Shown here piece after piece: positions 1 to 64,000 of a stretch of 64,000 bases of DNA. The notes below the pieces were generated by a model. That model saw only the letters and a list, made by a program, of their open reading frames with translations, ran no database searches and was not told the origin of the DNA. The position numbers were made by a program, and so were the translations under genes. How positions within the stretch are numbered: the first letter of the stretch is position 1; every line of letters starts with the position of its first letter. The stretch is taken from positions 1 to 64,000 of the IMG/VR virus record IMGVR_UViG_3300042540_001399; one strand, given 5' to 3'.

Positions 1-3000
1 TCAGGAACTAACGGTACTGATGGAACTTCAGGTACTAATGGAACTTCAGGTACTAATGGAACAGATGGTACTAGCGGAACAAACGGAACAGATGGTACAA
101 GCGGTACGAATGGAACTTCAGGAACAAATGGTACAGATGGAACTTCAGGAACAAATGGTACAGATGGAACTTCAGGAACAAACGGAACTTCAGGAACAAA
201 TGGTACATCAGGAACAAATGGTACTAGCGGCACAAACGGAAGTTCAGGAACAAACGGAACAAACGGAAGTTCAGGAACAAACGGAACTTCAGGAACAAAT
301 GGAACAAACGGAAGCTCAGGAACAAATGGTACTAATGGGTCAAGTGGAACAAACGGTACAAGCGGCACAGGTGGAACTTCGGGGACAAATGGGACTAGCG
401 GGACTAACGGTACAGACGGGACTAGCGGTTTATCGGGTGTAAACGGAACATCAGGTACTAATGGTACAGACGGTTCGAGCGGAACTAATGGGACTGATGG
501 GTCAAGTGGAACTAATGGGACTAGTGGAACATCAGGTACTAACGGAACTTCAGGAACGAATGGAACTTCAGGAAGTAATGGTACTGATGGTACAAGTGGT
601 ACTGATGGTACTGATGGATCTTCAGGAACAAATGGTACAAGCGGTACGAATGGAACAGATGGGACAAGCGGAACTAATGGTACGGACGGGTCAAGTGGAA
701 CTAATGGTACGGACGGTACTAATGGAACAGATGGAACCTCAGGAACTAATGGTACTGATGGAACAAGTGGTACTGATGGTACTGATGGATCTTCAGGAAC
801 AGATGGGACAAGCGGAACTAATGGTACTGACGGCACTTCAGGTACAAACGGAACAGATGGGACAAGTGGAACTAATGGTACGGACGGTACATCAGGTACA
901 AACGGTACAGATGGAACTTCAGGTACTGACGGAACTAGCGGTACGAATGGAACGGATGGTACAAGCGGAACAGATGGTACAAGCGGTACGAATGGTACTG
1001 ACGGAACTAGCGGAACAAATGGTACGGACGGAACTAGCGGAACAAATGGTACGGACGGCACTTCAGGGACTAACGGTACTGATGGCACAAATGGAACAGA
1101 TGGATCTTCAGGTACAAATGGTACTGACGGAACAAGTGGTACTAATGGAACTGATGGATCTTCAGGAACAGATGGTACTAGTGGTTTATCTGGTGTAAAT
1201 GGTACATCAGGAACTAACGGGACATCAGGTACAAACGGTACTGATGGAACTTCAGGAACTAATGGTACTAGCGGCACAAATGGGACTGATGGTACTTCAG
1301 GAACTAATGGTACGGACGGTACAAGTGGAACAGATGGAACTTCAGGAACGGATGGGTCAAGTGGTACAGATGGAACAAGTGGGTCTTCAGGAACAAATGG
1401 AACGGACGGAACTTCAGGAACAAATGGAACTAACGGAACAGATGGTACTAGCGGAACAAATGGAACAGATGGTACTAGCGGAACAAATGGTACAGATGGT
1501 ACTAGCGGAACTAACGGAAGTGACGGAACTTCAGGAACTAATGGTACTAACGGCTCAAGTGGAACTGATGGTACAAATGGTTCTTCAGGTACAAATGGAA
1601 CGGATGGTTCTAGCGGTACAGATGGTTCAAGTGGTACTAATGGTACTGACGGTAGTAGCGGAACTGATGGAACTTCAGGTACCGATGGTACGAATGGATC
1701 AAGCGGAACAGATGGAACTAGTGGAACAGACGGAACAAATGGTTCAAGTGGTACTAATGGGACTTCAGGTACAGATGGGACTAATGGGACAGACGGAACC
1801 TCAGGAACTGACGGAACAAATGGTTCAAGCGGAACAGACGGGACTAGCGGTACTAATGGTACTAATGGTAGTTCAGGTACAGATGGTACTAGCGGAACAA
1901 ACGGTACTGATGGGACTTCAGGTACAGATGGTACTAATGGAACTTCAGGTACAGATGGTACTAGCGGTACTGACGGAACTAACGGGACAGATGGAACTAG
2001 CGGAACTAACGGAACAGATGGTACTAGCGGGACAGATGGAACTTCAGGTACGAATGGTACAGATGGAACTAGTGGAACAGATGGTACAAACGGAACTAGT
2101 GGAACAGATGGAACAAACGGAACTAGTGGAACAGATGGAACAAGTGGAACTAATGGTACTAATGGAACCTCAGGAACTAATGGTACGGATGGTACAAGCG
2201 GGACTAATGGGACTAACGGAACGGATGGAACTAGCGGTACCAATGGTACAAATGGTAGTTCAGGCACTAACGGAACTTCAGGAACAAATGGAACAGATGG
2301 TACTAGTGGAACTAATGGTACGGATGGAACTAGCGGTACTAACGGAACAAATGGTTCGAGTGGAACAAATGGTACAGATGGTACTAGCGGGACAGATGGT
2401 ACTAGCGGAACTGATGGAACAAATGGTTCTTCAGGTACTAATGGTACTAACGGATCAAGCGGAACTGATGGAACAAGTGGAACTAATGGTACAGATGGAA
2501 CTTCAGGTACAAATGGTACAGACGGGTCTTCAGGAACAAACGGAACTAATGGTACTAGTGGAACTAATGGTACAGACGGAACTAGCGGAACAGATGGTAC
2601 TTCAGGGACTAATGGTACTGATGGGTCAAGTGGAACTAACGGAACTTCGGGTACAAATGGAACAGATGGAACTTCAGGAACAAATGGAACAAGTGGGACA
2701 GATGGTACTAATGGTACTGACGGTAGTAGCGGAACTAATGGAACTGACGGAACATCAGGCACCAACGGTACAGATGGTTCAAGTGGTACTGATGGGACAA
2801 GTGGTTTGTCTGGTGTAAATGGAACATCAGGGACAAATGGAACTAACGGTACTAATGGGACTTCGGGAACTAACGGTACAGATGGTTCAAGTGGTACTAA
2901 TGGTACGGACGGTACTAGCGGAACTAATGGAACAGATGGAACGAGCGGAACTGATGGTACAAATGGAACGAGCGGAACTAATGGTACAAATGGAACGGAT

Positions 3001-6000
3001 GGTACTAGCGGCACAAATGGAACAGACGGAACGAGCGGAACTGATGGTACAAATGGATCAAGTGGTACAAACGGAACAGATGGTTCAAGTGGTACTAATG
3101 GTACGGACGGAACTTCAGGTACAAATGGGACTGATGGTACAAGTGGTACTAACGGAACAAATGGTACGGATGGTACTAGTGGAACTGATGGTACTTCAGG
3201 AACTAACGGAACAAACGGTTCAAGTGGTACAGATGGTACTAGCGGTTCAAATGGAACTAACGGTACTAATGGTACAAGTGGAACAAATGGTACCAACGGA
3301 ACTAGCGGAACAAATGGTACCAATGGTTCTTCAGGTACTAATGGAACTAATGGTACTTCAGGAACTAACGGTACAAATGGGACTTCAGGCACTAACGGAA
3401 CAAACGGATCATCAGGCACAAACGGTACTAATGGAACTTCAGGAACTGACGGTACGTCGGGAACTAATGGTTCAAGTGGTACCAACGGTACTAGCGGAAC
3501 TAATGGGACATCAGGTACGAATGGTACGAATGGTACTAGCGGAACTAATGGAACGTCAGGTACCAACGGAACATCAGGAACTAATGGTACGAATGGCACT
3601 AGCGGTACGAACGGAACTAATGGAACTTCAGGAACCAATGGTACGAATGGAACTAACGGTACAAATGGGACTTCGGGAACTAATGGTACAAATGGAACTT
3701 CAGGGACTAACGGTACCAATGGGACTTCAGGAACAAATGGAACCAACGGTACAAGCGGAACTGATGGAACTTCGGGTACAAATGGTACAAACGGTACTTC
3801 AGGTACTAATGGAACATCGGGAACAAACGGAACTTCCGGTACGAATGGAACAAATGGCTCAAGCGGCACTAATGGAACATCAGGTACAAACGGAACGGAC
3901 GGAACTTCAGGAACAAATGGAACTAGCGGAACCAATGGAACTTCGGGCACTAATGGAACAAATGGATCAAGTGGTACGAATGGAACTTCAGGAACGAATG
4001 GTACCAATGGAACATCAGGTACTAATGGGACTTCTGGTACAAACGGAACAAATGGTTCAAGTGGGACTAACGGTACATCAGGTACGAATGGAACTTCTGG
4101 CACTAATGGTACGAATGGGTCTAGCGGAACAAATGGAACTTCAGGTACAAACGGAACGAATGGTACAAACGGAACATCAGGTACGAACGGAACTAGTGGA
4201 ACAAACGGGACTAATGGTACTAGCGGAACAAATGGTACAAACGGAACATCAGGAACCAATGGAACCAATGGTACAAACGGAACTTCAGGTACAAATGGAA
4301 CCAATGGAACATCGGGCACTAACGGTACTTCAGGTACTAACGGTACGAATGGAACATCAGGTACTAACGGAACTAATGGTACTTCAGGTACGAATGGCAC
4401 AAGCGGAACCAATGGTACAAACGGAACAAATGGAACTTCGGGCACAAATGGATCAAGTGGTACGAATGGAACTTCAGGAACTAATGGTACTAACGGTACA
4501 AGTGGAACCAATGGTACAAACGGAACATCAGGTACGAATGGAACTTCAGGTACCAACGGAACAAATGGAACATCAGGAACGAATGGTACTTCGGGAACTA
4601 ACGGGACAAATGGTACGTCGGGCACAAATGGTACCGATGGGACTTCAGGTACAAATGGAACCAATGGTACTAGCGGGACTAATGGAACAAACGGGACTAG
4701 CGGGACCAATGGAACAAACGGGACTTCAGGTACGAACGGAACCAATGGATCAAGTGGGACAAACGGAACATCAGGTACTAACGGTACCAACGGAACATCA
4801 GGAACTAACGGGACAAATGGAACGTCAGGTACTAATGGGACATCTGGCACTAATGGTACTTCAGGAACCAACGGGACTAGTGGTACGAACGGAACAAATG
4901 GTTCAAGTGGAACTAATGGAACATCAGGCACCAACGGGACTTCAGGTACTAATGGTACTAACGGAACTTCGGGAACTAATGGGACTAGCGGTACTAACGG
5001 AACTAATGGAACTTCAGGTACAAATGGAACTTCGGGTACTAATGGGACAAGTGGTACAAATGGAACTAATGGTACATCAGGAACCAATGGCACTTCGGGA
5101 ACTAACGGTACATCAGGTACGAATGGAACAAATGGTAGTAGCGGAACAAACGGAACATCAGGAACTAACGGTACTAATGGGTCTTCGGGAACAAATGGTA
5201 CGAGTGGAACTAATGGTACTAGCGGAACTAATGGTACAAATGGTACGAGTGGAACTAATGGAACATCAGGGACTAATGGAACCAACGGAACCAATGGATC
5301 AAGTGGGACAAACGGAACATCAGGTACTAACGGTACCAACGGAACATCAGGAACTAACGGGACAAATGGAACGTCAGGTACTAATGGAACTAGCGGCACA
5401 AATGGAACTAGCGGCACAAATGGAACAAACGGTTCAAGTGGTACTAACGGGACAAATGGAACCTCAGGTACTAACGGCACAAACGGCACATCAGGAACCA
5501 ACGGTACTAGCGGCACAAATGGAACAAACGGAACTAGTGGAACAAACGGAACTTCAGGTACTAATGGTACAAATGGAACTAGCGGTACTAACGGAACTTC
5601 AGGTACTAATGGAACATCAGGTACTAACGGAACAAACGGAACTTCAGGTACGAATGGAACTTCGGGTACTAATGGAACAAATGGTTCAAGTGGAACTAAC
5701 GGTACTAGCGGAACGAATGGAACTAGTGGTACTAACGGTACAAATGGTACTAGTGGAACAAATGGGACATCAGGAACTAATGGTACGAACGGCACATCAG
5801 GTACCAATGGTACAAATGGAACATCAGGTACAAACGGAACTAGCGGTACGAATGGAACCAATGGAACTAATGGTACAAATGGGACTTCAGGAACTAACGG
5901 TACTAATGGTACGTCGGGTACAAATGGAACAAATGGAACTTCAGGTACCAACGGAACCAATGGATCAAGTGGTACAAACGGAACGTCAGGCACAAATGGT

Positions 6001-9000
6001 ACGAACGGTACAAATGGAACTTCAGGAACCAATGGAACTTCGGGCACAAACGGAACTAGTGGAACAAACGGAACTTCAGGTACAAATGGAACGAATGGAA
6101 CCTCAGGAACAAATGGTACTAACGGCACATCAGGAACAAACGGTACATCAGGTACAAATGGAACTAATGGCACATCAGGGACAAATGGTACTAACGGAAC
6201 TAGTGGAACAAACGGCACAAATGGTTCAAGTGGAACCAACGGTACTAATGGAACCTCAGGAACTAATGGTACGTCAGGAACTAATGGTACAAACGGATCA
6301 AGTGGAACAAACGGTACATCAGGAACTAACGGAACAAATGGTACATCGGGTACTAACGGCACAAACGGAACGTCAGGAACAAATGGTACTTCAGGCACTA
6401 ACGGAACCAATGGAACAAACGGAACTTCAGGTACGAATGGAACAAACGGTACTAGCGGAACTAATGGTACTTCAGGTACTAATGGAACTTCGGGAACGAA
6501 CGGAACAAATGGTACTAGCGGAACAAATGGTACTTCAGGTACAAATGGAACTAGTGGGACTAACGGTACTAATGGGACTTCAGGAACAAACGGAACTAAT
6601 GGTACATCAGGTACGAATGGAACTAGCGGAACAAACGGAACTTCAGGAACAAATGGAACCAATGGAACATCAGGGACTAATGGTACAAACGGCACTTCAG
6701 GTACTAATGGAACAAATGGAACCTCAGGGACTAATGGTACAAACGGCACTTCAGGTACTAATGGAACATCAGGAACAAATGGTACAAATGGAACTTCGGG
6801 GACAAACGGTACTTCAGGAACTAATGGTACAAACGGTACTTCGGGCACGAATGGAACCAGCGGAACAAATGGTACATCAGGAACTAACGGGACTAGCGGA
6901 ACTAATGGAACATCAGGTACAAATGGTACAAACGGATCTTCAGGGACTAACGGAACGAATGGAACCTCAGGAACTAACGGAACGAATGGAACCTCAGGAA
7001 CTAACGGAACAAATGGTACATCGGGTACGAATGGAACTAATGGTACATCGGGTACGAATGGAACAAATGGAACATCAGGTACTAATGGAACTTCAGGAAC
7101 AAACGGTACTAACGGAACTTCAGGTACAAACGGTACAAATGGGACTTCAGGTACAAACGGAACTAGCGGAACAAATGGAACAAATGGAACCTCAGGGACT
7201 AATGGAACTAGTGGGACAAACGGAACATCGGGTACAAACGGGACTAGTGGAACGAATGGTACTTCAGGGACAAATGGAACAAATGGATCAAGTGGTACAA
7301 ACGGAACATCCGGTACTAATGGAACAAACGGTACTTCAGGAACAAACGGTACTAACGGAACTTCAGGTACAAACGGTACAAATGGGACTTCAGGTACAAA
7401 CGGAACTAGCGGAACAAATGGAACAAATGGAACCTCAGGGACTAATGGAACTAGTGGTGTTAGTGGTTTAAATGGTACAAACGGAACTTCAGGAACCAAT
7501 GGGACTAATGGAACATCGGGTACTAGAGGTACTTCAGGTACTAATGGGACAAATGGTTCTTCAGGAACTAGTGGAGGTGGAGGTGGAGGCGCAATTTCTA
7601 TTTATGACGAAGGAATTTTAGTTCAATCAAGTGCCACAAGTTTAAATTTTGTCGGTGTGTGTACTACAGCATCATCAGGCACAAGCGGATCAGTCACAGT
7701 AAATATTGGTTGTGGATGTGAATACGAATATATTAATATAGCGTCAAACTCAGGTTATTTAGAATTAGACAAACCAACCGATTTTACTAAAATATGGATT
7801 GGTAATAAATTGGGTGGTTGGAATTGTTGTCCTTGGGATTATTTTGAACCAGGGGTTAATGGTAATTTGTCAAGAACAAGATATCCTTATTATGGTGTGC
7901 CATTACCAACATCTTTATATCCAGGAGATGTTGTTAGAATTTGTGGTTCAATAACACAAATAAATCAGGGTGGTAATCCATGTTTAACTTATGATGATAT
8001 AAGAGTTGGAGTGTCTTATATCAGTTGTTCTGATTCTAGTGCAATTATATTTGCAAATACATTGATACCGGCTACTGATCTTATTTTAAATGGTAATGGT
8101 ACGGCTTGTTTTAATTTAGAAGTTGGTATAGACGTTACCCTACCGGCTTGTGATACTATGTTAACAGTTAATATTTCAACAACACAAGAAAGTGAATGTG
8201 ATAGAACTTTACACTTCAGTTATACGCTTAACGCCGATAGATATTGTCCAACTTTTGATCCAACCCCAAATCTTGTAGCACAAAATTGTTGTGATCCTTT
8301 GATCAAAGAAGTAATTCCAAAAGGTACATTACAAGTCGGTGATTTTTATGCCGATAGTGAAGGAAACTGTTGGGAAATTTTACAAAAAACGGGTGATGCT
8401 CCTGACTATACAAGAATAGTTTCCGCGACTTATAATTCATGTTCGGCTTGTATAACAGCAAATCCATGTCCTCAAAATATAGTGTTTGAATCTTGTTGTG
8501 AACAGGCCCCTGAAACATTTACAGGTTCATTACCTGGTATTAATGTAGGTGATGTGTTTGTTGATACTTATGGATTCTGTTGGAGCGCAACATCATTGAC
8601 TGTATCACCAGTTTCTGGTATCGTATATGTTGACACTAATTATGGAAACGTAGATTGTTTGAATTGTTTAACAGGTAACCCATGTCCTAATGTTTTTGAA
8701 TTACAACCTTGTTGTAAGTTTTTGGGAGGTCCTTTCTTTGTAACTGCAGCATCTTTAGGATACACACCAGTTGTAGGTGAAGTATTTGTTGATACATGGG
8801 GTAATTGTTGGACAGTTTCGAAAGATCAAGCGACAGGTCAAAATGTGACCGCTCCGTGGATTGTTCATGATACAAGTTACACAAGTTGTGAGTTGTGTTT
8901 AGCTTCCAACCCATGTCAAGATGACACAATAATTTATGCCACAGTAAGAAATTGTTGTTCAGGTGACGTTGAAGTTGTTGCGGTACCTATGGTTTATTTA

Positions 9001-9372
9001 ACTGGTTTAGAAACCACGATATCTTTCAGTCAACCAGGAACACCTAATGTTTATGAGTGTTGGGAAGTTTTAGGTTGGGAATTAGTTGACACGCCAACGA
9101 TAACTTTCTATGCGTTAGGTGGGTTCTACATCGATTGTGTAAGATGTCTAATCGCGAATCCTTGTCCTGACTTTTACGAAGCAATAGATTGTTGTGGAAC
9201 TTTACCTAACGAAGTTGTTTTAAGCAATGGACCGACAGGAAGTGTTTTTGTTGATACTTTAGGACGTTGTTGGACTGTAGGTTTAGCAGTTGCCGGTCCT
9301 GCGACAATAACATCGAGTGGTAACTATTTAGATTGTACAGAATGTATAAACGTTAATCCATGTTCAGCATAA
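1..9372 (+). CDS. Giant collagen-like (G-X-Y) fibre protein with Cys-rich C-terminal head; 5' end lies outside the window
   Basis: Frame 1 reads SGTNGTDGTS... from base 1 and is the same frame as track ORF 2806..9372, so the TTG at 2806 is internal. Repeat region to 7572, then GGGGGG, an ISIYDEG...LNFVG motif typical of phage fibre junctions, a globular region and five Cys-rich repeats; stop TAA 9370-9372. Confidence 0.85.
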   Translation, partial: SGTNGTDGTSGTNGTSGTNGTDGTSGTNGTDGTSGTNGTSGTNGTDGTSGTNGTDGTSGTNGTSGTNGTSGTNGTSGTNGSSGTNGTNGSSGTNGTSGTNGTNGSSGTNGTNGSSGTNGTSGTGGTSGTNGTSGTNGTDGTSGLSGVNGTSGTNGTDGSSGTNGTDGSSGTNGTSGTSGTNGTSGTNGTSGSNGTDGTSGTDGTDGSSGTNGTSGTNGTDGTSGTNGTDGSSGTNGTDGTNGTDGTSGTNGTDGTSGTDGTDGSSGTDGTSGTNGTDGTSGTNGTDGTSGTNGTDGTSGTNGTDGTSGTDGTSGTNGTDGTSGTDGTSGTNGTDGTSGTNGTDGTSGTNGTDGTSGTNGTDGTNGTDGSSGTNGTDGTSGTNGTDGSSGTDGTSGLSGVNGTSGTNGTSGTNGTDGTSGTNGTSGTNGTDGTSGTNGTDGTSGTDGTSGTDGSSGTDGTSGSSGTNGTDGTSGTNGTNGTDGTSGTNGTDGTSGTNGTDGTSGTNGSDGTSGTNGTNGSSGTDGTNGSSGTNGTDGSSGTDGSSGTNGTDGSSGTDGTSGTDGTNGSSGTDGTSGTDGTNGSSGTNGTSGTDGTNGTDGTSGTDGTNGSSGTDGTSGTNGTNGSSGTDGTSGTNGTDGTSGTDGTNGTSGTDGTSGTDGTNGTDGTSGTNGTDGTSGTDGTSGTNGTDGTSGTDGTNGTSGTDGTNGTSGTDGTSGTNGTNGTSGTNGTDGTSGTNGTNGTDGTSGTNGTNGSSGTNGTSGTNGTDGTSGTNGTDGTSGTNGTNGSSGTNGTDGTSGTDGTSGTDGTNGSSGTNGTNGSSGTDGTSGTNGTDGTSGTNGTDGSSGTNGTNGTSGTNGTDGTSGTDGTSGTNGTDGSSGTNGTSGTNGTDGTSGTNGTSGTDGTNGTDGSSGTNGTDGTSGTNGTDGSSGTDGTSGLSGVNGTSGTNGTNGTNGTSGTNGTDGSSGTNGTDGTSGTNGTDGTSGTDGTNGTSGTNGTNGTDGTSGTNGTDGTSGTDGTNGSSGTNGTDGSSGTNGTDGTSGTNGTDGTSGTNGTNGTDGTSGTDGTSGTNGTNGSSGTDGTSGSNGTNGTNGTSGTNGTNGTSGTNGTNGSSGTNGTNGTSGTNGTNGTSGTNGTNGSSGTNGTNGTSGTDGTSGTNGSSGTNGTSGTNGTSGTNGTNGTSGTNGTSGTNGTSGTNGTNGTSGTNGTNGTSGTNGTNGTNGTNGTSGTNGTNGTSGTNGTNGTSGTNGTNGTSGTDGTSGTNGTNGTSGTNGTSGTNGTSGTNGTNGSSGTNGTSGTNGTDGTSGTNGTSGTNGTSGTNGTNGSSGTNGTSGTNGTNGTSGTNGTSGTNGTNGSSGTNGTSGTNGTSGTNGTNGSSGTNGTSGTNGTNGTNGTSGTNGTSGTNGTNGTSGTNGTNGTSGTNGTNGTNGTSGTNGTNGTSGTNGTSGTNGTNGTSGTNGTNGTSGTNGTSGTNGTNGTNGTSGTNGSSGTNGTSGTNGTNGTSGTNGTNGTSGTNGTSGTNGTNGTSGTNGTSGTNGTNGTSGTNGTDGTSGTNGTNGTSGTNGTNGTSGTNGTNGTSGTNGTNGSSGTNGTSGTNGTNGTSGTNGTNGTSGTNGTSGTNGTSGTNGTSGTNGTNGSSGTNGTSGTNGTSGTNGTNGTSGTNGTSGTNGTNGTSGTNGTSGTNGTSGTNGTNGTSGTNGTSGTNGTSGTNGTNGSSGTNGTSGTNGTNGSSGTNGTSGTNGTSGTNGTNGTSGTNGTSGTNGTNGTNGSSGTNGTSGTNGTNGTSGTNGTNGTSGTNGTSGTNGTSGTNGTNGSSGTNGTNGTSGTNGTNGTSGTNGTSGTNGTNGTSGTNGTSGTNGTNGTSGTNGTSGTNGTSGTNGTNGTSGTNGTSGTNGTNGSSGTNGTSGTNGTSGTNGTNGTSGTNGTSGTNGTNGTSGTNGTNGTSGTNGTSGTNGTNGTNGTNGTSGTNGTNGTSGTNGTNGTSGTNGTNGSSGTNGTSGTNGTNGTNGTSGTNGTSGTNGTSGTNGTSGTNGTNGTSGTNGTNGTSGTNGTSGTNGTNGTSGTNGTNGTSGTNGTNGSSGTNGTNGTSGTNGTSGTNGTNGSSGTNGTSGTNGTNGTSGTNGTNGTSGTNGTSGTNGTNGTNGTSGTNGTNGTSGTNGTSGTNGTSGTNGTNGTSGTNGTSGTNGTSGTNGTNGTSGTNGTNGTSGTNGTSGTNGTSGTNGTNGTSGTNGTNGTSGTNGTNGTSGTNGTNGTSGTNGTSGTNGTNGTSGTNGTSGTNGTNGTSGTNGTSGTNGTSGTNGTSGTNGTSGTNGTNGSSGTNGTNGTSGTNGTNGTSGTNGTNGTSGTNGTNGTSGTNGTNGTSGTNGTSGTNGTNGTSGTNGTNGTSGTNGTSGTNGTNGTSGTNGTSGTNGTSGTNGTSGTNGTSGTNGTNGSSGTNGTSGTNGTNGTSGTNGTNGTSGTNGTNGTSGTNGTSGTNGTNGTSGTNGTSGVSGLNGTNGTSGTNGTNGTSGTRGTSGTNGTNGSSGTSGGGGGGAISIYDEGILVQSSATSLNFVGVCTTASSGTSGSVTVNIGCGCEYEYINIASNSGYLELDKPTDFTKIWIGNKLGGWNCCPWDYFEPGVNGNLSRTRYPYYGVPLPTSLYPGDVVRICGSITQINQGGNPCLTYDDIRVGVSYISCSDSSAIIFANTLIPATDLILNGNGTACFNLEVGIDVTLPACDTMLTVNISTTQESECDRTLHFSYTLNADRYCPTFDPTPNLVAQNCCDPLIKEVIPKGTLQVGDFYADSEGNCWEILQKTGDAPDYTRIVSATYNSCSACITANPCPQNIVFESCCEQAPETFTGSLPGINVGDVFVDTYGFCWSATSLTVSPVSGIVYVDTNYGNVDCLNCLTGNPCPNVFELQPCCKFLGGPFFVTAASLGYTPVVGEVFVDTWGNCWTVSKDQATGQNVTAPWIVHDTSYTSCELCLASNPCQDDTIIYATVRNCCSGDVEVVAVPMVYLTGLETTISFSQPGTPNVYECWEVLGWELVDTPTITFYALGGFYIDCVRCLIANPCPDFYEAIDCCGTLPNEVVLSNGPTGSVFVDTLGRCWTVGLAVAGPATITSSGNYLDCTECINVNPCSA
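4..7572 (+). repeat. 9-nt / 3-aa G-X-Y coding repeat (GTN, GTS, GTD, GSS), 841 triplets
   Basis: 7569 nt = 841 x 9; Gly at every third residue wherever checked; synonymous codons heavily varied. Confidence 0.95.
8272..9369 (+). repeat. Five tandem 6-cysteine modules (CC...G-x-VFVD-x-x-G-x-CW...CxxC...NPC)
   Basis: Directly visible in the translation of the fibre C-terminus; units of about 65-85 aa. Confidence 0.9.
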
Positions 9373-9400
9373 AAAAACCCCACTTTAAAGGTGGGGTTTA
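9371..9400. terminator. Intrinsic terminator between convergent genes, probably bidirectional
   Basis: AAACCCCAC-tttaaag-GTGGGGTTT hairpin with an A-run on the left (U-tract on the minus strand). Confidence 0.8.
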
Positions 9401-9404
9401 AGTT

Positions 9405-12323
9405 TTATTTTCTATTATCAAAATAAAATATTACTTCACAATACCACTCTAAAAAATGATCATTAAATAAATCCCATTTAATATCAACACCATCAACAGA
9501 ATAAACTTCATAATTATCAAAGTTAGAAAGAACATTATCCCTAAACCATTTAAATTTACATTTATTAAAATGTTCGTCATCTCTTAAATGAAATTCGGTT
9601 ACAATCTTAGGAATTGTTTTTAAAAATTCTACGTTGCTTGGTTGAAAAACATCGTATTCCCCACCTTCACAATCACATTTTAAAAAATCAATTTTGTTAA
9701 TATTTTCATTTTCTAAAAATTCTTTAAAACTAAATGTAGGAACACTTTCAGTTATTCCATCCCAACTGATTTCAATTTTCTTTTTATCAGTAATTGCTCC
9801 CTGTATAATTTTTACATTATCTTCACCAACATTTTTATGAAGAACTTCAATCTGATATGATAATGGTTCAACTACATAACATTGTTTTGGATTTTTAGGT
9901 AATATTTTATATGTAAATGGACCTAAAGATGCGCCCAAATCTACAACAATATCTCCTTCTTCAACTTCAAAGAATCTTTCATATGTATTATTTTCAAATA
10001 TTTCTTTAGTTGCTTGATTAACATACCAATCACTTTTTTTACCCCAATCGAATGAAGTTTCTTCATTTTTTTCAATCATTAATTCTTTATTTATTATTTT
10101 GTTTATTTCCAAAATGACCATTTCTGAAGTAATTTCTTTCGTACACTCAAACATCCTATCTGTGTTTTTATGTAATGGACACCAATTCCAATCACCAGCA
10201 TCCAATCTTTCCGAATTGAAACATCCGTGACAAACATTTTCATTTATGACTCTGTATGTATTTAAAGTTGTTTCCGCCCATCTTTCACTAAAACCCGATA
10301 TTAAAACAATAGGTAATTCACAAGCCCAAGCCAACCAACTAAGACCTGAACCGAGACCAATAAAAAATTCACATGTTGATAAATCATCAACTACTTCTTG
10401 TAGATTTCCCCCTTTAAATAATTTTACACCTTCAGGATAGTTGTTATTCATGTATCCGTTACCTTCCTTTGAATATATGACACATTCATAACCAAGGGAT
10501 AAAAGGTAGTTCACAACTTCTTGCCATCCATTTGTGTTGTTCCAATATTTTGCCTGAGCAGTTGAATGAAAACCAATACCAACTTTTTTTTCTTTTTTTA
10601 TTTTAGGTAATTTTAATTTTGGTCTTATTTCATTGTATTGTAAACCTAATATATCTGAAGCCGTTTTTTGTAATGGTTGTTTTTTTACATCGACTTTGTG
10701 GATATTTGAATTGATAGTCCCATCTTCATTGTAAAACCAACCTAATCTATATTGTGCGTATATGTTTTGAACAATAACACCCGGTTCGACAAATTCAATT
10801 TCTGTATATTGTTCTTTGAACAAATAGTTCATGAAGGTAGAAACGATTAGTTTACATTTGTGTTTGATTCTAAATTCTTCACAATATGGTAACCATGCTA
10901 AGGTATCCCCTAAAGATTTTGAACCGAATGATATGTAGACTCTTTTATTTTCCAAGTTAAGTAAATTACTATAAATTAGTTGTCCATTTTCTTTTACTTC
11001 GGTTTTCCAAGGTACATAATATTCCGTATTGAGTCTTACCCAATGGTTGATTGGTAATTCGTTTGAATAAATTAAATTATTTTCATCATATATTTTTATA
11101 TCAAGTTTGTTTTCAGTACTACCCAATATTTCCAAAAAAGGATTAACAACAAAATGTTGATTAAACGTGTAATCATTTTTGTGTTTTTGGTTTTGTACTT
11201 TGTCATTTTCTAAAACTCTTTTATAAAATGAATATAATTGTTCCCCAAAATCTTGTTGGGTTTCTATTTCATATGAAGATTCTTTTTCAATTAAACTTAA
11301 TAATTGTTCTGATATTTTTTTATAATCATCATTTTCAATACTTGTGATGTATCTGTCGAACATCCCCATGTACTGAGGTAGGTTTCTGGTCAATATTTTC
11401 ATTCCGTAGTTGATTGCTTCTCTTACAACCAAAGGATTACATTCCCATGTTGAATTGAACATCAAAACATCACATGACTCCATGAATTTATCAACGTCAT
11501 TTCTTTCACCCCATACCGTAACATTTGAAGGTAAGTTTTCCATTATTGGTTTCCAATAAGATTCAAAATTGGGGGCTTGGTTTCCTATGAAGTGAAAATG
11601 TAAATCGGGATTAGTATGTTCCAATAATTTTGCAACTTCGATACCTTCTTTTTGATTTTTTCCTTCGGTCCAAAGACCAACATTAAGAATGTGTGTTTTC
11701 ATTGGGTCCAACCCAAGATTTTCTCTTTCTGTTATTTTTTTCAAAAGAGGTATTTTATGATGTTCATAATAGATTTGTAATTCTTCTAAAATAGGTTTGA
11801 CTTTGTTTTCATATGGGTACAAATGAAGTTCTTTAAGTGATCTTTCAGATTCAAAAGTGGTAAAATGAAAAGGACTAACGAATGAATATGCGTCAGGATG
11901 AAATTTTTTATTATTTGGGTTAAACCAAACATTGTGACACGTTTCAACAATATTCCAAGATCGTTGATTATCATAAAGTTCGTTCAAAATGTCCAATGTA
12001 ATTTTATTAAAACTTTCAAAGGCTTCGGGTATTTCTTCTGAATGAATGATATCTATTTTTAAATCCTTAATTATTTTTAAAAGTTCTTTTTTTCTACTTG
12101 ATTCTGTTGTTGATCCCAAAGTAAAAAAATGACCTACATCTAATAAATCAATGATTTTGTTTCTTTGTACGATATATGTGTCACTAAATTGAGAATATTC
12201 TACTAAAAAAATATCAAGTTTATCTTTGTATTTCAGAAGTGATTCAATTCTTTTTAGGACAAACTGTGGCATACCACCAGTTGATAAATGTGGCGTTAGA
12301 TATAGTATTTTAATTTTTTGCAT
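9405..12323 (-). CDS. Three-domain enzyme: GT4-type glycosyltransferase + TibC/Aah-like protein O-heptosyltransferase + FkbM-family methyltransferase
   Basis: N-term HLSTGG and E-CNPLVVR-E (GT4 EX7E); middle SKSLGDTLAWLPY, FFIGLGSGLSWLAW and CHGC...WCP...FECT iron-finger as in TibC/Aah; C-term VVDLGASLG, VEP, IDFLKCDCEGGE (FkbM). Confidence 0.8.
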   Translation of the reverse strand: MQKIKILYLTPHLSTGGMPQFVLKRIESLLKYKDKLDIFLVEYSQFSDTYIVQRNKIIDLLDVGHFFTLGSTTESSRKKELLKIIKDLKIDIIHSEEIPEAFESFNKITLDILNELYDNQRSWNIVETCHNVWFNPNNKKFHPDAYSFVSPFHFTTFESERSLKELHLYPYENKVKPILEELQIYYEHHKIPLLKKITERENLGLDPMKTHILNVGLWTEGKNQKEGIEVAKLLEHTNPDLHFHFIGNQAPNFESYWKPIMENLPSNVTVWGERNDVDKFMESCDVLMFNSTWECNPLVVREAINYGMKILTRNLPQYMGMFDRYITSIENDDYKKISEQLLSLIEKESSYEIETQQDFGEQLYSFYKRVLENDKVQNQKHKNDYTFNQHFVVNPFLEILGSTENKLDIKIYDENNLIYSNELPINHWVRLNTEYYVPWKTEVKENGQLIYSNLLNLENKRVYISFGSKSLGDTLAWLPYCEEFRIKHKCKLIVSTFMNYLFKEQYTEIEFVEPGVIVQNIYAQYRLGWFYNEDGTINSNIHKVDVKKQPLQKTASDILGLQYNEIRPKLKLPKIKKEKKVGIGFHSTAQAKYWNNTNGWQEVVNYLLSLGYECVIYSKEGNGYMNNNYPEGVKLFKGGNLQEVVDDLSTCEFFIGLGSGLSWLAWACELPIVLISGFSERWAETTLNTYRVINENVCHGCFNSERLDAGDWNWCPLHKNTDRMFECTKEITSEMVILEINKIINKELMIEKNEETSFDWGKKSDWYVNQATKEIFENNTYERFFEVEEGDIVVDLGASLGPFTYKILPKNPKQCYVVEPLSYQIEVLHKNVGEDNVKIIQGAITDKKKIEISWDGITESVPTFSFKEFLENENINKIDFLKCDCEGGEYDVFQPSNVEFLKTIPKIVTEFHLRDDEHFNKCKFKWFRDNVLSNFDNYEVYSVDGVDIKWDLFNDHFLEWYCEVIFYFDNRK

Positions 12324-12379
12324 AAATAAAAAATAAGTTTAGACTTAATAAATTAAAGTATTTATTTAATAAACAATAA

Positions 12380-13381
12380 ATGCCAAACTCAGTTAAATAT
12401 TCAACAACAGGGGATACTCGATCAATAAAAAAAGGAAATTTGTATTTTGGTGTTGGTGACGTTCCAAAAGGACCAAGTACCAACACATCTTATTTTAATG
12501 GTATTACACCTGTTACTGGTGGTTATACTGTATATAGGTACGAGCCAACACAAAGTAGTAAACTTGCTTTTTATACTAATCAAACAGGAACTGATCTTGT
12601 AAATTATACAAATAATTTTTTAGGACAAAACTTTTCAACATCAACACAATGTGTGAATTGGTTCAACACACAAACGAATTATGTTTGTGTAAATAAAGAC
12701 TATGACCCAATAATTACTTCAGGACTGACTCTATGTTTAGACGCGTCTTTCACCCCATCATATTCTACTTCTGGAAATTCTTGGTATGATTTATCATATA
12801 ATTCATTTACAACAACTTTAGTTAATGGACCAACATTTGATTCGGGAAATGGCGGATCAATACAGTTTGATGGAACCGACGATCAATGTGTAGTTACGTC
12901 AAATGGGTTTGGTACGTTCAATAATCAGAAATATACAATCGAGGCTTGGGTTAATTTTGCAAGTAATAGTGGGGATATTCCAATTTTTAGTTATGATTAT
13001 TCAAGTTTTAACAACCCATATTATTCTGCTCACCTTAGAAACACGGGTACGGGACAAATATTTTTAGGTTGGAACATGTCGGGATTTTATTACAATATAC
13101 AAACTACATCGACTGTGATTTTTCCCAATACTTGGTATTATGTTGTTGGTATTGTTGAAAGTGGAAGACAACAAATTTATGTTAATAGTAACTTGTGGGC
13201 TAGTGGGACTATATCAGGAACAATAACATTTTATAACACTCCTGTTTATGTTGGGTATTTTCCAAATGCACCTTTAGTCATGAATGGAAAAATTGCCGTG
13301 GTTAGAGTTTATAATAGAGCATTTTCTTCTTCAGAAGTAAGTCAAAATTGGAATGCACAAAAAACAAGATTCGGATATTAA
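12380..13381 (+). CDS. LamG/concanavalin A-like lectin domain virion protein
   Basis: LCLDAS..SY..SGNSWYDLS, FDGTDD, YTIEAWV, WYYVVG, GKIAVVRVYNRA, NWNAQKTRFG pattern of phage LamG proteins. Confidence 0.75.
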   Translation: MPNSVKYSTTGDTRSIKKGNLYFGVGDVPKGPSTNTSYFNGITPVTGGYTVYRYEPTQSSKLAFYTNQTGTDLVNYTNNFLGQNFSTSTQCVNWFNTQTNYVCVNKDYDPIITSGLTLCLDASFTPSYSTSGNSWYDLSYNSFTTTLVNGPTFDSGNGGSIQFDGTDDQCVVTSNGFGTFNNQKYTIEAWVNFASNSGDIPIFSYDYSSFNNPYYSAHLRNTGTGQIFLGWNMSGFYYNIQTTSTVIFPNTWYYVVGIVESGRQQIYVNSNLWASGTISGTITFYNTPVYVGYFPNAPLVMNGKIAVVRVYNRAFSSSEVSQNWNAQKTRFGY

Positions 13382-13422
13382 GGAATTAAATTTTGAAACA
13401 TAATATTTATTTAAAAAAAGTT

Positions 13423-14415
13423 ATGTCAACATCTAGACCTTTTTCATATAATACTGGCTCAACAATAAATGGTACAATACAAGTTGGAAGTTTGGCGGTA
13501 GGATTCCCAACCGTAGGATTTGATTCTACTGGTTTAGAATGGTGGAATGGTCCTGATGAAGATTTAGGTTATGTTATTGCACAACCCGTACCAAATGATA
13601 GTCAACCAACACCTGTGCTTGGACAAACCGCTTCTGTTGGTTTTTTTAGAACCAACGGTTTTGATGATAATGAATTTTTAGACATAACAAATATTTTGTT
13701 AGGAACAAATTATATAGATCCATTTTTAGCATCCTCTGCACTTACAGTAAATGGATTTTGGAATTCTTATCCTAATCCAGTTTTATATTTAGACGCTGGT
13801 GACCCTGCTAGTTATTCAGGAAGTGGTTCCGTTTGGATTGATACAATAGGAGGTAAAACTTTCAACTTAGTTAATGGACCATCTTACGGTCCTGGTTTTG
13901 GTGGAATTCTTAACTTCAACGCGTCAAGTGGTCAATACGCCCAATGTAACACGAGTTTACCAAATTTGAGTAATTGGACGGTTTCTGTTTGGAATTATTA
14001 TGATGGTACAAACGTCGGAGGAGCACCTTGTATTGTTACTGAAATTTATCCGGGTACTACAAGCAACATAAATTATTCAATTGGTGTGAATAATAGTGGA
14101 TTTAACGCCGGGTTTTTCAATGGGGCTTGGAGAGAAAGTGGAACCTATTCATTAAGTCCAAATAATTGGTATTTTATTGTTGGCACATATGATGGTAACA
14201 CATTGAAACTATATATTAATAATACTTTAGTTGGTACAGGAAATTACACTGGTACTCCTATATCATCTCAAGGAGGAATAAGGTTGATGAGAAGATGGGA
14301 TCTTCCCGATTATTGGGGCGGACTGTTAGGTACTGTTGGTATATATGACTTTGCACTCAATTCAGGACAAATATCTGCAATATGGAATACAACTAAATCA
14401 AGGTTTGGTTTGTAA
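13423..14415 (+). CDS. LamG/concanavalin A-like lectin domain virion protein
   Basis: LYLDAGDPASYSGSGSVW, WYFIVGTYDG..LKLYIN, IYDFALNS..WNTTKSRFGL. ATG 13423 after the TATTTAT motif is preferred to the track start at 13393. Confidence 0.75.
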   Translation: MSTSRPFSYNTGSTINGTIQVGSLAVGFPTVGFDSTGLEWWNGPDEDLGYVIAQPVPNDSQPTPVLGQTASVGFFRTNGFDDNEFLDITNILLGTNYIDPFLASSALTVNGFWNSYPNPVLYLDAGDPASYSGSGSVWIDTIGGKTFNLVNGPSYGPGFGGILNFNASSGQYAQCNTSLPNLSNWTVSVWNYYDGTNVGGAPCIVTEIYPGTTSNINYSIGVNNSGFNAGFFNGAWRESGTYSLSPNNWYFIVGTYDGNTLKLYINNTLVGTGNYTGTPISSQGGIRLMRRWDLPDYWGGLLGTVGIYDFALNSGQISAIWNTTKSRFGL

Positions 14416-14468
14416 AATCAAATATAAAATTTCTACATTTTATATTTCTTTAAGTTATATTTTAATTA

Positions 14469-15401
14469 ATGAAAGAAATTTGTATTGATGTTACAGGTTG
14501 TCGTGCTTTGGGCGACACTTTATGTGCAACACCTGTGGTTAAAAAAATAAGTAATACTTATAATAAAAAAGTTTCGGTAGTTTCTCACCACCCAAAATTA
14601 TTTACTAACTTATCATACGTTGAAAACAGTTTTGAATACAACCCAAAATTGTTTGATGATTTGAAAAAAGATTACGATATCTTTCCAACTTTTGATGTGT
14701 CATACAAAGACAATGGAATTTGTAACAAGCACAACTCTATGGATATAAGACAACTACACGCAATAAACTTAGGATTTATGTTGACTAAAGAAGAATCTTC
14801 TTTGGATTATGTACCAGATGCTTGTATCTTACCCATTTTACCAAAAAAATACGTTTTAATCCACCCCGTTCAAAATTGGAATTCAAGGACATGGCCGGCC
14901 AAAAATTGGCAAATATTAACAAAACTTTTAAATGAAAAAGGAATTTACGTTGTATCTGTTGGAAAAGATTCTTCTGAATTAGGTGGGTCTAATGTAGATA
15001 AACCCGTTTTCAATTTTGAAATAGAACTTGGATTAAATCTTATGAACAAAACAACTTTGGATGAAACATGGTATCTGTTAAATGGTTGTTCTTGTTTTGT
15101 AACTATGGACTCTGGACTATTACATTTAGCCGGTACAACAGATTGTGAAATACTACAACTTGGTAGCTCAATAGATCCTGAATTCAGAGCACCATATAGA
15201 CATGGTTCACAAGAATATAAGTATCATTATGTTAGAGGGGGTTGTGGTTTACATTGTGCTTCTGATATGAAGTATGGCGTTAGAGAATGGGGATCGATAC
15301 AAGGAATACCATCTTTAGTTAATTGTTTAGAAAGAAAAAAAACTTTTGAGTGTCATCCTTCTGTTTTACAGATTTATCAAAAAATCTTAGAAATAATATA
15401 A
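14469..15401 (+). CDS. GT9 (heptosyltransferase-like) glycosyltransferase
   Basis: ALGDTLCATP, YVLIHP...SRTWP..NW, FVTMDSGLLHLAG; C-terminal four-Cys cluster. Confidence 0.8.
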   Translation: MKEICIDVTGCRALGDTLCATPVVKKISNTYNKKVSVVSHHPKLFTNLSYVENSFEYNPKLFDDLKKDYDIFPTFDVSYKDNGICNKHNSMDIRQLHAINLGFMLTKEESSLDYVPDACILPILPKKYVLIHPVQNWNSRTWPAKNWQILTKLLNEKGIYVVSVGKDSSELGGSNVDKPVFNFEIELGLNLMNKTTLDETWYLLNGCSCFVTMDSGLLHLAGTTDCEILQLGSSIDPEFRAPYRHGSQEYKYHYVRGGCGLHCASDMKYGVREWGSIQGIPSLVNCLERKKTFECHPSVLQIYQKILEII

Positions 15402-15429
15402 GTTTGTATTTATTAAAAAAAACCAAACA

Positions 15430-15900
15430 GTGTCACAACAAATAACAATTACAGGAATAACAGGCACCCCACCATATGATATATATGTTTGTGATATAAC
15501 AAACACAATCTGTGTTTTTGTAACCGGATTAACTAGTTGTCCACCAACGTATAGTTTTTACGTCCCATCACCCTTAAATAATTCATCGTCTATTATTTTA
15601 AAGATAATTGATTCTGATGCTTGTGAAACCTTTCAACTTTTCAATTGTTTTACACCAACACCTACTCCAACACCTACCCCCACACCAAGTCCTTTACCCA
15701 CTTCTTGTAACTGTATTTCAGTAAGGTCAAACACAATGGATGGTGGAACATTTGATTTTATAGATTGTTTTGGAAATCTTAACACATTTGTCCCAGTACC
15801 TTTTGGTAGTACGTTGTATTTTTGTGGTTCGAACCCGTCCAATTTTAACAACGTAAATCTTACTGTTGGTTTACCATGTGTGCTTAATGTTTGTCCATAA
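15430..15900 (+). CDS. Small Cys-rich putative virion protein with a (PT)n linker
   Basis: Two beta-rich Cys-containing domains joined by TPTPTPTPTPTPSP; TATTTAT motif upstream. Confidence 0.55.
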   Translation: MSQQITITGITGTPPYDIYVCDITNTICVFVTGLTSCPPTYSFYVPSPLNNSSSIILKIIDSDACETFQLFNCFTPTPTPTPTPTPSPLPTSCNCISVRSNTMDGGTFDFIDCFGNLNTFVPVPFGSTLYFCGSNPSNFNNVNLTVGLPCVLNVCP

Positions 15901-15948
15901 AATTATTTATTTTGAATTTAAAAACCGTATTTTTATTCAAAAAACTAA

Positions 15949-17196
15949 ATGAAAATTTTTATACAAATTGCATCCTACAGAGATCCACAGTTATTACCCA
16001 CAATTAAAAACTGTATTGAAAATTCAAAACACCCCGAAAATTTAATTTTTTCAATTGCAAGACAATATCACATAGAAGATGGGTTTGATGATTTATCTGA
16101 ATTTGAAAACGACAATAGATTCAAAGTGATCAACATACCCTACACAGAATCCAAAGGGGTTTGTTGGGCAAGAAACATGACACAACAACAATACAATAAT
16201 GAAGAATATACCCTTCAAATTGACTCACACATGAGATTTGAAAAAAATTGGGATGAAACATTAATAGGTATGATTAAAGACTTACAGAAAAAAGGATTTA
16301 AAAAACCTTTACTAACAAGTTATGTTTCTTCATTCGATCCTGAAAACGATCCAACAGGAAGGGTAAATGAACCTTGGAGAATGGCTTTCGATAGATTCAC
16401 ACCCGAAGGTTGTGTTTTTTTCTTACCTGAAGTAATTCCTAATTGGAAAGAACTTGATGGTCCTGTACCATCAAGATTTTATTCCGCACATTTTTGTTTT
16501 ACCTTGGGTCAATTTTCTAAAGAAGTTCAGCACGATCCTGAATATTATTTTCATGGAGAAGAAATATCAATCGCCGTAAGAGCATTTACTCATGGATATG
16601 ATTTGTTTCACCCACACCGTGTGGTCATTTGGCATGAATACACAAGAAAGGGTAGAACAAAACAATGGGATGATGATAAAGAATGGTTTTTGAAAAATGA
16701 CTTTTCACACTCTAAAAACAGAAAACTATTAGGTGTTGACGGTGAAGAACTTGGGAATTTGTCAGACTCTTATGGATTTGGAAAACAAAGAACATTAAGA
16801 GATTATGAAAAATATTCAGGAATATTGTTTTCAAAAAGGGCGGTTCAAAAATATACTTTAGACAAAAATTACCCACCAAACCCAAACAATTTTTCTTCTG
16901 AAGAAGAATGGGAAAAAAGTTTCTCAATGATTTTCAAACACTGTATTGATGTATCATTTAATGACGTACCTGAAAATGATTATGAGTTTTGGGTTGTTGC
17001 CTTTCATAATGAAAAAGATGAAACATTATTTAGACATGATGCTGATGTAAAAGAAATAATTCAAATGAAAAAAGATCCTGATGGTTATTGTAAAGTATGG
17101 AGAGAATTTGATACAACTGAAAAACCCAAGTATTGGGTTGTTTGGCCCTATTCTAAATCCAAGGGATGGTGTAACAGATTAACAGGTAATTTATAA
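15949..17196 (+). CDS. GT60-family polypeptide alpha-GlcNAc transferase (Skp1 Gnt1-like)
   Basis: IFIQIASYRD, SKGVCWAR, LQIDSHMRF..NWD, FHGEEISIAVRAFTHGYDLFHP, WHEY motifs. Confidence 0.8.
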   Translation: MKIFIQIASYRDPQLLPTIKNCIENSKHPENLIFSIARQYHIEDGFDDLSEFENDNRFKVINIPYTESKGVCWARNMTQQQYNNEEYTLQIDSHMRFEKNWDETLIGMIKDLQKKGFKKPLLTSYVSSFDPENDPTGRVNEPWRMAFDRFTPEGCVFFLPEVIPNWKELDGPVPSRFYSAHFCFTLGQFSKEVQHDPEYYFHGEEISIAVRAFTHGYDLFHPHRVVIWHEYTRKGRTKQWDDDKEWFLKNDFSHSKNRKLLGVDGEELGNLSDSYGFGKQRTLRDYEKYSGILFSKRAVQKYTLDKNYPPNPNNFSSEEEWEKSFSMIFKHCIDVSFNDVPENDYEFWVVAFHNEKDETLFRHDADVKEIIQMKKDPDGYCKVWREFDTTEKPKYWVVWPYSKSKGWCNRLTGNL

Positions 17197-18200
17197 TGAT
17201 GGAACTTAACATTAGGCACGAATTTAGGGATCTCAGACTTGGTAACAATGAATTTTACGTTACAAGTTTTTTTAAAAAATTTTATGAAAGTTTAAAAACA
17301 AAATATCCTGAAATAAATTTTAGTATAAAAAATGAAACTTCTTTTGGGAAGTATGGTCAGGGGGGAATTTATAGCTGCATGAATTTTTCTATAGTGAACC
17401 CTATCAACAAAAAGTATGTCTTGATTTCTTTTTTTGATAATTGGAAATATCATTTCATGTCTCATTTAGGTTGGGAGGCTAATAAAATGGTTCAATTTTT
17501 TTATCCCGGCGGATTCAATTTTTATGATTATTTTACCTTTAAGGACACTTCAAAAAATAATTCTGACTTACAGTTTCCAAAAAACATGGACGATATTTTT
17601 ACCCCTTTTTATTATGGACCTTACTTTGATTGTTGTTATGAAGAAATTAATAACATATACAAACAAAATTTAAACAAGGAAAAAATCAATAAATTGTATT
17701 TCAGGGGTTGGATGTGGGATTTCAGAAAAGAAATGGTAAGTAAAATAAATCAAGAAGACATATTAATAATTGATAAAAATAAAAATAATCAGACTTTAAA
17801 TTACTTAGAATTTTTAGAAGATAGTTCCAAATATTCTGCGGTATTGAGTTTACCAGGTGGTAATGAAATGTGTAATAGAGATATAGAATGTTTTGGAATT
17901 GGAGTACCTGTAATAAGACCAGCAGTAAACGTAAAATACAAAGATCCTCTGATACCTAACTATCATTATATTAGTTGTTATGATTTTTGTGATTATTCAA
18001 TTGACGGAAATCCAAAATATATTTCCAACGAAGATTTTCAAAAAAATTTAATAAAAAAATGGAACTCAGTAAAAAATAATAAAGAATATTTAGATTTCGT
18101 TTCAAAAAATGCAAGATCTTGGTTTGAAAAAAATTGTAGGGTGGATAAAAATATAACGTGCGTTTTGGAACAATTAAACTTAGAAAAACTTTTTGAATAA
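17196..18200 (+). CDS. Putative GT-B glycosyltransferase (GT90/GT47-like C-terminal half)
   Basis: KLYFRG, LSLPGG...RDIE..GIGVPVIRP, LIPNYHYI, NARSWFEK; translationally coupled to its GT neighbours. Confidence 0.55.
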   Translation: MMELNIRHEFRDLRLGNNEFYVTSFFKKFYESLKTKYPEINFSIKNETSFGKYGQGGIYSCMNFSIVNPINKKYVLISFFDNWKYHFMSHLGWEANKMVQFFYPGGFNFYDYFTFKDTSKNNSDLQFPKNMDDIFTPFYYGPYFDCCYEEINNIYKQNLNKEKINKLYFRGWMWDFRKEMVSKINQEDILIIDKNKNNQTLNYLEFLEDSSKYSAVLSLPGGNEMCNRDIECFGIGVPVIRPAVNVKYKDPLIPNYHYISCYDFCDYSIDGNPKYISNEDFQKNLIKKWNSVKNNKEYLDFVSKNARSWFEKNCRVDKNITCVLEQLNLEKLFE

Positions 18201-19879
18201 TGATAACTTTAGTAACTGGATTGTGGGATATAGGTAGAGGTGACCTTAAAGAAGGGTGGTCAAGAAATTTTGATTTCTATTTAGAAAGATTTAGAGATAT
18301 TTTAAAAATAGATTGTAATCTTATTATTTTTGGTGATGAAGAATTACATAAGTTTGTATTATCAGAAAATAGGGACAAAACAAAAACAAAATTTATCACA
18401 AGAAACTTAGATTGGTTTAGAAACAACGAATATTTTGAAAAAATTCAAAACATAAGAAAAGACCCGAAATGGTTTAATCAAGTTGGGTGGTTAAAAGATT
18501 CGACCCAATCAACTTTAGAAATGTACAATCCTTTGGTCATGTCCAAAATGTTTTTATTACATGACGCGATGTTACTTGATCCATTCAATTCTGAAAAGTT
18601 ATATTGGATTGATGCGGGAATTACAAATACTGTAAATTTAGGTTATTTTACAAATGACGATGTTTTATCAAAAATTGACAAATTATTAAACAACTTTACT
18701 TTCTTAGCATTTCCTTATGAAACAGATACAGAAATACACGGATTTTCAATAAAAGGAATGACGGATTACATAGGAAAAAAACCAGATATGGTATGTAGGG
18801 GAGGATTTTTTGGTGGCCCAAAGCATTTAATTTCTGAAATGAATGTTAATTACTATCAAACATTAATTAGTACTCTTTCTGATGGATACATGGGAACAGA
18901 AGAAAGTATCTTTACTATTTTAACCTATAACTTACCTACCATAATAGATTTTTGTAAAATTGATTCTAATGGTTTAGTTTATAAATTTTTTGAAGACATA
19001 AAAAATAATCAAGTTGTTATAGAAAACACTTCGGTTACGAAGTTTGAAAAAAAACCAATATCATATTCTGGAGGCGTCGGATTATATGTTATAACATTTA
19101 ATTCACCAAAACAATTTGAAGTTTTGATTGAATCTATGTTAGAATACGATCCTTCGTTTTTAAGTAAAACTAAAAAGTTTTTATTGGATAATTCTACAGA
19201 TTTAACTACAAGTAAAGAATACAAAAATTTGTGTAGTTTATATGATTTTGAACATATCAAAAAAAATAATATAGGCATAACTGGTGGCAGACAATTTATC
19301 GCCGAACATTTTAACCAACAGGATGACTTGGATACTTATTATTTTTTTGAAGATGATATGGCTTTTTACAAAAAAGATTCCGGTGTTTGTAAAAATGGTT
19401 TTTCAAGATACATTAAACACATTTTTGATATTACTCAAGAAATAATAAAAAAAGAAAATTTTGATTTTTTAAAACTTAATTTTACCGAATTTTTTGGAAG
19501 TCATGATAAGCAGTGGGCTTGGTACAATGTACCTCAAACATTTAGGGAAAAACATTGGCCAAAAAACAAAAGTCTACCAAAACAAGGTTTGGACCCAAAT
19601 TCACCTAATTTAGAGTTCAAACATATAAAATCACATAGAGGTTTAGCATATGCATCAGGAGAAATTTATTTATCAAATTGGCCAATACTTATGACTAAAA
19701 ATGGTAATTATAATTGTTATCTGAAAACAAAATTTAAAAATCCTTATGAACAAACATTGATGAGCCATTGTTATCAAGAAACAATCAAAGGAAATATTTT
19801 TGGATCTGTTTTACTATTGACACCAACAGAACATAATAGATTTGACTTTTATGATTCTAAATTAAGAAAAGAATGTTGA
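18200..19879 (+). CDS. HtrL/YibB (WlaTC)-like glycosyltransferase fused to a GT2-like domain
   Basis: ITLVTGLWDIGR, YWIDAG, GGFFGG, GTEESIFT (HtrL); second half LYVITFN, LLDNS, NIGITGGRQ, FFEDD (GT-A). Confidence 0.7.
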   Translation: MITLVTGLWDIGRGDLKEGWSRNFDFYLERFRDILKIDCNLIIFGDEELHKFVLSENRDKTKTKFITRNLDWFRNNEYFEKIQNIRKDPKWFNQVGWLKDSTQSTLEMYNPLVMSKMFLLHDAMLLDPFNSEKLYWIDAGITNTVNLGYFTNDDVLSKIDKLLNNFTFLAFPYETDTEIHGFSIKGMTDYIGKKPDMVCRGGFFGGPKHLISEMNVNYYQTLISTLSDGYMGTEESIFTILTYNLPTIIDFCKIDSNGLVYKFFEDIKNNQVVIENTSVTKFEKKPISYSGGVGLYVITFNSPKQFEVLIESMLEYDPSFLSKTKKFLLDNSTDLTTSKEYKNLCSLYDFEHIKKNNIGITGGRQFIAEHFNQQDDLDTYYFFEDDMAFYKKDSGVCKNGFSRYIKHIFDITQEIIKKENFDFLKLNFTEFFGSHDKQWAWYNVPQTFREKHWPKNKSLPKQGLDPNSPNLEFKHIKSHRGLAYASGEIYLSNWPILMTKNGNYNCYLKTKFKNPYEQTLMSHCYQETIKGNIFGSVLLLTPTEHNRFDFYDSKLRKEC

Positions 19880-19906
19880 TTGATATATTTATAATAAAAA
19901 CAATTA

Positions 19907-20374
19907 ATGGAATTTTTTATTAAAAAGAATGCCACTCTCCCTTTGTTGAAAATGCAGGTTGTTAAGGATGGTAGGAGTGATTTTAACAAGATGATGGATC
20001 TAATTGAAAGCTCTGCTGTGTTTTTTTCTATGGTTGACATAGAAACAGGTATACCTAAAATTGTTACAAGACCGGCAGGATTTGTGTCCAAAAAATTGTT
20101 AGACCCAAACGCCGACCCTGAATATTATATATATTATCAATTTACAAACAAAGACACAAAAAAAGTCGGAAGATACGAAGGTCAATTTCTTTTTAGAAAT
20201 GATGACGGTGTATTAATTTTACCAATTAGAGAAAAGTTATTTATAAATGTACAAGAAAGTTTTATTGCTGATGACTTACCATATGATTCTTGTTATGTAA
20301 GTGAATTCCCTTGTTGTATTTCACCCAACCCATTTCCACCAAACACAACAACAACCACAACTTTATTTTTTTAA
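19907..20374 (+). CDS. BppU-like (baseplate upper protein N-domain-like) virion protein with Thr-rich tail
   Basis: FFIKKNATLPLLKMQV...YQFT..DT...GRYEGQF...LILP pattern; ends PPNTTTTTTLFF. Confidence 0.5.
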   Translation: MEFFIKKNATLPLLKMQVVKDGRSDFNKMMDLIESSAVFFSMVDIETGIPKIVTRPAGFVSKKLLDPNADPEYYIYYQFTNKDTKKVGRYEGQFLFRNDDGVLILPIREKLFINVQESFIADDLPYDSCYVSEFPCCISPNPFPPNTTTTTTLFF

Positions 20375-20391
20375 ATTTGTTTTATCATAAG

Positions 20392-20420
20392 TTGATAAAG
20401 GTAATTTTTACTTCTATATT
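20392..20420 (+). promoter_or_regulatory. sigma70-like promoter of the DNA polymerase gene
   Basis: TTGATA-17 nt-TATATT. Confidence 0.45.
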
Positions 20421-20479
20421 TATTTACGAAGGTAAATGCCGACCTTATTCGGTAGCTAATACACCAAAAGTAAATAATT

Positions 20480-23293
20480 ATGATATCACAAGAAGAAATT
20501 GAACAGTTTCTTCAGGGAAATGATCCTGAGGAATTTATCGTATCTGTAGAATACGACTATGTATCCGACAAAATTTTTAAAATTAAAGAAGTTCCAGGAA
20601 AGGGAAAACAAATCCAACGAGATACTTTAATATCATTTGCTTGGGTGGGGGATTTACGTAATCTTAACTTTTATTCAAAATCAAAGGCGTTACAAAAAGA
20701 AGCCATGACAAAACATGGTATCATTATAGAAAAACTACGAACTGACGGAAACGAACGATTAGAGAATGGTTTAACATTTCTTGTTAAGTCCATGAAAGGT
20801 TATAGAAACCTTATTCAGTTTTTTAGAGAAGGTGGTGTTGATCCTTGGGGTGATAATGTAAAGGATTTAATAATGGTTTTACCTCCCGTTGAACAATACC
20901 TCATCTCAAAGGAAAAACGACTATTCAAAGGATTTGAGGAATACAACGACATTACGAGAATGGTATTCGACTTGGAAACGACCTCACTTGAGCCCAAGGA
21001 TGGTCGTATCTTCATGATCGGAATCAAAACAAACAAAGGATTCAAAAAAGTTATTGAGTGTACAAACGAAGACGAAGAACGAAGAGGTATTACAGAGTTC
21101 TTTAATATTATAGAAGAACAAAAACCTTCAATCCTTTCAGGATACAACTCATTCAACTTCGACTGGTATTGGATTTATGAAAGATGTAAAATCCTAAACC
21201 TTGACATCAAAAGAGTTGCAAAATCTCTGAACCCTGAAAAATCCATTTCACAAAAGGAATCAATGTTGAAACTTGCTAACGAAGTTGAAAAGTTCACTCA
21301 AACACAAATGTGGGGTTATAATATCATTGACATTCTACATTCAGTTCGTAGAGCTCAAGCGATTAACTCAAACATTAAAGAGGCTGGTTTGAAGTATATT
21401 ACAAAGTATATCGAAGCTGAAGCTCCTGATCGTGTGTATGTTGATCACGACAAGATTGGTTCTATGTATCGTGAAAAGGAAGATTATTGGTTGAACATAG
21501 AAAATGGTAAGTACAAGAAGGTAGGTGTTGATCCTAAGATTGATGATGTTTGTTCAAGACATACAAATGTTTATATCAAAACAACGGGGGACGACATTAT
21601 CGAGCGTTATCTTGACGATGACCTTGAAGAAACCCTCTTGGTTGACGAAGAATTCAATCAAGGATCATTCTTGTTGGCATCACTTCTTCCAACAACGTAT
21701 GAAAGGGTTTCAACGATGGGTACCGCTACATTATGGAAAATGTTGATGTTAGCTTGGTCTTATAAACATGGATTAGCAATTCCTGCTAAGAACGACAAAG
21801 GGAACTTTGTAGGTGGGCTTTCTCGTCTTATACGAACAGGTTACTCTAAGAACGTATTAAAACTTGACTACTCGTCTCTATATCCGTCCATTCAGTTGGT
21901 TCACGATGTATTTCCCGAGTGTGATGTCACAGGTGCAATGAAAGGTTTATTATCTTACTTCCGTAACACTCGTATCAAATACAAACAACTTGCTGAGGAA
22001 TATGCGTCTATAGATAAAAAAAAGTCAACTTCTTACGACCGTAAACAATTACCGATTAAGATCTTCATCAACTCGATGTTCGGGGCGTTATCGGCACCAC
22101 AGGTATTTCATTGGGGTGATATGGATAAAGGTGAAATGATAACTTGTACGGGTCGTCAGTATCTTCGTATGATGATTCACTTTTTTATGGATCGTGGATA
22201 TACACCTCTTGTAATGGACACGGACGGTATTAACTTCTCGGTTCCTGAAGGTGTTGAGGAAAGAAAATATGTTGGTAAAGGTCTCAACTGGAAAGTAAAA
22301 GAAGGTAAGGAGTATGTAGGTGAGGAAGCAGATGTGATGGAGTTTAATGATCTTGCGATGAGAGGTGAGATGGCTCTTGATACTGATGGACAATGGCCAG
22401 CGTGTATTAACTTAGCTCGAAAAAACTACGCACTTATCACAGCTAAAGGTAAGATTAAACTTACAGGAAACTCAATCAAGTCTAAGAAAATGCCAATCTA
22501 TATTGAGAAGTTCTTAGATAAGGGGATCAAACTTTTACTTGATGGTAAAGGACAAGAGTTTGTTGAGTGGTATTATGAATACGTACAACAGATATTTGAT
22601 TTACAGATTCCGTTAATGGATATTGCAAACAAGGCAAAAGTGAAACAAAGTATTGACGATTATATTATTCGTAGTAAACAAACAACAAAGGCTGGGAGTT
22701 TAATGTCTCGTCAAGCACACATGGAATTAGCAATCAAAGAAGGTCTTAATGTTAATCTTGGCGATGTGATCTTTTATGTAAACAACGGTAGTAAGGCTTC
22801 ACACGGTGATGTACAAAAAGTTAATAAACCAAAGAAAGGTTGGTCTCAAGAACACATTGATACTTATGGTGGACCTATTCCTGAAAACTTAGATTCTATT
22901 ATACAACTTAATTGTTATCGTATTGATCCGTTAGATCTTGAAAGTAACCCTACCATGAAAGGTCAATACAACATACAACGAGCAATTGCAACATTCAACA
23001 AAAGAGTGGAACCATTACTTGTTGTTTTTAAACAAGAAGTACGAAATGGACTATTAGTTAAAAATCCTGAAGACAGACCTTTTTTCACAAAAGAACAGTG
23101 TGAGTTAATAAATGGTCAACCATTTGATGACGCCGATCAAGACAAGTTAGAAGATGTTATGGAAATATCTGCGGAAGAAATGTTATTTTGGAATCGTGTT
23201 GGTGAAACACCATACCACATGTATAAAATGGCAGATCCCTTTATGTTAAAATATCTTAAGGCCAATGATTTAGAACATTTTCAAACCGTCTGA
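20480..23293 (+). CDS. Family B DNA polymerase with 3'-5' exonuclease
   Basis: ExoI FDLETT, ExoII GYNSFNFD, motif A LDYSSLYPS, motif B KIFINSMFG, motif C MDTDG. Confidence 0.95.
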   Translation: MISQEEIEQFLQGNDPEEFIVSVEYDYVSDKIFKIKEVPGKGKQIQRDTLISFAWVGDLRNLNFYSKSKALQKEAMTKHGIIIEKLRTDGNERLENGLTFLVKSMKGYRNLIQFFREGGVDPWGDNVKDLIMVLPPVEQYLISKEKRLFKGFEEYNDITRMVFDLETTSLEPKDGRIFMIGIKTNKGFKKVIECTNEDEERRGITEFFNIIEEQKPSILSGYNSFNFDWYWIYERCKILNLDIKRVAKSLNPEKSISQKESMLKLANEVEKFTQTQMWGYNIIDILHSVRRAQAINSNIKEAGLKYITKYIEAEAPDRVYVDHDKIGSMYREKEDYWLNIENGKYKKVGVDPKIDDVCSRHTNVYIKTTGDDIIERYLDDDLEETLLVDEEFNQGSFLLASLLPTTYERVSTMGTATLWKMLMLAWSYKHGLAIPAKNDKGNFVGGLSRLIRTGYSKNVLKLDYSSLYPSIQLVHDVFPECDVTGAMKGLLSYFRNTRIKYKQLAEEYASIDKKKSTSYDRKQLPIKIFINSMFGALSAPQVFHWGDMDKGEMITCTGRQYLRMMIHFFMDRGYTPLVMDTDGINFSVPEGVEERKYVGKGLNWKVKEGKEYVGEEADVMEFNDLAMRGEMALDTDGQWPACINLARKNYALITAKGKIKLTGNSIKSKKMPIYIEKFLDKGIKLLLDGKGQEFVEWYYEYVQQIFDLQIPLMDIANKAKVKQSIDDYIIRSKQTTKAGSLMSRQAHMELAIKEGLNVNLGDVIFYVNNGSKASHGDVQKVNKPKKGWSQEHIDTYGGPIPENLDSIIQLNCYRIDPLDLESNPTMKGQYNIQRAIATFNKRVEPLLVVFKQEVRNGLLVKNPEDRPFFTKEQCELINGQPFDDADQDKLEDVMEISAEEMLFWNRVGETPYHMYKMADPFMLKYLKANDLEHFQTV

Positions 23294-23617
23294 AGATAGT
23301 ATATACCAGTTACCTTCTACAAATTGAAATTGTACACAAGCCCCTTTTTCTAAAAGTAATTCATCCCATTCTTCATCTATAGTCCCTACGTCAGATTTTA
23401 CCAAAACTGTCGTAAGGGATTTTATTATAATTCTTTTTGTTAATTTAGAATTTAGTGTTACTTCACAATTAGGTATACCTTTAACAATTAATAATGATTC
23501 ATCATTGGTATGGTATTGATCTTTGGAAATTATTATTGCCTTTTCCTTTTCTTTAGAACTTTCAACCAATGTTTGATATTTTATTATGTTTTTTCTTGTT
23601 GGTAAATTAGTCATCAT
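23270..23617 (-). CDS. Hypothetical beta-rich protein, possibly virion-associated
   Basis: 115-aa ORF coupled to the neck gene (ATGA overlap); 3' end overlaps the polymerase stop convergently. Confidence 0.6.
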   Translation of the reverse strand: MMTNLPTRKNIIKYQTLVESSKEKEKAIIISKDQYHTNDESLLIVKGIPNCEVTLNSKLTKRIIIKSLTTVLVKSDVGTIDEEWDELLLEKGACVQFQFVEGNWYILSSDGLKMF

Positions 23618-24738
23618 ATAACGTATATTTGTCTTGGCATGGCACGAAACTTTAATGTTTTGTTAAGATTTTCAGCAATTAAAGCTTCTCTTTCCATAAC
23701 TTTATCCGGCCTTAGTCTTGTTAATTTTCCTTCAGCGCCAATAAGTTCTTCAACTAATTTTACTTTTTCGTCCTTACCTTCAGTACCTAATGATTGCCAT
23801 TCCATTGTTAAATCACCATCAGGTGTTTTAAGATTACCGCTAAACTTACCCCTAACTTTGGACAATAATTCCTTAGCAGATGCAACCAACCATCTTCTTA
23901 CCCAAATTTGTGCCGGATTATTTAAATCATTCCACGATAACTTTTCATATGGTACGTCAGATGGTAACTTGATAATATCGGGATTGTCTTTAAGACACTT
24001 ATTTCTATCACCGTCTGTAGTGTCATAATACCAATACCAAACTTTTCCTTTCATCAAAGTTGAATTACCAAAGTCAAATTTACCACCTGGTGTATTCATC
24101 AAATGAACGGCTTTTTTACCATCAGGAAGTGCAGTTACTCTATAGGTCAAATCACCAGCAATTATTCTTCTTTGTATGTTTATTTCTTGCATTCTTAATA
24201 ACATGTCGAATGCCGGCATCAAAAAGTAACTACCTGAAACGTTTCCTACTTGTGCATAACCAGCGGGTCCTGATATTCCACCTCCTGCTATACCACCAAA
24301 AGCCCATGGATCAAAAAGTAAGTTATTCATTTCAGGTGGTGTGAACCAGAGCAATTCATTTAACTCTCTACCCGCAGGTATTTCATATATTTGTTGGCCC
24401 GCTTGTAACTGAATGTAGTCTTTTTTCATAACCCAATCACCACCAGCTTGTAAACCTACAATTTTAGAATACGCGTAAGTGTATCGTGTTTCATAATCTA
24501 AACTTTTGGTCATGAATGCCTTGGTTAAAGATTGGGTTTCGACGTTCAAACCCCAAAGACTTGTCCACTGACTTTCAGTTAACCAATCTTGTATATATTG
24601 TGAATAGTCTTCTATTGAAAATTCCAAAAGAGTGTCTAGTTGTTCATCTTCCAACTCAACCGATCTTAAAGGTGCTCCTAAAATGTGTCTGACTCTTGTG
24701 TATAGTCTTTCTCTTTCTTCATTACTTATAATTGACAT
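23614..24738 (-). CDS. Neck protein / head-tail adaptor (T4 gp13-like)
   Basis: LGAPLRSVELEDEQLD N-terminus and WVRRW..A.AKELL.KVRGKF...PDGDLT C-terminus, as in gp13 homologues. Confidence 0.75.
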   Translation of the reverse strand: MSIISNEERERLYTRVRHILGAPLRSVELEDEQLDTLLEFSIEDYSQYIQDWLTESQWTSLWGLNVETQSLTKAFMTKSLDYETRYTYAYSKIVGLQAGGDWVMKKDYIQLQAGQQIYEIPAGRELNELLWFTPPEMNNLLFDPWAFGGIAGGGISGPAGYAQVGNVSGSYFLMPAFDMLLRMQEINIQRRIIAGDLTYRVTALPDGKKAVHLMNTPGGKFDFGNSTLMKGKVWYWYYDTTDGDRNKCLKDNPDIIKLPSDVPYEKLSWNDLNNPAQIWVRRWLVASAKELLSKVRGKFSGNLKTPDGDLTMEWQSLGTEGKDEKVKLVEELIGAEGKLTRLRPDKVMEREALIAENLNKTLKFRAMPRQIYVI

Positions 24739-24765
24739 GATGATTGTTTTTTATATAAATATCTT

Positions 24766-26898
24766 TTATTGGGTAATAAGTTGATCAAGATTTTTTTTAT
24801 AAAATTTAATAATTTCATTAATATTTTCAGATTGACCTAATTCACGTAGTTTATTTTTGTAGTAATCTATTCTTTCTTTGTAATATTCAATTTCTTTATC
24901 CACATCCCTCACCAATTTAGGTTTTGATTCAGATTTAGTAGGTTCTAAAATTACATCTAATGAAAGGTTTGTACTTATAGGATTTTCATAATAAATGACA
25001 AAAAACTTAGGAAACGTAGATGGATTTGCAACAGTTTGTATTCTTGTGTAGTCATTTCTGAACATAATGTATTTTTCATTAGGTCTGTCCACATATAATA
25101 TAACGTCAACATTATCTTCTTTATATTTTGTGTGGTTATGCCAAGAAGGTACTTTGTAATAATAACCTCTTTCAGACCCAATTTTTTCGACCTTACTAAC
25201 GTCAACTGGTTTTACTTGAACAAAGTATGAAGTGTTTTCAATTATCAAATCGAAGTCTTGACCAAGTTTTCTATCTCTTATATCACCAGCACATCTTTCT
25301 TTAATTTGCCAAGTCATACCTTCTTCTTGTGGGTTAAGTTTGAAAGATTGTATTAAAACTGATTTGGCATAGTTTTCATTTTCCCTACCATCTATTATAG
25401 TTTGGCTATTCAAATTTACTAACCGTTCAGTAAATCTCCCATCGTTACCAACAAGGTCATCAATATTATTCATAATCCAAATCCTAAAATTTTCCAAACC
25501 ATCAGTTTCTTCGACCCATATTTTTTGGATTTCTTTGTGTACCGCACTGTTAGTGTCAAATCTATTTATAATAGACCAATTTCCTAAACCACCATAATTT
25601 TCTTCTGTAAATCTACCACCTATTATTCCATCTTCAGTTTGACATTCATCAGTTTGTATTTTACCTAAACAACCATTCGGATGAAACTCACCTTCACAAA
25701 AAGGATATGCTTTATTTATAATAAGCCTAAAGGATTTTGGTTTGATTGGAAAAACTTCTTTACTTTCATTTAAAACTTTTTTACGAACTGTAGATTCTTT
25801 TAAAGTTTTTTTTTCAATTTTTTTCTTATACAGATCGTTAACAAAGTCCCAATTTACGTGGTTCCAAAATTTTTTGATATAATCATCTTTTTTGTTTTGG
25901 TATTTCAAATAGTACGCGTGTTCCCAAAGATCTAATCCTAAAAGCGGATAACCACCATCTTTAACAATATTCATTAATGGGTTGTCTTGATTTGGTGTGG
26001 ACAATATTTTTAATTTTTTGTTCTTTCCTATCACTAACCAAACCCATCCAGATCCAAATCGTTTTTTTGCTTCTTCATTAAATTGGTCCTTCATTTTTTT
26101 TACATTACCAAAATCTTCGGTAATCTTATTGAAGATTTCATCTTTTGGTATTTGTTTTTTTGGTGACAACATTTTCCAAAATAAAGCGTGGTTAAAGGCT
26201 CCCCCTGCGTTATTTCTTACCGAGTCGTCAAATTTATTTATAGATATTATTATATCTTCTAAATCCATTTCCCCTTCTTTATTTTTTAACGCATCATTAA
26301 GTTTTTTTACATATCCTTTATAATGTTTATTATAATGTATGTTCATAGTCTTAGGATCTACAAACTGTTTCATTGCGGAATATGAATACGGGAGTTTTTC
26401 TATACCAATTTTTTTCATTTCCAAAATGAAGTTTTCTTGGATGTTGAATTTATCTTGAATAAGAATCTTTTCTTCCAATAATTGAATTTTGTCTTGGATT
26501 GGTTTCAATCCTTCAAAAATAATATTTTCTAAATCAGGATTTTCTTTTTCAAAAGTTTTAATAAGTGAACCTGCCAAAGAATTGGCTTCGTCTTCGTTTT
26601 GACCACCAATATCAGGTCCTCTTTTTCTACCTAAAACATTTCTTTGATGACTATGAACCCATTCGTGTGCTAATGTTCTAAGAATATCTCTGTTCATTCT
26701 ATTATTTACTAAAATTTTGATTCCCTTTTCTTTGTGTTGACTTCCTGTGGTCATTCTACCTTCACGTTGTCCCAACAGATGAATTACTAAGTCATCTTTT
26801 AGTGGATACTCTTTTTGTAAAAACTTACAAAAAGTTTTAAGTAGATCTTTTTCTTGCTTGCTTATGTCTGAATTTATATTTTTGAAAGTAACGTTCAT
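24766..26898 (-). CDS. sod: Fusion: HExxH metallopeptidase-like domain + Fe/Mn superoxide dismutase + PD-(D/E)xK nuclease-like domain
   Basis: LRTLAHEWVH...EDEAN; LPYSY, HYNKH, NNAGGAFNH, FGSGWVWL, NQD, DLWEHAYY; D..LGQDF...VQVKP. The SOD domain is clear; flanking domains are tentative. Confidence 0.8.
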   Translation of the reverse strand: MNVTFKNINSDISKQEKDLLKTFCKFLQKEYPLKDDLVIHLLGQREGRMTTGSQHKEKGIKILVNNRMNRDILRTLAHEWVHSHQRNVLGRKRGPDIGGQNEDEANSLAGSLIKTFEKENPDLENIIFEGLKPIQDKIQLLEEKILIQDKFNIQENFILEMKKIGIEKLPYSYSAMKQFVDPKTMNIHYNKHYKGYVKKLNDALKNKEGEMDLEDIIISINKFDDSVRNNAGGAFNHALFWKMLSPKKQIPKDEIFNKITEDFGNVKKMKDQFNEEAKKRFGSGWVWLVIGKNKKLKILSTPNQDNPLMNIVKDGGYPLLGLDLWEHAYYLKYQNKKDDYIKKFWNHVNWDFVNDLYKKKIEKKTLKESTVRKKVLNESKEVFPIKPKSFRLIINKAYPFCEGEFHPNGCLGKIQTDECQTEDGIIGGRFTEENYGGLGNWSIINRFDTNSAVHKEIQKIWVEETDGLENFRIWIMNNIDDLVGNDGRFTERLVNLNSQTIIDGRENENYAKSVLIQSFKLNPQEEGMTWQIKERCAGDIRDRKLGQDFDLIIENTSYFVQVKPVDVSKVEKIGSERGYYYKVPSWHNHTKYKEDNVDVILYVDRPNEKYIMFRNDYTRIQTVANPSTFPKFFVIYYENPISTNLSLDVILEPTKSESKPKLVRDVDKEIEYYKERIDYYKNKLRELGQSENINEIIKFYKKNLDQLITQ

Positions 26899-26921
26899 TG
26901 AAAATAAATATCATTTAAAAT

Positions 26922-26945
26922 AAAAAACCCCATTTTAGATGGGGT
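26922..26945 (-). terminator. Intrinsic terminator
   Basis: ACCCCAT/ATGGGGT stem followed by a U-run on the minus strand. Confidence 0.75.
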
Positions 26946-26969
26946 CAATTAGATGAGGTTATGTTTTTT

Positions 26970-27341
26970 TTATTTTTTGTGTTCTTTAATTTTTGCGTCT
27001 AATTTATCACAACGCGAATCTATATGACTTGACAGGTTTGAAATGTCAAATTTAGTTAGTCTTTCTAAATCTGTAAATCTTCTATCAACTTCGTCACTAT
27101 AGTTGTTTAAATTAATTGATAGATCTTTATGTAGATCATCAATACGATTGTTTATCTCACTAAGTGAGTGTCTTCTTTCCCTTTCTATATGATCAATATA
27201 ATCATGAAATGATTTAACTTCAGTAAAAAAAGTGTTTTTATCAACCTTAACTTTTAACTTTAAAAACGTGACCACAACTGATGTTACAACCGCAACCACA
27301 CCCAAAGTAGATAAAACTGATATTAATATAACTGTTTCCAT
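26970..27341 (-). CDS. Hypothetical membrane-anchored coiled-coil protein
   Basis: N-terminal hydrophobic helix (VILISVLSTLGVVAVVTSVVVTFL) then a charged helical region. Confidence 0.7.
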   Translation of the reverse strand: METVILISVLSTLGVVAVVTSVVVTFLKLKVKVDKNTFFTEVKSFHDYIDHIERERRHSLSEINNRIDDLHKDLSINLNNYSDEVDRRFTDLERLTKFDISNLSSHIDSRCDKLDAKIKEHKK

Positions 27342-27412
27342 AACTTTATTTTTTTTAATGTTTATTAAACCTCATCTTAAAACAAGATAGGTTATCAAAA
27401 ACTTAAATAAAT

Positions 27413-27436
27413 AAAAAACCCCACTATTGGTGGGGT
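27413..27436 (-). terminator. Intrinsic terminator
   Basis: ACCCCAC/GTGGGGT stem with U-run on the minus strand; same stem family as 9375 and 26927. Confidence 0.75.
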
Positions 27437-27454
27437 CTTAAGAAATTTTTTAGA

Positions 27455-27757
27455 TTAATATCTGTATCTACTTCTAAACCTTCTTGATTCATTCATATCC
27501 CCTATTTTTTCCATGGGATTTTCAAGTGGTTCATCTGATTGTTGAGATAACTTCTCAAACAATTTTACAAATTCAGGAGCTGGTAATGTTTTGAAAGCTT
27601 CAGTCGAACATTTTTGGAAATCTAATCTAGCAGGATCACATCCAGGTATGTTACTATGTGTCTTTAGAAGCTCCACATCCGCAGCAAGATTTATTTCTTC
27701 TTCTTTTAAAATTCTTCGAAGAACGTTTTCTATTCTTTTTTCACTATATCTGTTCAT
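27455..27757 (-). CDS. Hypothetical protein, possible internal head protein
   Basis: 100-aa ORF with TATTTAT motif upstream and terminator downstream; VLRRILKEEE leader. Confidence 0.6.
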   Translation of the reverse strand: MNRYSEKRIENVLRRILKEEEINLAADVELLKTHSNIPGCDPARLDFQKCSTEAFKTLPAPEFVKLFEKLSQQSDEPLENPMEKIGDMNESRRFRSRYRY

Positions 27758-27796
27758 AATTTTTTTATTTATAAATATGAAAGAAAAATAAAAAAA

Positions 27797-29557
27797 TTAT
27801 CTTTTATTGATGTGATTTAAAATTTCTTCAACAACGTCACCAATATTTTCTGAATCACCATCACCCATTACAGTACTTATTATTTTTTTCTTATGGTTTA
27901 ATATATCATAAATTGCACCTTCGATTGTGTTTTCGAATATAGGATAGTAAACCAAAACGTTGTTTTTTTGACCATATCTATATGCTCTGTCTTCGGCTTG
28001 AGAATGTTCTGCAGGCACAAAAGATAAGTCATTCATAATTACAACTTCCGCAGATGTTAATGTCAAACCAACACCAGCGGCTTTTAGATTACCTACAAAT
28101 ACTTTTATTTTTTCATCATTTTGAAAAGAATCAACCGCTTGTTGTCTTACTGAATTTGAACAACTTCCATCAAGGTAAACCGCTTGTTTTCCAAAATGTT
28201 GATATATGGATTGTAGGGTGTCAGTAAAGTTTGTAAAAATAATTACTTTTTTACCTTGGTCTAATATGTTTTCTGCAAATTCTATAGTTTGACTTATTTT
28301 TTCATTTGCTATGACTTTTCTAACTTTCATAAGTTTAGAAAATTGAACTGTAAGGGATGAAGATTCATTGGGGTTTTTATCGTACCAATCATAATACTCA
28401 CCCATAAGATTTTCATATTCTTTAGATCTCAATCGTAAATAAACGGGTGTTATAATTTTATCAGGTAAATCTAAAACATCTTCTTTTAGTCTTCTCAATA
28501 TTTGTTTAGACGTTCTGTCTTTTAATTCTTCTAAATTAGACGCACCAGTAACGTTCCAAACTTTTCTTTTACCCGCGTTAAATTGATACCCTTGACAATA
28601 TCTTATTGCGTAAGCCATCCAATTTTGGGCAACAGGACTTTCTATAATATTTAGAAGATTATAATAATTCATCGGTCTTGATGTCATTGGTGTACCCGTA
28701 AGTAACCAAACCCTTTTTATGTTTTTAACGAAACTATTTATAATTTTTGTTCTTTGGGCTTGTGCGTTTGACACCATATGTGCTTCATCTAAAATAACCA
28801 ACTCGAACTGTGACTTTAAAAGTAATGAATTTTCTTTTTCTTTGGGGTCGTGAAAATTTTTTAATATATCATAATTTACAATAACAAAATCAGATTCTGT
28901 TGAATATTTTTTTCCTTCTGATATAAAAACAGACCTTTCGGTGTAGTTTTGTATTTCCCTTTGCCAATTTATTTTCAAAGACGCAGGACAAATAATAAGA
29001 ATTTTTTTGGCACCTGTTTCTAGTGCCGCAATTATAGTTGATGTTGTTTTTCCAAGACCCATATCATCCGCCAAAATAAACCTTCTTGAACCTACTAATT
29101 TTTCTATTGCTTCTTTTTGATGTGAAAGTGGTGGTCTATGTGAATATTTATCATAACTAATTTCAACGATGTCAGTAGTGTGTGATTTTATTAGTGCGGA
29201 TTTAGGTACCCAAAATTCTGAAAGAACATCCTTTTCAAAAAATTTACCCCAAATATGGTAAGATTTTTCTTTTTCCACTAAAAGTTTTTCGACGTATATT
29301 TTATTAGGTACTTCTAAAAGATATCTTTCTTCCGAAAATTTTTTAGCAAAATACGTGTCCAAGTCCACCCACTTTCTTGCTACTTTTGGTTGTACATTAT
29401 AATAATTGTTTATATAGTCGGCTTGAGTTCTCGTTGGGTAAAACTTTTTATTATTTTCTTTTTTTGTTTTAAGAAACAAAATATAATTGTTGGCACCACT
29501 ATATGTATCTAATAGCTCTAATGCTTGGTGTTCTATTAATTGCTTACTGTTAGACAA
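27797..29557 (-). CDS. SNF2-family (SMARCAL1/HARP-like) helicase
   Basis: LADDMGLGKT, ICPASL..NW, ILDEAH, LTGTP, QAEDRAYRYGQ. TTG 29557 preferred to the track start 29599, which runs through the divergent promoter region. Confidence 0.9.
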   Translation of the reverse strand: MSNSKQLIEHQALELLDTYSGANNYILFLKTKKENNKKFYPTRTQADYINNYYNVQPKVARKWVDLDTYFAKKFSEERYLLEVPNKIYVEKLLVEKEKSYHIWGKFFEKDVLSEFWVPKSALIKSHTTDIVEISYDKYSHRPPLSHQKEAIEKLVGSRRFILADDMGLGKTTSTIIAALETGAKKILIICPASLKINWQREIQNYTERSVFISEGKKYSTESDFVIVNYDILKNFHDPKEKENSLLLKSQFELVILDEAHMVSNAQAQRTKIINSFVKNIKRVWLLTGTPMTSRPMNYYNLLNIIESPVAQNWMAYAIRYCQGYQFNAGKRKVWNVTGASNLEELKDRTSKQILRRLKEDVLDLPDKIITPVYLRLRSKEYENLMGEYYDWYDKNPNESSSLTVQFSKLMKVRKVIANEKISQTIEFAENILDQGKKVIIFTNFTDTLQSIYQHFGKQAVYLDGSCSNSVRQQAVDSFQNDEKIKVFVGNLKAAGVGLTLTSAEVVIMNDLSFVPAEHSQAEDRAYRYGQKNNVLVYYPIFENTIEGAIYDILNHKKKIISTVMGDGDSENIGDVVEEILNHINKR

Positions 29558-29611
29558 AACTTTTTTTAAAAAAATAAACAAAAAAAAGATATTTATCAAT
29601 AAAACATCAAA

Positions 29612-30124
29612 ATGGATAGTAAAGTTCCAATAACTAGATTAGGTAAATTTTTTGGTGAAAAAGATTTTTCACTTGAAGTATCTATGGGTCAAGAGTGGTT
29701 AAATGGTGATATGAATTATACTTGTGTACTTTATAGAGTTGATAGAACAAAAACAAAAACTGACGATGTTTATGGTGAAACTTTATCCGACAGTATAAAT
29801 TTTCATCCTCCTGTTGAATTTAATGCTTATGTTGCTATAGCGGCACCCGAAAATAAAATGATCGGATCTACTAAAATTGATCAAGTAGAACCAGGTAACA
29901 TTACAATGTCTGTTTACTTGAAAACTTTGGAAGATTTAAACATAGAAATAAGTTTTGGTGATTATGTGGGTTATTACGATAGCGAAAACTTTGTAAGATA
30001 TTATACAGTTGTCAATGATGGTCGTGTGATTTCTGATATAAAACATACATATAAAGGGTATAAGCCATTTTATAGAACAATAATTGCATCACCTGTTACA
30101 TCAAATGAGTTCAGAGGATTATAA
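29612..30124 (+). CDS. Head closure / neck protein (gp14-like)
   Basis: LYRVD..KTKTDDVYGE motif; lies before the tail completion and sheath genes. Confidence 0.55.
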   Translation: MDSKVPITRLGKFFGEKDFSLEVSMGQEWLNGDMNYTCVLYRVDRTKTKTDDVYGETLSDSINFHPPVEFNAYVAIAAPENKMIGSTKIDQVEPGNITMSVYLKTLEDLNIEISFGDYVGYYDSENFVRYYTVVNDGRVISDIKHTYKGYKPFYRTIIASPVTSNEFRGL

Positions 30125-30133
30125 TAAAAAGAT

Positions 30134-31165
30134 ATGGGATTACCTAAAAAAATAAAAAAATATATACCATTAGAAAATGGTGTAAGTCCGTTGGAAAGAA
30201 GACATCAGTTAGCAGACATGATTGCTGAACATGGTACTTTTTTACCAAAAGGTTTATTACATGCAGATTTAGATAAAGGTTTTTTGGAATTTGTAAAAGA
30301 TAACATGACAATATCCATCGAAGGAAAAAAAATATCTGTCGTTGATATTCTTATAACAACACAGAACTGGGCTCAGTTTACCGAAACTTGGGAATTCCAA
30401 AATATTGATAAAAATGCTGAACCTCCTTTTGTTACTGTTGTTAGACAACCCGAAGTTAAATTTGGTGATCCACAATTAAAATATAATATTCCTAACAAAA
30501 GATTATATCATTATGCTCAAGTTCCTACTTGGGACGGTCAAAGACATGGTATGGATATATATAAAATTCCCCAACCTGTACCAATCCAAATAAACTATAC
30601 TGTAGTGATTATTTGTAACCGTATGAGAGAGTTGAATGAGTTCAACAAAACAATAATGGAACTTTTTGCATCTAGACAAGCTTACCAAAAAATAAAAGGT
30701 CATTATATTCCGATTGTTATGGGTGACATAGCAGATGAATCAGTTTTAGATTTAGAAAAAAGAAAATACTATATTCAGAAATATCCAATGACATTACAGG
30801 GATTTTTACTTGATGAAGATGAATTTGTTGTACAACCTGCGATTGTAAGAACAATGCAGATTTATGAAACTGATACTTCCATAAAGAAACAAAAACCAAA
30901 AAAGAATCAAGAGTTACCAACAAATTTAACTTTTCCTTTTAAAGTTGGGGTAAACACGTTTTCAGACAAAATATTTTTTACTTCTGATATGACAGTTGCT
31001 GAAGTCGATAACATATCTACATATAGTGTTTATATAAATGATGACTTCTATGGTAATGATATTTCAGAAATCCAAATCAACACTAATGACATTTTAAAAA
31101 TAGATGTAACAAAAAATGATGGTACAAAAAACGCTAAGTTAGTATTACAACAAAAACTAATTTAA
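30134..31165 (+). CDS. Tail completion / sheath terminator protein (gp15-like)
   Basis: PQPVPIQINYTVVI...MRELNE pattern and position upstream of the sheath. Confidence 0.55.
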   Translation: MGLPKKIKKYIPLENGVSPLERRHQLADMIAEHGTFLPKGLLHADLDKGFLEFVKDNMTISIEGKKISVVDILITTQNWAQFTETWEFQNIDKNAEPPFVTVVRQPEVKFGDPQLKYNIPNKRLYHYAQVPTWDGQRHGMDIYKIPQPVPIQINYTVVIICNRMRELNEFNKTIMELFASRQAYQKIKGHYIPIVMGDIADESVLDLEKRKYYIQKYPMTLQGFLLDEDEFVVQPAIVRTMQIYETDTSIKKQKPKKNQELPTNLTFPFKVGVNTFSDKIFFTSDMTVAEVDNISTYSVYINDDFYGNDISEIQINTNDILKIDVTKNDGTKNAKLVLQQKLI

Positions 31166-31327
31166 CTATTCTCCGTATAAATCTTTTTTTTCTGAACATT
31201 TTTCTAAAATCAGGTTTTCCAAAAATCTATACATTTTAATCCCTCTTTTATCACAATACTTTTTAAGAACATCGTGAACTTTTGGATCAATTTTTAAATT
31301 TTTTATTTTTTTTGGTTCTTTATTCAT
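31166..31327 (-). CDS. Small ribbon-helix-helix-like DNA-binding protein (53 aa)
   Basis: KIKNLKIDPKVHDVLKKYCDKRGIKMYRFLENLILE fits beta-strand/helix/G/helix; ATG 31327 preferred to 31396. Confidence 0.7.
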   Translation of the reverse strand: MNKEPKKIKNLKIDPKVHDVLKKYCDKRGIKMYRFLENLILEKCSEKKDLYGE

Positions 31328-31328
31328 A

Positions 31329-31358
31329 GGTAGAAAAAAGGTAGAAAAAAAACCTACC
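31329..31358. promoter_or_regulatory. Candidate operator: GGTAG x2 (11-bp spacing) plus inverted CTACC
   Basis: GGTAG at 31329 and 31340, CTACC at 31354, in the otherwise A/T-rich leader of the RHH gene. Confidence 0.5.
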
Positions 31359-31450
31359 AAGATATAAATAGTTTTATATAAGTAAAGTTTTTGCATAAAA
31401 TCTCGGTATTTATATAAAAAATAAATTATAATAAACTAACATTAAAAAAT

Positions 31451-34400
31451 ATGGCAACTAACAGTAAAATTTTCGTTTCACCTGGTGTCTATACTTCTGA
31501 AGTAGATTTAAGTTTTGTGGCACAAAGCGTTGGTGTTACAACTTTAGGTATTGTCGGAGAAACACTTAAAGGTCCGGCCTTCGAACCTATTTTTATTAAA
31601 AACTATGATGAGTTCCAATCTTACTTTGGTCCTACTTCACCTGAAAAATTTGTAAATACTCAAATTCCTAAATATGAAGCGGCATACATCGCCAAATCAT
31701 ATTTACAACAATCTAATCAATTATTTGTAACTAGAGTTTTAGGTTTATCGGGATATGATGCGGGTCCTTCTTGGTCAATAATTACAAGCGCAAACTTAGA
31801 TCCTTCCACTTTGGCACCTTATTGTTTGAGTTCAGTAACAATAGATTGTCAGGATGTTTGTGTGTCAGCTAAGACATTACCTTTTCAAGTGGCATTTACA
31901 GGTTGTACTAACTCACCAAGTTCTGTTTCTTTCGGAGCCTTTCCTGCAGAAATAGAAGCGTTGTTAACATCACAATACGAACAGTTCAACGGTAATACTT
32001 CGACTTTATTAGAAGATTTACAGTTTTTTACATATCAAAGAATTTTAAATCCTCTTTCTCAAAATACATCTATTGCTTACTTCGGTACTATTGATGGTGA
32101 TGATTATGACATGTTGTCAAGTGGATATACAGCTTCTACAAATGTGTTTAATGTACCATCACCTTCTAGTAACTTAACAAACTTCTTATCACCATTTAAT
32201 GATACTTGGTACTATGCTTTGTTTGAAAACACAGGAAATAGTAATTATTCGGGTTATTCATTTTGGTCTGTTGTTTCAGGGTTAACATCAATTAATCCAA
32301 TAACTACAACTACAATTCCTCCAACAACTACGTCAACGACTACAAATCCTTGTATAACACCAACACCTGTGGTTCCTACTACAACAACTACTACTACTGT
32401 TGTTGATTGTTACTCAGGAACAGTTATAGGTATGATATATTATTATACCGGTAATTCATACACTCTTTATGATGACATGGTTATTGCAACACTAAGATCA
32501 AGAGGTATTGCGGATTACAGCGATGACGTGAACCCAAGATATGAAATAACTGGTTTGACTGATGTTACAATGGATTGTTCAGGTCAATATTCGGGCGTAT
32601 TAAAAAATCCATTTGCTAAATTTGCAATAAATGCGACTAACTACTTAGGTAACAACTTTACTTTTGTTACGTCGTTCGCAAATTCGGATTCAGAATATCT
32701 TACAAAAGTATTCGGAACAAGTAACTTTGGTAAACCAAGAAATGTGGTACCACTTTTTGTGGAAGAAAGATTCCAATCACTTTTAAGATGGGCGTATAAC
32801 AAAGGTTACATACGAGGTTTAAAATGTGGTTTAATATCATTACCTGAAGCACAAAGCGAAGATCCAACATCAATTGCTTGGTACTTAGAAAAGTATCAAT
32901 CACCTGAAAGTCCATGGGTTGTTTCTGAAGTTAGAGGTTCCAAAGTTTATAACTTATTTAAATTTTACACAATTTCTGACGGGAACAGTGCCAACACAGA
33001 AGTTAAAATATCTATATCTGATATATCTTTCGCAAATGAAACATTTACAGTTTTAATTCGTGATTACTACGATACAGATTCAAATCCTGTTGTGTTAGAA
33101 AAATTCACAAACTGTACTATGAATCCAAGCGAAAATAGTTTTATAGCCAAAAAAATTGGTACTTTGGACGGTGAGTTTGAATTGAAATCAAGATATGTAA
33201 TGGTTGAAATGAATGAAGACGCACCAATAGATTCATTACCTTGTGGATTTGAAGGATATAATTTCAGAGAATATGCAGGAGCAAAATCACCATTCCCTAT
33301 AATTAAAACTAAATATGATTACCCAGGTGAGTTAGTTTTCAATCCACCTTTTGGTACACCATCAGGTACAGACGATGCTGGATTATCATCAGGTGATAAT
33401 ATAAGAAAAACTTTCTTAGGGTTTTCTACAAGTGCCGATTACGGTTATGACCCAAGTTTCTTCGAATATAAAGGTAAAAGAAATCCTTCAAACATATGTT
33501 TTGCAACTGAATCATCTCCTTGGTTATATAGAACTAAAGGGTTCCACATGGACAAAAACGCAAGTGGTATTACAATTGCTAACGTTTTTGCAACAAGTGG
33601 CACTCCTCGTTTCTACGTAGGTGATGCGTCTTTCAGTTCTGAACCTACTGTTGAAACAAACCCTTACTACCGTTTATTTGCTCGTAAATTTACTTTACTT
33701 GTACAAGGTGGATTCGATGGTTGGGATATCTACAGAGAAAGAAGAACAAACGCAGATAAATACCAATTAGGTAGAACTGGTTACTTAAATGGGGCTTGTG
33801 CAACAACAAGATACCCTTCAGCAGTTGGTTGGGGAGCGTTTAAACAAATTACTGTTGGTGACGGTACAAGAGAATACGCAAACACTGACTATTACGCTTA
33901 CTTACTTGGTATCAGAACTTTTGCTAATCCTGAAGCGGTTAATATAAATGTATTTGTTACACCAGGAATTGACTATGTTAACAACAGTGACTTAGTAGAA
34001 GATACAATAGATATGATAGAAAACGAAAGAGCGGATTCTTTGTATATAACAACTACACCTGACTACAATTTGTTATTACCTACCACAACTGGTGTAGATG
34101 GTTTGATTTATCCACAAGAAGCGGTTGATAATCTTGATGGTACAGGAATCGATTCTAACTATACCGCCACTTACTATCCGTGGGTGTTAACAAGAGATAG
34201 TGTAAATAACACACAAATTTATCTACCACCAACGGCTGAAGTAACCAGAAATTTAGCATTAACAGACAACATTGCGTTTCCTTGGTTTGCTGCGGCGGGT
34301 TATACTCGTGGTATTGTAAACGCTATCAAAGCTCGTAAGAAGTTGACTCAAGAAGACAGAGATGTTCTTTATCTTGGTAGAATCAACCCTATTGCTACAT

Positions 34401-34774
34401 TCTCAGATGTGGGTACAGTAATATGGGGTAATAAAACCCTACAAGTAAGACAGTCAGCACTTGATAGAATAAACGTTCGAAGATTATTGTTACAAGCACG
34501 TAAGTTAATTTCGGCAGTTTCAGTAAGATTATTGTTTGATCAGAACGATGAAAAAGTAAGACAAGATTTCCTAAATGCGGTAAATCCAATATTAGATGGT
34601 ATCAGAAGGGATAGGGGTCTTTATGACTTTAGAGTTACCGTATCAAATGACACGGCTGATCTAGATAGAAATCAGATGACTGGTAAGATATATATCAAAC
34701 CAACAAGATCACTAGAATTTATAGATATTACATTCTACATTACACCAACAGGTGCTTCTTTCGAAGATGTATGA
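31451..34774 (+). CDS. Contractile tail sheath protein
   Basis: SPGVYTSEVDLS, GETLKGPAFEP, PWFAAAGYTRG, RINPI, WGNKTLQ, LDRINVRRLL, IKPTRSLEFI. Confidence 0.95.
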   Translation: MATNSKIFVSPGVYTSEVDLSFVAQSVGVTTLGIVGETLKGPAFEPIFIKNYDEFQSYFGPTSPEKFVNTQIPKYEAAYIAKSYLQQSNQLFVTRVLGLSGYDAGPSWSIITSANLDPSTLAPYCLSSVTIDCQDVCVSAKTLPFQVAFTGCTNSPSSVSFGAFPAEIEALLTSQYEQFNGNTSTLLEDLQFFTYQRILNPLSQNTSIAYFGTIDGDDYDMLSSGYTASTNVFNVPSPSSNLTNFLSPFNDTWYYALFENTGNSNYSGYSFWSVVSGLTSINPITTTTIPPTTTSTTTNPCITPTPVVPTTTTTTTVVDCYSGTVIGMIYYYTGNSYTLYDDMVIATLRSRGIADYSDDVNPRYEITGLTDVTMDCSGQYSGVLKNPFAKFAINATNYLGNNFTFVTSFANSDSEYLTKVFGTSNFGKPRNVVPLFVEERFQSLLRWAYNKGYIRGLKCGLISLPEAQSEDPTSIAWYLEKYQSPESPWVVSEVRGSKVYNLFKFYTISDGNSANTEVKISISDISFANETFTVLIRDYYDTDSNPVVLEKFTNCTMNPSENSFIAKKIGTLDGEFELKSRYVMVEMNEDAPIDSLPCGFEGYNFREYAGAKSPFPIIKTKYDYPGELVFNPPFGTPSGTDDAGLSSGDNIRKTFLGFSTSADYGYDPSFFEYKGKRNPSNICFATESSPWLYRTKGFHMDKNASGITIANVFATSGTPRFYVGDASFSSEPTVETNPYYRLFARKFTLLVQGGFDGWDIYRERRTNADKYQLGRTGYLNGACATTRYPSAVGWGAFKQITVGDGTREYANTDYYAYLLGIRTFANPEAVNINVFVTPGIDYVNNSDLVEDTIDMIENERADSLYITTTPDYNLLLPTTTGVDGLIYPQEAVDNLDGTGIDSNYTATYYPWVLTRDSVNNTQIYLPPTAEVTRNLALTDNIAFPWFAAAGYTRGIVNAIKARKKLTQEDRDVLYLGRINPIATFSDVGTVIWGNKTLQVRQSALDRINVRRLLLQARKLISAVSVRLLFDQNDEKVRQDFLNAVNPILDGIRRDRGLYDFRVTVSNDTADLDRNQMTGKIYIKPTRSLEFIDITFYITPTGASFEDV

Positions 34775-34794
34775 TGATATAAATGTGATTTTTT

Positions 34795-34823
34795 AAAAGA
34801 GGGATTCGTCCCTCTTTTTTTTT
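34795..34823 (+). terminator. Intrinsic terminator after the sheath gene
   Basis: AAAAGAGGGA-TTCG-TCCCTCTTTT followed by a T-run. Confidence 0.85.
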
Positions 34824-34846
34824 CATAATTAATATATTTATATGAT

Positions 34847-35746
34847 ATGAATTACTACAAATTTTTAGTTAAAAAAATTATTAAGGAAGTTGTTGAAGAA
34901 AACCCATCTTATGCAATGAAGTACTACGCTTTTGATTGGGATGATAATTTAATGAAAATGCCAACTTTAATTTATTTGAAAGATGAAGATGGTGACGTAA
35001 TAGGAATGAACACCGAAGATTTTGCTGAGTATCGTACTTTAGTTGGTAGTCAACCTTTTGATTACGAAGGTCACATGATAGTTGGTTTTGATGAAAGTCC
35101 ATTTAGGGATTTCAATGTAACTGGTGATCGTAAGTTTTTAGAAGATATAAAATATGCCCCTATAGCATCCGAAAAAGTGTGGAATGATTTTGTTGAAGCG
35201 ATAAATAGTGGATCTGTTTTTGCAATTATAACAGCAAGGGGTCATTCACCAGCAGCGTTAAAAAAGGCTGTCAAATATATAATAGAAAACAATATGCATG
35301 GTGTAGAAAAAGGACAACTTGTTAAACACCTTAAAGAATATCGTCGTATTGCCGGCCTAAAACAAATAGAAAATGAAAATTGGTTAATTAATGATTATTT
35401 AGATAGATGTCAATTTTCACCCGTTTCACACGGTAAGGGGTCTGCTGCGAACCCTGAAGAAGAAAAATATAACGAATTATTAAGATTTTATAATAGAATG
35501 ACTAGATCATCCAAAAAATTTCAAAAATCACAATTTATAAATCACGTAAATACTGGAAGTGAGTCAATTGGTGGTGGATTGTTTAAATTTAAAAAACCTT
35601 CATTTGGTTTTTCAGATGATGATGAAAGAAATGTTAAATCAATTAAGAAAAGATTTTCAGATATAGGAAAAGATTTAAATATTTATTATACTAAAGGAGG
35701 AGAAAAACAACTATATGAAAACCGGTCTAGTAGAAGAATATTTTAA
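34847..35746 (+). CDS. HAD-superfamily hydrolase-like protein
   Basis: Motif I AFDWDDNL, motif II IITARG, motif IV GFSDDD. Confidence 0.65.
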   Translation: MNYYKFLVKKIIKEVVEENPSYAMKYYAFDWDDNLMKMPTLIYLKDEDGDVIGMNTEDFAEYRTLVGSQPFDYEGHMIVGFDESPFRDFNVTGDRKFLEDIKYAPIASEKVWNDFVEAINSGSVFAIITARGHSPAALKKAVKYIIENNMHGVEKGQLVKHLKEYRRIAGLKQIENENWLINDYLDRCQFSPVSHGKGSAANPEEEKYNELLRFYNRMTRSSKKFQKSQFINHVNTGSESIGGGLFKFKKPSFGFSDDDERNVKSIKKRFSDIGKDLNIYYTKGGEKQLYENRSSRRIF

Positions 35747-35830
35747 AAAAAGATGGAAGTAAATAGAAAAATTTTTTCATCGATATATTTATAATAAAAT
35801 AAAAATAAACTAAAACAAAAAAATAATAAC

Positions 35831-36319
35831 ATGGCTGATCTTTTAATGAAAATGCCGATACCGTATGAACCAAAAAAACAGAATAGGTTTATTCTACGGT
35901 TTCCAACTGATTTAGGAATTAATGAATGGTTTGTACAAACCGCATCAAGACCTAAAATAACTATTACATCAAACACAATCAAATTTTTGAACACTGAAAC
36001 ATACGTAGCGGGTTCTTTTAACTGGGGTGATATAAGTGTAAAAATGTTAGACCCTATTGGACCATCAAATGCTCAGGCGGTTATGGAATGGGTACGATTA
36101 GTTGCCGAATCAGTTACAGGTCGTATGGGTTACGCCGCGGGTTATAAAAGAAACGTTGACTTGGAAATGTTAGACCCAACAGGTGTTGTTATCGAAAGAT
36201 GGATATTAGTTAATGCATTTCCAATAAGTGCTGACTTTGGTTCAGTCGGATACGGAACTGATAGTCCTACTGAAATTACAATGAACCTAAAAATGGACAG
36301 AGCAATTTTAGTTTATTAA
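35831..36319 (+). CDS. Tail tube protein (gp19-like)
   Basis: YEPKKQNRFIL, WGDISV..LDPI, GYKRNV.LEMLDP.G..IERW.L..AFP. Confidence 0.9.
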   Translation: MADLLMKMPIPYEPKKQNRFILRFPTDLGINEWFVQTASRPKITITSNTIKFLNTETYVAGSFNWGDISVKMLDPIGPSNAQAVMEWVRLVAESVTGRMGYAAGYKRNVDLEMLDPTGVVIERWILVNAFPISADFGSVGYGTDSPTEITMNLKMDRAILVY

Positions 36320-36346
36320 AATCTAAAATTTAATTTCCAAAATATC

Positions 36347-36379
36347 AAATCCATATTGTCAAGTACAGTATGGATTTTT
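36347..36379 (+). terminator. Hairpin/terminator after the tube gene
   Basis: 13-bp stem AAATCCATATTGT / ACAGTATGGATTT followed by Ts. Confidence 0.6.
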
Positions 36380-36422
36380 ATTTACTATCAAACAATTAGA
36401 ATTATTTTTATAGAAAAAAAAT

Positions 36423-37178
36423 ATGGAAAACGAAATACTTTACGGTCAAATGAATTTTACATTACCACACGATGTGGTAGAATTACCATCTAAAGGTCTT
36501 TATTATAAAAGTAAAAAATCAAGTATTAAGGTAGGTTACTTAAATGCCGCAGATGAAGATATTTTATCATCAGGTATTAAAAACAATAATTTGTTAATTA
36601 CCCTTTTAAGAAACAAAATTTATGAACCTGATTTGAAACCAGAAGAATTATTGGATGGTGATATTGAAGCGATTTTAATTTTTTTAAGAAACACATCTTT
36701 TGGCCCTGAATATACTTTGAATTTGACGGACCCATTAACAGGTAATTTATTTCAACACACTTTTATTTTGGACGAAATAAATTTTAAAAGTCCAAAAAAT
36801 AAACCAAATGATGATGGAACATTTACTGCCATTTTACCTAGAAGTAATGCTAACGTAAAATTAAAACTGTTAAACTTGGGTGATAAAAGTAAGATAACAA
36901 ATCAAGAATCAAGTTACCCAAAAGGTAGAGTTGCTCCTACTACATTGTGGACTTTACAAGAACAAATTGTTGAATTAAATGGGGATACCGACAAAGGTAA
37001 AATTATTGAATTTGTTCAGAATATGCCGATAATGGATTCCAAGTATATCAAAAAATTTATTTCAGAAAACGAACCTGGTTTAGACTTAAAAGTAAATGCA
37101 ATAGCCCCGTCAGGAGAAAACGTGTCGACCTCGATAACGTTTGGGGTTGAATTTTTTCGCCCTTTCTTCGACATATAA
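36423..37178 (+). CDS. Tail/baseplate hub assembly chaperone (gp26-like)
   Basis: VELPSKG.YY, DEDIL, GDIEAILIFLR..SFG.EY, EPGLD, ends FFRP; lies between tube and tape measure genes. Confidence 0.7.
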   Translation: MENEILYGQMNFTLPHDVVELPSKGLYYKSKKSSIKVGYLNAADEDILSSGIKNNNLLITLLRNKIYEPDLKPEELLDGDIEAILIFLRNTSFGPEYTLNLTDPLTGNLFQHTFILDEINFKSPKNKPNDDGTFTAILPRSNANVKLKLLNLGDKSKITNQESSYPKGRVAPTTLWTLQEQIVELNGDTDKGKIIEFVQNMPIMDSKYIKKFISENEPGLDLKVNAIAPSGENVSTSITFGVEFFRPFFDI

Positions 37179-37314
37179 ACAATATATAATTGATCAATAT
37201 ATATTTCTTGCTAAATTTTTAAGAATACCATATTCGGATTTTTGGAAAATACCTACATACCAAAGAAACTACATAATCGATAAGGTCATTGAAATGAACA
37301 ACCCAAAACAATAA
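37153..37314 (+). CDS. Unannotated C-terminal chaperone extension in the +1 frame (FFALSSTYKQYIIDQYIFLAKFLRIPYSDFWKIPTYQRNYIIDKVIEMNNPKQ)
   Basis: Frame open from 37138 to TAA 37312-37314, overlapping the upstream gene at TTTTTTC; no ATG until 6 codons before the stop. Confidence 0.65.
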   Translation, partial: FFALSSTYKQYIIDQYIFLAKFLRIPYSDFWKIPTYQRNYIIDKVIEMNNPKQ

Positions 37315-37320
37315 AATAGG

Positions 37321-37327
37321 TATTTAT
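37321..37327 (+). promoter_or_regulatory. TATTTAT putative late promoter (representative of about 19 copies)
   Basis: Same 7-mer on the sense strand shortly upstream of most structural genes; positions listed in findings. Confidence 0.65.
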
Positions 37328-37342
37328 TATTAAAAAAGAATT

Positions 37343-39337
37343 ATGGTTGTATCAGGAACAACTTTTGGTACAGATACTCTTAAAAACGTATCTGAAGCTT
37401 TAAAAAAGAATATCACCGGTATTCAAGCAATGGTTGAAGACATAGACAAACAGTTTTCAACGCTAGCAAAAACTATAGGGGCAGGAAGGGAACAGGCGTT
37501 TTTACTAAAACAAACACTTACAGAAGGTCTTACAGAAATAACAAGATTAGGAGGTAGTGTTGCTGATATAGTAAAACAACAAGAAGCTCTTTTTGCTACA
37601 TTTGGAACACAACTAGTTCTTAATAAGAATGCAACAGATGAATTGTTTGCGACAACACAGGCAACTGGTATAGAATCAAAAGACTTATTTACAAGTTACG
37701 CTAATCTAGGAAAATCAATTTACGAAGCTAATTCTGAAATGGCATCAATAATGGAAAATGCTAACCTAATTGGTGTTAACGCAAAAGAAGTTGCAAAGTC
37801 GGTTAATGCTAACATGTCGGCACTTTCTAAAATTAACTTTAAAGATGGTGTCATGGGATTAGCCGACATGGCAGCTAAATCCGCGATGTTACGTGTAGAT
37901 ATGTCTACAGCACTTAAATCTGCTGAAGATTTATACAAACCAGAAAAGGCACAGTCATTTGTCAATACTTTACAACGATTGGGGGCAACAGGATCTTCAG
38001 AATTAATGAACGTTGAAAGAGTCAGATTTTTAGCAAGAAATGAACCGGCAAAGTTACAAGAAGAAATTGCTAAGATGGCATCTAAATTTGTTGACGAAAC
38101 GGGTAAAATGTCTGCAATTGGAATGGACTTCTTAAAGGAAATTGCTTCTGAGTCGGGTTACAGTGCGGATGAGTTATCAAAAATGGGTATATCAATGTCT
38201 CAGTTGAAAGACAAACAAGATCTTATCAATCAAACCGGACTACAATTAACCGATCCAAAAGAAATGGAAAAACTTACCAATTTACTTACAAAAGGTAAAG
38301 ATGGTAAATTTGAAGTAACTTATGAACAAGATGGTCAACAGGTAACAAAGGCTCTTGAAGATATGAATTCTTACGAGAGAGATCAACTTCAGAAATTTCT
38401 TCAGTCACAAAATGATCAAATTAAAAATACATTCCAAGCAAAACCAGGTGAAGACAAAAATTTAGTAAAACTTATAGAGCAACAGATGGATGTAAATACA
38501 AAATTTACACAAGCCATAAAAGCTTTAGAAACTGTAATACCATCACAAATTGCAGGTTCAAAGACCGGAGAAAAAATGATACAAAGTATCATCGACAACA
38601 CAAATAAACTTTCAACCACTGCACTTACAAAATTAGATGAGTTAAGCGATGAAGCGGGAAAGGCCGTAGACATGAAAATCAAAATAATAGAAAGTGCGGT
38701 AGACGCTATGAAACCAACACTCCAAACAGTTGTTGATACTATGGAAACTTTAGCTACCAATACCATGCCAAGTCTTACAAGCGCAGCAAACAGATTTACA
38801 ACAGCTCTTGGTAACGTGGGGACCTTTTTGACCAATACTTTTAAATTAGATGACTTTGTGAGTTTACCAGGGAACGACAGATTAATCATGGGTCCTGAAG
38901 GTTCTATAGGTAGAATAAATAGTAATGATACAATAATATCATCAACTGATGGACCAAAAACTGAAGAAGAAGTTGCTAAAATGATGGAATTAATTAAATC
39001 ACCACAAACACCATTAGTTTCTTCGCCAATAGAAACAAAACCAATCTTAACTTCAGAAAATTTGGGAACTAAATCTATGATGGAAATAGAAAGAGAAAAG
39101 GCCTTGACGGATATAATGATGTCTCAAACTCCCAAAACAAGTGAAACACCAACAGAAATTAAAACCACAAATGATATCAATCATAAATTAGACATTGTTG
39201 TTGATCTAAAAAACGTACCAACTAACATCAATCAAAATGAATTGAAAGGGGTTATTGAAAACGTTGTGTTGAAACCTGAATTTGTTAATAACATCAAAAT
39301 GGGATTAGAAAAAATTAAAGGTGTTAATTACTATTAA
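37343..39337 (+). CDS. Tape measure protein
   Basis: Ala/Met/Lys-rich helical protein directly after the tube and chaperone genes. Confidence 0.7.
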   Translation: MVVSGTTFGTDTLKNVSEALKKNITGIQAMVEDIDKQFSTLAKTIGAGREQAFLLKQTLTEGLTEITRLGGSVADIVKQQEALFATFGTQLVLNKNATDELFATTQATGIESKDLFTSYANLGKSIYEANSEMASIMENANLIGVNAKEVAKSVNANMSALSKINFKDGVMGLADMAAKSAMLRVDMSTALKSAEDLYKPEKAQSFVNTLQRLGATGSSELMNVERVRFLARNEPAKLQEEIAKMASKFVDETGKMSAIGMDFLKEIASESGYSADELSKMGISMSQLKDKQDLINQTGLQLTDPKEMEKLTNLLTKGKDGKFEVTYEQDGQQVTKALEDMNSYERDQLQKFLQSQNDQIKNTFQAKPGEDKNLVKLIEQQMDVNTKFTQAIKALETVIPSQIAGSKTGEKMIQSIIDNTNKLSTTALTKLDELSDEAGKAVDMKIKIIESAVDAMKPTLQTVVDTMETLATNTMPSLTSAANRFTTALGNVGTFLTNTFKLDDFVSLPGNDRLIMGPEGSIGRINSNDTIISSTDGPKTEEEVAKMMELIKSPQTPLVSSPIETKPILTSENLGTKSMMEIEREKALTDIMMSQTPKTSETPTEIKTTNDINHKLDIVVDLKNVPTNINQNELKGVIENVVLKPEFVNNIKMGLEKIKGVNYY

Positions 39338-39377
39338 AAAAACATTCCTAAAATCTATTTATTAATAAAATTGAATA

Positions 39378-42300
39378 ATGCCTGAAACAAGTTTAAGTTT
39401 TCAAAATAGTGCAACTTTTAGGGATAAGTTAATTGCAAAAACATTACCCCCATATAATGTGTCAGGTTTTTATAGTGCTCCTTTGGGTCCTGTTAATTAT
39501 GAAAAAACCCTATCTGAAATCCCGAACATAAATTCACCTAATATTGGTTCCACTAATGAAGCTGATAATTTTTATGTTTTAAATAAGTACGGACCTAACG
39601 GTGGATTTGTAAATGTTATTGGTACACAACAAGATCCGATTATATCTTCATCAAATGATGGTGAATACAATCCATCAAGTACCAATCTTGACATTGTTAA
39701 TGAATTTTTCATTGATAGTGCATATAACAAAAACAAGTACGGACCGGTTGGGGGATTCAACGAAATGTTTGATGTTACGGAATATACTGTGGCAAATCAA
39801 GTACACCAACCTTATTTTGACCCAATATTTTTTACACCATCAAACTACGATGCTTATTCTTTATATACACAAAACAATCCTGTAGGAAGTGACGGTTCCT
39901 TATCAAGTGATTCATATTTAGCAAGACTTTCTGCCACTAAACTTTCTACTAATTTTGATGCAAGCTCTGCAGCAGAACAAGAAAGACAACTTTTTAGAGA
40001 AACTAATACAAATTTAACTTCACCTTCGGCTTTAGCCGGTAGTGGTTTTGGAGGAAGTAGAGATTATCGAATTACAGTTACTGATAGTAATGTTAGTTTC
40101 TTAGATAGATTAAGAGGGGACTTTAGTCCTTCATCACCTTTAGAAGGACCTTTGTTTATCGATGAAGATACAAATAGAAATCCTACAACAGGAAATCAAA
40201 TCGCAAACGTTTTACAAAATACTGCCGCAGGTTCGTTTAATTTGTTAGCAGACGGCTCGAGTAGATTCTTACAACCATCAAAGGCTCTATTAAGTCAAAC
40301 AGGGGCTGGACAAATTTCTACACTTTATGCATTGTTAAACAAAAACCAATTTAGACCATCTTACCAAATAGGGGGATTAGGAAACGTTGCAATAGCAGGT
40401 GTTAACACTATTTTAAGAAGTGTTGGTGCAGAAATTACAGGGGGTTATTATTTAGGATCTGACGCAAACAACCCTGAATTTATAACATCTCCTGTGAACG
40501 CTGTTCCTGTAAATTCACTTGGAAAACTTACAAATGCTATAGTTTTTGGACCGGATGAAATGGGTAACCAATATGAAGGTATTGGAATGGAACAGGCAAA
40601 ATTTGGATTGAATGGATTTGCAACAGAAAACGGCGGAAAACCTGACGGTGGTTTTGTTTGGACATCACCAAGATTCAAAGACAACGCTGGATTCAAAGTA
40701 AAACAGGGAGGAGATGCGGTATCAGTTGACGATGACTTCAACCAAATCAGTACATCTTACCTATTCAACGAATCAACTAATTTTGGACTTAAACAAGGTT
40801 CAATACTTGATAATACACAAAGATTAGTAAATTCTGCTGACAACCTATTCGGAAAAAGAAGATTAAAACACGCCGGAAATGCTATCAATCAAGTCAGTAA
40901 AGTATTTCATGACGGTTACCGTGAAATAACCAAAGGTTCAAAAATAATGTCATACTTGGATAATTCTACTGGTGAAGAAGCTGGTATTGAATACTGTAGA
41001 GTTTTTACAAAAGACACACCATACTACACATTTAATGACTTACAAAAGTCGGAAGGTATGACAACTCAAAATAGAAGATTTTCATATTCTGTTTTAGATA
41101 GTACATACAATCTTAATATTGCACCTATCAAAGGAATTGGGTCGACAAATGTTACGTCTAAGGGTGCAAAAAAATACATGATATCAATTGAAAACTTGGC
41201 GTGGAGAACTTCTGATAGACCAGGATACACCGTAGATGAACTTCCCCTTTGTGAAAGGGGACCAAACGGTGGTAGAATAATGTGGTTTCCACCATATGAT
41301 GTTGAATTCAGTGATGGAAGTACTGCAAATTTTGATGAAGTTCCTTTTTTAGGTCGACCTGAACCTGTTTATTCTTATAAAAATACAACAAGAGCAGGAA
41401 AACTAGGTTTCAAAATTGTTGTTGACCACCCATCGATCATTAATTTAATTGCAAACAAACAATTAGAAAAATTAGGAAAAGAAAAATTTGATCAAGTAGT
41501 TAAGTCCTTTATTGCGGGTTGTACTAAATACGACTTGTATGAATTAGCGGCTAAATTTAACACACTTCCATTAAGAGAATTGGAAATGTACCAAAACTTA
41601 CTTAATGACCCAAGGTTAACACCGGAAGAACTAGCACAAATCCAAAATGAAATTCCTGCGGAAAATACTTCATCTGAAAACGCTTCGACTATTGGTAATA
41701 CACCTGAAGAAGAAAATAATTTTATTACTAGGTATGAAGGTTTAGGATTCTTTTTTGGGCCAAATACACAAGATTTTAATTTTCAATCTCAATACAACAG
41801 CTATGTTTCGAATGTTGCAACAATTACGGCTAACTGTCCGCCAGCTGTAGAAGTACAAGGAAATACACAGTATGTTTATATTCCTGATGACACAACTTTG
41901 TTTATTAATAAAGTTGTTCAAAATAATTTTGATACAATAAATAATGATTTTGTTGAAGGTGTAAAAAGTATTGTATCAAACAAAAATATTGTTGATATAA
42001 AAATAGAAGGAAAAACACAAGAGTATGCCGATTCGGCAAAAAACTTTTTAACTGAAAAACTTAAATCTGAAATCGACAACAAAAAACTAACAATACAATC
42101 AAGCGGCACTTTAGGTAAAATTACAATAAAGGATTACTCCAATAAAACTAATCCCGTAAACGGTAGTGATTTTTTAACAACACAAACTATAGTAAGTCCT
42201 GCCAATCAACCAACAGTTCCGGCAACATCAATTCCTTATTCCTATCCTAGTTTAGCGGTTAACGCGGCAATTATAAGTAAAATAACAATTGTTGATGATT

Positions 42301-44216
42301 TAAGTGCTCAAGACCCAACAGACGCAAACGATATCAATCAAAGTGCGCCCGATCAAGTTAATTCACAAGCGGTTAAACCACAACCACTTACTGACATTCA
42401 AGAAAGACTTAAACAAGCGATTGGTAAAAAAATAATAAGAAGATTGTTAACAGAATGTGATTACTTCGAATTGTTGAAAGATAGTGATCCTATGGTGTTT
42501 GAAACACTTAAAGACAAATTGAAATTTTTTAATCCTGCTTTCCATTCAATAACACCTGAAGGACTGAACGCAAGATTGACATTTTTAAATCAGTGTGTAA
42601 GACCTGGGCAAACTATACCTGTCATAGGAAGTGATGGTAGACCAAAATATGATGATGCGTTAAACACGTCTTTTGGCGCTCCCCCTGTGTTAGTTATTAG
42701 GGTTGGGGATTTTTATCATACAAAGGCAATACCAGGAAACTTATCAATAACTTATGAAACACCATTCTTTGATATAAACCCTGAAGGTATAGGTATTCAA
42801 CCTATGATTGCTAAAGTAAGTTTAGATTTGAAATTTATAGGTGGTCATGGTTTATCAAGACCTGTAGAATCTTTACAAAATGCTTTGTCTTTTAATTTCT
42901 ACGCAAATACTGAAATGTATGATGAAAGAGCTGAAGAAACTGAATTAAATTATGCCCTACTTGATTTGGTAGATAAAGCAATTGAAAATGCAACACAAAA
43001 TAATGAACAAACAAATGATGGTGGGGAAACAATTGGTACTGTGTTGACTACTGTTAAAAGTGGTGATACTGAAAGTGGTGATATTGATTATACTAAGATT
43101 TACACTCAACTATCTGATCAAACAAAAGAATATATTAATATAAGTACAAACCAATATAGTACTATTGTTGATCAAACAAATTTCAGTATGTTACAACTTA
43201 TTTCTTACGAAAGAAACTACAATTCTGGTTTTACAATTATAAATACCGCAAGCGCGATCGATACTAAAATTTACGGTAAACCAAATGATTATGAAAAAAG
43301 AATTAATAAATTGAGTAGTAAAATTAAAGAAGATATAGACAATGAAACTAATCCTATAATTAAAATTTTTAGAAGTGTTCAGCAAGTAAAAGATCAAGAA
43401 AACATAATCAGGGATACTAAAAGAAAGTTAAAGGCGTATGTTGAAAGTGTTGAAAGGGAAATTATAAGAGATATGGCACAACCCATAAATACTATTGTTG
43501 ATAGTGAACAAAACTTGATTAAAGTTTTCAATAAATTGAATGTTGTAACAACCAAAAAATTAGGTAATGTCCAAACCATTACAGGTATTGACGGAAAAAT
43601 ATTACCTGACGGGAATGTAAAAGTTTATAATTTAACGGGTACCACTTCAGTTTTTGACAAAATGATTACTGATTATTTGCAAATTGCAAAAAACCTAAAT
43701 GATGTTGCAAAACAAAAAAGTGTAAATAAAATTGTCCCGTTACAAAACGAAAAGTTTTATGATAATGAAAAATGTTTTCAAACTTGTGTACCCATGACAG
43801 AACTACCCGATGATGAAGATAAAAGATTTTATACTTTACTTTCTCAAACATTTACAAATAATGATAAATATCAACTTTTATTTATTGAGTTTATTTCTAC
43901 ACCACAGGTAGAACAAATACCAGGGGCTAAGACCGAATTGACAAGTAGGTTTGACGAGTTGAAGAAAAATTTTGACGAAACATATGGAAGGGATAAAGAA
44001 AAAATAAAATCAGATTCTGAAGACCAAGAATTTATTAGATTAAAAGATTTTGTATTGGAGGATAGTACCGATAGAAGATTATTATATAACACTATACCTT
44101 TAAATAACAACGATAGTCTGACCAAAGACAAAAAAACACAAATAAGTCAAATATACAGTCAAACAAACTGGAATAACCAAAAAAATACCTTTGATGGTAA
44201 AGTAAAATTAAATTGA
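39378..44216 (+). CDS. Large baseplate protein containing tube-initiator-like segments
   Basis: WFPPYD..FS......F....FLGRPEPVYSY.NT.R and APPVLVIRVGDFY...LSITYE segments; position after the tape measure gene. Confidence 0.5.
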   Translation: MPETSLSFQNSATFRDKLIAKTLPPYNVSGFYSAPLGPVNYEKTLSEIPNINSPNIGSTNEADNFYVLNKYGPNGGFVNVIGTQQDPIISSSNDGEYNPSSTNLDIVNEFFIDSAYNKNKYGPVGGFNEMFDVTEYTVANQVHQPYFDPIFFTPSNYDAYSLYTQNNPVGSDGSLSSDSYLARLSATKLSTNFDASSAAEQERQLFRETNTNLTSPSALAGSGFGGSRDYRITVTDSNVSFLDRLRGDFSPSSPLEGPLFIDEDTNRNPTTGNQIANVLQNTAAGSFNLLADGSSRFLQPSKALLSQTGAGQISTLYALLNKNQFRPSYQIGGLGNVAIAGVNTILRSVGAEITGGYYLGSDANNPEFITSPVNAVPVNSLGKLTNAIVFGPDEMGNQYEGIGMEQAKFGLNGFATENGGKPDGGFVWTSPRFKDNAGFKVKQGGDAVSVDDDFNQISTSYLFNESTNFGLKQGSILDNTQRLVNSADNLFGKRRLKHAGNAINQVSKVFHDGYREITKGSKIMSYLDNSTGEEAGIEYCRVFTKDTPYYTFNDLQKSEGMTTQNRRFSYSVLDSTYNLNIAPIKGIGSTNVTSKGAKKYMISIENLAWRTSDRPGYTVDELPLCERGPNGGRIMWFPPYDVEFSDGSTANFDEVPFLGRPEPVYSYKNTTRAGKLGFKIVVDHPSIINLIANKQLEKLGKEKFDQVVKSFIAGCTKYDLYELAAKFNTLPLRELEMYQNLLNDPRLTPEELAQIQNEIPAENTSSENASTIGNTPEEENNFITRYEGLGFFFGPNTQDFNFQSQYNSYVSNVATITANCPPAVEVQGNTQYVYIPDDTTLFINKVVQNNFDTINNDFVEGVKSIVSNKNIVDIKIEGKTQEYADSAKNFLTEKLKSEIDNKKLTIQSSGTLGKITIKDYSNKTNPVNGSDFLTTQTIVSPANQPTVPATSIPYSYPSLAVNAAIISKITIVDDLSAQDPTDANDINQSAPDQVNSQAVKPQPLTDIQERLKQAIGKKIIRRLLTECDYFELLKDSDPMVFETLKDKLKFFNPAFHSITPEGLNARLTFLNQCVRPGQTIPVIGSDGRPKYDDALNTSFGAPPVLVIRVGDFYHTKAIPGNLSITYETPFFDINPEGIGIQPMIAKVSLDLKFIGGHGLSRPVESLQNALSFNFYANTEMYDERAEETELNYALLDLVDKAIENATQNNEQTNDGGETIGTVLTTVKSGDTESGDIDYTKIYTQLSDQTKEYINISTNQYSTIVDQTNFSMLQLISYERNYNSGFTIINTASAIDTKIYGKPNDYEKRINKLSSKIKEDIDNETNPIIKIFRSVQQVKDQENIIRDTKRKLKAYVESVEREIIRDMAQPINTIVDSEQNLIKVFNKLNVVTTKKLGNVQTITGIDGKILPDGNVKVYNLTGTTSVFDKMITDYLQIAKNLNDVAKQKSVNKIVPLQNEKFYDNEKCFQTCVPMTELPDDEDKRFYTLLSQTFTNNDKYQLLFIEFISTPQVEQIPGAKTELTSRFDELKKNFDETYGRDKEKIKSDSEDQEFIRLKDFVLEDSTDRRLLYNTIPLNNNDSLTKDKKTQISQIYSQTNWNNQKNTFDGKVKLN

Positions 44217-44217
44217 T

Positions 44218-44541
44218 ATGGCTCTACAATACTTCAATAGATACAATCAGTTTTTGGTAAACGGTGAACAAATTATTGTTCCTTTTGTTAAATTGGATAC
44301 AAAACCTTCAGATAAGAACTATATTTATAAAGTTGGTCAGTCAAGGTTGGACAAGATTTCCCAACAATATTATGGAACTCCTTTTTTTGGCTGGTTAATA
44401 TTGGCCGCAAATCCACAATTTGGTGGAGAAGAATGGAATATTCCTGATGGATCAATTTTAAAAGTACCATTTCCTTTGGTTGGTTCTTTACAAGATTATA
44501 AAAATGCAATAGAAAATTATTATTTTTATTATGGCGATTGA
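44218..44541 (+). CDS. LysM-like baseplate wedge protein (gp53/P2 gpX-like)
   Basis: RLDKISQQYYG....WLILAANP...IPDGSILKVP. Confidence 0.7.
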   Translation: MALQYFNRYNQFLVNGEQIIVPFVKLDTKPSDKNYIYKVGQSRLDKISQQYYGTPFFGWLILAANPQFGGEEWNIPDGSILKVPFPLVGSLQDYKNAIENYYFYYGD

Positions 44542-47500
44542 CAATGAAAATATTTTAGTAGACTTTGATTACCAAAATATCATTATTATTGACCCTAATA
44601 AAATTATTGATAATGATGGAAATGTAAAAGAACGTGCAGTCAAACATGAAAACTTGGTAATGTATGCCAATTTGGAATGTAAAGTTCTACCAAGGACCAA
44701 ATTAATAATTGGTGCAACACCAAATAACACAGACCTACAAACACTATCAATTGCTTCTATCAATTTCCTTAATCCTGGACAAAAAAAATTTTTAGATAAT
44801 AGTTATACAGATCAACATACAGGAAAAGGAACTCTTAAAGGTGAAGGAGTTAATCAACCAAGTCAAACTGCGGTTGTGAACCCTAAAAACTCAAACGAAT
44901 TTTATCTCAACCAAACTTTTTTAAGTGAAGGTAAAAATCAAGTTACTGACACAGGTTTAATGGGTATTAAAAGTATTCGAGTTTCTACAGAAATGAGTTT
45001 GAAAACAATGGTAGATATTTCGTTGGTTGATATTAGAGGTAGGGCATTATTTGAATTGGCCGATGCTTCACCATATGGAGTGTTTTTTCAATTCCCATAT
45101 CCACCATTTACGTTAACAATCAAAGGGTGGTATGGTAAGGCCGTTAGGTACAAACTTCAACTTTTGGATTTCAAAAGTAAGTTTGATGCCGAAACGGGAA
45201 ATTTTAATATTGATTTAAAATTTCAACCATATCAATTTACAGTTATTAATGAAATAAAGTTATCCGATACTCTTGCTTTACCACATATGTATGAGGCTAA
45301 TACAACTTTAGTATCTACGCCGAATACAGTAACACAAAACAATGTTTCTACAAATGCAAAATTAACAAGGGGATATCAAAAAATAAGGGAAGTATATAAG
45401 GAATATAAAAAGAAAAAATTGATTGATGAAAATCTACCTGAGTATACTGTTTATGAATTTAAAGAAAAATTAAAAACGTTTATCACTGATATTCTTAACA
45501 ATTATCAAAATCAAGAATCATTAAGCGCTTTAACAAATTGTGAAGTTTATTTAAACCAATTAAGTGAATTCAAAAACACAATATATTATAATAAAGATTC
45601 ATGGTATAACACAAATTTATATGTACAAGCGCCTATAGTTTTAAGTTCATATACTTCAAATAATACAGTAACATATGTTAAAAACTTCAGGTATAAAAAA
45701 GAAATAGAAGATGATACTGGATTAAAAAATGCTGCTTTTGCAAAATTGAATAGTATTATATCTGAAAATTTAGATAAATTAAGTAAAAACCCGACATTTG
45801 GTACTAGTCAAACCTGTAATTATACTATAAAAGGTGTACCAACTAATTCTAGTATCCCATTGAACATAAGTATAAAGGATTTTTATTATGATAAAACTGA
45901 TAATACTATATTAACAAGTGATCCTATTGATTATAAAATATCGTATCAGTACGCTTATAATACTTCACCAAGTGGAAGTACTGACCCAAATTTTATAAAG
46001 TTTAAAACAGACTTACAAACTTCTTTACCAAGTCAAAGTTACTTTGTTTTTGATGGTATAACCGAAGGGGACAAATCTTTTATAGAAAAAATAAATGATT
46101 TAGAAAAAGAATTAAAAACCAAAAAAACCCAAATTGAAAATGATTTAACAAATGCGCTGAAGGATACCCTTGAATTAAATTTAGGGTTCAAACCCACAAT
46201 TAAAAACATGGCGGGTATTTTGATGGCCAGCGCCGAAGCCTTTTTAAGAATTTTGGATGAAGTACATAAAAACGCATGGAACAAAAGGGATGATCCAACA
46301 AGAAGACGGGCAATACTAGATAGTGTATCAAATAGTGCTTCGGTTGACAGACCTAAAATTGCAAGAGCAAATTCTCCAGTATTTCCATGGCCACAATTTA
46401 TAGTTGAAGACAATTCAAATCCTTCCAAAACAACATATCAAGTTAAATATCCTGGTGACTATCCCGCAGAAACTGGATCAAATGATTATACAATTTGGCC
46501 TGAAGTAGAATTTGTTGAAGAATATTTATACGGGTTTACTCAAAGAAATACCAATACAAACTTTATAACAACTCAAAACCAAAGAATTAATTTACCATAC
46601 ACTTCTTTGAATTCTGTTGAGTACCCACTTACGTTCGAATTGTTTTCAAGTACTGAAGATGTTAAATTTATATATGAAATATATGAAAGGGTTCTTACAT
46701 ACGCTTTTTATTCTAAACTAAACCGACAAGGTAGTGATGAAAATTCTGTGTATAATGTTATCATGGACATGGAAACACAGAATATAAAAAACGCTTTGAG
46801 TACAGATAATCCTTTTCTAATACAACTTCTGAAAAGTTATAATTTTAACGCATTAAATTTTGAATTGATATTAAAACATATTTCAAATGATGGTAACGGT
46901 GAAAGTTGGCAAAACTTCAGAAGGGGTATATATAACACACCATACTTGAAAAGTGTTACAGAAACTCCATTTTATTTATCATCCTTCGAACCACCAACAC
47001 AACCTGTTGTTGGGGATTCTTCTAAAATAACAAGTTTTTTGGCCACAACAAAAAATAATGATTTTGACAACACAGACATTTATCCATATGTAAATGTTGA
47101 TTGGATTAATAAAAACTTGGCGAATTCCCTTAGTGTACAAAATGACGCAAAAAACGCTTTTAACACTAACCAAACTATATTTTATAATACGGATATAGTA
47201 CAGACTGCCAACTTTAAACAAAACAGTGATTCTGATTTTGTAAGACCATTCACGTATTTTTATAAGACAGCACCTTCTGATCCATCTAACACTGTCACAA
47301 GTAGGGACACATTGTATGCTTTATATGAAGATAGAAGTAAAAACTATGATAAACAATATTTCACTGAAGGTAATGTAAATTATATACAGTATGAAAATGA
47401 ACTGTTATATAATCAAACAACTTCATTGTTGAACACACCTTATTTTGCTAATGCAATATCTGTAGGTGTACAGAATTTTAGAAATAAAAATTTGTACCCA

Positions 47501-50500
47501 TACAAGGAGGCGGCATACCTATTTTTAAACTCGTTACCACTAACAACACTTAGGGAAAAATACAAAACTCTTGATGGACCCGCAGTAAAAGAATTGGACT
47601 ACATGTTTGCTGCGTTTAAAAAGTTTGGGTCGGTTCACAGGTTACCATACGCTTGGGTTTTAAAATATGGGTCTATTTGGCACAGATATAAAAATTGGAT
47701 TGAAACAGGATTTGACTTTATGACAACTCCTTGGGACAATTTTAACGCAAACGAAAACTTTGACCCAATAACACAAAATCCCGCAAAAATATATAACTTA
47801 TCTGGTTTTACATCAATATCAAATCAACCTGTTGAAATATCATTACAAAGAGATATAACTTCAGGGTTTTTGACGGCAACCAAAATGGATTTAGGGTTTT
47901 ATCCAAAATTGGCAAATGACTTCAATTTATTTTACAATGGATTAGAACTATATGACACATATACAGATTTAGAAATACAAGAAACTATTGATAGTAAAAA
48001 ATTATATCTGAACTTGTCGGACAATTCCTTACTTAACTATGATTTTGGATTTGATCCGGCAGATCCAAATAGAGCTTTGAATATATCAACCTTGTCAACT
48101 TTAGTAAAGGACGATTTAAGTGGAGACTATTTTATTACACCTTCTTTTGGTTTGAGTTTTAATCAGACAAAATACGAATGTTTTTCAGGGCCCGCAGGAC
48201 AAGAAAAAATTAAGACGGAAGTTAAAAACAATCCCGCGGTGTTCAATGGATCGGTGAGAATGTTTTGGTCAATGCCTAATTATGGATATTTTGACAACAA
48301 TAGATTAGGTATCAATTCACCTGATGAATATCTTAAAAGTATGATTCTTGACAAACCAAACCAAGAAAATTTTTCATTAAACGGTGACATAACAAAGTAC
48401 ACAAAAATCGATGAAGTATTTTCTATTTTTGAAAAAAGAGTTTTGGACCTTTTTGAAGAACACTTTTTAAATTTTTCAAAATGTAAGTACGACTACGTAA
48501 ATATAATTAAAAGACCTGAAGGTAGTCCAGCATCAGAAGATTCTATTTTGATAAAATATAGAAATTTTCAGTTATTGGCAACGGAAATGTTTAGAATTAA
48601 TAAAACAAACTTTTTGACAGAAAATGTAAGTGATGTTGCAATTGAACAGGTTAAGGCAAGCCAGTTAGTTTCAATACATGATTTAATAGAAAAATTTATT
48701 AACTATGATGTTTTATTTGATAATGGTAACCCATCATTTTATAACAAAAGAGTTTTTTACAGTTTAACCAACCTTCCATTAGTTGATAAAATTGTTCCCA
48801 AATCATACTTTGTTGATACACCATATTCACTACCATCATTAAATGGTACCACAACTTTAGCACAATCACAAAATGCTTATCCTGATGAATGGAGAGCCTT
48901 AGAAACATATGTAGGGTTTTCAACCATACCTAATTTAGTTTATACCGATCAAGGTTCATTTATAACAGATTTTTTTATTGATCTAGATATTGCTTTTTCA
49001 GTAGACAATATTCGTGATTTTGCACCAATTATAAAAATATTTGCAACACAAAAGTTAACTGACAATACTTTTAATGAATTCAAACTAAGAAACTACTTAA
49101 TAAATTACTTTGAAAAATGTAATTTGTTTAAGAATAATATTATTAATACTTTGATGCCTGAAGTACTAAAAAGTTTACCAAACCAAATTATTACACCACA
49201 ACCTAACAAGGCAAACTACACAGGTAACATAGGTAGAATTGAAACATGGGAAAAAATAAAGGCACTTAATGACAAGTGGATTGCTGGAAATGATTATAAA
49301 GAAAATTCATTATTTGAAGATTTTTTATTTTTAGATAGAGCGTCAAGAAATATTGGTGGTGAAGTTTATTGTGACGTTGTTCTTTGGAAAGATAAATTGG
49401 AAGAATCAATATTAAAAGTACCTGATCGTCCATTATGGTTGATATTAAGAGAATTAATTGAAGCGTCTGGATTTACTGTTTTGGATTACGCAGGATACGT
49501 AAACTATTATGATGTAAATGATGTTACGGTAAGACCTAATCCATCTAACCAAGGCTCAACTTCCATTGCTAATGACATATTTGGAACTTTTTTGAATGTT
49601 GATTTTAGAAATTCGAAAAGTAAAATAGTTTGTACATTCGCTAACGAAGCTAGTAAAAACTTAGATATCCCTAATAGTGATTTTAGAAACGACGTTTTCC
49701 AACTTAACAGACAATCTGAAAATCCACTTATTGAAAATCAAAGTAAAAAACAAGATTGGGGTCAGTCGAACAAGTTAGTTGCATTCAACTTGGACATCGG
49801 AAGACAAAACCAAGGGGTTTTTACAAGTTTTGATGTAAACATGAATTCGGGTCAAAAAACTGCCGAAGAAATACGGATGTTAGAATATACCGCAAATCAA
49901 GCAGGAGGTATAAATGTAACACCTCAAAGTCAATCTATGTACAATTTTTACAAATATAGAGTTTATACTTGTGACGTTTCTATGTTTGGAAACGCACTTA
50001 TTCAACCAAAAATGTACTTCAATTTGAGAAATGTACCAATGTTTTCGGGACCATATCAAATATTAAATGTTTCTCACACAATTGGAGTTGGAAGTTTCAC
50101 AACAACATTTTCAGGAACAAGACAACCCGTATATGAAATTTCGGCTCAAGATTCTTATTTACAAACTATATATAAAAACTTTGTTACTCCACTATTAAAC
50201 AAGGCGAAAACTAGTACAAGTTCAAACATAACAACAAATATTATTGGACAACAGACATCTAAAATGGCTACTGTAACAGGACCAAATACACCATCATCAT
50301 CTCAGTGTGGTCAAAGTTTGGTGTCACCGTTTGATACTTTTGTTTATAGTGCATCAACACAAACAAGTATTGCAACAAGTACAGTTGTAAGTAATATTAA
50401 AAGTGTTGTTAATTTAATACCTAATAATAATTTACTTACTACAAATCAAAAAATAGCTTTAAGATACATGACATTCATTATTGGATATATTTCTAACTAT

Positions 50501-50938
50501 GATGGTACCACATTTAAGATAGATTCTAATAACTTTGGTAATGTCCCACTTAACCAATCACTATTAGGTGACAACGATACTTATGTAAAAAGTAAAACAA
50601 ACAACTATTTCTGTCAGACTAATTCAAGTAATCAAGTTATTCCTGTTGGATATTTTAATAACGTACAAGACCCAATTTACGTTATTGCTAACAAATTTAT
50701 CAATTTATCTAAATCAGGTGGGGACCCATTCTTGTCTAATCTACAAACAACACAAATATTGGCAAGTAATATACCACAAACAACACTTCAAGAGTTTTCC
50801 AAGTTGTACATCACACAGTGGCCAAATATTGTTGACCAAAATGTTTACAATCAACTACAACCATCTGATAAAGCAACATTGGAATCGAAAATTAAAGCAG
50901 CAATATTATTGGCGAACGCAAATGGTTTGAGTTCTTAA
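44531..50938 (+). CDS. Large baseplate hub-like structural protein
   Basis: Late segment YTCDVSMFGNALIQP...SGPYQILNVSHTI...FTTTFSG resembles hub (gp27/P2 gpD) C-terminal strands; position after the LysM gene. Confidence 0.55.
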   Translation: MAIDNENILVDFDYQNIIIIDPNKIIDNDGNVKERAVKHENLVMYANLECKVLPRTKLIIGATPNNTDLQTLSIASINFLNPGQKKFLDNSYTDQHTGKGTLKGEGVNQPSQTAVVNPKNSNEFYLNQTFLSEGKNQVTDTGLMGIKSIRVSTEMSLKTMVDISLVDIRGRALFELADASPYGVFFQFPYPPFTLTIKGWYGKAVRYKLQLLDFKSKFDAETGNFNIDLKFQPYQFTVINEIKLSDTLALPHMYEANTTLVSTPNTVTQNNVSTNAKLTRGYQKIREVYKEYKKKKLIDENLPEYTVYEFKEKLKTFITDILNNYQNQESLSALTNCEVYLNQLSEFKNTIYYNKDSWYNTNLYVQAPIVLSSYTSNNTVTYVKNFRYKKEIEDDTGLKNAAFAKLNSIISENLDKLSKNPTFGTSQTCNYTIKGVPTNSSIPLNISIKDFYYDKTDNTILTSDPIDYKISYQYAYNTSPSGSTDPNFIKFKTDLQTSLPSQSYFVFDGITEGDKSFIEKINDLEKELKTKKTQIENDLTNALKDTLELNLGFKPTIKNMAGILMASAEAFLRILDEVHKNAWNKRDDPTRRRAILDSVSNSASVDRPKIARANSPVFPWPQFIVEDNSNPSKTTYQVKYPGDYPAETGSNDYTIWPEVEFVEEYLYGFTQRNTNTNFITTQNQRINLPYTSLNSVEYPLTFELFSSTEDVKFIYEIYERVLTYAFYSKLNRQGSDENSVYNVIMDMETQNIKNALSTDNPFLIQLLKSYNFNALNFELILKHISNDGNGESWQNFRRGIYNTPYLKSVTETPFYLSSFEPPTQPVVGDSSKITSFLATTKNNDFDNTDIYPYVNVDWINKNLANSLSVQNDAKNAFNTNQTIFYNTDIVQTANFKQNSDSDFVRPFTYFYKTAPSDPSNTVTSRDTLYALYEDRSKNYDKQYFTEGNVNYIQYENELLYNQTTSLLNTPYFANAISVGVQNFRNKNLYPYKEAAYLFLNSLPLTTLREKYKTLDGPAVKELDYMFAAFKKFGSVHRLPYAWVLKYGSIWHRYKNWIETGFDFMTTPWDNFNANENFDPITQNPAKIYNLSGFTSISNQPVEISLQRDITSGFLTATKMDLGFYPKLANDFNLFYNGLELYDTYTDLEIQETIDSKKLYLNLSDNSLLNYDFGFDPADPNRALNISTLSTLVKDDLSGDYFITPSFGLSFNQTKYECFSGPAGQEKIKTEVKNNPAVFNGSVRMFWSMPNYGYFDNNRLGINSPDEYLKSMILDKPNQENFSLNGDITKYTKIDEVFSIFEKRVLDLFEEHFLNFSKCKYDYVNIIKRPEGSPASEDSILIKYRNFQLLATEMFRINKTNFLTENVSDVAIEQVKASQLVSIHDLIEKFINYDVLFDNGNPSFYNKRVFYSLTNLPLVDKIVPKSYFVDTPYSLPSLNGTTTLAQSQNAYPDEWRALETYVGFSTIPNLVYTDQGSFITDFFIDLDIAFSVDNIRDFAPIIKIFATQKLTDNTFNEFKLRNYLINYFEKCNLFKNNIINTLMPEVLKSLPNQIITPQPNKANYTGNIGRIETWEKIKALNDKWIAGNDYKENSLFEDFLFLDRASRNIGGEVYCDVVLWKDKLEESILKVPDRPLWLILRELIEASGFTVLDYAGYVNYYDVNDVTVRPNPSNQGSTSIANDIFGTFLNVDFRNSKSKIVCTFANEASKNLDIPNSDFRNDVFQLNRQSENPLIENQSKKQDWGQSNKLVAFNLDIGRQNQGVFTSFDVNMNSGQKTAEEIRMLEYTANQAGGINVTPQSQSMYNFYKYRVYTCDVSMFGNALIQPKMYFNLRNVPMFSGPYQILNVSHTIGVGSFTTTFSGTRQPVYEISAQDSYLQTIYKNFVTPLLNKAKTSTSSNITTNIIGQQTSKMATVTGPNTPSSSQCGQSLVSPFDTFVYSASTQTSIATSTVVSNIKSVVNLIPNNNLLTTNQKIALRYMTFIIGYISNYDGTTFKIDSNNFGNVPLNQSLLGDNDTYVKSKTNNYFCQTNSSNQVIPVGYFNNVQDPIYVIANKFINLSKSGGDPFLSNLQTTQILASNIPQTTLQEFSKLYITQWPNIVDQNVYNQLQPSDKATLESKIKAAILLANANGLSS

Positions 50939-50979
50939 ACATTTTACTAAATTGATATATTTATAAATAAACAATTACT

Positions 50980-51207
50980 ATGAGTAACACAAAATTAATT
51001 TTAGACAACTATTTAGGTAAAAATACTAGAATTTCTGAAAAAGACATGGGAGATGGAACTAAACAAGTTTGTGACTTGGATACAAACGAATGTTACGTTT
51101 TAAGAATGAAAGATGGTCTTATAGAAAGAGTAGATAATACTATGAATAAATTTAAAAAAATCCAGGTTGAAACAAAATCAGGAATAAAAACATTATTAAA
51201 CGGTTAA
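50980..51207 (+). CDS. Hypothetical protein
   Basis: 75-aa ORF with the TATTTAT motif 15 nt upstream. Confidence 0.65.
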   Translation: MSNTKLILDNYLGKNTRISEKDMGDGTKQVCDLDTNECYVLRMKDGLIERVDNTMNKFKKIQVETKSGIKTLLNG

Positions 51208-51210
51208 GAA

Positions 51211-51933
51211 ATGGGATTAGACAAAAAAATCTTGGAAGAAATTAGAAGGGTAAATTATATTACAAATTATATAACCGAACAAGGGGCTCCTGAAGATCCT
51301 TTGGCTGATTTAGCAGGAGCGCCAGAAGATCCAGCAGCAGGTGGAGTACCAACAGATCCGGCAGCAGGTGGAGCACCAACAGATCCGGCAGCAGGCGGAG
51401 CACCAACAGATCCGGCAGCAGGTGGAGCACCAACAGATCCGGCAGCAGGTGGAGCACCAGCGGCAGGTGGAGCACCAACTCCTGTTGATACGGCAACAGA
51501 TCCTGATGTTGAAGAAGTTGGTAAAGAAGGTGAAGAAGAAGACGAAGAATTGGATATCACCGATTTAGTAACGGCACAAAAAAATATTGAAGACAAACAA
51601 GAAGAATATTTCCAAAACTTGTTCAAACAATTAGAGGCTATGGATGCTAAACTAAAGGAAATGGATGGACTAACAAGTAAAATATCTTCAATAGAAGATA
51701 AAATTGAAAGGTACAAACCAAAAACACCACAAGAAAAATTAGAACTTAGAAGTTTGGATTCAGGACCCTTCAAACAAAAACTTTCTGATTTCTTTGTAGA
51801 CAAACAACAAGAAATGGAAAAATCAGGAAAAAATGAATATGTTTTGACAACTGATGAGGTAAAACAATTTTCACCTGGTCAAATCGAAGATTCATTTAAT
51901 GAATACGGACAAGACGACGACGATATGATGTAA
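51211..51933 (+). CDS. Acidic low-complexity/coiled-coil protein, possible prohead core or scaffold-type protein
   Basis: ILEEIRR..YITEQ leader, DPAAGGAPT repeats, acidic stretch, coiled coil. Confidence 0.6.
   Translation: MGLDKKILEEIRRVNYITNYITEQGAPEDPLADLAGAPEDPAAGGVPTDPAAGGAPTDPAAGGAPTDPAAGGAPTDPAAGGAPAAGGAPTPVDTATDPDVEEVGKEGEEEDEELDITDLVTAQKNIEDKQEEYFQNLFKQLEAMDAKLKEMDGLTSKISSIEDKIERYKPKTPQEKLELRSLDSGPFKQKLSDFFVDKQQEMEKSGKNEYVLTTDEVKQFSPGQIEDSFNEYGQDDDDMM
51328..51480 (+). repeat. 27-bp tandem repeat (DPAAGGAPT) x about 5.5
   Basis: GATCCGGCAGCAGGTGGAGCACCAACA units at 51328, 51355, 51382, 51409, 51436 plus a partial copy. Confidence 0.95.
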
Positions 51934-51939
51934 TTTGAA

Positions 51940-51957
51940 AGGGACATTCGTGTCCCT
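51940..51957 (+). terminator. Hairpin, probable terminator
   Basis: AGGGACA-TTCG-TGTCCCT; weak U-tract. Confidence 0.55.
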
Positions 51958-51978
51958 CTCAAAATTTTTAAATGATTA

Positions 51979-52007
51979 TTGACTGCGACACAAATTTTAA
52001 TTATACT
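51979..52007 (+). promoter_or_regulatory. sigma70-type promoter of the replication/recombination operon
   Basis: TTGACT-17 nt-TATACT, 31 nt before the SSB start. Confidence 0.7.
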
Positions 52008-52038
52008 TTCTATTGTAAACTTTTAATAAATAATATAT

Positions 52039-52902
52039 ATGGCGACAAACAATGTTTTAGATGCGGTTTTGGCTCAGTATGAGAACTCAAAACAAAGTGG
52101 TTCTTCTTCCACTTCAAAAATGTCACAAGAAGAAAGAATGAAAAAGTATTTTGCGGCTTTACTTAAAGATAATGAAAAACAAGCCCAAAAAAGAATCAGA
52201 ATTTTACCTACAACCGATGGATCGTCACCCTTCAAAGAAGTGTGGTTCCATGAAATCTTAGTTGATGGTAAATGGCAAAAGTTTTACGATCCAGGAAAAA
52301 ATGACAACGAAAGATCACCACTAAATGAAGTGTATGATGAATTGATGTCAACAGGGAAAGAATCGGACAAAGAACTTGCAAAACAATACAAACCAAGAAA
52401 GTTTTATATTGTTAAAGTTATTGACCGTGATAATGAACAAGATGGACCAAAGTTTTGGAGATTCAAACACAACTACAAACAAGAAGGGATATTTGATAAA
52501 ATTATACCAATCTATAAAGCTAAAGGTGACGTTGCCGACGCTAGTAACGGAAGGGACTTAATTCTTGAACTTACAAAGGCAAAAACCCCAAAAGGTGCGT
52601 TCTATACAGTAATACAAACTGTTATGTACGATGATCCGTCTCCTGTTCATTCAGAACAAGAAACTATGGATGAATGGATTAATGATGAGTTGACTTGGGA
52701 AGACGTTTATTCAAAAAAACCTACTGAGTATCTTGAAGCAATTGCAAGAGGTGAAACACCAAGATGGGATTCAGAAGCGGGTAAGTATGTTTATTCAAAT
52801 GATGAAGAATCAAGTGTATCTATTGGTGGAAATAAAACAAGTGTTAATGATGTACAAGATCCACAAGTGAATGATGAAGTGGATGAAGAATTACCATTTT
52901 AA
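52039..52902 (+). CDS. Single-stranded DNA-binding protein (gp32-like)
   Basis: RIRILP, VWFH, FYIVKVIDRD...GPKFWRF, GRDLIL; acidic tail ending DEELPF. Confidence 0.8.
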   Translation: MATNNVLDAVLAQYENSKQSGSSSTSKMSQEERMKKYFAALLKDNEKQAQKRIRILPTTDGSSPFKEVWFHEILVDGKWQKFYDPGKNDNERSPLNEVYDELMSTGKESDKELAKQYKPRKFYIVKVIDRDNEQDGPKFWRFKHNYKQEGIFDKIIPIYKAKGDVADASNGRDLILELTKAKTPKGAFYTVIQTVMYDDPSPVHSEQETMDEWINDELTWEDVYSKKPTEYLEAIARGETPRWDSEAGKYVYSNDEESSVSIGGNKTSVNDVQDPQVNDEVDEELPF

Positions 52903-52918
52903 TTTCGTAAAAAAATGT

Positions 52919-52949
52919 AACGGGAGCAGTTTATTGTTCCCGTTTTTTT
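52919..52949 (+). terminator. Intrinsic terminator
   Basis: AACGGGAGCAG-ttta-TTGTTCCCGTT plus T-run. Confidence 0.75.
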
Positions 52950-52974
52950 ATCTATATTTTTTAAAAAAAATAAT

Positions 52975-53193
52975 ATGAATCCATTTATTGCAGAAAAACT
53001 TAAAGAAGCCCTTGTAAAAAAATACGAAGCAGAAATTGCCGATGCTGAAGCAAGATTGTATGTTTATTTTACTAATTCAGTTGGTATTGGAGAACATCCA
53101 CAACATACTGAAGAAATGGACAAACTTGTTGAACAACTTACAAATTCAAATGACAAATTGAAAACCATTACAAAATTTAAAATTTACGAATAA
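52975..53193 (+). CDS. Small phage hypothetical protein (VGIGEHP motif)
   Basis: 72-aa helical hairpin with NSVGIGEHP, a motif I recognise from T4-like phages. Confidence 0.65.
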   Translation: MNPFIAEKLKEALVKKYEAEIADAEARLYVYFTNSVGIGEHPQHTEEMDKLVEQLTNSNDKLKTITKFKIYE

Positions 53194-53195
53194 AA

Positions 53196-54203
53196 ATGGC
53201 ACTTAAAAAAAACGACTTTAGTTCGATAAAGAAAAAGTTTTCATCGGACGCAAAATACAAACCACAAAGATTTTTTGACTTAGGATCTGAATTTCTAGAT
53301 GCGGTTGGATTGCCAGGTCCGGCAATTGGTCACTTAAATATGTTACTTGGTCACTCGGACACAGGAAAAACAACCGCACTTATCAAAACCGCAGTAGACG
53401 CACAAAAGAAAGGTATTCTTCCTGTCTTTATTATCACTGAACAGAAATGGTCTTTTGAACACTCAAAACTTATGGGATTTGAATGTGAGGAAGTTGTGGA
53501 TGAAGAAACAGGTGAATTGACATGGGATGGATTTTTCCTTTTCAACAATAACTTTGATTATATTGAACAAATCACGGAATACATTAATGATTTATTAGAC
53601 GCCCAAGAAAAGGGTGAATTAGATTATTCCCTTTGTATCATGTGGGATTCAGTAGGATCGGTTCCTTGTAAAATGACTTACGAGGGTAAAGGAGGTAAAC
53701 AACACAATGCAAGTGTTTTAGCTGACAAAATTGGTATGGGTATCAACCAACGTATTTCAGGATCTCGTAAGGCGGATTCTAAATACGAAAATACCTTAAT
53801 CATTGTTAACCAACCTTGGGTAGAATTACCTGATAATCCATTTGGTCAACCTAAGATCAAAGCAAAAGGTGGTGAAGCAATTTGGTTAAACTCTTCTTTG
53901 GTATTCTTATTTGGTAATCAAAAAGGTGCGGGAACAACAAAGATCACGGCAACAAAAGATAAGAGAACTGTGAAGTTCGCTTCAAGAACAAAAGTGTCGG
54001 TTATGAAAAACCACATTAATGGTCTTGGTTTTGAAGACGGAAGAATTATTGTAACTCCACACGGATTTTTACCGGGTAAAGATACAACAGAAGAAAAGGC
54101 ATCAATAGAAAAGTATAAAAAAGAATACGCTGACTATTGGAAGGATATTATCGGAGTAGATGGTGACTTTGATCTGAAAACAGAAAAAGAAGAAACTGAG
54201 TAA
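53196..54203 (+). CDS. uvsX: RecA/UvsX-like recombinase
   Basis: Walker A GHSDTGKTT, WDSVG, IVNQPW, KAKGGEA, KNHING. Confidence 0.85.
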   Translation: MALKKNDFSSIKKKFSSDAKYKPQRFFDLGSEFLDAVGLPGPAIGHLNMLLGHSDTGKTTALIKTAVDAQKKGILPVFIITEQKWSFEHSKLMGFECEEVVDEETGELTWDGFFLFNNNFDYIEQITEYINDLLDAQEKGELDYSLCIMWDSVGSVPCKMTYEGKGGKQHNASVLADKIGMGINQRISGSRKADSKYENTLIIVNQPWVELPDNPFGQPKIKAKGGEAIWLNSSLVFLFGNQKGAGTTKITATKDKRTVKFASRTKVSVMKNHINGLGFEDGRIIVTPHGFLPGKDTTEEKASIEKYKKEYADYWKDIIGVDGDFDLKTEKEETE

Positions 54204-54225
54204 CAACAATTTAAGTTATTTTTAA

Positions 54226-55242
54226 ATGACAAAAACACTTTTGGTGGATGGGAATAACCTATTGAAAATAGGATTCCACGGAGTAAAAGATTTTTTTAAC
54301 GGGACACAACACGTTGGTGGTATTTGGCATTTTTTGAATACACTTAGGAAGTTCTTGGAAGAAACAAACTTTAACAAGGTAGTTGTTTTTTGGGATAGTG
54401 AAACATCTTCATCAGAAAGAAGAATTATTTATCCCAAATATAAACTCAATAGAAAAGAAAAAAACGAGCAAGACTTCAAAGAACAGTCATTTGGGGTACA
54501 AAAGTTAAGAGTAAAACAGTATCTTGAAGAAATGTTTGTTAGACAGTTAGAAATAGATAGATCTGAAGCTGACGATCTTATCGCTTATTACTGTCAAATA
54601 TCTAATGACGAAGAAAAAACAATATTTTCAAGTGACCGTGACTTGACTCAACTTATTTCTGAACACGTTACAATTTATTCCCCATCTACAAAACAATACT
54701 ATAAAAATGGTGACAAAATAAAACTTTATGATGCTGAAATACCACACTTTAATATTAAAACATACAAGATACTTACAGGTGATATTTCAGATAATATTGA
54801 TGGTATTTTTTACTTGGGTGAAAAAACATTCATAAAGTTATTTCCAGAAATACTTGAAAGTAAAGTTGAATATACCGATATTTTAACTAAAGCTGAAAAG
54901 TTGTTATCAGAGGAAAAAGGGAATGTTGCAATACAAAATCTACTTAGTGGTAAAACAAAAGAAGGAATATTTGGTGAAGAATTTTTTACAGTAAATGAAA
55001 AAATTGTAGATTTGTCAAATCCTCTTATTACTGATGAAGGTAAAGAACTTGTTAAATTATACTATTCAGAGTCGATGGATCCCGACGGTAGAGGGTATAG
55101 AAATTTAATAAGGATGATGATGGAAGATGGGTTTTTTAAGTACCTCCCCAAAAATGATGACGCTTGGGTAAATTTTTTAAAACCATTTTTAAAGTTAACA
55201 AGAAAAGAAAAAACAAAATTTAGAAACAGAACAAAAAAGTAA
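54226..55242 (+). CDS. 5'-3' exonuclease / flap endonuclease (T4 RNase H-like)
   Basis: LLVDGNNL, YPKYKLNR, EADDLIA, SSDRDLTQL, LTGDISDNIDGI..LGEKT. Confidence 0.9.
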   Translation: MTKTLLVDGNNLLKIGFHGVKDFFNGTQHVGGIWHFLNTLRKFLEETNFNKVVVFWDSETSSSERRIIYPKYKLNRKEKNEQDFKEQSFGVQKLRVKQYLEEMFVRQLEIDRSEADDLIAYYCQISNDEEKTIFSSDRDLTQLISEHVTIYSPSTKQYYKNGDKIKLYDAEIPHFNIKTYKILTGDISDNIDGIFYLGEKTFIKLFPEILESKVEYTDILTKAEKLLSEEKGNVAIQNLLSGKTKEGIFGEEFFTVNEKIVDLSNPLITDEGKELVKLYYSESMDPDGRGYRNLIRMMMEDGFFKYLPKNDDAWVNFLKPFLKLTRKEKTKFRNRTKK

Positions 55243-55244
55243 AA

Positions 55245-55694
55245 ATGAAAGAACAAGAAGTAACAAAAGTAGAATTTTTGTTGATGTGTAATGATAACAT
55301 AGTCGTACAAAGATTTTTTAATGTGAAAGGGTTTAATAAAAATGCCCACAAATCAGAAGAATTTTTCAACTACATAAGAACATTTTGTAATGAACTTAAG
55401 TATGATTTGAAAATGAGATCCGTTGTCTACATGTTGGAAAATCAATATGAAATAACGGAAAATCCAGAAGTTCTAAACACATCAATAACCGATGGTGAAG
55501 AAAACTTTAACCTTTATATTAAGGTAGAAAACATGACAATTTGTCAGAGAACCTTTGACGCTAAAGTATACCCTCCAAAGGTAAGATATACTGTAGATTT
55601 ACGCCCAAGGTTAAAACAGGTACTAAGTGACCTTACTGACATTTTTTCAGGTAAAAAATTTAATTATTTTTATCCTCAATTTATTCAAAATTAG
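55245..55694 (+). CDS. Hypothetical protein in the replication operon
   Basis: 149-aa ORF tightly packed between the exonuclease and helicase genes. Confidence 0.7.
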   Translation: MKEQEVTKVEFLLMCNDNIVVQRFFNVKGFNKNAHKSEEFFNYIRTFCNELKYDLKMRSVVYMLENQYEITENPEVLNTSITDGEENFNLYIKVENMTICQRTFDAKVYPPKVRYTVDLRPRLKQVLSDLTDIFSGKKFNYFYPQFIQN

Positions 55695-55728
55695 TAGTAT
55701 TTATCATTACTAACAGAAAGAAAAAAAT

Positions 55729-57117
55729 ATGGCGACAAACAAAAATTTTGAATATCTCGGTAATAATTTTCAGATTCAATTACTAAATCAAATCATTTTA
55801 GACAAAGACTTTTCTCATTCAATTATTGACGTTATTGAAAATAGTTATTTTGAAAATAAGTACTTTAAAATAATCATTCAAATGGTGAAGGAGTATTATA
55901 AAAAATATGATCACACACCATCGTTTGATACATTAGAACAAGTTGCCAAATCCGAATTACAACAAGAAACTGCGGTCAAAATCGTTTTGGACACGATTAA
56001 AAAAATTAAGGATGCACCTATCGACGGGGTCGATTTTGTACAAGAAAAAGCTTTGAAGTTCTGTAAACAACAAGAGTTACAGAAAGTCATGAAAAAGGCT
56101 CAAAAAATTATAGATGGTGGTGAGTTTGAAAACTATGACACACTTGAAGAACTAGTAAGGGACGCACTTTTAGTCGGTACAAAAGATACAAGTATGATGG
56201 ATGTGTTTTCAAACTTGGACCAAGTCTTAGAAGAAGATTATAGACACCCAATCCCTATGGGAATACCTGGTATCGATAGACTTCTGAAAGGTGGTTTGGC
56301 AAAAGGTGAAATTGGTGTTATATTAGCACCTACAGGTGTTGGTAAATCAACAGTACTGACCAAAATTTCGAACCACGCATTTAATTTAGGTTTTAATGTC
56401 TTACAAGTGTTTTTTGAAGACAACCCAAAAGTTATTCAAAGAAAACATTTTACACTATGGACAAAGATTCATCCTGACGAATTGTCAGAAAAAAAAGACC
56501 AAGTAATGCAAAAAGTTAAGGAAATTAAAGAAACTATGCCAAACGAATTAATTTTGAAAAAGTTACCGTCTGATACTAAAACAATGTTACAAATCAAAAA
56601 CGAAATCAGAAAAATGATCGCTGATGGTGTTAAAATTGATATGGTTGTTTTAGATTATATTGACTGTATTGTCCCTGATAAAAACTTGGGTGATGAATGG
56701 AAAAGTGAAGGTTCTGTAATGCGAGGATTTGAAGCAATGTGTCACGAATTGAACATCGTTGGGTGGACTGCAACACAAGGTAATAGATCTTCTATATCGT
56801 CAGAAGTTGTAACTACCGATCAAATGGGTGGATCAATTAAAAAGGCACAAGTAGGACACGTAATTATATCAGTAGCCAAAACATTACAACAAAAAGAAAT
56901 GAAGTTAGCCACAATTGCAATTACCAAGTCCCGTATAGGGGATGATGGTGTGGTTTTTGAAAATTGTAAATTTGATAATGCAATGATTGATATAGATACA
57001 GAATCAACAACAACCTTTCTCGGTTTGGAAGAACAAAAAGAAGAAAGACAACGACAAAGAGTAAAAGAATTACTTGAAAAAAGAAAAGAACGAGAACAAA
57101 AACAAAAATCTGAATAA
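55729..57117 (+). CDS. Replicative DnaB-family helicase (gp41-like)
   Basis: GGLAKGE, APTGVGKST, VVLDYID, WTATQGNR, KSRIG. Confidence 0.9.
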   Translation: MATNKNFEYLGNNFQIQLLNQIILDKDFSHSIIDVIENSYFENKYFKIIIQMVKEYYKKYDHTPSFDTLEQVAKSELQQETAVKIVLDTIKKIKDAPIDGVDFVQEKALKFCKQQELQKVMKKAQKIIDGGEFENYDTLEELVRDALLVGTKDTSMMDVFSNLDQVLEEDYRHPIPMGIPGIDRLLKGGLAKGEIGVILAPTGVGKSTVLTKISNHAFNLGFNVLQVFFEDNPKVIQRKHFTLWTKIHPDELSEKKDQVMQKVKEIKETMPNELILKKLPSDTKTMLQIKNEIRKMIADGVKIDMVVLDYIDCIVPDKNLGDEWKSEGSVMRGFEAMCHELNIVGWTATQGNRSSISSEVVTTDQMGGSIKKAQVGHVIISVAKTLQQKEMKLATIAITKSRIGDDGVVFENCKFDNAMIDIDTESTTTFLGLEEQKEERQRQRVKELLEKRKEREQKQKSE

Positions 57118-57143
57118 AATAAAATAATTAAATTTTTTTAAAA

Positions 57144-59003
57144 ATGGATATATCACAAAGAATATTAAGTGACATTACAGTGTACATGAAATACGCTAAG
57201 TTTCTCCCTGAAAAAAACAGACGAGAAACGTGGGAAGAATTGGTGACAAGAAACAAAGAAATGCACCAAAAAAAATACCCACAAATCAAAGACGAAATTG
57301 AAGAAGTTTATCAAATGGTATACGATAAAAAAATCCTTCCTTCAATGAGGTCTTTACAATTCGGTGGAAAACCAATTGAAATTTCACCAAACCGAGTTTA
57401 TAACTGTGCTTACATGCCAATTGACCACCCTGACGCTTTTTCAGAAACAATGTTTCTATTGTTAGGTGGTACTGGTGTAGGATTTTCAGTTCAAAAACAC
57501 CACGTAGAAAAACTTCCTGAAATCAAAAGACCAAACCCAAGTAGAACAAGAAGATACTTGATTGGTGATAGTATTGAAGGATGGGCTGACGCAATCAAAG
57601 TATTGATCGAATCATACTTAGGTGTTAAATCATCAACTCCTGTATTTGATTTTTCTGATATTCGTCAGAAAGGAGCGTTGTTGGTTACTTCAGGCGGAAA
57701 AGCACCAGGACCTCAACCATTAAAAGATTGTATTCATAACATTACTAAAGTATTTGAAAACAAAGTTGACGGTGAAAAACTTTCACCTATTGAAACCCAC
57801 GACATCGTTTGTCATATCGCAGATGCGGTATTGGCAGGTGGTATTCGTAGAGCGGCTTTGATTTCATTATTTTCTGCTGATGATGATGAAATGATTTCTT
57901 GTAAATCAGGAAGTTGGTGGGAATCAAATCCACAAAGAGGTAGGGCGAATAACTCAGCGGTTTTACTTCGTCACAAAGTTACCAAAGAATACTTTATGGA
58001 TCTTTGGAAAAGAATTGAATTGTCAGGGGCAGGGGAACCTGGTATCTATTTGTCAAATGACAAAGATTGGGGAACAAACCCATGTTGTGAGATCGGTCTT
58101 CGCCCATATCAATTCTGTAACTTGTGTGAGGTAAATGCTTCTGATATTGAGTCTCAAGAAGATTTTGAAAAAAGAGTTAAAGGAGCTGCGTTTATCGGAA
58201 CACTTCAAGCGGGATACACTGACTTCCATTATCTTCGTGATGTTTGGAAAAGAACCACTGAAAAAGACGCTCTTATTGGGGTTGGTATGACAGGTATCGG
58301 TTCAGGTGTTGTATTGGGTTATGATATGAAAGCGGCGGCAGTTGCGGTTAAAGAAGAAAACGAACGTGTTGCAAATCTCATCGGAATTAATAAAGCAGCA
58401 AGAACAACTACAGTTAAACCATCAGGAACATCATCTTTGGTTTTAGGTACATCTTCAGGTATTCACGCATGGCATAACGACTACTACTTGCGAAGAATTC
58501 GTGTGGGTAAAAATGAGGCGATTTACTCTTACTTGGCAATTAACCACCCTGAGTTAGTTGAAGATGAATTTTTCAGACCACATGATACCGCAGTAATTAC
58601 AATTCCACAGAAAGCACCTGAAGGGTCAATTCTTCGTCACGAGTCTGTATTCCAAATGTTAGAACGTGTAAAGAAAGTATCACAAGAATGGATTAAGTTT
58701 GGACATAGAGGTGGTCAAAATTCACATAATGTATCTGCAACAGTTTCAATTAAAGAAGATGAATGGGAATTAGTTGGTGATTGGATGTGGAGTAACAGAA
58801 AATTCTACAATGGACTTTCAGTTCTTCCTTACAACGGTGGAACATATACTCAAGCACCATTTGAAGATTGTACACAAGAAGACTTTGAACGATTAATCAA
58901 AACTTTATCAGATGTTGATTTAACTAAAGTTATCGAGTTACAAGATAATACTAATTTAAGTGGTGAAGCCGCATGTGCCGGTGGAGCTTGTGAAATAGTA
59001 TAA
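57144..59003 (+). CDS. nrdJ: Class II (adenosylcobalamin-dependent) ribonucleotide reductase
   Basis: YNCA, GTGVGFSV, GGIRRAA, TNPCCEI, FCNL, TTVKPSGT, C-terminal CAGGAC; no ATP cone and no nrdB nearby. Confidence 0.85.
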   Translation: MDISQRILSDITVYMKYAKFLPEKNRRETWEELVTRNKEMHQKKYPQIKDEIEEVYQMVYDKKILPSMRSLQFGGKPIEISPNRVYNCAYMPIDHPDAFSETMFLLLGGTGVGFSVQKHHVEKLPEIKRPNPSRTRRYLIGDSIEGWADAIKVLIESYLGVKSSTPVFDFSDIRQKGALLVTSGGKAPGPQPLKDCIHNITKVFENKVDGEKLSPIETHDIVCHIADAVLAGGIRRAALISLFSADDDEMISCKSGSWWESNPQRGRANNSAVLLRHKVTKEYFMDLWKRIELSGAGEPGIYLSNDKDWGTNPCCEIGLRPYQFCNLCEVNASDIESQEDFEKRVKGAAFIGTLQAGYTDFHYLRDVWKRTTEKDALIGVGMTGIGSGVVLGYDMKAAAVAVKEENERVANLIGINKAARTTTVKPSGTSSLVLGTSSGIHAWHNDYYLRRIRVGKNEAIYSYLAINHPELVEDEFFRPHDTAVITIPQKAPEGSILRHESVFQMLERVKKVSQEWIKFGHRGGQNSHNVSATVSIKEDEWELVGDWMWSNRKFYNGLSVLPYNGGTYTQAPFEDCTQEDFERLIKTLSDVDLTKVIELQDNTNLSGEAACAGGACEIV

Positions 59004-59006
59004 GTT

Positions 59007-59231
59007 ATGAATGTTGGGGCATCTAAAGATTGGGTACAAGAACTGTTTGTAAAAGAATTTATAACACCTAAACTTCTTCCTACAGATTTTTATTATGATA
59101 ATCAAGGTAGGATGGTAATGACAGAATCTTATCATAAAAGAAGAGGTAGTTGTTGTGGTTCAGGTTGTTTACATTGTCCTTATGACCCAAGAAATAAAAA
59201 AGGTACAAAGACCTTACAAGAAAATCACTGA
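59007..59231 (+). CDS. Small Cys-rich protein (DUF5522-like)
   Basis: FYY...GRMVMT..YH.RRG.CCGSGC.HCPY. Confidence 0.7.
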   Translation: MNVGASKDWVQELFVKEFITPKLLPTDFYYDNQGRMVMTESYHKRRGSCCGSGCLHCPYDPRNKKGTKTLQENH

Positions 59232-59249
59232 GAAATCAGTGATTTTTTT
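59221..59249 (+). terminator. Intrinsic terminator ending the replication operon
   Basis: AAAATCACTGA-GAAA-TCAGTGATTTT plus Ts. Confidence 0.8.
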
Positions 59250-59286
59250 ATTTATATAAAAAACCCAAATAGTATATTTATTGAAT

Positions 59287-59745
59287 ATGGCAAACGGTAT
59301 AACTTATGGTATAACCTTCCCCTTTAGAGATTCTTTTGATGGGAAGTATTTAGACTTGACTGACTATGCGTCCGAAGAAGTTAGAACGGACCTTATTCAT
59401 TTATTATTGACCAGAAAAGGGAGTAGGTATTATTTACCTGATTTCGGAACAAGGTTGTATGAATATATTTTCGAACCACTTGATGGACCAACTTTTGCTG
59501 AAATAGAAGCTGAAATTAGAGACTCTGTTGAAGAATTTATGCCGGGGGTACTTATTACAAACATAACAATTACAGACGCATCCATGGATGAAGAAAATAA
59601 AGGTACGTTTATAAATGGTGATGATCAAAGAGAATTTACAGTACCTAACATATCACAAAAAGAACATACGGCAAGAGTTAAAATTGATTACAAAATAACT
59701 TCAGATTCGTTCAATAGTTCTGATTTCATTATTTTGAATATTTAA
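59287..59745 (+). CDS. Baseplate wedge subunit gp25-like
   Basis: GITFPF, LLLTRKGSRY..PDFGT.L..YIFEP; ATG 59287 preferred to TTG 59281. Confidence 0.9.
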   Translation: MANGITYGITFPFRDSFDGKYLDLTDYASEEVRTDLIHLLLTRKGSRYYLPDFGTRLYEYIFEPLDGPTFAEIEAEIRDSVEEFMPGVLITNITITDASMDEENKGTFINGDDQREFTVPNISQKEHTARVKIDYKITSDSFNSSDFIILNI

Positions 59746-59750
59746 TATAT

Positions 59751-61592
59751 ATGGCAGAAAAGAAAATTTCATACACGGTAAGGGACTTCCAAGGAGTAAG
59801 GACTGAATTAGTCAACTACGTCAAAACTTACTATCCTGAATTAATTCAAAACTTTAATGATGCATCTGTTTTTTCAGTTTTGATGGACTTGAATGCTGCG
59901 GTCGCGGATAACCTTAATTTTCAAATTGATAGGAGTATCCAAGAAACAGTTTTACAGTACGCTCAACAAAAAACATCACTTTTTAATATCGCTAGAACCT
60001 ACGGATTAAAAATACCGGGACAAAGACCTTCGATATCTTTGGTTGATTTTTCAATCACTGTTCCTGCCTTTGGTGACAAAGAAGATATAAGATATTGTGG
60101 TATTTTAAGACGTGGAACACAAGTCAACGGTGCTGGACAGTCTTTCGAAACGGTATATGATATTGATTTTTCTTCGCAATATAATGGCGAAGGACAACCT
60201 AATTCCCGAATTGTTAGACCTAACGTTGATGCAAATGGTACGATAATTAATTATACAGTAACTAAACGTGAAGTTGTGTTAAATGGTTTAACCAAAGTTT
60301 TCAAAAGAGTAATTACCCCTAATGATGTAAGACCATTTTTTGAACTTTTCTTACCCGAAAGAAATGTTTTAGGTGTTACAAGTGTTATTGTTAAAGATGG
60401 TTCACAATATAGTAACGTTCCTTCGGATCAAGAGTTTTTATCACCAAATGGTAGATGGTATGAAGTAAGAGCTCTTGTTGACGACAGAGTTTTTGTTGAA
60501 GACCCAACAAAACCTTCTGACGCGCCAGGAATAAAAATTGGTAGATATATAAGTACAAGTGACAAGTTTATAACAGAATATACACCCCAAGGGTTTTTAA
60601 AACTTACATTTGGTGGTGGTAATAATTCCGCAGAAGATCAATTGCGTGAATTTGCAAGGAACGGACAATCAATAAACATAAATAAGTATGTTAATAATTT
60701 AGGGTTAGGAAACACTTTAAAATCCAATTCAACCTTGTTTATACAATATCGAGTTGGGGGTGGTGTTGCAAGTAATGTTGGAATTGGTGTTATAACACAA
60801 GTTCAGAGAAGCAACTTTTTTGTAAACGGTCCATCTGAAAACATAAATACAAGTGTGGTTAATTCCCTAAGTTGTACAAACCCAATAGCCGCGGTTGGTG
60901 GGGCGGGAGCACCAACATTGGAAGAAATCAGAAACTTTGTTTCATTCAACTTTTCAGCTCAAAACAGAGCGGTTACAGTTAATGACTATGATTCAATATT
61001 AAGAAACATGCCTTCCCAATTTGGAGCACCATCTAAAGTATCGATAGTTGAAGAAAATAATAAAATAAAAATCAAACTTCTATCTTACGATTCTAACGGA
61101 ACGTTAACATCTATTGTACCTAACGCACTTAAAACTAACATCGCTAATTACCTGTCAAATTATAGAATGATAAATGATTATGTTTCTGTAGAAAGTGCTA
61201 ATGTTATTGATTTAGGGTTTGACATATCTGTGGTTTTAGATTCATCACAAAGTCAAGGATCAATTATTGCAAAAATAGTTGACATAGTATCAACATATAT
61301 GTCACCGACATCAAGACAACTAGGTCAAAACGTTAATGTATCTGAACTAAGAAGACAAATTCAAACAGAAAACGGGGTGTTGTCTATATCTGATATTCAA
61401 GTTTTTAATAAAGTTGGAGGACAATATTCATCATCACAAACTTCACAACCATATTCAAATCAAGCGACAAAACAGATTGAACTTATTTCAGATACTATCT
61501 TTGCAGAACCAACTCAAATCTACCAAGTAAGATTCCCAAATAAAGATATTAGAGTAAGTGTGGTCAATTTATCTACAGTTACATTCTCTTGA
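59751..61592 (+). CDS. Baseplate wedge protein (gp6 / baseplate J-like)
   Basis: RDFQGVR.ELV, YRVGGG..SNV, AAVGGA...TLEEIR, AQNRAVTVNDY. Confidence 0.85.
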   Translation: MAEKKISYTVRDFQGVRTELVNYVKTYYPELIQNFNDASVFSVLMDLNAAVADNLNFQIDRSIQETVLQYAQQKTSLFNIARTYGLKIPGQRPSISLVDFSITVPAFGDKEDIRYCGILRRGTQVNGAGQSFETVYDIDFSSQYNGEGQPNSRIVRPNVDANGTIINYTVTKREVVLNGLTKVFKRVITPNDVRPFFELFLPERNVLGVTSVIVKDGSQYSNVPSDQEFLSPNGRWYEVRALVDDRVFVEDPTKPSDAPGIKIGRYISTSDKFITEYTPQGFLKLTFGGGNNSAEDQLREFARNGQSININKYVNNLGLGNTLKSNSTLFIQYRVGGGVASNVGIGVITQVQRSNFFVNGPSENINTSVVNSLSCTNPIAAVGGAGAPTLEEIRNFVSFNFSAQNRAVTVNDYDSILRNMPSQFGAPSKVSIVEENNKIKIKLLSYDSNGTLTSIVPNALKTNIANYLSNYRMINDYVSVESANVIDLGFDISVVLDSSQSQGSIIAKIVDIVSTYMSPTSRQLGQNVNVSELRRQIQTENGVLSISDIQVFNKVGGQYSSSQTSQPYSNQATKQIELISDTIFAEPTQIYQVRFPNKDIRVSVVNLSTVTFS

Positions 61593-61664
61593 TAATTTCC
61601 TTTTCTCATAAAACGATTATTTTTCTAAAATAGGAAATAAACTATTTATCAAGAAAAGAAATTA

Positions 61665-64000
61665 ATGCCACATTCATATAGAATTAGAACCAATATAGGT
61701 GTTGATAAAGCTGTAAATTTGAAGTTCGAACAAGATTTTGATTTTATAGAAATTTTATCGTTAAAGTTAACACAAGCCGAAGTTTATGAAAGAAGATGTT
61801 CAGACTACGGGGTAATTGCTGGAAGGGTTTCTGTGAATGGTGGTTTCGGTTTAGCAAATGCTAAATTATCTGTCTTCATACCGTTAACTAATGAAGATGA
61901 ATTAAATCCTATAATTAGTGAATTATATCCCTATAAAACATTAAATAGTAGAAATGAAGACGGGTATAAATACAATCTACTACCTAAATCACCAGAGTAT
62001 CCTGGCCACGTACCTACAGGTAGTTTTTTCGATAGGGATGAGGTAATTTTAGAAAAATCTATAATAGAAGTTTACGATAAGTATTATAAATATACTGTAA
62101 CTACAAACGAAAGTGGTGACTTCATGATTTTTGGAGTACCAACAGGGCAACAAACATTGGTTTTAAATCTTGACTTGTCCAATATCGGTTGTTTTTCTTT
62201 GACACCCCAAGACTTGATAGATAGTGGTTTTGCAGTTGAAAGCCAATTTAATGGATCACAATTTAAATCTTCAAACAATTTAAATGAATTACCACAAATT
62301 ATTACTTTAGTTAAGCAAGTCAATGTTGAACCCCTTTGGGGTGAACCTGATATTTGTTTTATTGGTATCACAAGACAAGATTTTGATCTTTCACAAGAAA
62401 TCAATTTAACAATCAAACCAAGTGCTGTATTCATGGGGTCAATAGCGTCAACCCAAGATGATCAGGCACTTAAAACTACCTGTAGAGTACCAAGTGCTGC
62501 CGGTAGTTTTTGTTCATTAAAGGCAGGACAAGGAAGAATATCCGCAGTCAGACAAACTATTGCTGTTGATGGTAATGGTTATCCTATTTTGGAAGAATAT
62601 CAAATTGAACAAGGGGGTAAAGTTATAGACGGGGACGGAACTTATCTTTTAAAAGTACCTATGAATTTGGATTACATAACTACTGATGAATTTGGTAATC
62701 AAGTTATATCATTAGACCCAACAGTTGGTATACCTACTAAAGGAAAATATAGATTTAAAATTAGTTGGCAAAATGATGGAGGAGCTCAAAGCGATGTCTT
62801 AAGAGCTAATTTTTTAGTTCCGAACATCAAAGAATATGGTTGGGCATCAACAACACCTAATGCAGACCCAACTTTGGGTGTACCTTTGAATTACTCTGTA
62901 TCAATACCGGGTACAACGACAAGTCAACCATCCGCATTAGTTTTACCAGCACAAACAGGGGGACTTATTCTTCAATCTTTTGTTAATACAGGTGACGTAT
63001 CGGTAACAATAAACGGTGTTCCTTACACAGGTAGTTTAACATCAATTCCTATAAACTCACCAGGTTCAGTGATAGGGATAAATTCTACTGCGGTTGACAC
63101 AACCCAAACACAAGATTTCCAATTCACGTTTTATGATCAGGCAACTTATGACTCTTTAAGGTCTTATGCTTTTAGTTTGGATTGGGACGATTATGGTGAT
63201 TCGTCTATGATTCAAGAAGCAATTAATTGTGAAGACAGATTTTATGAATTTAACTATAATAAAGTTTACACAACGGCCATGTTCTTGGATAGATACAAAA
63301 ATGGTATTTGGAAAGCAAGACATTTAGGTATTAAAGAAATTGACGACAGAGAATGTATATCAACAAGCAATCCATTTCCAGTCAATGATGCAGTACAAAA
63401 GTTTGATTTTATTTATTTTTTGGGGATGTTGTTGTTAAACATACTCACATTTCCAATACTTGTTCTACTTTTTGTCGCTCACTTTGTAGCTTGGATATGG
63501 CCTGTTATTAAGTGGGTTTTAGTTATTCTGTGTATATATTTTCTCTATATCCAAGTTCGTGAAACTATAGACGCAATAAATTCAGCACTTGAAACTGCCG
63601 CTGCGGCAATTCCTGGTGGACCAATAGTGAATATAGGTGCAATTCTTAGAGCTGCTTGGCAAATATTACAGGCCGTTTTTAAGTTAGCGTTGTATTTGGT
63701 TTTCTTTGCGTTTGTAATAGTATTCATAATAAGATTGAAAGGATTTCCAAGAATCGGATTACCAATGATATCTTATCCAGAATGTAACGCTTGTGATTGT
63801 GCGTGTAATAACGCCGAACTTGATGATGATTTTGATATCAGTTCCGTCACTCAACAAATAAATAATGAATACAACAATCAACAAACACAAGCCGGTAGTC
63901 CCGCTCAAACAACAACAGATAATACTTTTTTAGCCCCGTTGAGTTCACCAGCAACCTATTCCTTGGCTGAACACCCAAACTACCTTCAGAACGACCCTAA
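61665..64000 (+). CDS. Large putative structural protein with an internal multi-helix hydrophobic segment; runs off the 3' end, absent from the ORF track
   Basis: ATG 61665 after TATTTAT; reads MPHSYRIRTNIG...; same frame is open at 63360-63800 and at the window end. Confidence 0.75.
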   Translation, partial: MPHSYRIRTNIGVDKAVNLKFEQDFDFIEILSLKLTQAEVYERRCSDYGVIAGRVSVNGGFGLANAKLSVFIPLTNEDELNPIISELYPYKTLNSRNEDGYKYNLLPKSPEYPGHVPTGSFFDRDEVILEKSIIEVYDKYYKYTVTTNESGDFMIFGVPTGQQTLVLNLDLSNIGCFSLTPQDLIDSGFAVESQFNGSQFKSSNNLNELPQIITLVKQVNVEPLWGEPDICFIGITRQDFDLSQEINLTIKPSAVFMGSIASTQDDQALKTTCRVPSAAGSFCSLKAGQGRISAVRQTIAVDGNGYPILEEYQIEQGGKVIDGDGTYLLKVPMNLDYITTDEFGNQVISLDPTVGIPTKGKYRFKISWQNDGGAQSDVLRANFLVPNIKEYGWASTTPNADPTLGVPLNYSVSIPGTTTSQPSALVLPAQTGGLILQSFVNTGDVSVTINGVPYTGSLTSIPINSPGSVIGINSTAVDTTQTQDFQFTFYDQATYDSLRSYAFSLDWDDYGDSSMIQEAINCEDRFYEFNYNKVYTTAMFLDRYKNGIWKARHLGIKEIDDRECISTSNPFPVNDAVQKFDFIYFLGMLLLNILTFPILVLLFVAHFVAWIWPVIKWVLVILCIYFLYIQVRETIDAINSALETAAAAIPGGPIVNIGAILRAAWQILQAVFKLALYLVFFAFVIVFIIRLKGFPRIGLPMISYPECNACDCACNNAELDDDFDISSVTQQINNEYNNQQTQAGSPAQTTTDNTFLAPLSSPATYSLAEHPNYLQNDP

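What the first reader, a model, noticed from the sequence alone, without database searches (positions are those of the whole stretch)
1..20374. Candidate phage-encoded virion protein glycosylation system: protein-acceptor glycosyltransferases clustered with their likely substrates
Seen: five GT genes (about 7 GT domains plus a methyltransferase) are interleaved with fibre, lectin and decoration genes carrying Thr/Ser/Asn-dense tracts. Known: TibC/Aah enzymes put heptose on Ser of proteins, and GT60 enzymes put alpha-GlcNAc on hydroxyproline or on Thr-rich mucin peptides, so two of these GTs resemble protein-initiating families rather than LPS or DNA modifiers. GT4, GT9, HtrL, GT2 and FkbM domains could extend and methyl-cap the glycans. 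Inference: the phage builds a glycan coat on a giant fibre, the sheath and accessory proteins, for stability, adhesion or shielding. Virion glycosylation is known in some actinobacteriophages and giant viruses, but I do not know this enzyme set or a GTN-repeat substrate from a tailed phage.
Basis: partly seen in the sequence, partly recalled or inferred. Interest (0 to 1): 0.9.

Follow-up and report, generated by a model that had tools for sequence, protein, structure and literature searches.

The report
Phage sugar-coating genes beside giant collagen-like fibre
A large freshwater phage carries a cluster of protein-type sugar-adding enzymes right next to a gene for a proline-free collagen-like fibre of over 3,100 residues, a pairing that recurs in many phages and some bacteria and suggests the enzymes coat the fibre with sugars.

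Summary
Window 1-20374 encodes a giant fibre protein, cut at the window's 5' end. It has 841 uninterrupted Gly-X-Y triplets (X mostly Thr; Y = Asn/Ser/Asp; no Pro) and a 593-aa Cys-rich C-terminus.

Five glycosyltransferase genes follow, mixed with two ConA-like lectin-fold genes and two small Cys-rich or Thr-rich genes.

- **Strongest result.** The middle domain of the 972-aa enzyme (9405-12323, minus strand) belongs to the TibC/Aah protein O-heptosyltransferase family. It scores E=1e-63 against the TibC structure and 281 bits against an NCBIfam cut-off of 200. The catalytic Asp, three of four sugar-nucleotide-binding residues and all four iron-finger Cys are kept. The Arg that contacts adenine is not.
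- **Other enzymes.** A second enzyme is a clear GT60 (PF11397). A third, with no family hit, folds as a GT-B transferase.
- **Linkage.** 29 of 48 distinct phage relatives of the TibC-like domain have a Ser/Thr-rich collagen-like gene in the fetched locus (within about 10-15 kb), against 0 of 80 control viral loci. In bacterial genomes the figures are 17 of 29 close relatives against 1 of 50 classical ones.

Best reading: the phage glycosylates its own collagen-like tail fibre. No biochemical evidence exists yet. It is a new variant of virion glycosylation.

The parts
1..9372 (+). Giant collagen-like tail-fibre gene, 5'-truncated by the window. The full ORF in a contig whose GT cluster and fibre C-terminus are identical is about 3,300 aa, with an N-terminal domain of about 90 aa.
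   Evidence: Frame-1 ORF. Complete copy in L047 and L126. A homologue's N-terminus hits PHROG tail-fibre families.
1..7572 (+). Collagen-type repeat of 841 uninterrupted Gly-X-Y triplets (GTN 409, GTS 260, GTD 104, GSS 55). It has no Pro and 415 N-G-[ST] motifs. About 720 nm long if it forms a triple helix.
   Evidence: Pfam PF01391 at 255 bits and collagen-like tail-fibre PHROGs.
7591..9369 (+). Cys-rich C-terminal region of 593 aa, following a Gly6 run. By eye it holds about five modules of roughly 70-80 aa, each starting with CC and ending with C-x2-C ... NPC. Presumed distal or receptor-binding end.
   Evidence: Sequence. No Pfam, PHROG or NCBIfam hit. Only 33-35% relatives in L016 and L051. 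Self-BLAST found no significant internal repeat.
11127..12323 (-). GT4 (Glycos_transf_1) domain, residues 1-399 of the 972-aa enzyme. Presumed glycan-extending transferase.
   Evidence: PF00534 E=8e-16, residues 197-362.
10092..11126 (-). TibC/Aah-type protein O-heptosyltransferase (BAHT, bacterial autotransporter heptosyltransferase) domain, residues 400-744. Presumed initiating enzyme.
   Evidence: TibC structures 4RB4/4RAP at E=1e-63. TIGR04414 at 281 bits against a cut-off of 200. Asp473, Thr588, Lys592, Trp663 and Cys698/701/715/727 are invariant in 48 phage homologues.
9405..10091 (-). FkbM-family methyltransferase domain, residues 745-972, plus the stop codon. Presumed sugar O-methyl cap.
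   Evidence: PF05050 E=8e-11 and TIGR01444 at 52.6 bits.
12380..13381 (+). ConA-like / Laminin_G_3 protein A (333 aa). Probable virion accessory or fibre protein.
   Evidence: PF13385 E=6e-22. phrog_8510 'virion structural protein'.
13393..14415 (+). ConA-like / Laminin_G_3 protein B (340 aa).
   Evidence: PF13385 E=1.5e-18.
14469..15401 (+). Stand-alone GT9 heptosyltransferase-like enzyme (310 aa). It accompanies the TibC-like gene in most of the closer relatives.
   Evidence: PF01075 E=1.6e-16. Best PDB match is WaaF, 1e-8. Co-occurrence.
15430..15900 (+). Small Cys-rich protein (156 aa), apparently two halves joined by a (TP)n linker at nt 15652-15693. Homologues of about 100 aa usually sit next to GT60.
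15949..17196 (+). GT60-family (PF11397 'GlcNAc') glycosyltransferase, 415 aa.
   Evidence: PF11397 E=5e-70, 237 bits against a cut-off of 21. phrog_24687 E=1e-164. D92-S93-H94 invariant in 11 homologues.
17196..18200 (+). GT-B-fold glycosyltransferase (334 aa) with no sequence-family hit. Nearest folds include GT90/CAP10-type and other protein O-glycosyltransferases.
   Evidence: AlphaFold2 pLDDT 94.1. Foldseek against PDB and BFVD returns GT-B transferases almost throughout, probability 1.0, TM 0.36-0.52.
18200..19879 (+). HtrL_YibB-domain protein (559 aa). The C-terminal half is unassigned.
   Evidence: PF09612 E=3e-18 for residues 2-252. 40% identical to XacN1 ORF330. No GT2 hit in 9 homologues. 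Structure model failed.
19907..20374 (+). 155-aa protein ending in a poly-Thr tail (nt 20345-20362). Homologues carry variable poly-T or (TP)n tails and lie close to the HtrL-like gene.
32324..32398 (+). Poly-Thr insert (aa 292-316) in the 1107-aa tail sheath. A candidate extra acceptor only.
   Evidence: Not present in sheath homologues of related loci.

Best explanation
The cluster is a phage-encoded protein-glycosylation system, and its main substrate is the neighbouring giant collagen-like tail fibre.

Shown
- The 972-aa enzyme has a TibC/Aah-type protein O-heptosyltransferase domain with an intact catalytic Asp, phosphate- and sugar-binding residues and iron finger. It is fused to a GT4 domain and an FkbM methyltransferase domain.
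- This enzyme type is genetically coupled to Ser/Thr-rich Gly-X-Y proteins across many phages and in some bacteria.

Inferred mechanism
- In the infected cell the TibC-like domain puts a first sugar, most likely a heptose, on Ser of the repeat. Thr is possible too. Ser at position Y is the feature most widely shared by the partner proteins.
- The GT4 domain and the stand-alone GT9 extend the glycan, and the FkbM domain methylates it.
- The resulting glycan sleeve stabilises or shields a proline-free triple helix about 0.7 um long, which ends in a Cys-rich distal domain.

Second module (inferred more weakly)
- GT60, the HtrL-like protein and the GT-B enzyme probably decorate Thr/Pro-rich tails and linkers of small neighbouring proteins.
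For: Enzyme identity
- TibC structures match at E=1e-63, and TIGR04414 scores 281 bits against a cut-off of 200.
- I mapped the residues from the TibC paper (PMC4358343) onto the alignment. The catalytic Asp110 equivalent, Thr226, Lys230, Trp305 and Cys339/342/358/370 are all present. They are invariant in 48 distinct phage homologues.

Linkage
- 29 of 48 distinct phage TibC-like domains have a collagen-like ORF of at least 20 triplets in the fetched locus. The figure is 21 of 29 when at least 5 kb is available on both sides. In the closest relatives the two genes are end to end and convergent.
- Control: 0 of 80 viral loci (891 kb) fetched with an unrelated marker have such an ORF.
- In bacterial genomes, 17 of 29 loci at 40% identity or more have one, against 1 of 50 at 36-39%, the classical autotransporter type (Fisher p=1e-8).
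- The trait is clustered on the domain tree: 20 changes against 39.8 expected, with 0 of 500 shuffles as low.
- The pairing holds in Microcystis phage Mel-JY01, in a 735-kb phage, and in a Methylomicrobium chromosome, where the partner is a 233-aa (GTS)17 protein with a signal-peptide-like N-terminus.

Partner composition
- Ser is frequent at position Y in the G-[TS]-type partners (33-99%) and lower (22-34%) in the Pro/Gln-richer partners of L056 and L058. Asn varies from 0 to 64%. This fits TibC's Ser specificity.

Heptose link
- In other phages the TibC-like gene sits beside genes whose best matches are heptose-7-phosphate kinase and ADP-heptose 6-epimerase (below cut-offs), and beside a cytidylyltransferase-like gene. 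15 of 80 kinase-marker loci also hold a TibC-like gene.

Fibre identity
- Pfam Collagen and collagen-like tail-fibre PHROGs match the repeat. A homologue's N-terminus hits tail-fibre PHROGs.

Precedent
- XacN1, which shares the GT60 and the HtrL-like protein and has its own GT9 gene, has at least two virion glycoproteins according to its authors.
Against: - No glycan, mass shift or virion proteome is available for this phage. Everything about the substrate rests on gene neighbourhood.
- The Arg that contacts adenine N1 in TibC is Val here and is not Arg in 47 of 48 phage domains. The donor may therefore not be ADP-heptose.
- No heptose-pathway gene lies in the 64-kb window. A search for one in the rest of the genome was inconclusive.
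- TibC recognises a folded beta-helix and modifies Ser, not Thr. A collagen-type chain would be a new kind of acceptor.
- One phage clade of TibC-like enzymes (38-58% identity) has no collagen-like neighbour.
- 7 of 15 testable GTN/GTS collagen-like genes have no GT within 5-11 kb downstream.
- Whether a Pro-free G-T-N/S chain forms a triple helix at all is untested.
Confidence: 0.6

Rival explanations
1. The transferases remodel the host cell envelope (LPS core or O-antigen, or host surface proteins) during infection, for example to block superinfection. They merely sit in a fibre gene module.
For: GT9, GT4 and HtrL_YibB are typical of LPS-core (waa) loci. The 310-aa GT9 matches WaaF and WaaC best. 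BFVD neighbours of the 334-aa protein are often named 'lipopolysaccharide-modifying'.
Against: The TibC/Aah family and GT60 have only protein acceptors among characterised members (GT60 acceptors from general knowledge). LPS remodelling gives no reason for the tight, convergent adjacency to collagen-like genes kept across distant phages and in a bacterial chromosome.
Confidence: 0.12
2. The enzymes glycosylate other virion proteins (capsid, tail tube, ConA-like proteins, small Thr-rich proteins), as in mycobacteriophages. The collagen-like fibre is not the acceptor.
For: The cluster also holds Thr/Pro-rich small proteins, and their homologues keep such tails. Some relatives carry (TP)n or TPTNT-repeat proteins beside the enzyme in place of, or as well as, a collagen-like gene (L017, L025, L045). 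A clade of TibC-like enzymes has no collagen neighbour.
Against: The collagen-like gene is by far the most consistent neighbour of this enzyme type, and its Ser/Thr-rich composition is the conserved feature. The TP linker and the sheath Thr insert are not conserved.
Confidence: 0.15
3. The repeat is not a rigid triple helix but a flexible, mucin-like Ser/Thr/Asn brush, glycosylated or not, that acts as a long tether or hair.
For: There is no Pro at all, and Asp is almost the only charged residue in the repeat. Known bacterial collagens rely on Pro or charge pairs (general knowledge). No trimerisation domain was identified.
Against: Gly sits in every third position for 841 triplets without one interruption, despite diverged codons. 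That is the signature of a structure needing Gly at the helix axis. Pfam Collagen matches strongly.
Confidence: 0.2
4. The transferases hypermodify phage DNA with sugars to evade restriction.
For: Phage GTs often do this (reviewed in the text quoted). The cluster abuts the DNA polymerase gene.
Against: None of the domains belongs to a known DNA-glycosyltransferase family. The only trace is an E=0.09 TAGT (TET-associated DNA glycosyltransferase, Pfam PF20691) hit in one homologue. No hydroxymethylase or related base-modification gene was found among the window ORFs scanned.
Confidence: 0.03

Closest known systems
TibC / Aah bacterial autotransporter heptosyltransferases (BAHT family, GT9)
   Same: The catalytic domain is homologous over about 335 residues (E=1e-63). 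The catalytic Asp, Thr/Lys/Trp ligand contacts and the four-Cys iron finger are conserved. In both cases the enzyme gene lies next to the gene of a long, repetitive, Ser-rich surface protein.
   Different: The partner is a collagen-type Gly-X-Y protein, not a beta-helical autotransporter. The domain is fused to GT4 and FkbM domains. The Arg that contacts adenine and the Pro that sets stereoselectivity are replaced (Val and Gly). It is encoded by phages.
Virion glycosylation in mycobacteriophages (Freeman et al. 2023, as cited in PMC12619734) and the glycoproteins reported for jumbo phage XacN1 (PMC5852040)
   Same: Phage-encoded transferases sit next to structural genes and are thought to decorate virion proteins. 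XacN1 has homologues of the GT60 and HtrL-like proteins (45% and 40% identity) and its own GT9 gene.
   Different: Those systems have no TibC-type enzyme and no collagen-like substrate. XacN1's giant neighbouring protein (ORF325) has no Gly-X-Y repeat. The acceptors in mycobacteriophages are the C-termini of capsid and tail-tube subunits.
Chlorovirus PBCV-1 A064R (two GT domains plus a methyltransferase) and mimivirus L230 acting on viral collagen-like proteins
   Same: One viral polypeptide combines two transferase domains with a methyltransferase to build and methyl-cap a virion glycan. A virus glycosylates its own collagen-like proteins (PMC9614988).
   Different: No sequence relationship is known. 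A064R extends an N-glycan on the capsid protein. L230 hydroxylates Lys and adds Glc, whereas this repeat has no Lys or Pro, and O-linkage to Ser/Thr is expected here.
BclA-type collagen-like glycoproteins of the Bacillus exosporium nap, and the Thr-glycosylated cuticle collagen of Riftia (from general knowledge, not tested here)
   Same: Thr-rich Gly-X-Y repeats carry O-glycans. In Riftia, glycosylated Thr takes over the stabilising role of hydroxyproline.
   Different: In those proteins Thr sits at position Y with Pro at X. Here Thr is at X with Asn/Ser/Asp at Y, and there is no Pro. The enzymes are unrelated.
GT60 enzymes (Skp1 hydroxyproline GlcNAc-transferase Gnt1; trypanosome mucin Thr alpha-GlcNAc-transferase)
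   Same: The 415-aa protein matches PF11397 at 237 bits and has an invariant D-S-H motif. It sits close to proteins with Thr/Pro-rich tails.
   Different: It is a phage/bacterial branch with no characterised member and no solved relative by sequence. Acceptor and sugar are unknown.

Membership tests
TibC/Aah O-heptosyltransferase (BAHT, NCBIfam TIGR04414) | Whole-domain profile score above the curated equivalog cut-off | tested here: met
   281.4 bits against a cut-off of 200, residues 400-743. TibC chains 4RB4/4RAP at E=1e-63.
TibC/Aah O-heptosyltransferase (BAHT, NCBIfam TIGR04414) | Catalytic base Asp110 and ligand contacts Thr226, Lys230 and Trp305 | tested here: met
   Aligned residues are Asp473, Thr588, Lys592 and Trp663. 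They are invariant in 48 phage homologues.
TibC/Aah O-heptosyltransferase (BAHT, NCBIfam TIGR04414) | Arg286 contact to adenine N1 (ADP-sugar specificity) | tested here: not met
   Val644 here. The 48 phage domains have V, T, L or I in 47 cases and R in 1.
TibC/Aah O-heptosyltransferase (BAHT, NCBIfam TIGR04414) | Four-Cys iron-finger motif (Cys339, 342, 358, 370) | tested here: met
   Cys698, 701, 715 and 727 are invariant in 48 homologues.
TibC/Aah O-heptosyltransferase (BAHT, NCBIfam TIGR04414) | Partner gene is an autotransporter with a beta-helical passenger domain | tested here: not met
   No autotransporter in the window. The neighbour is a collagen-like protein. Classical relatives (36-39% identity) lack collagen neighbours, 1 of 50.
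TibC/Aah O-heptosyltransferase (BAHT, NCBIfam TIGR04414) | Transfers heptose to Ser of a protein; forms a dodecamer | not testable with these tools
   Needs an enzyme assay and mass spectrometry. Indirect support only: heptose kinase-like and epimerase-like genes lie next to homologues in other phages.
GT60 (Pfam PF11397 'GlcNAc') | Profile score above the gathering threshold | tested here: met
   237.1 bits against a cut-off of 21, E=5e-70.
GT60 (Pfam PF11397 'GlcNAc') | Transfers GlcNAc to hydroxyproline or Thr of a polypeptide | not testable with these tools
   No solved or characterised close relative. Only neighbourhood to Thr/Pro-rich tails.
Collagen triple-helix repeat proteins (Pfam PF01391) | Uninterrupted Gly at every third residue; profile match | tested here: met
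   841 of 841 triplets. 255 bits on 530 aa.
Collagen triple-helix repeat proteins (Pfam PF01391) | Stabilising Pro/Hyp or charge pairs, and a trimerisation domain | tested here: not met
   No Pro, and almost the only charged residue is Asp at 12.5% of Y positions. No recognisable trimerisation domain in the flanks.
Phage virion-glycosylation systems | Phage-encoded GT genes adjacent to virion structural genes | tested here: met
   Cluster lies between the fibre gene and ConA-like 'virion structural' homologues.
Phage virion-glycosylation systems | Glycan demonstrated on virion proteins | not testable with these tools
   Uncultured phage. Only the report of glycoproteins in the related XacN1.
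GT2 (claimed for the C-terminal half of the 559-aa protein) | Profile or fold match to GT-A/GT2 | tested here: inconclusive
   No Pfam hit in 9 homologues. No PDB hit. Model pLDDT 36.8, unusable. Only an FFEDDM motif is seen by eye.

The most novel reading that the evidence does not exclude
A distinct branch of the TibC/Aah heptosyltransferase family, found in many aquatic phages and some bacteria, is dedicated to proline-free collagen-like (Gly-Thr/Ser-Ser/Asn) proteins. Dense O-glycosylation takes over the role of hydroxyproline and lets phages build sugar-sheathed triple-helical fibres up to about 0.75 um long.
Probability: 0.3. Interest if true: 0.85.

Novelty: new variant of a known kind. 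Interest (0 to 1): 0.7.

Why it matters
Virion glycosylation by phage-encoded enzymes is documented for only a few phages, and the BAHT family is known only as a partner of autotransporter adhesins in Gram-negative pathogens.

If the link holds, three things follow.
- The substrate range of that enzyme family extends to collagen-type proteins.
- It would explain how a collagen helix with no proline can exist.
- It points to a widespread, unstudied kind of very long glycosylated fibre on aquatic jumbo phages, with consequences for host encounter, adsorption and particle stability.

It also gives a defined enzyme-substrate pair that can be tested in E. coli. I found no paper combining collagen-like proteins with heptosyltransferases in the searchable library.

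Tried and rejected
- **Nucleotide search in isolated phages.** A megablast of 9405-23293 against the isolated-phage collection found nothing.
- **Fibre C-terminal region.** It has no Pfam, PHROG or NCBIfam hit. The big protein search found no homologue. Self-BLAST found no significant internal repeat, and it shows no similarity to the 156-aa Cys-rich protein.
- **GT60.** Neither the single sequence nor an 11-member profile matched any solved structure.
- **HtrL-like 559-aa protein.** The profile found no solved structure. The AlphaFold model from a 7-sequence alignment failed at pLDDT 36.8. Pfam on nine homologues showed no GT2. I therefore dropped the GT2 claim.
- **310-aa GT9.** I rejected the idea that it is a second TibC-type enzyme. 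Only the generic LGDTL motif is shared.
- **TP linker as GT60 target.** I rejected the idea that the TP linker of the 156-aa protein is the conserved GT60 target, because most homologues lack it.
- **Sheath as a conserved target.** Rejected, because sheath homologues have no Thr insert.
- **Reverse test.** Asking whether every GTN/GTS collagen-like gene has a GT was only partly possible. The loci returned by the pattern scan are short, and 7 of 15 usable cases have none nearby.
- **Heptose-pathway gene elsewhere in this phage's genome.** Inconclusive. The window's contigs were not among the best 80 of 236 hits.
- **tRNA scan.** No tRNA genes in the window.

Full report
**What is there**

The window comes from a large myovirus-type phage. 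It encodes a tail sheath (31451-34774), a family-B DNA polymerase (20480-23293), an SNF2 helicase, a gp32-like SSB, a UvsX-like recombinase, a DnaB-like helicase, a ribonucleotide reductase and a baseplate wedge protein. The GT cluster and the fibre C-terminus are 100% identical at protein level in three IMG/VR contigs of 274-291 kb from different metagenomes.

Region 1-20374 holds the following.
- A frame-1 ORF that runs off the 5' end and stops at 9372.
- A 972-aa gene on the minus strand (9405-12323), convergent with that ORF.
- Eight plus-strand genes up to 20374.
- The other long ORFs listed inside 1-7471 are frame-2 readings of the same repeat and are artefacts.

**The giant protein**

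Residues 2-2524 are 841 Gly-X-Y triplets with Gly in every one and no interruption. X is Thr (92%) or Ser (7%). Y is Asn (49%), Ser (38%) or Asp (12.5%). There is no proline.

A 530-aa slice scores 255 bits against Pfam Collagen and hits the PHROG families named 'collagen like minor tail' and 'tail fiber protein'.

The DNA copies are only 60-67% alike. Synonymous codons are mixed, and Ser uses both TCN and AGY codons (first 280 triplets). The periodicity is therefore kept at the protein level and is not a simple-sequence or assembly artefact.

A Gly6 run and a 593-aa Cys-rich region follow. By eye this region holds about five modules of roughly 70-80 aa, each starting with CC and ending in C-x2-C...NPC. 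Nothing in any library matches it.

A complete copy in a contig with an identical GT cluster is 3,314 codons stop to stop: an N-terminal domain of about 90 aa, 873 triplets and the same C-terminus. In a homologue at about 35% identity in the C-terminal region (L016), the longer N-terminal domain hits tail-fibre PHROGs at 8.6e-22.

If the repeat forms a collagen-type helix at about 0.29 nm per residue (textbook value), it is 0.72-0.75 um long.

**The enzymes**

*The 972-aa protein* has three domains.
- GT4: PF00534, residues 197-362.
- TibC-like domain, residues 400-744.
- FkbM methyltransferase.

The middle domain matches the crystal-structure sequences of TibC at E=1e-63 over 335 residues. 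It passes NCBIfam's equivalog model for 'autotransporter strand-loop-strand O-heptosyltransferase' at 281 bits against a cut-off of 200.

I took the functional residues from the TibC structure paper (PMC4358343) and mapped them onto the alignment.
- The catalytic base is present (Asp110 in TibC, Asp473 here).
- The phosphate and sugar contacts are present (Thr226, Lys230, Trp305).
- All four iron-finger cysteines are present.
- All of these are invariant in 48 distinct phage homologues.
- Arg286, which contacts adenine N1, is Val here. It is Arg in only one of the 48.
- Pro300, the D,D/L,D-heptose selector, is Gly.

So the fold and the chemistry are those of the family, but the nucleotide-sugar may differ.

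*The other four genes:*
- The 310-aa protein is a GT9, closest to WaaF and WaaC. It shares only the LGDTL motif with the TibC-like domain.
- The 415-aa protein is an unambiguous PF11397/GT60 member (237 bits) with an invariant D-S-H motif.
- The 334-aa protein has no family hit. With 31 homologues in the alignment it folds at pLDDT 94 into a GT-B transferase. Its nearest structures include protein O-glucosyltransferase 2, chlorovirus A075L, GtfA and SdgB, and GT90/CAP10-type viral proteins.
- The 559-aa protein has an HtrL_YibB N-terminal half. I could not assign its C-terminal half.

**Is the enzyme tied to the fibre?**

A scan of IMG/VR found 283 relatives of the 972-aa enzyme, and I kept the best 80. 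Adding one isolated and two uncultured phage records gave 48 distinct TibC-like domains.
- 29 of the 48 have a collagen-like ORF of at least 20 triplets in the fetched locus.
- The figure is 21 of 29 where at least 5 kb is available on both sides.
- It is 22 of 29 among domains at least 60% identical to the window's. Several of the exceptions there are contigs that end just beyond the enzyme gene.
- In the closest relatives the fibre gene ends within about 30-300 bp of the enzyme's 3' end, in convergent orientation.

The pairing persists in distant cases.
- At 35-51% identity the partner repeat becomes (GSS)n or a Pro/Gln-containing type (L056, L058, L059). L060 and L061, at 58-64% identity, carry a (GSS)n-type partner.
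- Microcystis phage Mel-JY01 has an unannotated plus-strand ORF of about 1,016 codons of GSS/GTS/GTR triplets, 1.7 kb upstream of a 1,226-aa GT4...TibC-like protein annotated 'methyltransferase FkbM'.
- A 735-kb uncultured phage also shows it.

Two controls bear on chance.
- 80 viral loci (891 kb) fetched with an unrelated marker contain no such ORF.
- In one representative genome per bacterial species, 17 of the 29 closest relatives (at least 40% identity) have a G-[TS]-[SA] collagen-like ORF nearby. Only 1 of the 50 at 36-39% does; these are the classical type in Citrobacter, Escherichia, Caballeronia and Lentisphaerae (Fisher p=1e-8).

One bacterial example is clearly chromosomal. In Methylomicrobium oryzae the TibC-like gene is convergent with a 233-aa (GTS)17 protein that has a signal-peptide-like N-terminus. 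Its neighbours are a subtilase and an ECF sigma/anti-sigma pair.

On a tree of 136 domains the 'collagen neighbour' label needs 20 changes against 39.8 expected, and none of 500 shuffles is as low. The label is clustered but does not form one clade.

The reverse test is weaker. Of 15 GTN/GTS collagen-like genes with at least 4 kb of downstream sequence, 7 have the TibC-like gene and 7 have no GT. The stored pieces are too short to say whether a GT lies elsewhere in those genomes.

**Which sugar, which residue?**

Ser is frequent at position Y in the G-[TS]-type partners (33-99%) and lower (22-34%) in the Pro/Gln-richer ones, while Asn ranges from 0 to 64%. TibC and Aah modify Ser and not Thr. 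I infer that the Ser residues of G-T-S and G-S-S triplets are the likeliest sites. That is 377 Ser in the window's part of the protein.

Heptose is supported indirectly.
- In other phages the TibC-like gene is followed by genes whose best matches are heptose-7-phosphate kinase (126 bits) and ADP-heptose 6-epimerase (179 bits). Both are below the curated cut-offs.
- A cytidylyltransferase-like gene also follows.
- 15 of 80 kinase-marker loci hold a TibC-like gene within 6 kb.
- No such pathway gene is in this window, and the missing Arg leaves the nucleotide open.

I also note 415 N-G-[ST] motifs, the sequon of cytoplasmic N-glycosyltransferases. No GT41-type enzyme is present.

**The second module**

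GT60, the HtrL-like protein and the 155-aa protein travel together in relatives.
- Homologues of the 155-aa protein keep an N-terminal domain of about 130 aa, followed by variable poly-Thr or (TP)n tails. This suits what is known of GT60 acceptors (general knowledge).
- In several relatives a small collagen-like gene sits between the small Cys-rich protein and GT60.
- The window's own TP linker and sheath Thr insert are not conserved.
- XacN1 and three other jumbo phages carry the GT60 at 43-45% identity. XacN1 and Xoo-sp13 also carry the HtrL-like protein at 40%, and XacN1 has a GT9 gene annotated nearby. The XacN1 authors saw at least two virion glycoproteins and proposed these enzymes as responsible.

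**Mechanism I commit to (confidence 0.6)**

A phage-encoded, cytoplasmic O-glycosylation line works on the fibre.
1. The TibC-like domain starts the glycan on Ser, and perhaps Thr, of the fibre chain.
2. The GT4 domain and the GT9 enzyme extend it.
3. The FkbM domain methylates it.

The architecture parallels chlorovirus A064R, which has two transferase domains plus a methyltransferase acting on a virion glycan. The logic parallels mimivirus L230 acting on viral collagen (PMC9614988).

What the glycan does is inference: stabilising a helix that lacks proline, keeping a very long fibre soluble, or shielding it. Enzyme identity and gene linkage are shown. The transfer, the sugar, the sites and the triple helix are not.

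**Verdict**

Three corrections apply.
- The substrate is a collagen-type repeat.
- The sheath and the GT2 domain are unsupported.
- The donor may not be ADP-heptose.

It is a new variant of a known kind, virion protein glycosylation, that uses an enzyme family not known from phages on a substrate class not known for that family. I found no paper joining collagen-like proteins and heptosyltransferases in the searchable library.

Noticed in passing
window 24766-26898 (-): A 710-aa phage protein carries a complete Fe/Mn superoxide dismutase (both Pfam halves, E=1e-39 and 1e-20) embedded between unassigned N- and C-terminal regions.
   Followed up: no
window 39378-44216 and 44531-50938 (+): Two very large ORFs (1612 and 2135 aa) downstream of the sheath have no Pfam or PHROG hit at all.
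   Followed up: no
L082 (Microcystis phage Mel-JY01, PP395634) 2-3049 (+): A plus-strand ORF of about 1,016 codons made of GSS/GTS/GTR collagen-like triplets is not annotated. The record instead annotates two minus-strand 'hypothetical proteins' (1-651, 739-2298) over the same DNA, probably the wrong strand. More GTS-type stretches lie at 9143-9983.
   Followed up: partly
L216 (Candidatus Methylomicrobium oryzae RS1) 9755-11825: A chromosomal TibC-like gene is convergent with a 233-aa (GTS)17 collagen-like protein that has a signal-peptide-like N-terminus. It lies next to a subtilase and an ECF sigma/anti-sigma pair. Similar pairs occur in Polaromonas and other MAGs (L209, L211, L213, L215, L233).
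   Followed up: partly
L055 7088-7828 and 12606-13517; L072 12100-16656; L284-L363: Heptose-7-phosphate-kinase-like genes are common in viral contigs (236 relatives). 15 of the 80 fetched lie within 6 kb of a TibC-like gene, and none of those has a collagen-like gene nearby. L055 also has an ADP-heptose-epimerase-like gene. The target of this TibC-like clade is unknown.
   Followed up: partly
L017 5101-6876 and 12980-14998 (-): In one relative the enzyme is flanked by proteins made of TPTNT(L)TPTNT repeats rather than by a long Gly-X-Y protein. A collagen-like fragment sits at the contig end. This may be an alternative acceptor type.
   Followed up: no
window 1-7572; loci L005, L018-L020, L097, L138 and others: Many metagenomic contigs begin or end inside these repeats. 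The three contigs with an identical GT cluster hold different triplet counts (840+, 873, 900+). Repeat length is not reliably assembled, and such fibre genes are probably under-called in databases.
   Followed up: partly
window 1-7572 (+): The repeat contains 415 N-G-[ST] motifs, the sequon used by cytoplasmic N-glycosyltransferases, although no GT41-type enzyme is in the cluster.
   Followed up: no
L207, L219, L222, L223, L228 (genome contigs): Several of the closest 'bacterial' relatives are low-GC contigs binned with Bacteroidota MAGs, one of them 254 kb long. They may be mis-binned jumbo phages and hint at a Bacteroidota host.
   Followed up: no

What the first reader, a model, noticed from the sequence alone, without database searches (positions are those of the whole stretch)
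4..7572. At least 841 G-X-Y triplets with no proline, built from hundreds of N-G-T/S sequons
Seen: Gly-Thr-(Asn/Ser/Asp) almost exclusively, with the start still outside the window. Every GTN followed by GT or GS creates an N-X-S/T sequon. Known: type I collagen has about 338 triplets at roughly 0.29 nm per residue, which would make this fibre about 0.7 micrometre or longer if triple-helical. Thr glycosylation can stabilise imino-acid-poor collagens. Inference: either a glycan-stabilised ultra-long tether or a polyglycine-II bundle whose regular Thr face could bind ice or surfaces. No HMW1C/GT41-type N-glycosyltransferase is recognisable in this window, so the sequons may be incidental.
Basis: partly seen in the sequence, partly recalled or inferred. 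Interest (0 to 1): 0.75.

Follow-up and report, generated by a model that had tools for sequence, protein, structure and literature searches.

The report
Giant sugar-coated collagen-like phage fibre
A lake-water jumbo phage encodes a 3,394-residue fibre protein with 904 unbroken, proline-free Gly-Thr-(Asn/Ser/Asp) triplets (about 0.78 µm if triple-helical), and the gene next to it encodes a TibC-type protein O-glycosyltransferase that recurs beside such arrays in many other phages, which points to a previously undescribed way of building and stabilising very long collagen-like fibres.

Summary
Bases 4-7590 encode 843 uninterrupted G-X-Y triplets with no Pro and 415 N-X-S/T sequons. The contig was cut inside the gene. 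Closing its two ends gives a 10,185-nt gene: an 89-aa N-domain, 904 triplets and a 593-aa Cys-rich C-domain. This gene is identical to one lying inside a second IMG/VR contig. A third contig has 877 triplets.

The host genome is a 291-kb freshwater myovirus-type jumbo phage, not a giant virus. Synonymous sites in the array are scrambled, so it is an old repeat maintained at the protein level.

No GT41 gene exists in the genome, and Asn at Y is not conserved in relatives, so the sequons look incidental. The hydroxyl residue at X is conserved.

The convergent neighbour gene is a GT4 + Aah/TibC-family O-heptosyltransferase + FkbM methyltransferase fusion (TIGR04414, 281 bits; PDB TibC E 9e-64; catalytic Asp and iron-finger Cys conserved). 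This enzyme travels with G-[TS]-x arrays whatever the end domains:
- all 5 tip-related loci with such arrays;
- 10 of 11 close enzyme loci with full flanks;
- the cultured Microcystis phage Mel-JY01.

Best reading: a trimeric, O-glycosylated collagen-like virion fibre. Neither the triple helix nor the glycosylation is shown directly.

The parts
1..7590 (+). Collagen-like array, window part (frame of base 4): 843 of the gene's 904 G-X-Y triplets. Bases 1-137 repeat the other end of the contig. The gene start (ATG, 89-aa N-domain, first 75 triplets) lies at G000 289938-290887 = L002 9938-10887.
7591..8256 (+). Jelly-roll beta-sandwich domain directly after the array (C-domain residues 1-222). 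Best fold matches are trimeric TNF/C1q-type ligands, BclB/ExsF-type exosporium C-domains and phage fibre knobs.
   Evidence: TM < 0.5, Z 8-9.4: suggestive only
8257..9372 (+). Five Cys-rich modules of about 70 aa each (CC...G.FVD..G.CW...Y..C..C...NPCP), followed by the stop codon. Presumed distal or receptor-binding tip. A rare, viral-only family.
9375..9399 (.). Bidirectional terminator-like hairpin between the convergent fibre gene and glycosyltransferase gene.
   Evidence: 2 found, 0.1 expected
9405..12323 (-). 972-aa fusion enzyme: GT4-like Glycos_transf_1 (residues 196-361), Aah/TibC-family O-heptosyltransferase domain (residues 399-743) and FkbM methyltransferase (residues 792-916).
10092..11090 (-). 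The TibC-like domain itself. Conserved: catalytic Asp (residue 472), Thr587, Lys591, Trp662 and the four iron-finger Cys (697, 700, 714, 726). The positions of TibC Arg286 and Pro300 are Val and Gly.
12380..14415 (+). Two tandem Laminin_G_3 (ConA-like) proteins with similarity to PHROG virion structural proteins. They are part of the block that is missing in the array-less relative L024.
14469..15401 (+). GT9 glycosyltransferase, closest to LPS heptosyltransferase II (WaaF). Candidate chain-extending enzyme.
15949..17196 (+). PF11397 'GlcNAc' glycosyltransferase (PHROG 24687). Also present in relative L024, which has no array, so it is not specifically tied to the array.
18200..19879 (+). HtrL/YibB-like domain protein. 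This is the end of the glycosylation-type gene block.

Best explanation
The gene encodes a virion fibre of a freshwater jumbo myophage. Three 3,394-residue chains are proposed to trimerise at the jelly-roll domain that follows the array. They would then zip up into a collagen-type triple helix of 904 triplets, about 0.78 µm long.

The 89-residue N-domain would anchor the fibre on the particle. The distal Cys-rich modules would bind the host surface.

The array has no Pro, no Lys or Glu, and no Thr at Y, so it lacks every known triple-helix stabiliser. I propose instead that its roughly 1,200 Thr/Ser hydroxyls per chain are O-glycosylated in the infected cell. The enzyme would be the Aah/TibC-type domain of the neighbouring fusion gene. 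The glycan would be extended by the fused GT4 domain and the nearby GT9, and capped by the FkbM methyltransferase. The glycan coat would stabilise, solubilise and protect the very long, flexible fibre, which widens the phage's capture radius or reaches through host mucilage.

Shown: the gene, its length, its end domains, the enzyme's family membership, and the genomic coupling of enzyme and array.
Inferred: virion location, trimer and triple helix, glycosylation and its acceptor sites, the donor sugar, and the biological role.
For: Gene and length:
-. Three assemblies give 904, 904 and 877 triplets.

Protein-level selection:
- Between repeat blocks, codon positions 1/2 are 0.79/0.80 identical but position 3 only 0.37.
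- 61% of identical residues use different codons.
- The 2 SNPs between assemblies are synonymous.

Phage fibre context:
- Tail sheath, baseplate, PolB and DnaB genes in the window.
- The N-domain is 46% and 42% identical to N-termini of fibre proteins of huge phage LR756502 and of Tunturi_5 gp29, annotated 'tail fiber protein'.
- The same N-domain heads 20 proteins of 522-1446 aa, two of them with YadA-head repeats.
- The tip domain is swapped among fibres with different shafts.
- A jelly-roll domain directly follows the array, as in BclA/C1q-type collagens.

Enzyme:
- TIGR04414 at 281 bits against a cut-off of 200.
- PDB TibC E 9e-64.
- Catalytic Asp, 3 of 4 sugar-binding residues and all 4 iron-finger Cys are conserved in five phage homologues.

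Coupling of enzyme and array:
- The enzyme gene lies directly downstream and convergent in all 5 tip-related loci that have G-[TS]-[SND] arrays. It is absent from that position in all 33 others (one, L030, has a partial GT4-type hit about 5 kb away). The 5 loci sit at 4 separate places on the tip tree.
- Contigs that are 82-96% complete and carry G-x-Q/T arrays or no array lack the enzyme.
- 10 of 11 close enzyme loci with full flanks carry an array, with many different N- and C-domains.
- 14 of 49 further fragmentary array-bearing contigs encode the enzyme, against at least 551 loci in 2.9 million contigs overall.
- The cultured Mel-JY01 has the same pairing.
Against: - There is no direct evidence of a triple helix.
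- From memory of the host-guest propensity scales (Persikov et al. 2000), Thr at X and Asn at Y are both among the less stabilising residues. Stabilisation by glycosyl-Thr is documented only for Thr at Y.
- Jelly-roll matches have TM < 0.5 and Z only 8-9.4, within the tool's 'common arrangement' zone.
- The 'tail fiber' label of the N-domain relative rests on that protein's collagen-type PHROG hits, not on the N-domain. Head or neck fibres are equally possible.
- The enzyme's Arg286 equivalent is Val/Thr in all phage homologues, and the phage encodes no ADP-heptose pathway, so the donor sugar is unknown.
- Known BAHT substrates are beta-helical autotransporters, not G-X-Y repeats.
- The coupling is looser for distant enzyme homologues (7 of 25), and many array contigs show no enzyme, though they are fragments.
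Confidence: 0.55

Rival explanations
1. Glycosylated but not triple-helical. The array would be a mucin-like, intrinsically extended bottle-brush tether, held out by dense O-glycans. Trimerisation, if any, would occur only at the end domains.
For: The array has no Pro, no charge pairs and no Thr at Y. Hydroxyl residues are very dense and a protein O-glycosyltransferase is adjacent.
Against: A mucin-like brush does not need Gly at every third residue. Here Gly periodicity is unbroken for 904 triplets and is kept under purifying selection while synonymous sites are scrambled. Related arrays of 566, 677 and 573 triplets are also uninterrupted.
Confidence: 0.2
2. Unmodified fibre. The neighbouring glycosyltransferase block would act on something else (host LPS or capsule, or other virion proteins), and the linkage with arrays would reflect co-inheritance.
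For: Jumbo-phage GT clusters have been read as surface-polysaccharide modifiers (PMC7824862). The PF11397 and HtrL genes persist in relative L024 without an array. Distant enzyme homologues often lack a nearby array.
Against: The TibC-like gene specifically tracks G-[TS]-x arrays across different N-domains, tips and tip-tree positions. It belongs to a family known only as protein O-glycosyltransferases.
Confidence: 0.18
3. The N-G-T/S sequons are functional N-glycosylation sites that stabilise the helix.
For: There are 415-438 sequons. Asn at Y is frequent in the closest enzyme-linked arrays (L070, L072, L074).
Against: There is no GT41 in the genome. Asn is replaced by Ser in L034, L085, L083 and Mel-JY01 arrays that keep the same enzyme. 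The acidic residue at -2 that PglB-type sequons need is lacking here, because position -2 is always Gly (the PglB requirement is from my own knowledge).
Confidence: 0.04
4. Polyglycine-II bundle with a flat Thr face that binds ice or surfaces.
For: The only support is the G-x-x periodicity and the abundance of Thr.
Against: Gly is 33.6%, with essentially no extra Gly or Ala for lateral packing. There are no turn motifs in 2,712 residues. Fibre-type N- and C-domains flank the array. No fold prediction could be run.
Confidence: 0.02
5. The length is an assembly artefact.
For: The contig breaks inside the array. One assembly is 243 nt shorter, at a 125-nt exact repeat. Many related contigs end at such arrays.
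Against: An identical 10,185-nt gene is found in two assemblies. All 127-mers are unique. Piecewise exact matches occur at flank-like depth in 4 runs. Other phages carry arrays of 566-810 triplets.
Confidence: 0.02

Closest known systems
BclA/BclB-type exosporium glycoproteins of Bacillus (collagen-like region plus C-terminal TNF/C1q-like trimer)
   Same: The architecture is the same: N-terminal anchor, collagen-like shaft, then a jelly-roll domain. AFDB matches include BclB C-domain and 'Exosporium protein C' entries. In BclA, Thr in the repeats carries O-glycans (cited in PMC11923368). From my own knowledge, BclA filament length scales with the number of triplets.
   Different: From my own knowledge, BclA has tens of triplets, not 904. 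It is Pro-rich (GPT) with Thr at Y, whereas here there is no Pro and Thr is at X. Different glycosyltransferases are involved. Here five extra Cys-rich modules follow the jelly-roll. Fold similarity is only TM < 0.5.
TibC/AAH with TibA/AIDA-I (bacterial autotransporter heptosyltransferases, PMC4358343)
   Same: The enzyme domain passes the TIGR04414 cut-off and matches PDB 4RB4 at E 9e-64. The catalytic Asp and the iron-finger Cys are conserved. The enzyme gene lies next to the gene of a highly repetitive adhesin-like substrate with many hydroxyl acceptors. Both would act in the cytoplasm.
   Different: The presumed substrate is a G-X-Y array, not a beta-helix. The enzyme is fused to GT4 and FkbM domains. 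The Arg286 equivalent is lost. It is phage-encoded. Neither the donor sugar nor the dodecameric state is known.
Collagen-like phage tail fibres (E. coli O157 prophage EPclA-D, PMC3368898; PHROG 'collagen like minor tail'; Tunturi_5 gp29)
   Same: These are trimeric fibre proteins of tailed phages with G-X-Y segments. The N-domain is shared with Tunturi_5 gp29.
   Different: Those have short, interrupted, Pro-containing or charged segments. None is reported with hundreds of Pro-free G-T-x triplets or with a dedicated protein glycosyltransferase.
Riftia cuticle collagen and the (Gly-Pro-Thr(Gal))10 peptide
   Same: They set the precedent that glycosyl-Thr can replace Hyp as a triple-helix stabiliser.
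   Different: There Thr is at Y and Pro at X. Here Thr is at X and there is no Pro.
Snow-flea antifreeze protein and phage gp38 polyglycine-II sandwiches (from my own knowledge)
   Same: They share the G-x-x periodicity.
   Different: Those have more than 40% Gly, small residues at the other positions, and short helices joined by turns. None of this applies here.

Membership tests
Collagen triple-helix repeat proteins | Gly at every third residue over long runs; match to Pfam PF01391 | tested here: met
   904 uninterrupted triplets. PF01391 E 2.3e-60.
Collagen triple-helix repeat proteins | Known stabilisers present: Pro/Hyp, K-E/K-D charge pairs, or Thr at Yaa | tested here: not met
   0 Pro, 0 Lys, 0 Glu and 1 Arg. 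Thr is at Xaa only. The list of stabilisers comes from PMC11923368.
Collagen triple-helix repeat proteins | Adjacent trimerisation or nucleation domain | tested here: inconclusive
   A jelly-roll domain follows the array. Its best matches are TNF/C1q-type trimers and phage knobs, but with TM 0.3-0.45 and Z 8-9.4.
Collagen triple-helix repeat proteins | Forms a homotrimeric triple helix | not testable with these tools
Aah/TibC bacterial autotransporter heptosyltransferases (BAHT) | Sequence membership above the curated threshold | tested here: met
   TIGR04414 at 281.4 bits against a cut-off of 200, covering profile positions 24-374 of 374. PDB TibC E 9e-64. LPS heptosyltransferase I only E 4e-4.
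Aah/TibC bacterial autotransporter heptosyltransferases (BAHT) | Catalytic base Asp110 and iron-finger Cys339/342/358/370 | tested here: met
   All are conserved in the window enzyme and in 4 phage homologues.
Aah/TibC bacterial autotransporter heptosyltransferases (BAHT) | Four heptose-binding residues: Thr226, Lys230, Arg286, Trp305 | tested here: not met
   Thr, Lys and Trp are conserved. Arg286 is Val (window) or Thr (relatives). The donor sugar may therefore differ.
Aah/TibC bacterial autotransporter heptosyltransferases (BAHT) | Heptosylates Ser of a beta-helical autotransporter; dodecameric ring | not testable with these tools
   No autotransporter is present. The presumed substrate is the G-X-Y array, by genomic linkage only.
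HMW1C/GT41 N-glycosylation system | A GT41 enzyme in the genome | tested here: not met
   PF13844 is absent from all 290,887 bases, while the positive controls were detected.
Phage tail fibre / receptor-binding protein | Conserved N-terminal virion-attachment domain with exchangeable distal parts | tested here: met
   The N-domain is shared with fibre-like proteins of other large phages that have different distal parts. The tip domain is shared with 38 loci that have different shafts.
Phage tail fibre / receptor-binding protein | Present in virions, attached to the tail | not testable with these tools
   There are no proteomic or EM data. No paper on Mel-JY01 is in the library.
Polyglycine-II bundle antifreeze-type proteins | Very high Gly/Ala content and short helices joined by turns | tested here: not met
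   Gly is 33.6% and Ala 2 of 2,712 residues. There are no breaks in periodicity.

The most novel reading that the evidence does not exclude
Environmental tailed phages carry a widespread, undescribed protein-glycosylation system (at least 551 enzyme loci in IMG/VR). In it, Aah/TibC-type enzymes hyper-O-glycosylate Pro-free G-(Thr/Ser)-x collagen-like arrays at the X position. This would be a fourth way, besides imino acids, charge pairs and Y-position glycosyl-Thr, to stabilise a collagen triple helix. It would allow uninterrupted helices of 600-900 triplets that serve as sub-micrometre host-capture lines.
Probability: 0.4. Interest if true: 0.85.

Novelty: new variant of a known kind. Interest (0 to 1): 0.72.

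Why it matters
Collagen folding rules are built on imino acids, charge pairs and Y-position Thr. A natural, selected run of 904 triplets with none of these is a clean test case for what else can hold a triple helix together. It could also serve as a template for Pro-free recombinant collagen materials.

The result extends the Aah/TibC protein-glycosyltransferase family from bacterial autotransporter adhesins to phages and to a new substrate type. It adds virion glycosylation to the biology of freshwater jumbo phages.

It gives a concrete, culturable entry point: Microcystis phage Mel-JY01, whose collagen-like gene is unannotated in its record.

It also shows that such arrays systematically break metagenome assemblies, so these fibres are under-counted in databases.

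Tried and rejected
- Pfam and PHROGs gave nothing for the tip domain or the N-domain.
- tblastn of the tip against 50,697 phage records found no match.
- A PDB sequence search with the N-domain found nothing.
- The protein Atlas returned only unnamed viral clusters for the Cys modules.
- PHROG hits of Tunturi gp29 turned out to come from its collagen segments, so they do not define the N-domain.
- Fold searches of the jelly-roll domain, both whole and alone, stayed below TM 0.5. I therefore do not file it as a TNF/C1q family member.
- Literature searches found no description of phage TibC-like enzymes, of G-T-N fibres or of Mel-JY01.
- I looked for a phage-encoded ADP-heptose pathway (PF13580, PF01467, PF00294) and for psbA as a cyanophage marker. 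All were absent.
- Host assignment remains open.
- Rejected: giant-virus origin, functional N-sequons, PGII/ice-binding, assembly artefact. Reasons are given under the rival explanations.

Full report
**1. The observation**

The frame that begins at window base 4 is open to a stop at 9370-9372. Bases 4-7590 encode 843 consecutive G-X-Y triplets: GTN 409, GTS 260, GTD 104, GSS 55 and 15 others. There is no proline, and there are 415 N-X-S/T sequons. Pfam's Collagen model matches at E 2.3e-60. The other long ORFs listed over the array are the +1 frame of the same strand, which stays open only because of composition. It has no continuity with the flanking domains.

**2. The whole gene and its length**

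The window is bases 1-64000 of a 290,887-bp IMG/VR virus record that CheckV rates 99% complete. The only other G-X-Y run in the genome lies at the far end of the contig. There, an ATG at 289938 opens an 89-residue N-domain followed by 75 triplets that run off the end. The last 119 nt of the contig equal window 19-137.

Joining the two ends with that 137-nt overlap gives a 10,185-nt gene of 3,394 aa: 89 aa, then 904 triplets, then 593 aa. This gene is identical, base for base, to a gene lying in the interior of a second IMG/VR contig from another metagenome (L005, 274 kb). A third contig (L006, 290.7 kb) differs by two synonymous changes and lacks one 243-nt unit, giving 877 triplets. That unit is bounded by the only 125-nt exact repeat in the array.

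At the DNA level the array is degenerate. It shows 60-67% matches at periods 9 and 27, and all 127-mers are unique. Logan contigs from four lake-water runs match pieces of the array exactly, at depths of 8-22 against 12-22 for the single-copy flank. At least 19 lake or freshwater runs hold the locus. The length is therefore very unlikely to be an artefact, although no spanning long read was available.

**3. Evidence for selection on the protein**

Between random 9-codon blocks, identity is 0.79 and 0.80 at codon positions 1 and 2 but 0.37 at position 3. Of identical residues, 61% use different codons. Codon usage resembles the genome's. This is an old array kept by selection on the protein, not a recent slippage product.

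The composition has a gradient. Asp at Y occurs only in the first 450 or so triplets. The distal half is almost pure GTN/GTS.

**4. What carries it**

The window encodes a tail sheath, a baseplate wedge, PolB, DnaB, a UvsX-like protein and RNR. This is a myovirus-type jumbo phage from lake water, with about 31% GC. It is not a giant eukaryotic virus. The nearest cultured relative by sheath and by the enzyme described below is Microcystis phage Mel-JY01. psbA is absent, and the host is not established.

**5. The end domains**

*N-domain.* It is 46% identical to the N-terminus of an 893-aa fibre-like protein of huge phage LR756502. It is 42% identical to that of Tunturiibacter phage Tunturi_5 gp29, annotated 'tail fiber protein'. 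In the large protein database the same N-domain heads 20 proteins of 522-1446 aa from big phage contigs, two of them with YadA-head repeats. It therefore looks like a conserved attachment adaptor in front of exchangeable trimeric distal parts. The 'tail fiber' label itself rests on gp29's collagen-type PHROG hits, so tail versus head or neck attachment is open.

*C-domain.* It has only 85 representatives among 1.84 billion proteins. The AF2 model (pLDDT 84) shows a jelly-roll sandwich at residues about 43-222, followed by five Cys-rich modules of about 70 aa. The jelly-roll's best matches are:
- TNF-family and C1q-related trimers;
- BclB/ExsF-type exosporium C-domains;
- phage fibre knobs.
The scores are TM 0.3-0.45 and Z 8-9.4. 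That is suggestive of a trimerisation head in the BclA/C1q position, but it is not proof.

**6. Relatives of the tip**

Thirty-eight viral loci share the tip. Some have no G-X-Y at all. One group has G-x-(Gln/Thr) arrays of 265-553 triplets. Another group has G-(Thr/Ser)-(Ser/Asn/Asp) arrays: L034 with at least 810 triplets (cut by the contig end, no Pro), L022 with 346, and L036/L037.

Very long Pro-poor arrays thus recur. Asn at Y does not: L034 is almost all G-T-S. GT41 is absent from the whole genome.

**7.

Thirty-three bases after the fibre's stop, across a bidirectional terminator hairpin, a convergent 972-aa gene ends. It encodes a fusion of three domains:
- a GT4-like Glycos_transf_1 domain;
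- a domain matching NCBIfam TIGR04414, 'autotransporter strand-loop-strand O-heptosyltransferase' (Aah/TibC), at 281 bits against a cut-off of 200;
- an FkbM methyltransferase.

The middle domain matches the TibC crystal structures 4RB4/4RAP at E 9e-64 over residues 49-387 of 406. Against LPS heptosyltransferase I it reaches only E 4e-4.

Against the features defined in PMC4358343, the window enzyme and four phage homologues compare as follows:
- catalytic base Asp110: conserved;
- Thr226, Lys230, Trp305: conserved;
- all four iron-finger cysteines: conserved;
- Arg286: replaced by Val or Thr;
- Pro300: replaced by Gly or Ser.

This family is known only as cytoplasmic protein O-glycosyltransferases that hyper-glycosylate repetitive adhesins. 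Downstream follow two LamG-like proteins, a WaaF-like GT9, a PF11397 glycosyltransferase and an HtrL/YibB-like protein. Another GT lies upstream.

**8. Is the enzyme tied to the array?**

(a) *Tip-related loci.* All five loci with G-[TS]-[SND] arrays (the window, L022, L034, L036, L037) have this fusion directly downstream and convergent. None of the other 33 has it in that position. One of them, L030, has a partial GT4-type hit about 5 kb from its fibre gene. On the tip-domain tree the five loci sit in four separate places.

(b) *Loci without such arrays.* L024 is a backbone relative (peptidase 61%, PF11397 enzyme 76% identical). Its fibre has no array, and it lacks the fusion, the LamG pair and the GT9. 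Contigs that are 82-96% complete and carry G-x-Q/T arrays or no array have no such enzyme anywhere.

(c) *Starting from the enzyme.* At least 551 IMG/VR loci encode the domain.
- Of the 80 best, 33 have a G-[TS]-x array within 10 kb.
- Among those at least 58% identical with 8 kb on both sides, 10 of 11 do.
- Nine of the ten array-less loci in that identity band have contigs that end less than 1.6 kb past the domain.
- The arrays there reach 677, 566+114 and 573+161 triplets. They carry many unrelated N- and C-domains; only L072 shares the tip.

(d) *Starting from the array.* A G-T-N/G-T-S DNA pattern hits at least 118 viral stretches. Of 49 further contigs, which are fragments with low CheckV completeness, 14 encode the enzyme.

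(e) *GenBank phages.* Only 4 of 50,697 records have the domain. In Mel-JY01 it lies 1.7 kb from a + strand G-[TS]-[SRD] ORF of at least 1,016 aa. The record starts inside that ORF and annotates it as minus-strand hypothetical proteins instead.

The constant pair is therefore array plus TibC-like enzyme. Everything else is swapped. This is genomic linkage, not biochemical proof, and it loosens for distant homologues (7 of 25).

**9. Mechanism proposed**

A trimeric fibre is nucleated at the C-terminal jelly-roll. Its shaft is a collagen-type helix of 2,712 residues, about 0.78 µm at 0.286 nm per residue (an established figure). The N-adaptor anchors it on the particle and the Cys-rich modules sit at the far end.

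The array has 0 Pro, 0 Lys, 0 Glu and Thr only at Xaa. It therefore lacks all stabilisers listed in PMC11923368. The hydroxyls are proposed to be O-glycosylated by the neighbour enzyme. The glycan would be extended by the fused GT4 domain and the GT9, and methyl-capped by FkbM.

The donor sugar is open. The Arg286 equivalent is lost, and the phage has no ADP-heptose genes.

The role is inference only: a long flexible capture line in dilute lake water, or a way to reach through host mucilage.

**10. Rivals**

- A non-helical mucin-like brush does not explain strict Gly periodicity kept under selection.
- A fibre that is left unmodified, with the GT block acting on host polysaccharide, is weakened by the specific co-variation described in section 8.
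- Functional N-sequons are unlikely: there is no GT41 and Asn is not conserved.
- A PGII bundle is unlikely on composition and context.
- An assembly artefact is contradicted by the three concordant assemblies.

**11. Novelty**

Collagen-like phage fibres, BclA-type glycosylated collagens and BAHT enzymes are each known. None of the six literature searches and the one paper check found their combination. Specifically, none described:
- a phage-encoded Aah/TibC-type enzyme genetically coupled to Pro-free G-(T/S)-x arrays;
- uninterrupted arrays of 600-900 triplets.

I rate it a new variant of known kinds. It has a testable and potentially broader implication for how triple helices can be stabilised.

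Noticed in passing
L046 (PP395634.1, Microcystis phage Mel-JY01) 2-3052 +, and L056 from about 7690 to the record end: The GenBank record starts inside a + strand collagen-like ORF of at least 1,016 aa (at least 200 G-[TS]-x triplets). The record does not annotate it; two minus-strand 'hypothetical proteins' are called over it instead. An unannotated open frame of at least 771 aa runs off the other end of the record and may be the same gene's N-part.
   Followed up: partly
window 7090-7214 and 7333-7457; L006: The only 125-nt exact repeat in the array brackets a 243-nt (27-triplet) unit (7215-7457) that is missing in contig L006. This is either a real length polymorphism from unequal recombination or a local assembly collapse. 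Logan depth in the 7201-7400 bin is lower than the flank in all 4 runs.
   Followed up: partly
L058-L089 (IMG/VR loci with the TibC-like domain): Many viral contigs end within about 0.02-1.6 kb of the TibC-like gene, on the side where the array is expected. Such arrays evidently break short-read assemblies, so these fibres are truncated or missing in databases.
   Followed up: partly
window 427-444, 1183-1200, 2803-2820, 7456-7473; also G000 near 290500: The otherwise polar array is punctuated by rare hydrophobic pairs: G-[LI]-S-G-V-N four times and G-V-S-G-L-N once. These could be hinges, registration marks or docking sites. Unexplained.
   Followed up: no
window 4 to about 3500 versus 3500-7500: There is a compositional gradient. 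GTD triplets (112 Asp) are confined to the N-proximal half, which has a 27-nt N-D-S rhythm. The distal half is GTN/GTS only, so the fibre would be acidic near the particle and neutral distally.
   Followed up: partly
window 8257-9369: The tip modules carry 6 Cys per about 70 aa (42 Cys in 593 aa), including a CxxC...NPC pattern. That is unusual for a protein made in the bacterial cytoplasm. It suggests metal sites, or disulfides formed after lysis. The family has only 85 representatives among 1.84 billion proteins, all apparently viral.
   Followed up: partly
window 24766-26898 (-): A 710-aa protein has a complete Fe/Mn superoxide dismutase (N and C domains, E 1e-39) embedded at residues about 166-354. 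This is a phage-encoded SOD fusion.
   Followed up: no
window 39378-44216 and 44531-50938 (+): Two giant ORFs (1,612 and 2,135 aa) lie between the sheath and replication genes and have no Pfam or PHROG match. The tail sheath itself is unusually long at 1,107 aa.
   Followed up: no
G000 286256-289132 (L002 6256-9132) and 289134-289922: The two genes just upstream of the fibre gene are a 958-aa protein with a C-terminal papain-like peptidase (PHROG 16701) and a 262-aa protein of unknown function. Both are conserved in relative L024. They could be fibre processing or assembly factors.
   Followed up: no
window 15949-17196: The PF11397 glycosyltransferase (E 5e-70; PHROG 24687 E 1e-164) belongs, from my own knowledge, to the family of the cytoplasmic Skp1 hydroxyproline GlcNAc-transferase. 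That would make it a second protein-directed GT family in the block. It persists in L024, which has no array.
   Followed up: partly
L012, L007-L013: A sister group of fibres with the same tip has 265-553 triplets of G-x-(Gln/Thr), with Thr often at Y and no TibC-like enzyme on contigs up to 86% complete. This is a second type of long Pro-poor phage collagen, presumably stabilised differently.
   Followed up: partly
L054 (LR756501.1) and L055 (LR756504.1): Huge phages of 636-735 kb also encode the TibC-like domain. LR756501 has short G-T-S runs (19 and 10 triplets) about 5-6 kb away. LR756504 has none within 15 kb.
   Followed up: partly

What the first reader, a model, noticed from the sequence alone, without database searches (positions are those of the whole stretch)
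9405..12323. GT4 + autotransporter heptosyltransferase + FkbM methyltransferase in one polypeptide
Seen: three motif sets in order, including the four-Cys iron finger. Known: TibC/Aah are stand-alone enzymes serving proteobacterial adhesins and use ADP-heptose. Inference: a one-protein initiate, extend and methylate assembly line. No sugar-nucleotide synthesis genes are in the window, so donors must come from the host or elsewhere in the genome and may not be heptose.
Basis: partly seen in the sequence, partly recalled or inferred. Interest (0 to 1): 0.7.

Follow-up and report, generated by a model that had tools for sequence, protein, structure and literature searches.

The report
Phage three-module enzyme glycosylating collagen-like fibre
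A lake jumbo phage encodes one 972-residue protein that joins two sugar-adding modules (one a close structural copy of the iron-containing TibC enzyme of E. coli) to a methylating module. It sits tail to tail with a giant threonine-rich collagen-like fibre gene, which is probably the protein it decorates.

Summary
ORF 9405-12323 (minus strand, 972 aa) is GT4 (residues 1-372), then a TibC/Aah-type module (386-745), then an FkbM methyltransferase (765-972).

- **TibC likeness.** The middle module scores 281 bits on TIGR04414 (cut-off 200) against about 20 bits on LPS heptosyltransferases. Its model overlays TibC (TM 0.85). It keeps the catalytic Asp, Thr/Lys/Trp donor contacts and all four iron-binding Cys. 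The adenine-reading Arg286 is Val.
- **Not a one-off.** The window is the start of a 291-kb lake jumbo myovirus. The same fusion recurs in more than 100 metagenomic proteins at 70-98% identity. TibC-like modules occur in many other fusions.
- **Likely acceptor.** The convergent neighbour, sharing one terminator hairpin, is the genome's only collagen-like gene: about 3,300 aa with about 875-915 uninterrupted G-T-(N/S/D) triplets and no Pro or Lys.
- **Family split.** Classical enzymes (Arg286) sit beside autotransporters. The sister clade holds all phage copies and some bacterial ones, never sits beside autotransporters, and in 41 of 79 cases lies within 5 kb of a Ser/Thr-rich G-X-Y repeat gene.

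Best reading: O-glycosylation, extension and methylation of the phage's collagen-like fibre. The donor sugar is unproven. This is a new variant of a known kind.

The parts
9405..12323 (-). Whole 972-aa three-module ORF (P0001), stop codon included
   Evidence: AF2 model has mean pLDDT 90.5. More than 100 full-length homologues at 70-98% identity.
11208..12323 (-). Module 1, residues 1-372: GT4-type (retaining GT-B) glycosyltransferase with E294-x7-E302
   Evidence: Pfam PF00534 E 8e-16 and PF13692. Foldseek hits PimB', BshA, MshA, PglA and WaaG at E about 1e-11. Motif located.
10962..11168 (-). Module 2a, residues 386-454: eight-stranded beta domain matching the N-terminal beta-barrel of TibC
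   Evidence: Strands in the model. The Foldseek alignment covers about 380 of TibC's 381-390 residues. Barrel described in PMC4358343.
10089..10961 (-). Module 2b, residues 455-745: TibC/Aah-type catalytic domain. It has D473 (TibC D110), T588, K592, W663, a thumb tip Y624-M625, and V644 in place of R286 and G658 in place of P300.
   Evidence: Residue roles from PMC4358343.
10143..10232 (-). Four-Cys 'iron finger' (C698, C701, C715, C727)
   Evidence: Aligned to TibC C339/342/358/370. Each Cys is conserved in 138 of 142 related domains.
9408..10031 (-). Module 3, residues 765-972: FkbM-family SAM methyltransferase. It follows the only low-confidence linker in the model (residues 746-756).
   Evidence: PF05050 E 8e-11. 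TIGR01444 52.6 bits against 37.7. phrog_8156 methyltransferase. Model; motif.
9375..9399 (.). Hairpin (AAACCCCAC...GTGGGGTTT) with T-runs on both strands, in the 32-bp gap between the two convergent genes. It looks like a shared two-way terminator.
1..9372 (+). Proposed acceptor: the C-terminal 3,123 aa of the giant collagen-like fibre gene. Bases 4-7572 are 841 of 841 in-phase G-T-(N/S/D) triplets. Bases 7573-9372 are a 599-aa part holding five Cys-rich repeats of about 70 aa. The N-terminus (92 aa plus 74 triplets) lies at the other end of the record.
   Evidence: The whole 3,313-aa ORF is uninterrupted in a second assembly, L047.
12380..14415 (+). Two Laminin_G_3 proteins (12380-13381 and 13393-14415) that match a 'virion structural protein' PHROG. 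They are transcribed divergently from the fusion gene.
   Evidence: Present in 25-30 of 80 related loci.
14469..15401 (+). Stand-alone GT9-like glycosyltransferase (310 aa), the most constant partner of the fusion
   Evidence: PF01075 E 1.6e-16. Weak heptosyltransferase II/I matches. Present in 46 of 80 related viral loci.
15949..17196 (+). PF11397 'GlcNAc' glycosyltransferase (415 aa)
   Evidence: PF11397 E 5e-70. phrog_24687 E 1e-164. Present in 24 of 80 loci.
18200..19879 (+). HtrL/YibB-like protein (559 aa), from a family found in LPS-core gene clusters
   Evidence: PF09612 E 3e-18. TIGR02192 78.7 bits, below the cut-off. Present in 16 of 80 loci.

Best explanation
The gene encodes a cytoplasmic, three-module protein-glycosylation enzyme of a lake jumbo myovirus. 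Its most likely acceptor is the phage's own giant collagen-like fibre protein, encoded tail to tail with it.

Proposed steps, all inferred:
1. The TibC-like module recognises the polypeptide and puts the first sugar on Thr/Ser hydroxyls of the (G-T-N/S/D)n repeat.
2. The GT4 module adds a further sugar. The separate GT9, PF11397 and HtrL-like enzymes of the same island may do likewise.
3. The FkbM module O-methylates the glycan.

The donors are host nucleotide sugars. ADP-heptose is the default by homology but is not established. The repeat has no Pro, Lys or Glu, so dense O-glycosylation may be what lets it fold and stay folded as a triple helix of about 0.75 micrometre. It would also give the fibre a sugar surface.

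Shown here: the architecture, the fold, the conserved catalytic and iron-binding residues, the gene linkage and its recurrence. Inferred: the acceptor, the sugars, the order of the steps and the structural role.
For: 1. **Identity of the modules.**
2. **Active-site integrity.** D110, K230 and W305 equivalents are conserved in 141-142 of 142 related domains and the four Cys in 138 of 142. The GT4 E-x7-E and FkbM SAM motifs are present.
3. **Linkage.** The genome holds one collagen-like gene in 291 kb. It is the direct convergent neighbour, 32 bp away, and shares a hairpin terminator.
4. **Recurrence.** 47 of 80 related viral loci carry a G-[TS]-[SN] run within 10 kb, in at least six different arrangements. 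The tips differ: the C-terminal domain is shared by only 4 loci.
5. **Independent cellular cases.** In Methylococcales, Burkholderiaceae, Bradyrhizobium and other genomes, stand-alone TibC-like genes of about 380 aa lie 70-120 bp from small secreted proteins with (G-T-S)n or (G-S-S)n runs.
6. **Family split.** A branch with support 100 separates the autotransporter-linked enzymes (27 of 53 beside an autotransporter, 2 beside a collagen-like run) from the clade holding the phage copies (0 of 79 beside an autotransporter, 41 of 79 beside a collagen-like run).
7. **Family habit.** All four annotated plasmid TibC-type genes inspected sit directly next to their substrate gene.
8. **The TibC-like module is the constant partner of the repeat.** GT4 and FkbM come and go, which fits the TibC-like module being the protein-directed one.
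9. **Precedents.** SgtA sits next to bclA3 and O-GlcNAcylates Thr of its collagen repeats (PMC7157674). PBCV-1 A064R is a proven viral GT+GT+methyltransferase (PMC9614988). (Gly-Pro-Thr)10 becomes triple-helical only when its Thr residues are galactosylated (PMC11923368).
10. **Neighbours.** The adjacent LamG proteins match a virion structural protein family.
Against: - There is no biochemical or proteomic evidence. The acceptor is inferred from gene neighbourhood only.
- The split between autotransporter-linked and collagen-linked enzymes is essentially one deep event. The independent-pairs tests were uninformative.
- 33 of 80 viral loci show no collagen-like run. Some are cut by contig ends, but a subclade at about 52% identity (L066-L080) lacks it even with full flanks.
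- Studied TibC acts on a folded beta-helix and works as a dodecamer. Whether a fusion with two extra modules can form that ring, or accept an extended G-X-Y chain, is unknown.
- Arg286, whose mutation abolished or largely diminished TibC activity, is Val here.
- The collagen-like protein is not shown to be a virion part. Its end domains match nothing.
- The one structure-based binding test could not be run.
Confidence: 0.55

Rival explanations
1. Host-surface remodelling. The enzyme and the other glycosyltransferases of the island act on host LPS, capsule or another envelope glycan during infection, for example to block superinfection. This is the usual reading of glycosyltransferase clusters in jumbo phages.
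For: Jumbo-phage GT clusters have been read this way (PMC7824862). The island holds GT9-like and HtrL/YibB-like genes whose relatives work on the LPS core. GT4 enzymes are commonly glycolipid or polysaccharide transferases. The phage makes no sugar nucleotides of its own apart from an RmlB-like step.
Against: The middle module scores 281 bits on the protein O-heptosyltransferase model against about 20 bits on LPS heptosyltransferases, and it has the beta-barrel and iron finger specific to TibC. Its relatives in cells pair with repeat-protein genes, not LPS clusters. The island is embedded among structural genes: the fibre, the LamG virion proteins and, about 19 kb away, the tail sheath.
Confidence: 0.15
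2. It is a protein glycosyltransferase, but for another acceptor: a different virion protein (capsid, tail, LamG proteins) or a host protein. On this reading the collagen-like neighbour is only a syntenic companion.
For: One third of related loci, including a whole subclade, lack a nearby collagen-like run. The LamG virion proteins and other large structural ORFs are also close. Adjacency in close relatives may be inherited synteny.
Against: The pairing recurs in different orientations and distances, with different fibre tips, and in unrelated cellular genomes where the only constant neighbour is the Ser/Thr G-X-Y repeat protein.
Confidence: 0.2
3. The TibC-like module is a non-catalytic scaffold or oligomerisation module, or the whole ORF is an assembly chimera or a decaying gene.
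For: Arg286 is lost. TibC's iron finger and thumb serve assembly.
Against: The catalytic Asp and the phosphate and sugar contacts are invariant across 142 domains. The full-length ORF recurs in more than 100 independent assemblies. An independent 2016 run has an identical 2,350-nt contig that spans the TibC-FkbM junction and extends past the gene's 3' end. The model has pLDDT 90.5.
Confidence: 0.04

Closest known systems
TibC / Aah, the bacterial autotransporter heptosyltransferase (BAHT) family (TIGR04414; PDB 4RAP, 4RB4)
   Same: Same fold end to end: beta-barrel, GT-B core, thumb and four-Cys iron finger. Foldseek E 1e-33, TM 0.85, rmsd 2.9 A, 36% identity. The catalytic Asp and the Thr/Lys/Trp donor contacts are the same. 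The gene sits next to a long repeat-protein gene.
   Different: It is fused to two other enzymes and encoded by a phage. It falls in a sister clade that is never beside autotransporters. Arg286 is Val and Pro300 is Gly. The neighbour is a collagen-like G-T-X repeat, not a beta-helical passenger. Donor, acceptor and oligomeric state are untested.
PBCV-1 A064R, a chlorovirus three-domain enzyme (two rhamnosyltransferases plus a methyltransferase)
   Same: A virus-encoded single polypeptide with two glycosyltransferase modules followed by a sugar O-methyltransferase. It builds and caps the glycan of a virion protein in the cytoplasm (PMC9614988).
   Different: A064R is 638 aa. Its first domain has a GT-A fold and its second founds a new GT family. 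It extends an N-glycan on the capsid protein and does not initiate on protein. Its host is eukaryotic. I found no evidence of homology and did not test for it.
SgtA / BclA3 of Clostridioides difficile, and BclA of Bacillus
   Same: A collagen-like surface protein rich in Thr, O-glycosylated on Thr (Ser is also accepted) by a glycosyltransferase encoded next to it (PMC7157674).
   Different: SgtA is a GT-A enzyme that uses UDP-GlcNAc. The repeats are G-P-T with Pro, a few hundred residues long rather than about 2,600. The system is bacterial, not viral.
Mimivirus L230 with its collagen-like proteins
   Same: A virus-encoded multi-domain enzyme that modifies and glycosylates the virus's own collagen-like proteins (PMC9614988).
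   Different: L230 hydroxylates Lys and glucosylates hydroxylysine. It has a GT25-like domain and a PLOD-like domain. The repeat here has no Lys at all.
LPS heptosyltransferases WaaC/WaaF (GT9)
   Same: A distantly related GT-B core. Pfam PF01075 matches residues 571-676 weakly.
   Different: 19.6 bits against a 185-bit cut-off. They lack the beta-barrel and iron finger and take a lipid-linked acceptor. The separate 310-aa GT9-like gene at 14469-15401 is nearer to this group.

Membership tests
BAHT (TibC/Aah, TIGR04414) | Scores above the curated cut-off of the family model | tested here: met
   281.4 bits against 200, residues 400-743, profile positions 24-374 of 374. 284.5 bits in the six-frame search.
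BAHT (TibC/Aah, TIGR04414) | Protomer fold: N-terminal beta-barrel, GT-B catalytic domain, beta-hairpin thumb and iron-finger insertion | tested here: met
   The AF2 model (pLDDT 90.5) aligns to about 380 columns of TibC at TM 0.82-0.85 and rmsd 2.9 A. The thumb tip F265-V266 corresponds to Y624-M625.
BAHT (TibC/Aah, TIGR04414) | Four Cys that coordinate the ferric ion (C339, C342, C358, C370) | tested here: met
   C698, C701, C715 and C727. Conserved in 138 of 142 related domains. Iron binding itself is not testable here.
BAHT (TibC/Aah, TIGR04414) | Catalytic base Asp110 and donor contacts Thr226, Lys230, Trp305 | tested here: met
   D473, T588, K592 and W663. Invariant or nearly so in 142 domains.
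BAHT (TibC/Aah, TIGR04414) | [quoted passage not shown] | tested here: not met
   Val644 here. Arg in all 4 plasmid BAHTs, in 55 of 80 cellular loci, in 0 of 81 viral rows and in 40 of 142 nearest cluster representatives.
BAHT (TibC/Aah, TIGR04414) | Acceptor is the passenger domain of an AIDA-type autotransporter encoded next door | tested here: not met
   No autotransporter lies next to any of 79 clade-B genes. The neighbour here is a collagen-like ORF.
BAHT (TibC/Aah, TIGR04414) | Falls within the clade of the characterised, autotransporter-linked enzymes | tested here: not met
   Sister clade separated by a branch with support 100 in FastTree (132 rows) and in IQ-TREE with LG+C20 (67 rows). 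The root is not inferred.
BAHT (TibC/Aah, TIGR04414) | Uses ADP-heptose and O-links heptose to Ser | not testable with these tools
   The phage has no ADP-heptose pathway genes. The host is unknown.
BAHT (TibC/Aah, TIGR04414) | Ring-shaped dodecamer | not tested
LPS heptosyltransferases (GT9: WaaC/WaaF) | Scores at family level on the heptosyltransferase I/II/III models | tested here: not met
   heptsyl_trn_I 19.6 bits against a cut-off of 185.3.
GT4 (Pfam Glycos_transf_1) | Domain model above the gathering score, GT-B fold and E-x7-E motif | tested here: met
   58.5 bits against 26.4. Foldseek hits to PimB', BshA, MshA and PglA. E294 and E302.
FkbM methyltransferases (PF05050 / TIGR01444) | Domain models above their cut-offs and a glycine-rich SAM-binding motif | tested here: met
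   42.8 bits against 22.7. 52.6 bits against 37.7. The VVDLGASLG motif has D795, G797 and G801 conserved in the homologues that carry the module.
Collagen-like glycoprotein with a dedicated neighbouring glycosyltransferase (BclA3/SgtA type) | Ser/Thr-rich G-X-Y repeat protein encoded next to the transferase | tested here: met
   Glycosylation itself is not testable here.

The most novel reading that the evidence does not exclude
The TibC-like fold has a second, unrecognised branch whose natural acceptors are Ser/Thr-rich G-X-Y (collagen-like) repeats rather than autotransporters. The branch is spread through freshwater phages and diverse bacteria. In jumbo phages it has been built into modular glycan assembly enzymes. 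These make a sugar-coated, Pro-free collagen fibre about 0.75 micrometre long, whose folding depends on the glycosylation.
Probability: 0.4. Interest if true: 0.8.

Novelty: new variant of a known kind. Interest (0 to 1): 0.68.

Why it matters
- **Scope of the enzyme family.** TibC-type enzymes are known only as virulence-associated modifiers of E. coli-type adhesins. A large sister branch aimed at collagen-like repeats would widen the known scope of cytoplasmic protein O-glycosylation in bacteria and phages. It would also show that automatic 'autotransporter O-heptosyltransferase' labels on these genes are wrong about the acceptor.
- **Phage biology.** Glycosylation of virion parts is documented mostly for giant viruses of eukaryotes. 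A common lake phage that carries its own fibre-glycosylation island would be a tractable prokaryotic counterpart.
- **Collagen science.** A 2,600-residue repeat with no Pro and almost no charged residue other than Asp would test the idea that Thr glycosylation alone can hold a triple helix together.
- **Testability.** Everything proposed can be tested by co-expression in E. coli.

Tried and rejected
- **Enzyme-substrate prediction.** There is no evidence either way and I did not repeat it.
- **Record-end overlap.** My early note that the record's ends overlap by 281 nt was wrong. Only 62 nt are identical, as expected inside a repeat. Continuity of the fibre gene rests instead on L047 and L005.
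- **Association tests.** Independent-pairs tests of Arg286 against the collagen or autotransporter neighbour had too few independent changes to say anything.
- **End domains of the fibre protein.** The 599-aa C-terminal and 92-aa N-terminal domains have no Pfam or PHROG match, and the C-terminal domain has no Atlas match.
- **Cultured relatives.** megablast against cultured phages found nothing. By protein, the nearest cultured phage with the module is Microcystis phage Mel-JY01 (49%), where it ends a 1,226-aa 'FkbM' protein.
- **Literature.** No paper in the held library links TibC-type enzymes with collagen-like proteins or treats them as phage genes.
- **Transcription.** One lake metatranscriptome holds a few short identical pieces of the gene. 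DNA carry-over cannot be excluded.
- **Rejected readings.** An LPS-type GT9 reading of the middle module. An NCLDV origin of the window: it has a tail sheath, DnaB and UvsX.
Full report
**What is there.** The finding's coordinates are exactly one ORF, 9405..12323 on the minus strand, 972 aa without stops.
- Glycos_transf_1 (GT4), residues 197-362, E 8e-16.
- A GT9-like stretch that NCBIfam resolves as TIGR04414 'autotransporter strand-loop-strand O-heptosyltransferase', residues 400-743, 281.4 bits against a curated cut-off of 200.
- FkbM methyltransferase: PF05050 E 8e-11; TIGR01444 52.6 bits against 37.7.

**Match to TibC.** Against solved structures, residues 413-744 align to TibC residues 49-387 at 219 bits, E 1e-63. 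An AlphaFold2 model built on 56 homologues has mean pLDDT 90.5. Its only weak segment is the linker 746-756. In Foldseek, TibC chains take the first 21 places (E 1e-33, TM 0.82-0.85 on TibC's length, rmsd 2.9 A, about 380 columns). That includes TibC's N-terminal beta-barrel, which is residues 386-454 here. GT4 enzymes follow for the N-terminal module.

**Residue-level check against the TibC paper (PMC4358343).**
- Conserved: catalytic base D110 is D473; the beta-phosphate contacts T226 and K230 are T588 and K592; the heptose contact W305 is W663; the iron ligands C339, C342, C358 and C370 are C698, C701, C715 and C727.
- Different: R286, which hydrogen-bonds adenine N1 and whose Ala mutant abolished or largely diminished activity, is Val644. 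P300, the D,D-heptose selectivity residue, is Gly658.
- Across 142 related domains, D110, K230 and W305 are invariant or nearly so and the four Cys are present in 138. Position 286 is Arg in only 40 (Val 35, Leu 19, Thr 19, Ile 15, Ala 9).
- Four plasmid enzymes that sit beside AIDA-type autotransporters all have Arg there.

The catalytic machinery is therefore intact, but ADP-heptose as donor is a default, not a finding.

**Where it lives.** The window is the first 64 kb of a 290,887-bp virus record that CheckV rates 99% complete. It carries a tail sheath, a DnaB-like helicase, a UvsX-like recombinase and a family B polymerase, so it is a jumbo myovirus. The gene is found in at least 19 lake or freshwater metagenome runs from 2016 to 2024. 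One of them has an identical 2,350-nt contig that spans the TibC-FkbM junction and extends past the gene's 3' end. The whole genome lacks GmhA, cytidylyltransferase-like and NTP-transferase genes. It has one RmlB-like dehydratase at about 121.8 kb.

**The fusion is not unique.** A word-indexed search found 2,964 relatives. The best 120 are all 70-98% identical over the full length and about 970 aa long, on contigs of up to 238 kb. Variants carry an extra GT25-like or methyltransferase module. An exhaustive search with the middle module alone found 1,444 clusters at 50% identity, 761 of them at E below 1e-30. All 150 nearest score higher than TibC does, and most are multidomain proteins of 370-2,033 aa. 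Of these, 34 contain a GT4-like part, 35 an FkbM-like part and 7 all three, in several orders. Some have two or three TibC-like modules in tandem.

**The neighbour.** The ORF that converges on the gene (1..9372, plus strand) is 841 in-phase G-T-(N/S/D) triplets followed by a 599-aa part holding five Cys-rich repeats of about 70 aa. The two genes are 32 bp apart. The gap is filled by a hairpin with T-runs on both strands. The gene's start (92 aa plus 74 triplets) lies at the other end of the record. In a second assembly with an identical enzyme (L047) the ORF is uninterrupted: 3,313 aa with 874 triplets. A third assembly has 901. It is the only collagen-like gene in the genome. The repeat has no Pro, Lys or Glu, 811 Thr, 403 Ser and 431 N-x-S/T sequons. 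As one triple helix it would be about 750 nm long.

**Is the pairing meaningful?**
- Of 80 related viral loci, 47 have a G-[TS]-[SN] run within 10 kb of the TibC-like module. The arrangements include convergent downstream at 1-4 kb, upstream on either strand, and co-directional downstream at 0.4-4.5 kb. In L004 the contig breaks inside such a repeat, and the C-terminal domain there is unrelated. The window's C-terminal domain recurs in only 4 loci, whereas the stand-alone GT9 gene recurs in 46.
- A scan of one genome per prokaryotic species found 578 relatives. Among the 80 best, those most like the phage module are stand-alone genes of about 380 aa. They occur in Methylococcales, Burkholderiaceae, Bradyrhizobium and other Gammaproteobacteria. 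They lie 70-120 bp from small proteins that have a signal peptide or lipobox and a (G-T-S)n or (G-S-S)n run. One is on a 2.67-Mb contig.
- A tree of 132 distinct domains splits into two groups on a branch with support 100, and IQ-TREE with LG+C20 on 67 rows reproduces the split. The first group is 53 cellular sequences, nearly all with Arg286. Of these, 27 lie beside an autotransporter and 2 beside a collagen-like run. The second group is 79 sequences: all the viral ones plus 30 cellular ones. None lies beside an autotransporter and 41 lie beside a collagen-like run within 5 kb.
- The contrast is essentially one deep event, so it is not a statistical proof, and the independent-pairs tests were uninformative. 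The variety of taxa and arrangements within the second group still argues for a functional link.

**Mechanism proposed.** Studied TibC-type genes sit next to their substrate genes. The TibC-like module is also the one constant partner of the repeat. I therefore take it to be the protein-directed module, which puts the first sugar on Thr/Ser. GT4, together with the separate GT9, PF11397 and HtrL-like enzymes of the island, would extend the glycan, and FkbM would methylate it.

This is the logic proven for PBCV-1 A064R, a viral protein with two rhamnosyltransferase domains and a 2-O-methyltransferase domain (PMC9614988). The enzyme-next-to-collagen-like-substrate pattern is proven for SgtA/BclA3, where Thr of G-P-T repeats is O-GlcNAcylated (PMC7157674).

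A structural role is plausible. (Gly-Pro-Thr)10 is a random coil until its Thr residues are galactosylated, and Thr-rich triplets in microbial and viral collagens have been explained this way (PMC11923368). The repeat here lacks both Pro and the Lys/Glu or Lys/Asp salt bridges that the same paper finds elsewhere.

All of this paragraph is inference.

**Rivals.**
- The standard reading of jumbo-phage glycosyltransferase clusters is remodelling of the host surface against superinfection (PMC7824862). It cannot be excluded for the island as a whole, but it fits the TibC-like module poorly.
- A different protein acceptor remains possible, since a subclade at about 52% identity has no collagen-like neighbour.
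- A non-catalytic or artefactual gene is unlikely.

**Comparison and verdict.** By model score, fold, iron finger and catalytic residues the middle module belongs to the TibC structural family. It fails three features of the characterised family: Arg286, an autotransporter acceptor, and placement within the autotransporter-linked clade. I therefore file it as a new variant, not as an 'autotransporter heptosyltransferase'. No paper in the held library connects this family with collagen-like proteins or treats it as a phage gene. The one structural binding test was not run by the tool. The finding is real and conserved, and cheap to test.

Noticed in passing
window 1-9372 and G000:289938-290887 (L169:9938-10885); complete in L047: Giant collagen-like gene of about 3,300 aa with 874-915 uninterrupted G-T-(N/S/D) triplets, depending on the assembly. 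It has no Pro, Lys or Glu and 431 N-x-S/T sequons. The record is cut inside this repeat, so the genome is probably circularly permuted although IMG/VR lists it as linear.
   Followed up: yes
window 7573-9372: The C-terminal 599 aa of the fibre protein hold five Cys-rich repeats of about 70 aa (CC...CW...C..C...NPC). They have no Pfam, PHROG or Atlas match. The domain is swapped for unrelated domains in related phages, as expected of a receptor-binding tip.
   Followed up: partly
L091, L093, L095, L097, L098, L101, L106, L113, L114 (cellular genomes): Stand-alone TibC-like genes next to small secreted or lipoproteins with (G-T-S)n or (G-S-S)n runs, in Methylococcales, Burkholderiaceae, Bradyrhizobium and other Gammaproteobacteria. 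This looks like an undescribed bacterial enzyme-substrate pair.
   Followed up: partly
P0124, P0131, P0138, P0203, P0248 (metagenomic proteins): Proteins with two or three TibC-like modules in tandem. Others reach 2,033 aa and combine GT4, FkbM and TibC-like parts in different orders.
   Followed up: partly
G000:121848-122774 (L083:1495-2421): RmlB-like dTDP-glucose 4,6-dehydratase (304.7 bits, below the 365-bit cut-off). It is the only sugar-nucleotide-modifying enzyme found in the genome and hints at a 6-deoxy sugar in some phage glycan.
   Followed up: partly
G000:282154-283368 (-), 286256-289132 (+), 289134-289922 (+) (L169): A further glycosyltransferase (phrog_7162). Directly upstream of the fibre gene and in the same direction lie a 958-aa protein with a papain-like C-terminal domain and a 262-aa protein of unknown function.
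   Followed up: no
window 31451-34774: The tail sheath protein is unusually long (1,107 aa). Only its last 200-280 residues match sheath families. The nearest cultured relative is Microcystis phage Mel-JY01 (36%).
   Followed up: no
window 39378-44216 and 44531-50938: Two further very large ORFs (1,612 and 2,135 aa). The first has no PHROG match. The homologous position in L003 holds a 2,307-aa protein with collagen-like runs.
   Followed up: no
L117 (Nitrosotalea MAG) and L094 (238-kb contig binned as Pseudobdellovibrionaceae): TibC-like genes with collagen-like neighbours on contigs assigned to an archaeon and to a predatory bacterium. The 238-kb contig may be a misbinned jumbo phage.
   Followed up: no
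L084 (Microcystis phage Mel-JY01, 4750-8430): A cultured cyanophage has a 1,226-aa protein annotated only as 'methyltransferase FkbM'. Its C-terminal third is a TibC-like module (49% identical). It lies next to a 'structural protein' and near a cytidylyltransferase-like gene.
   Followed up: partly
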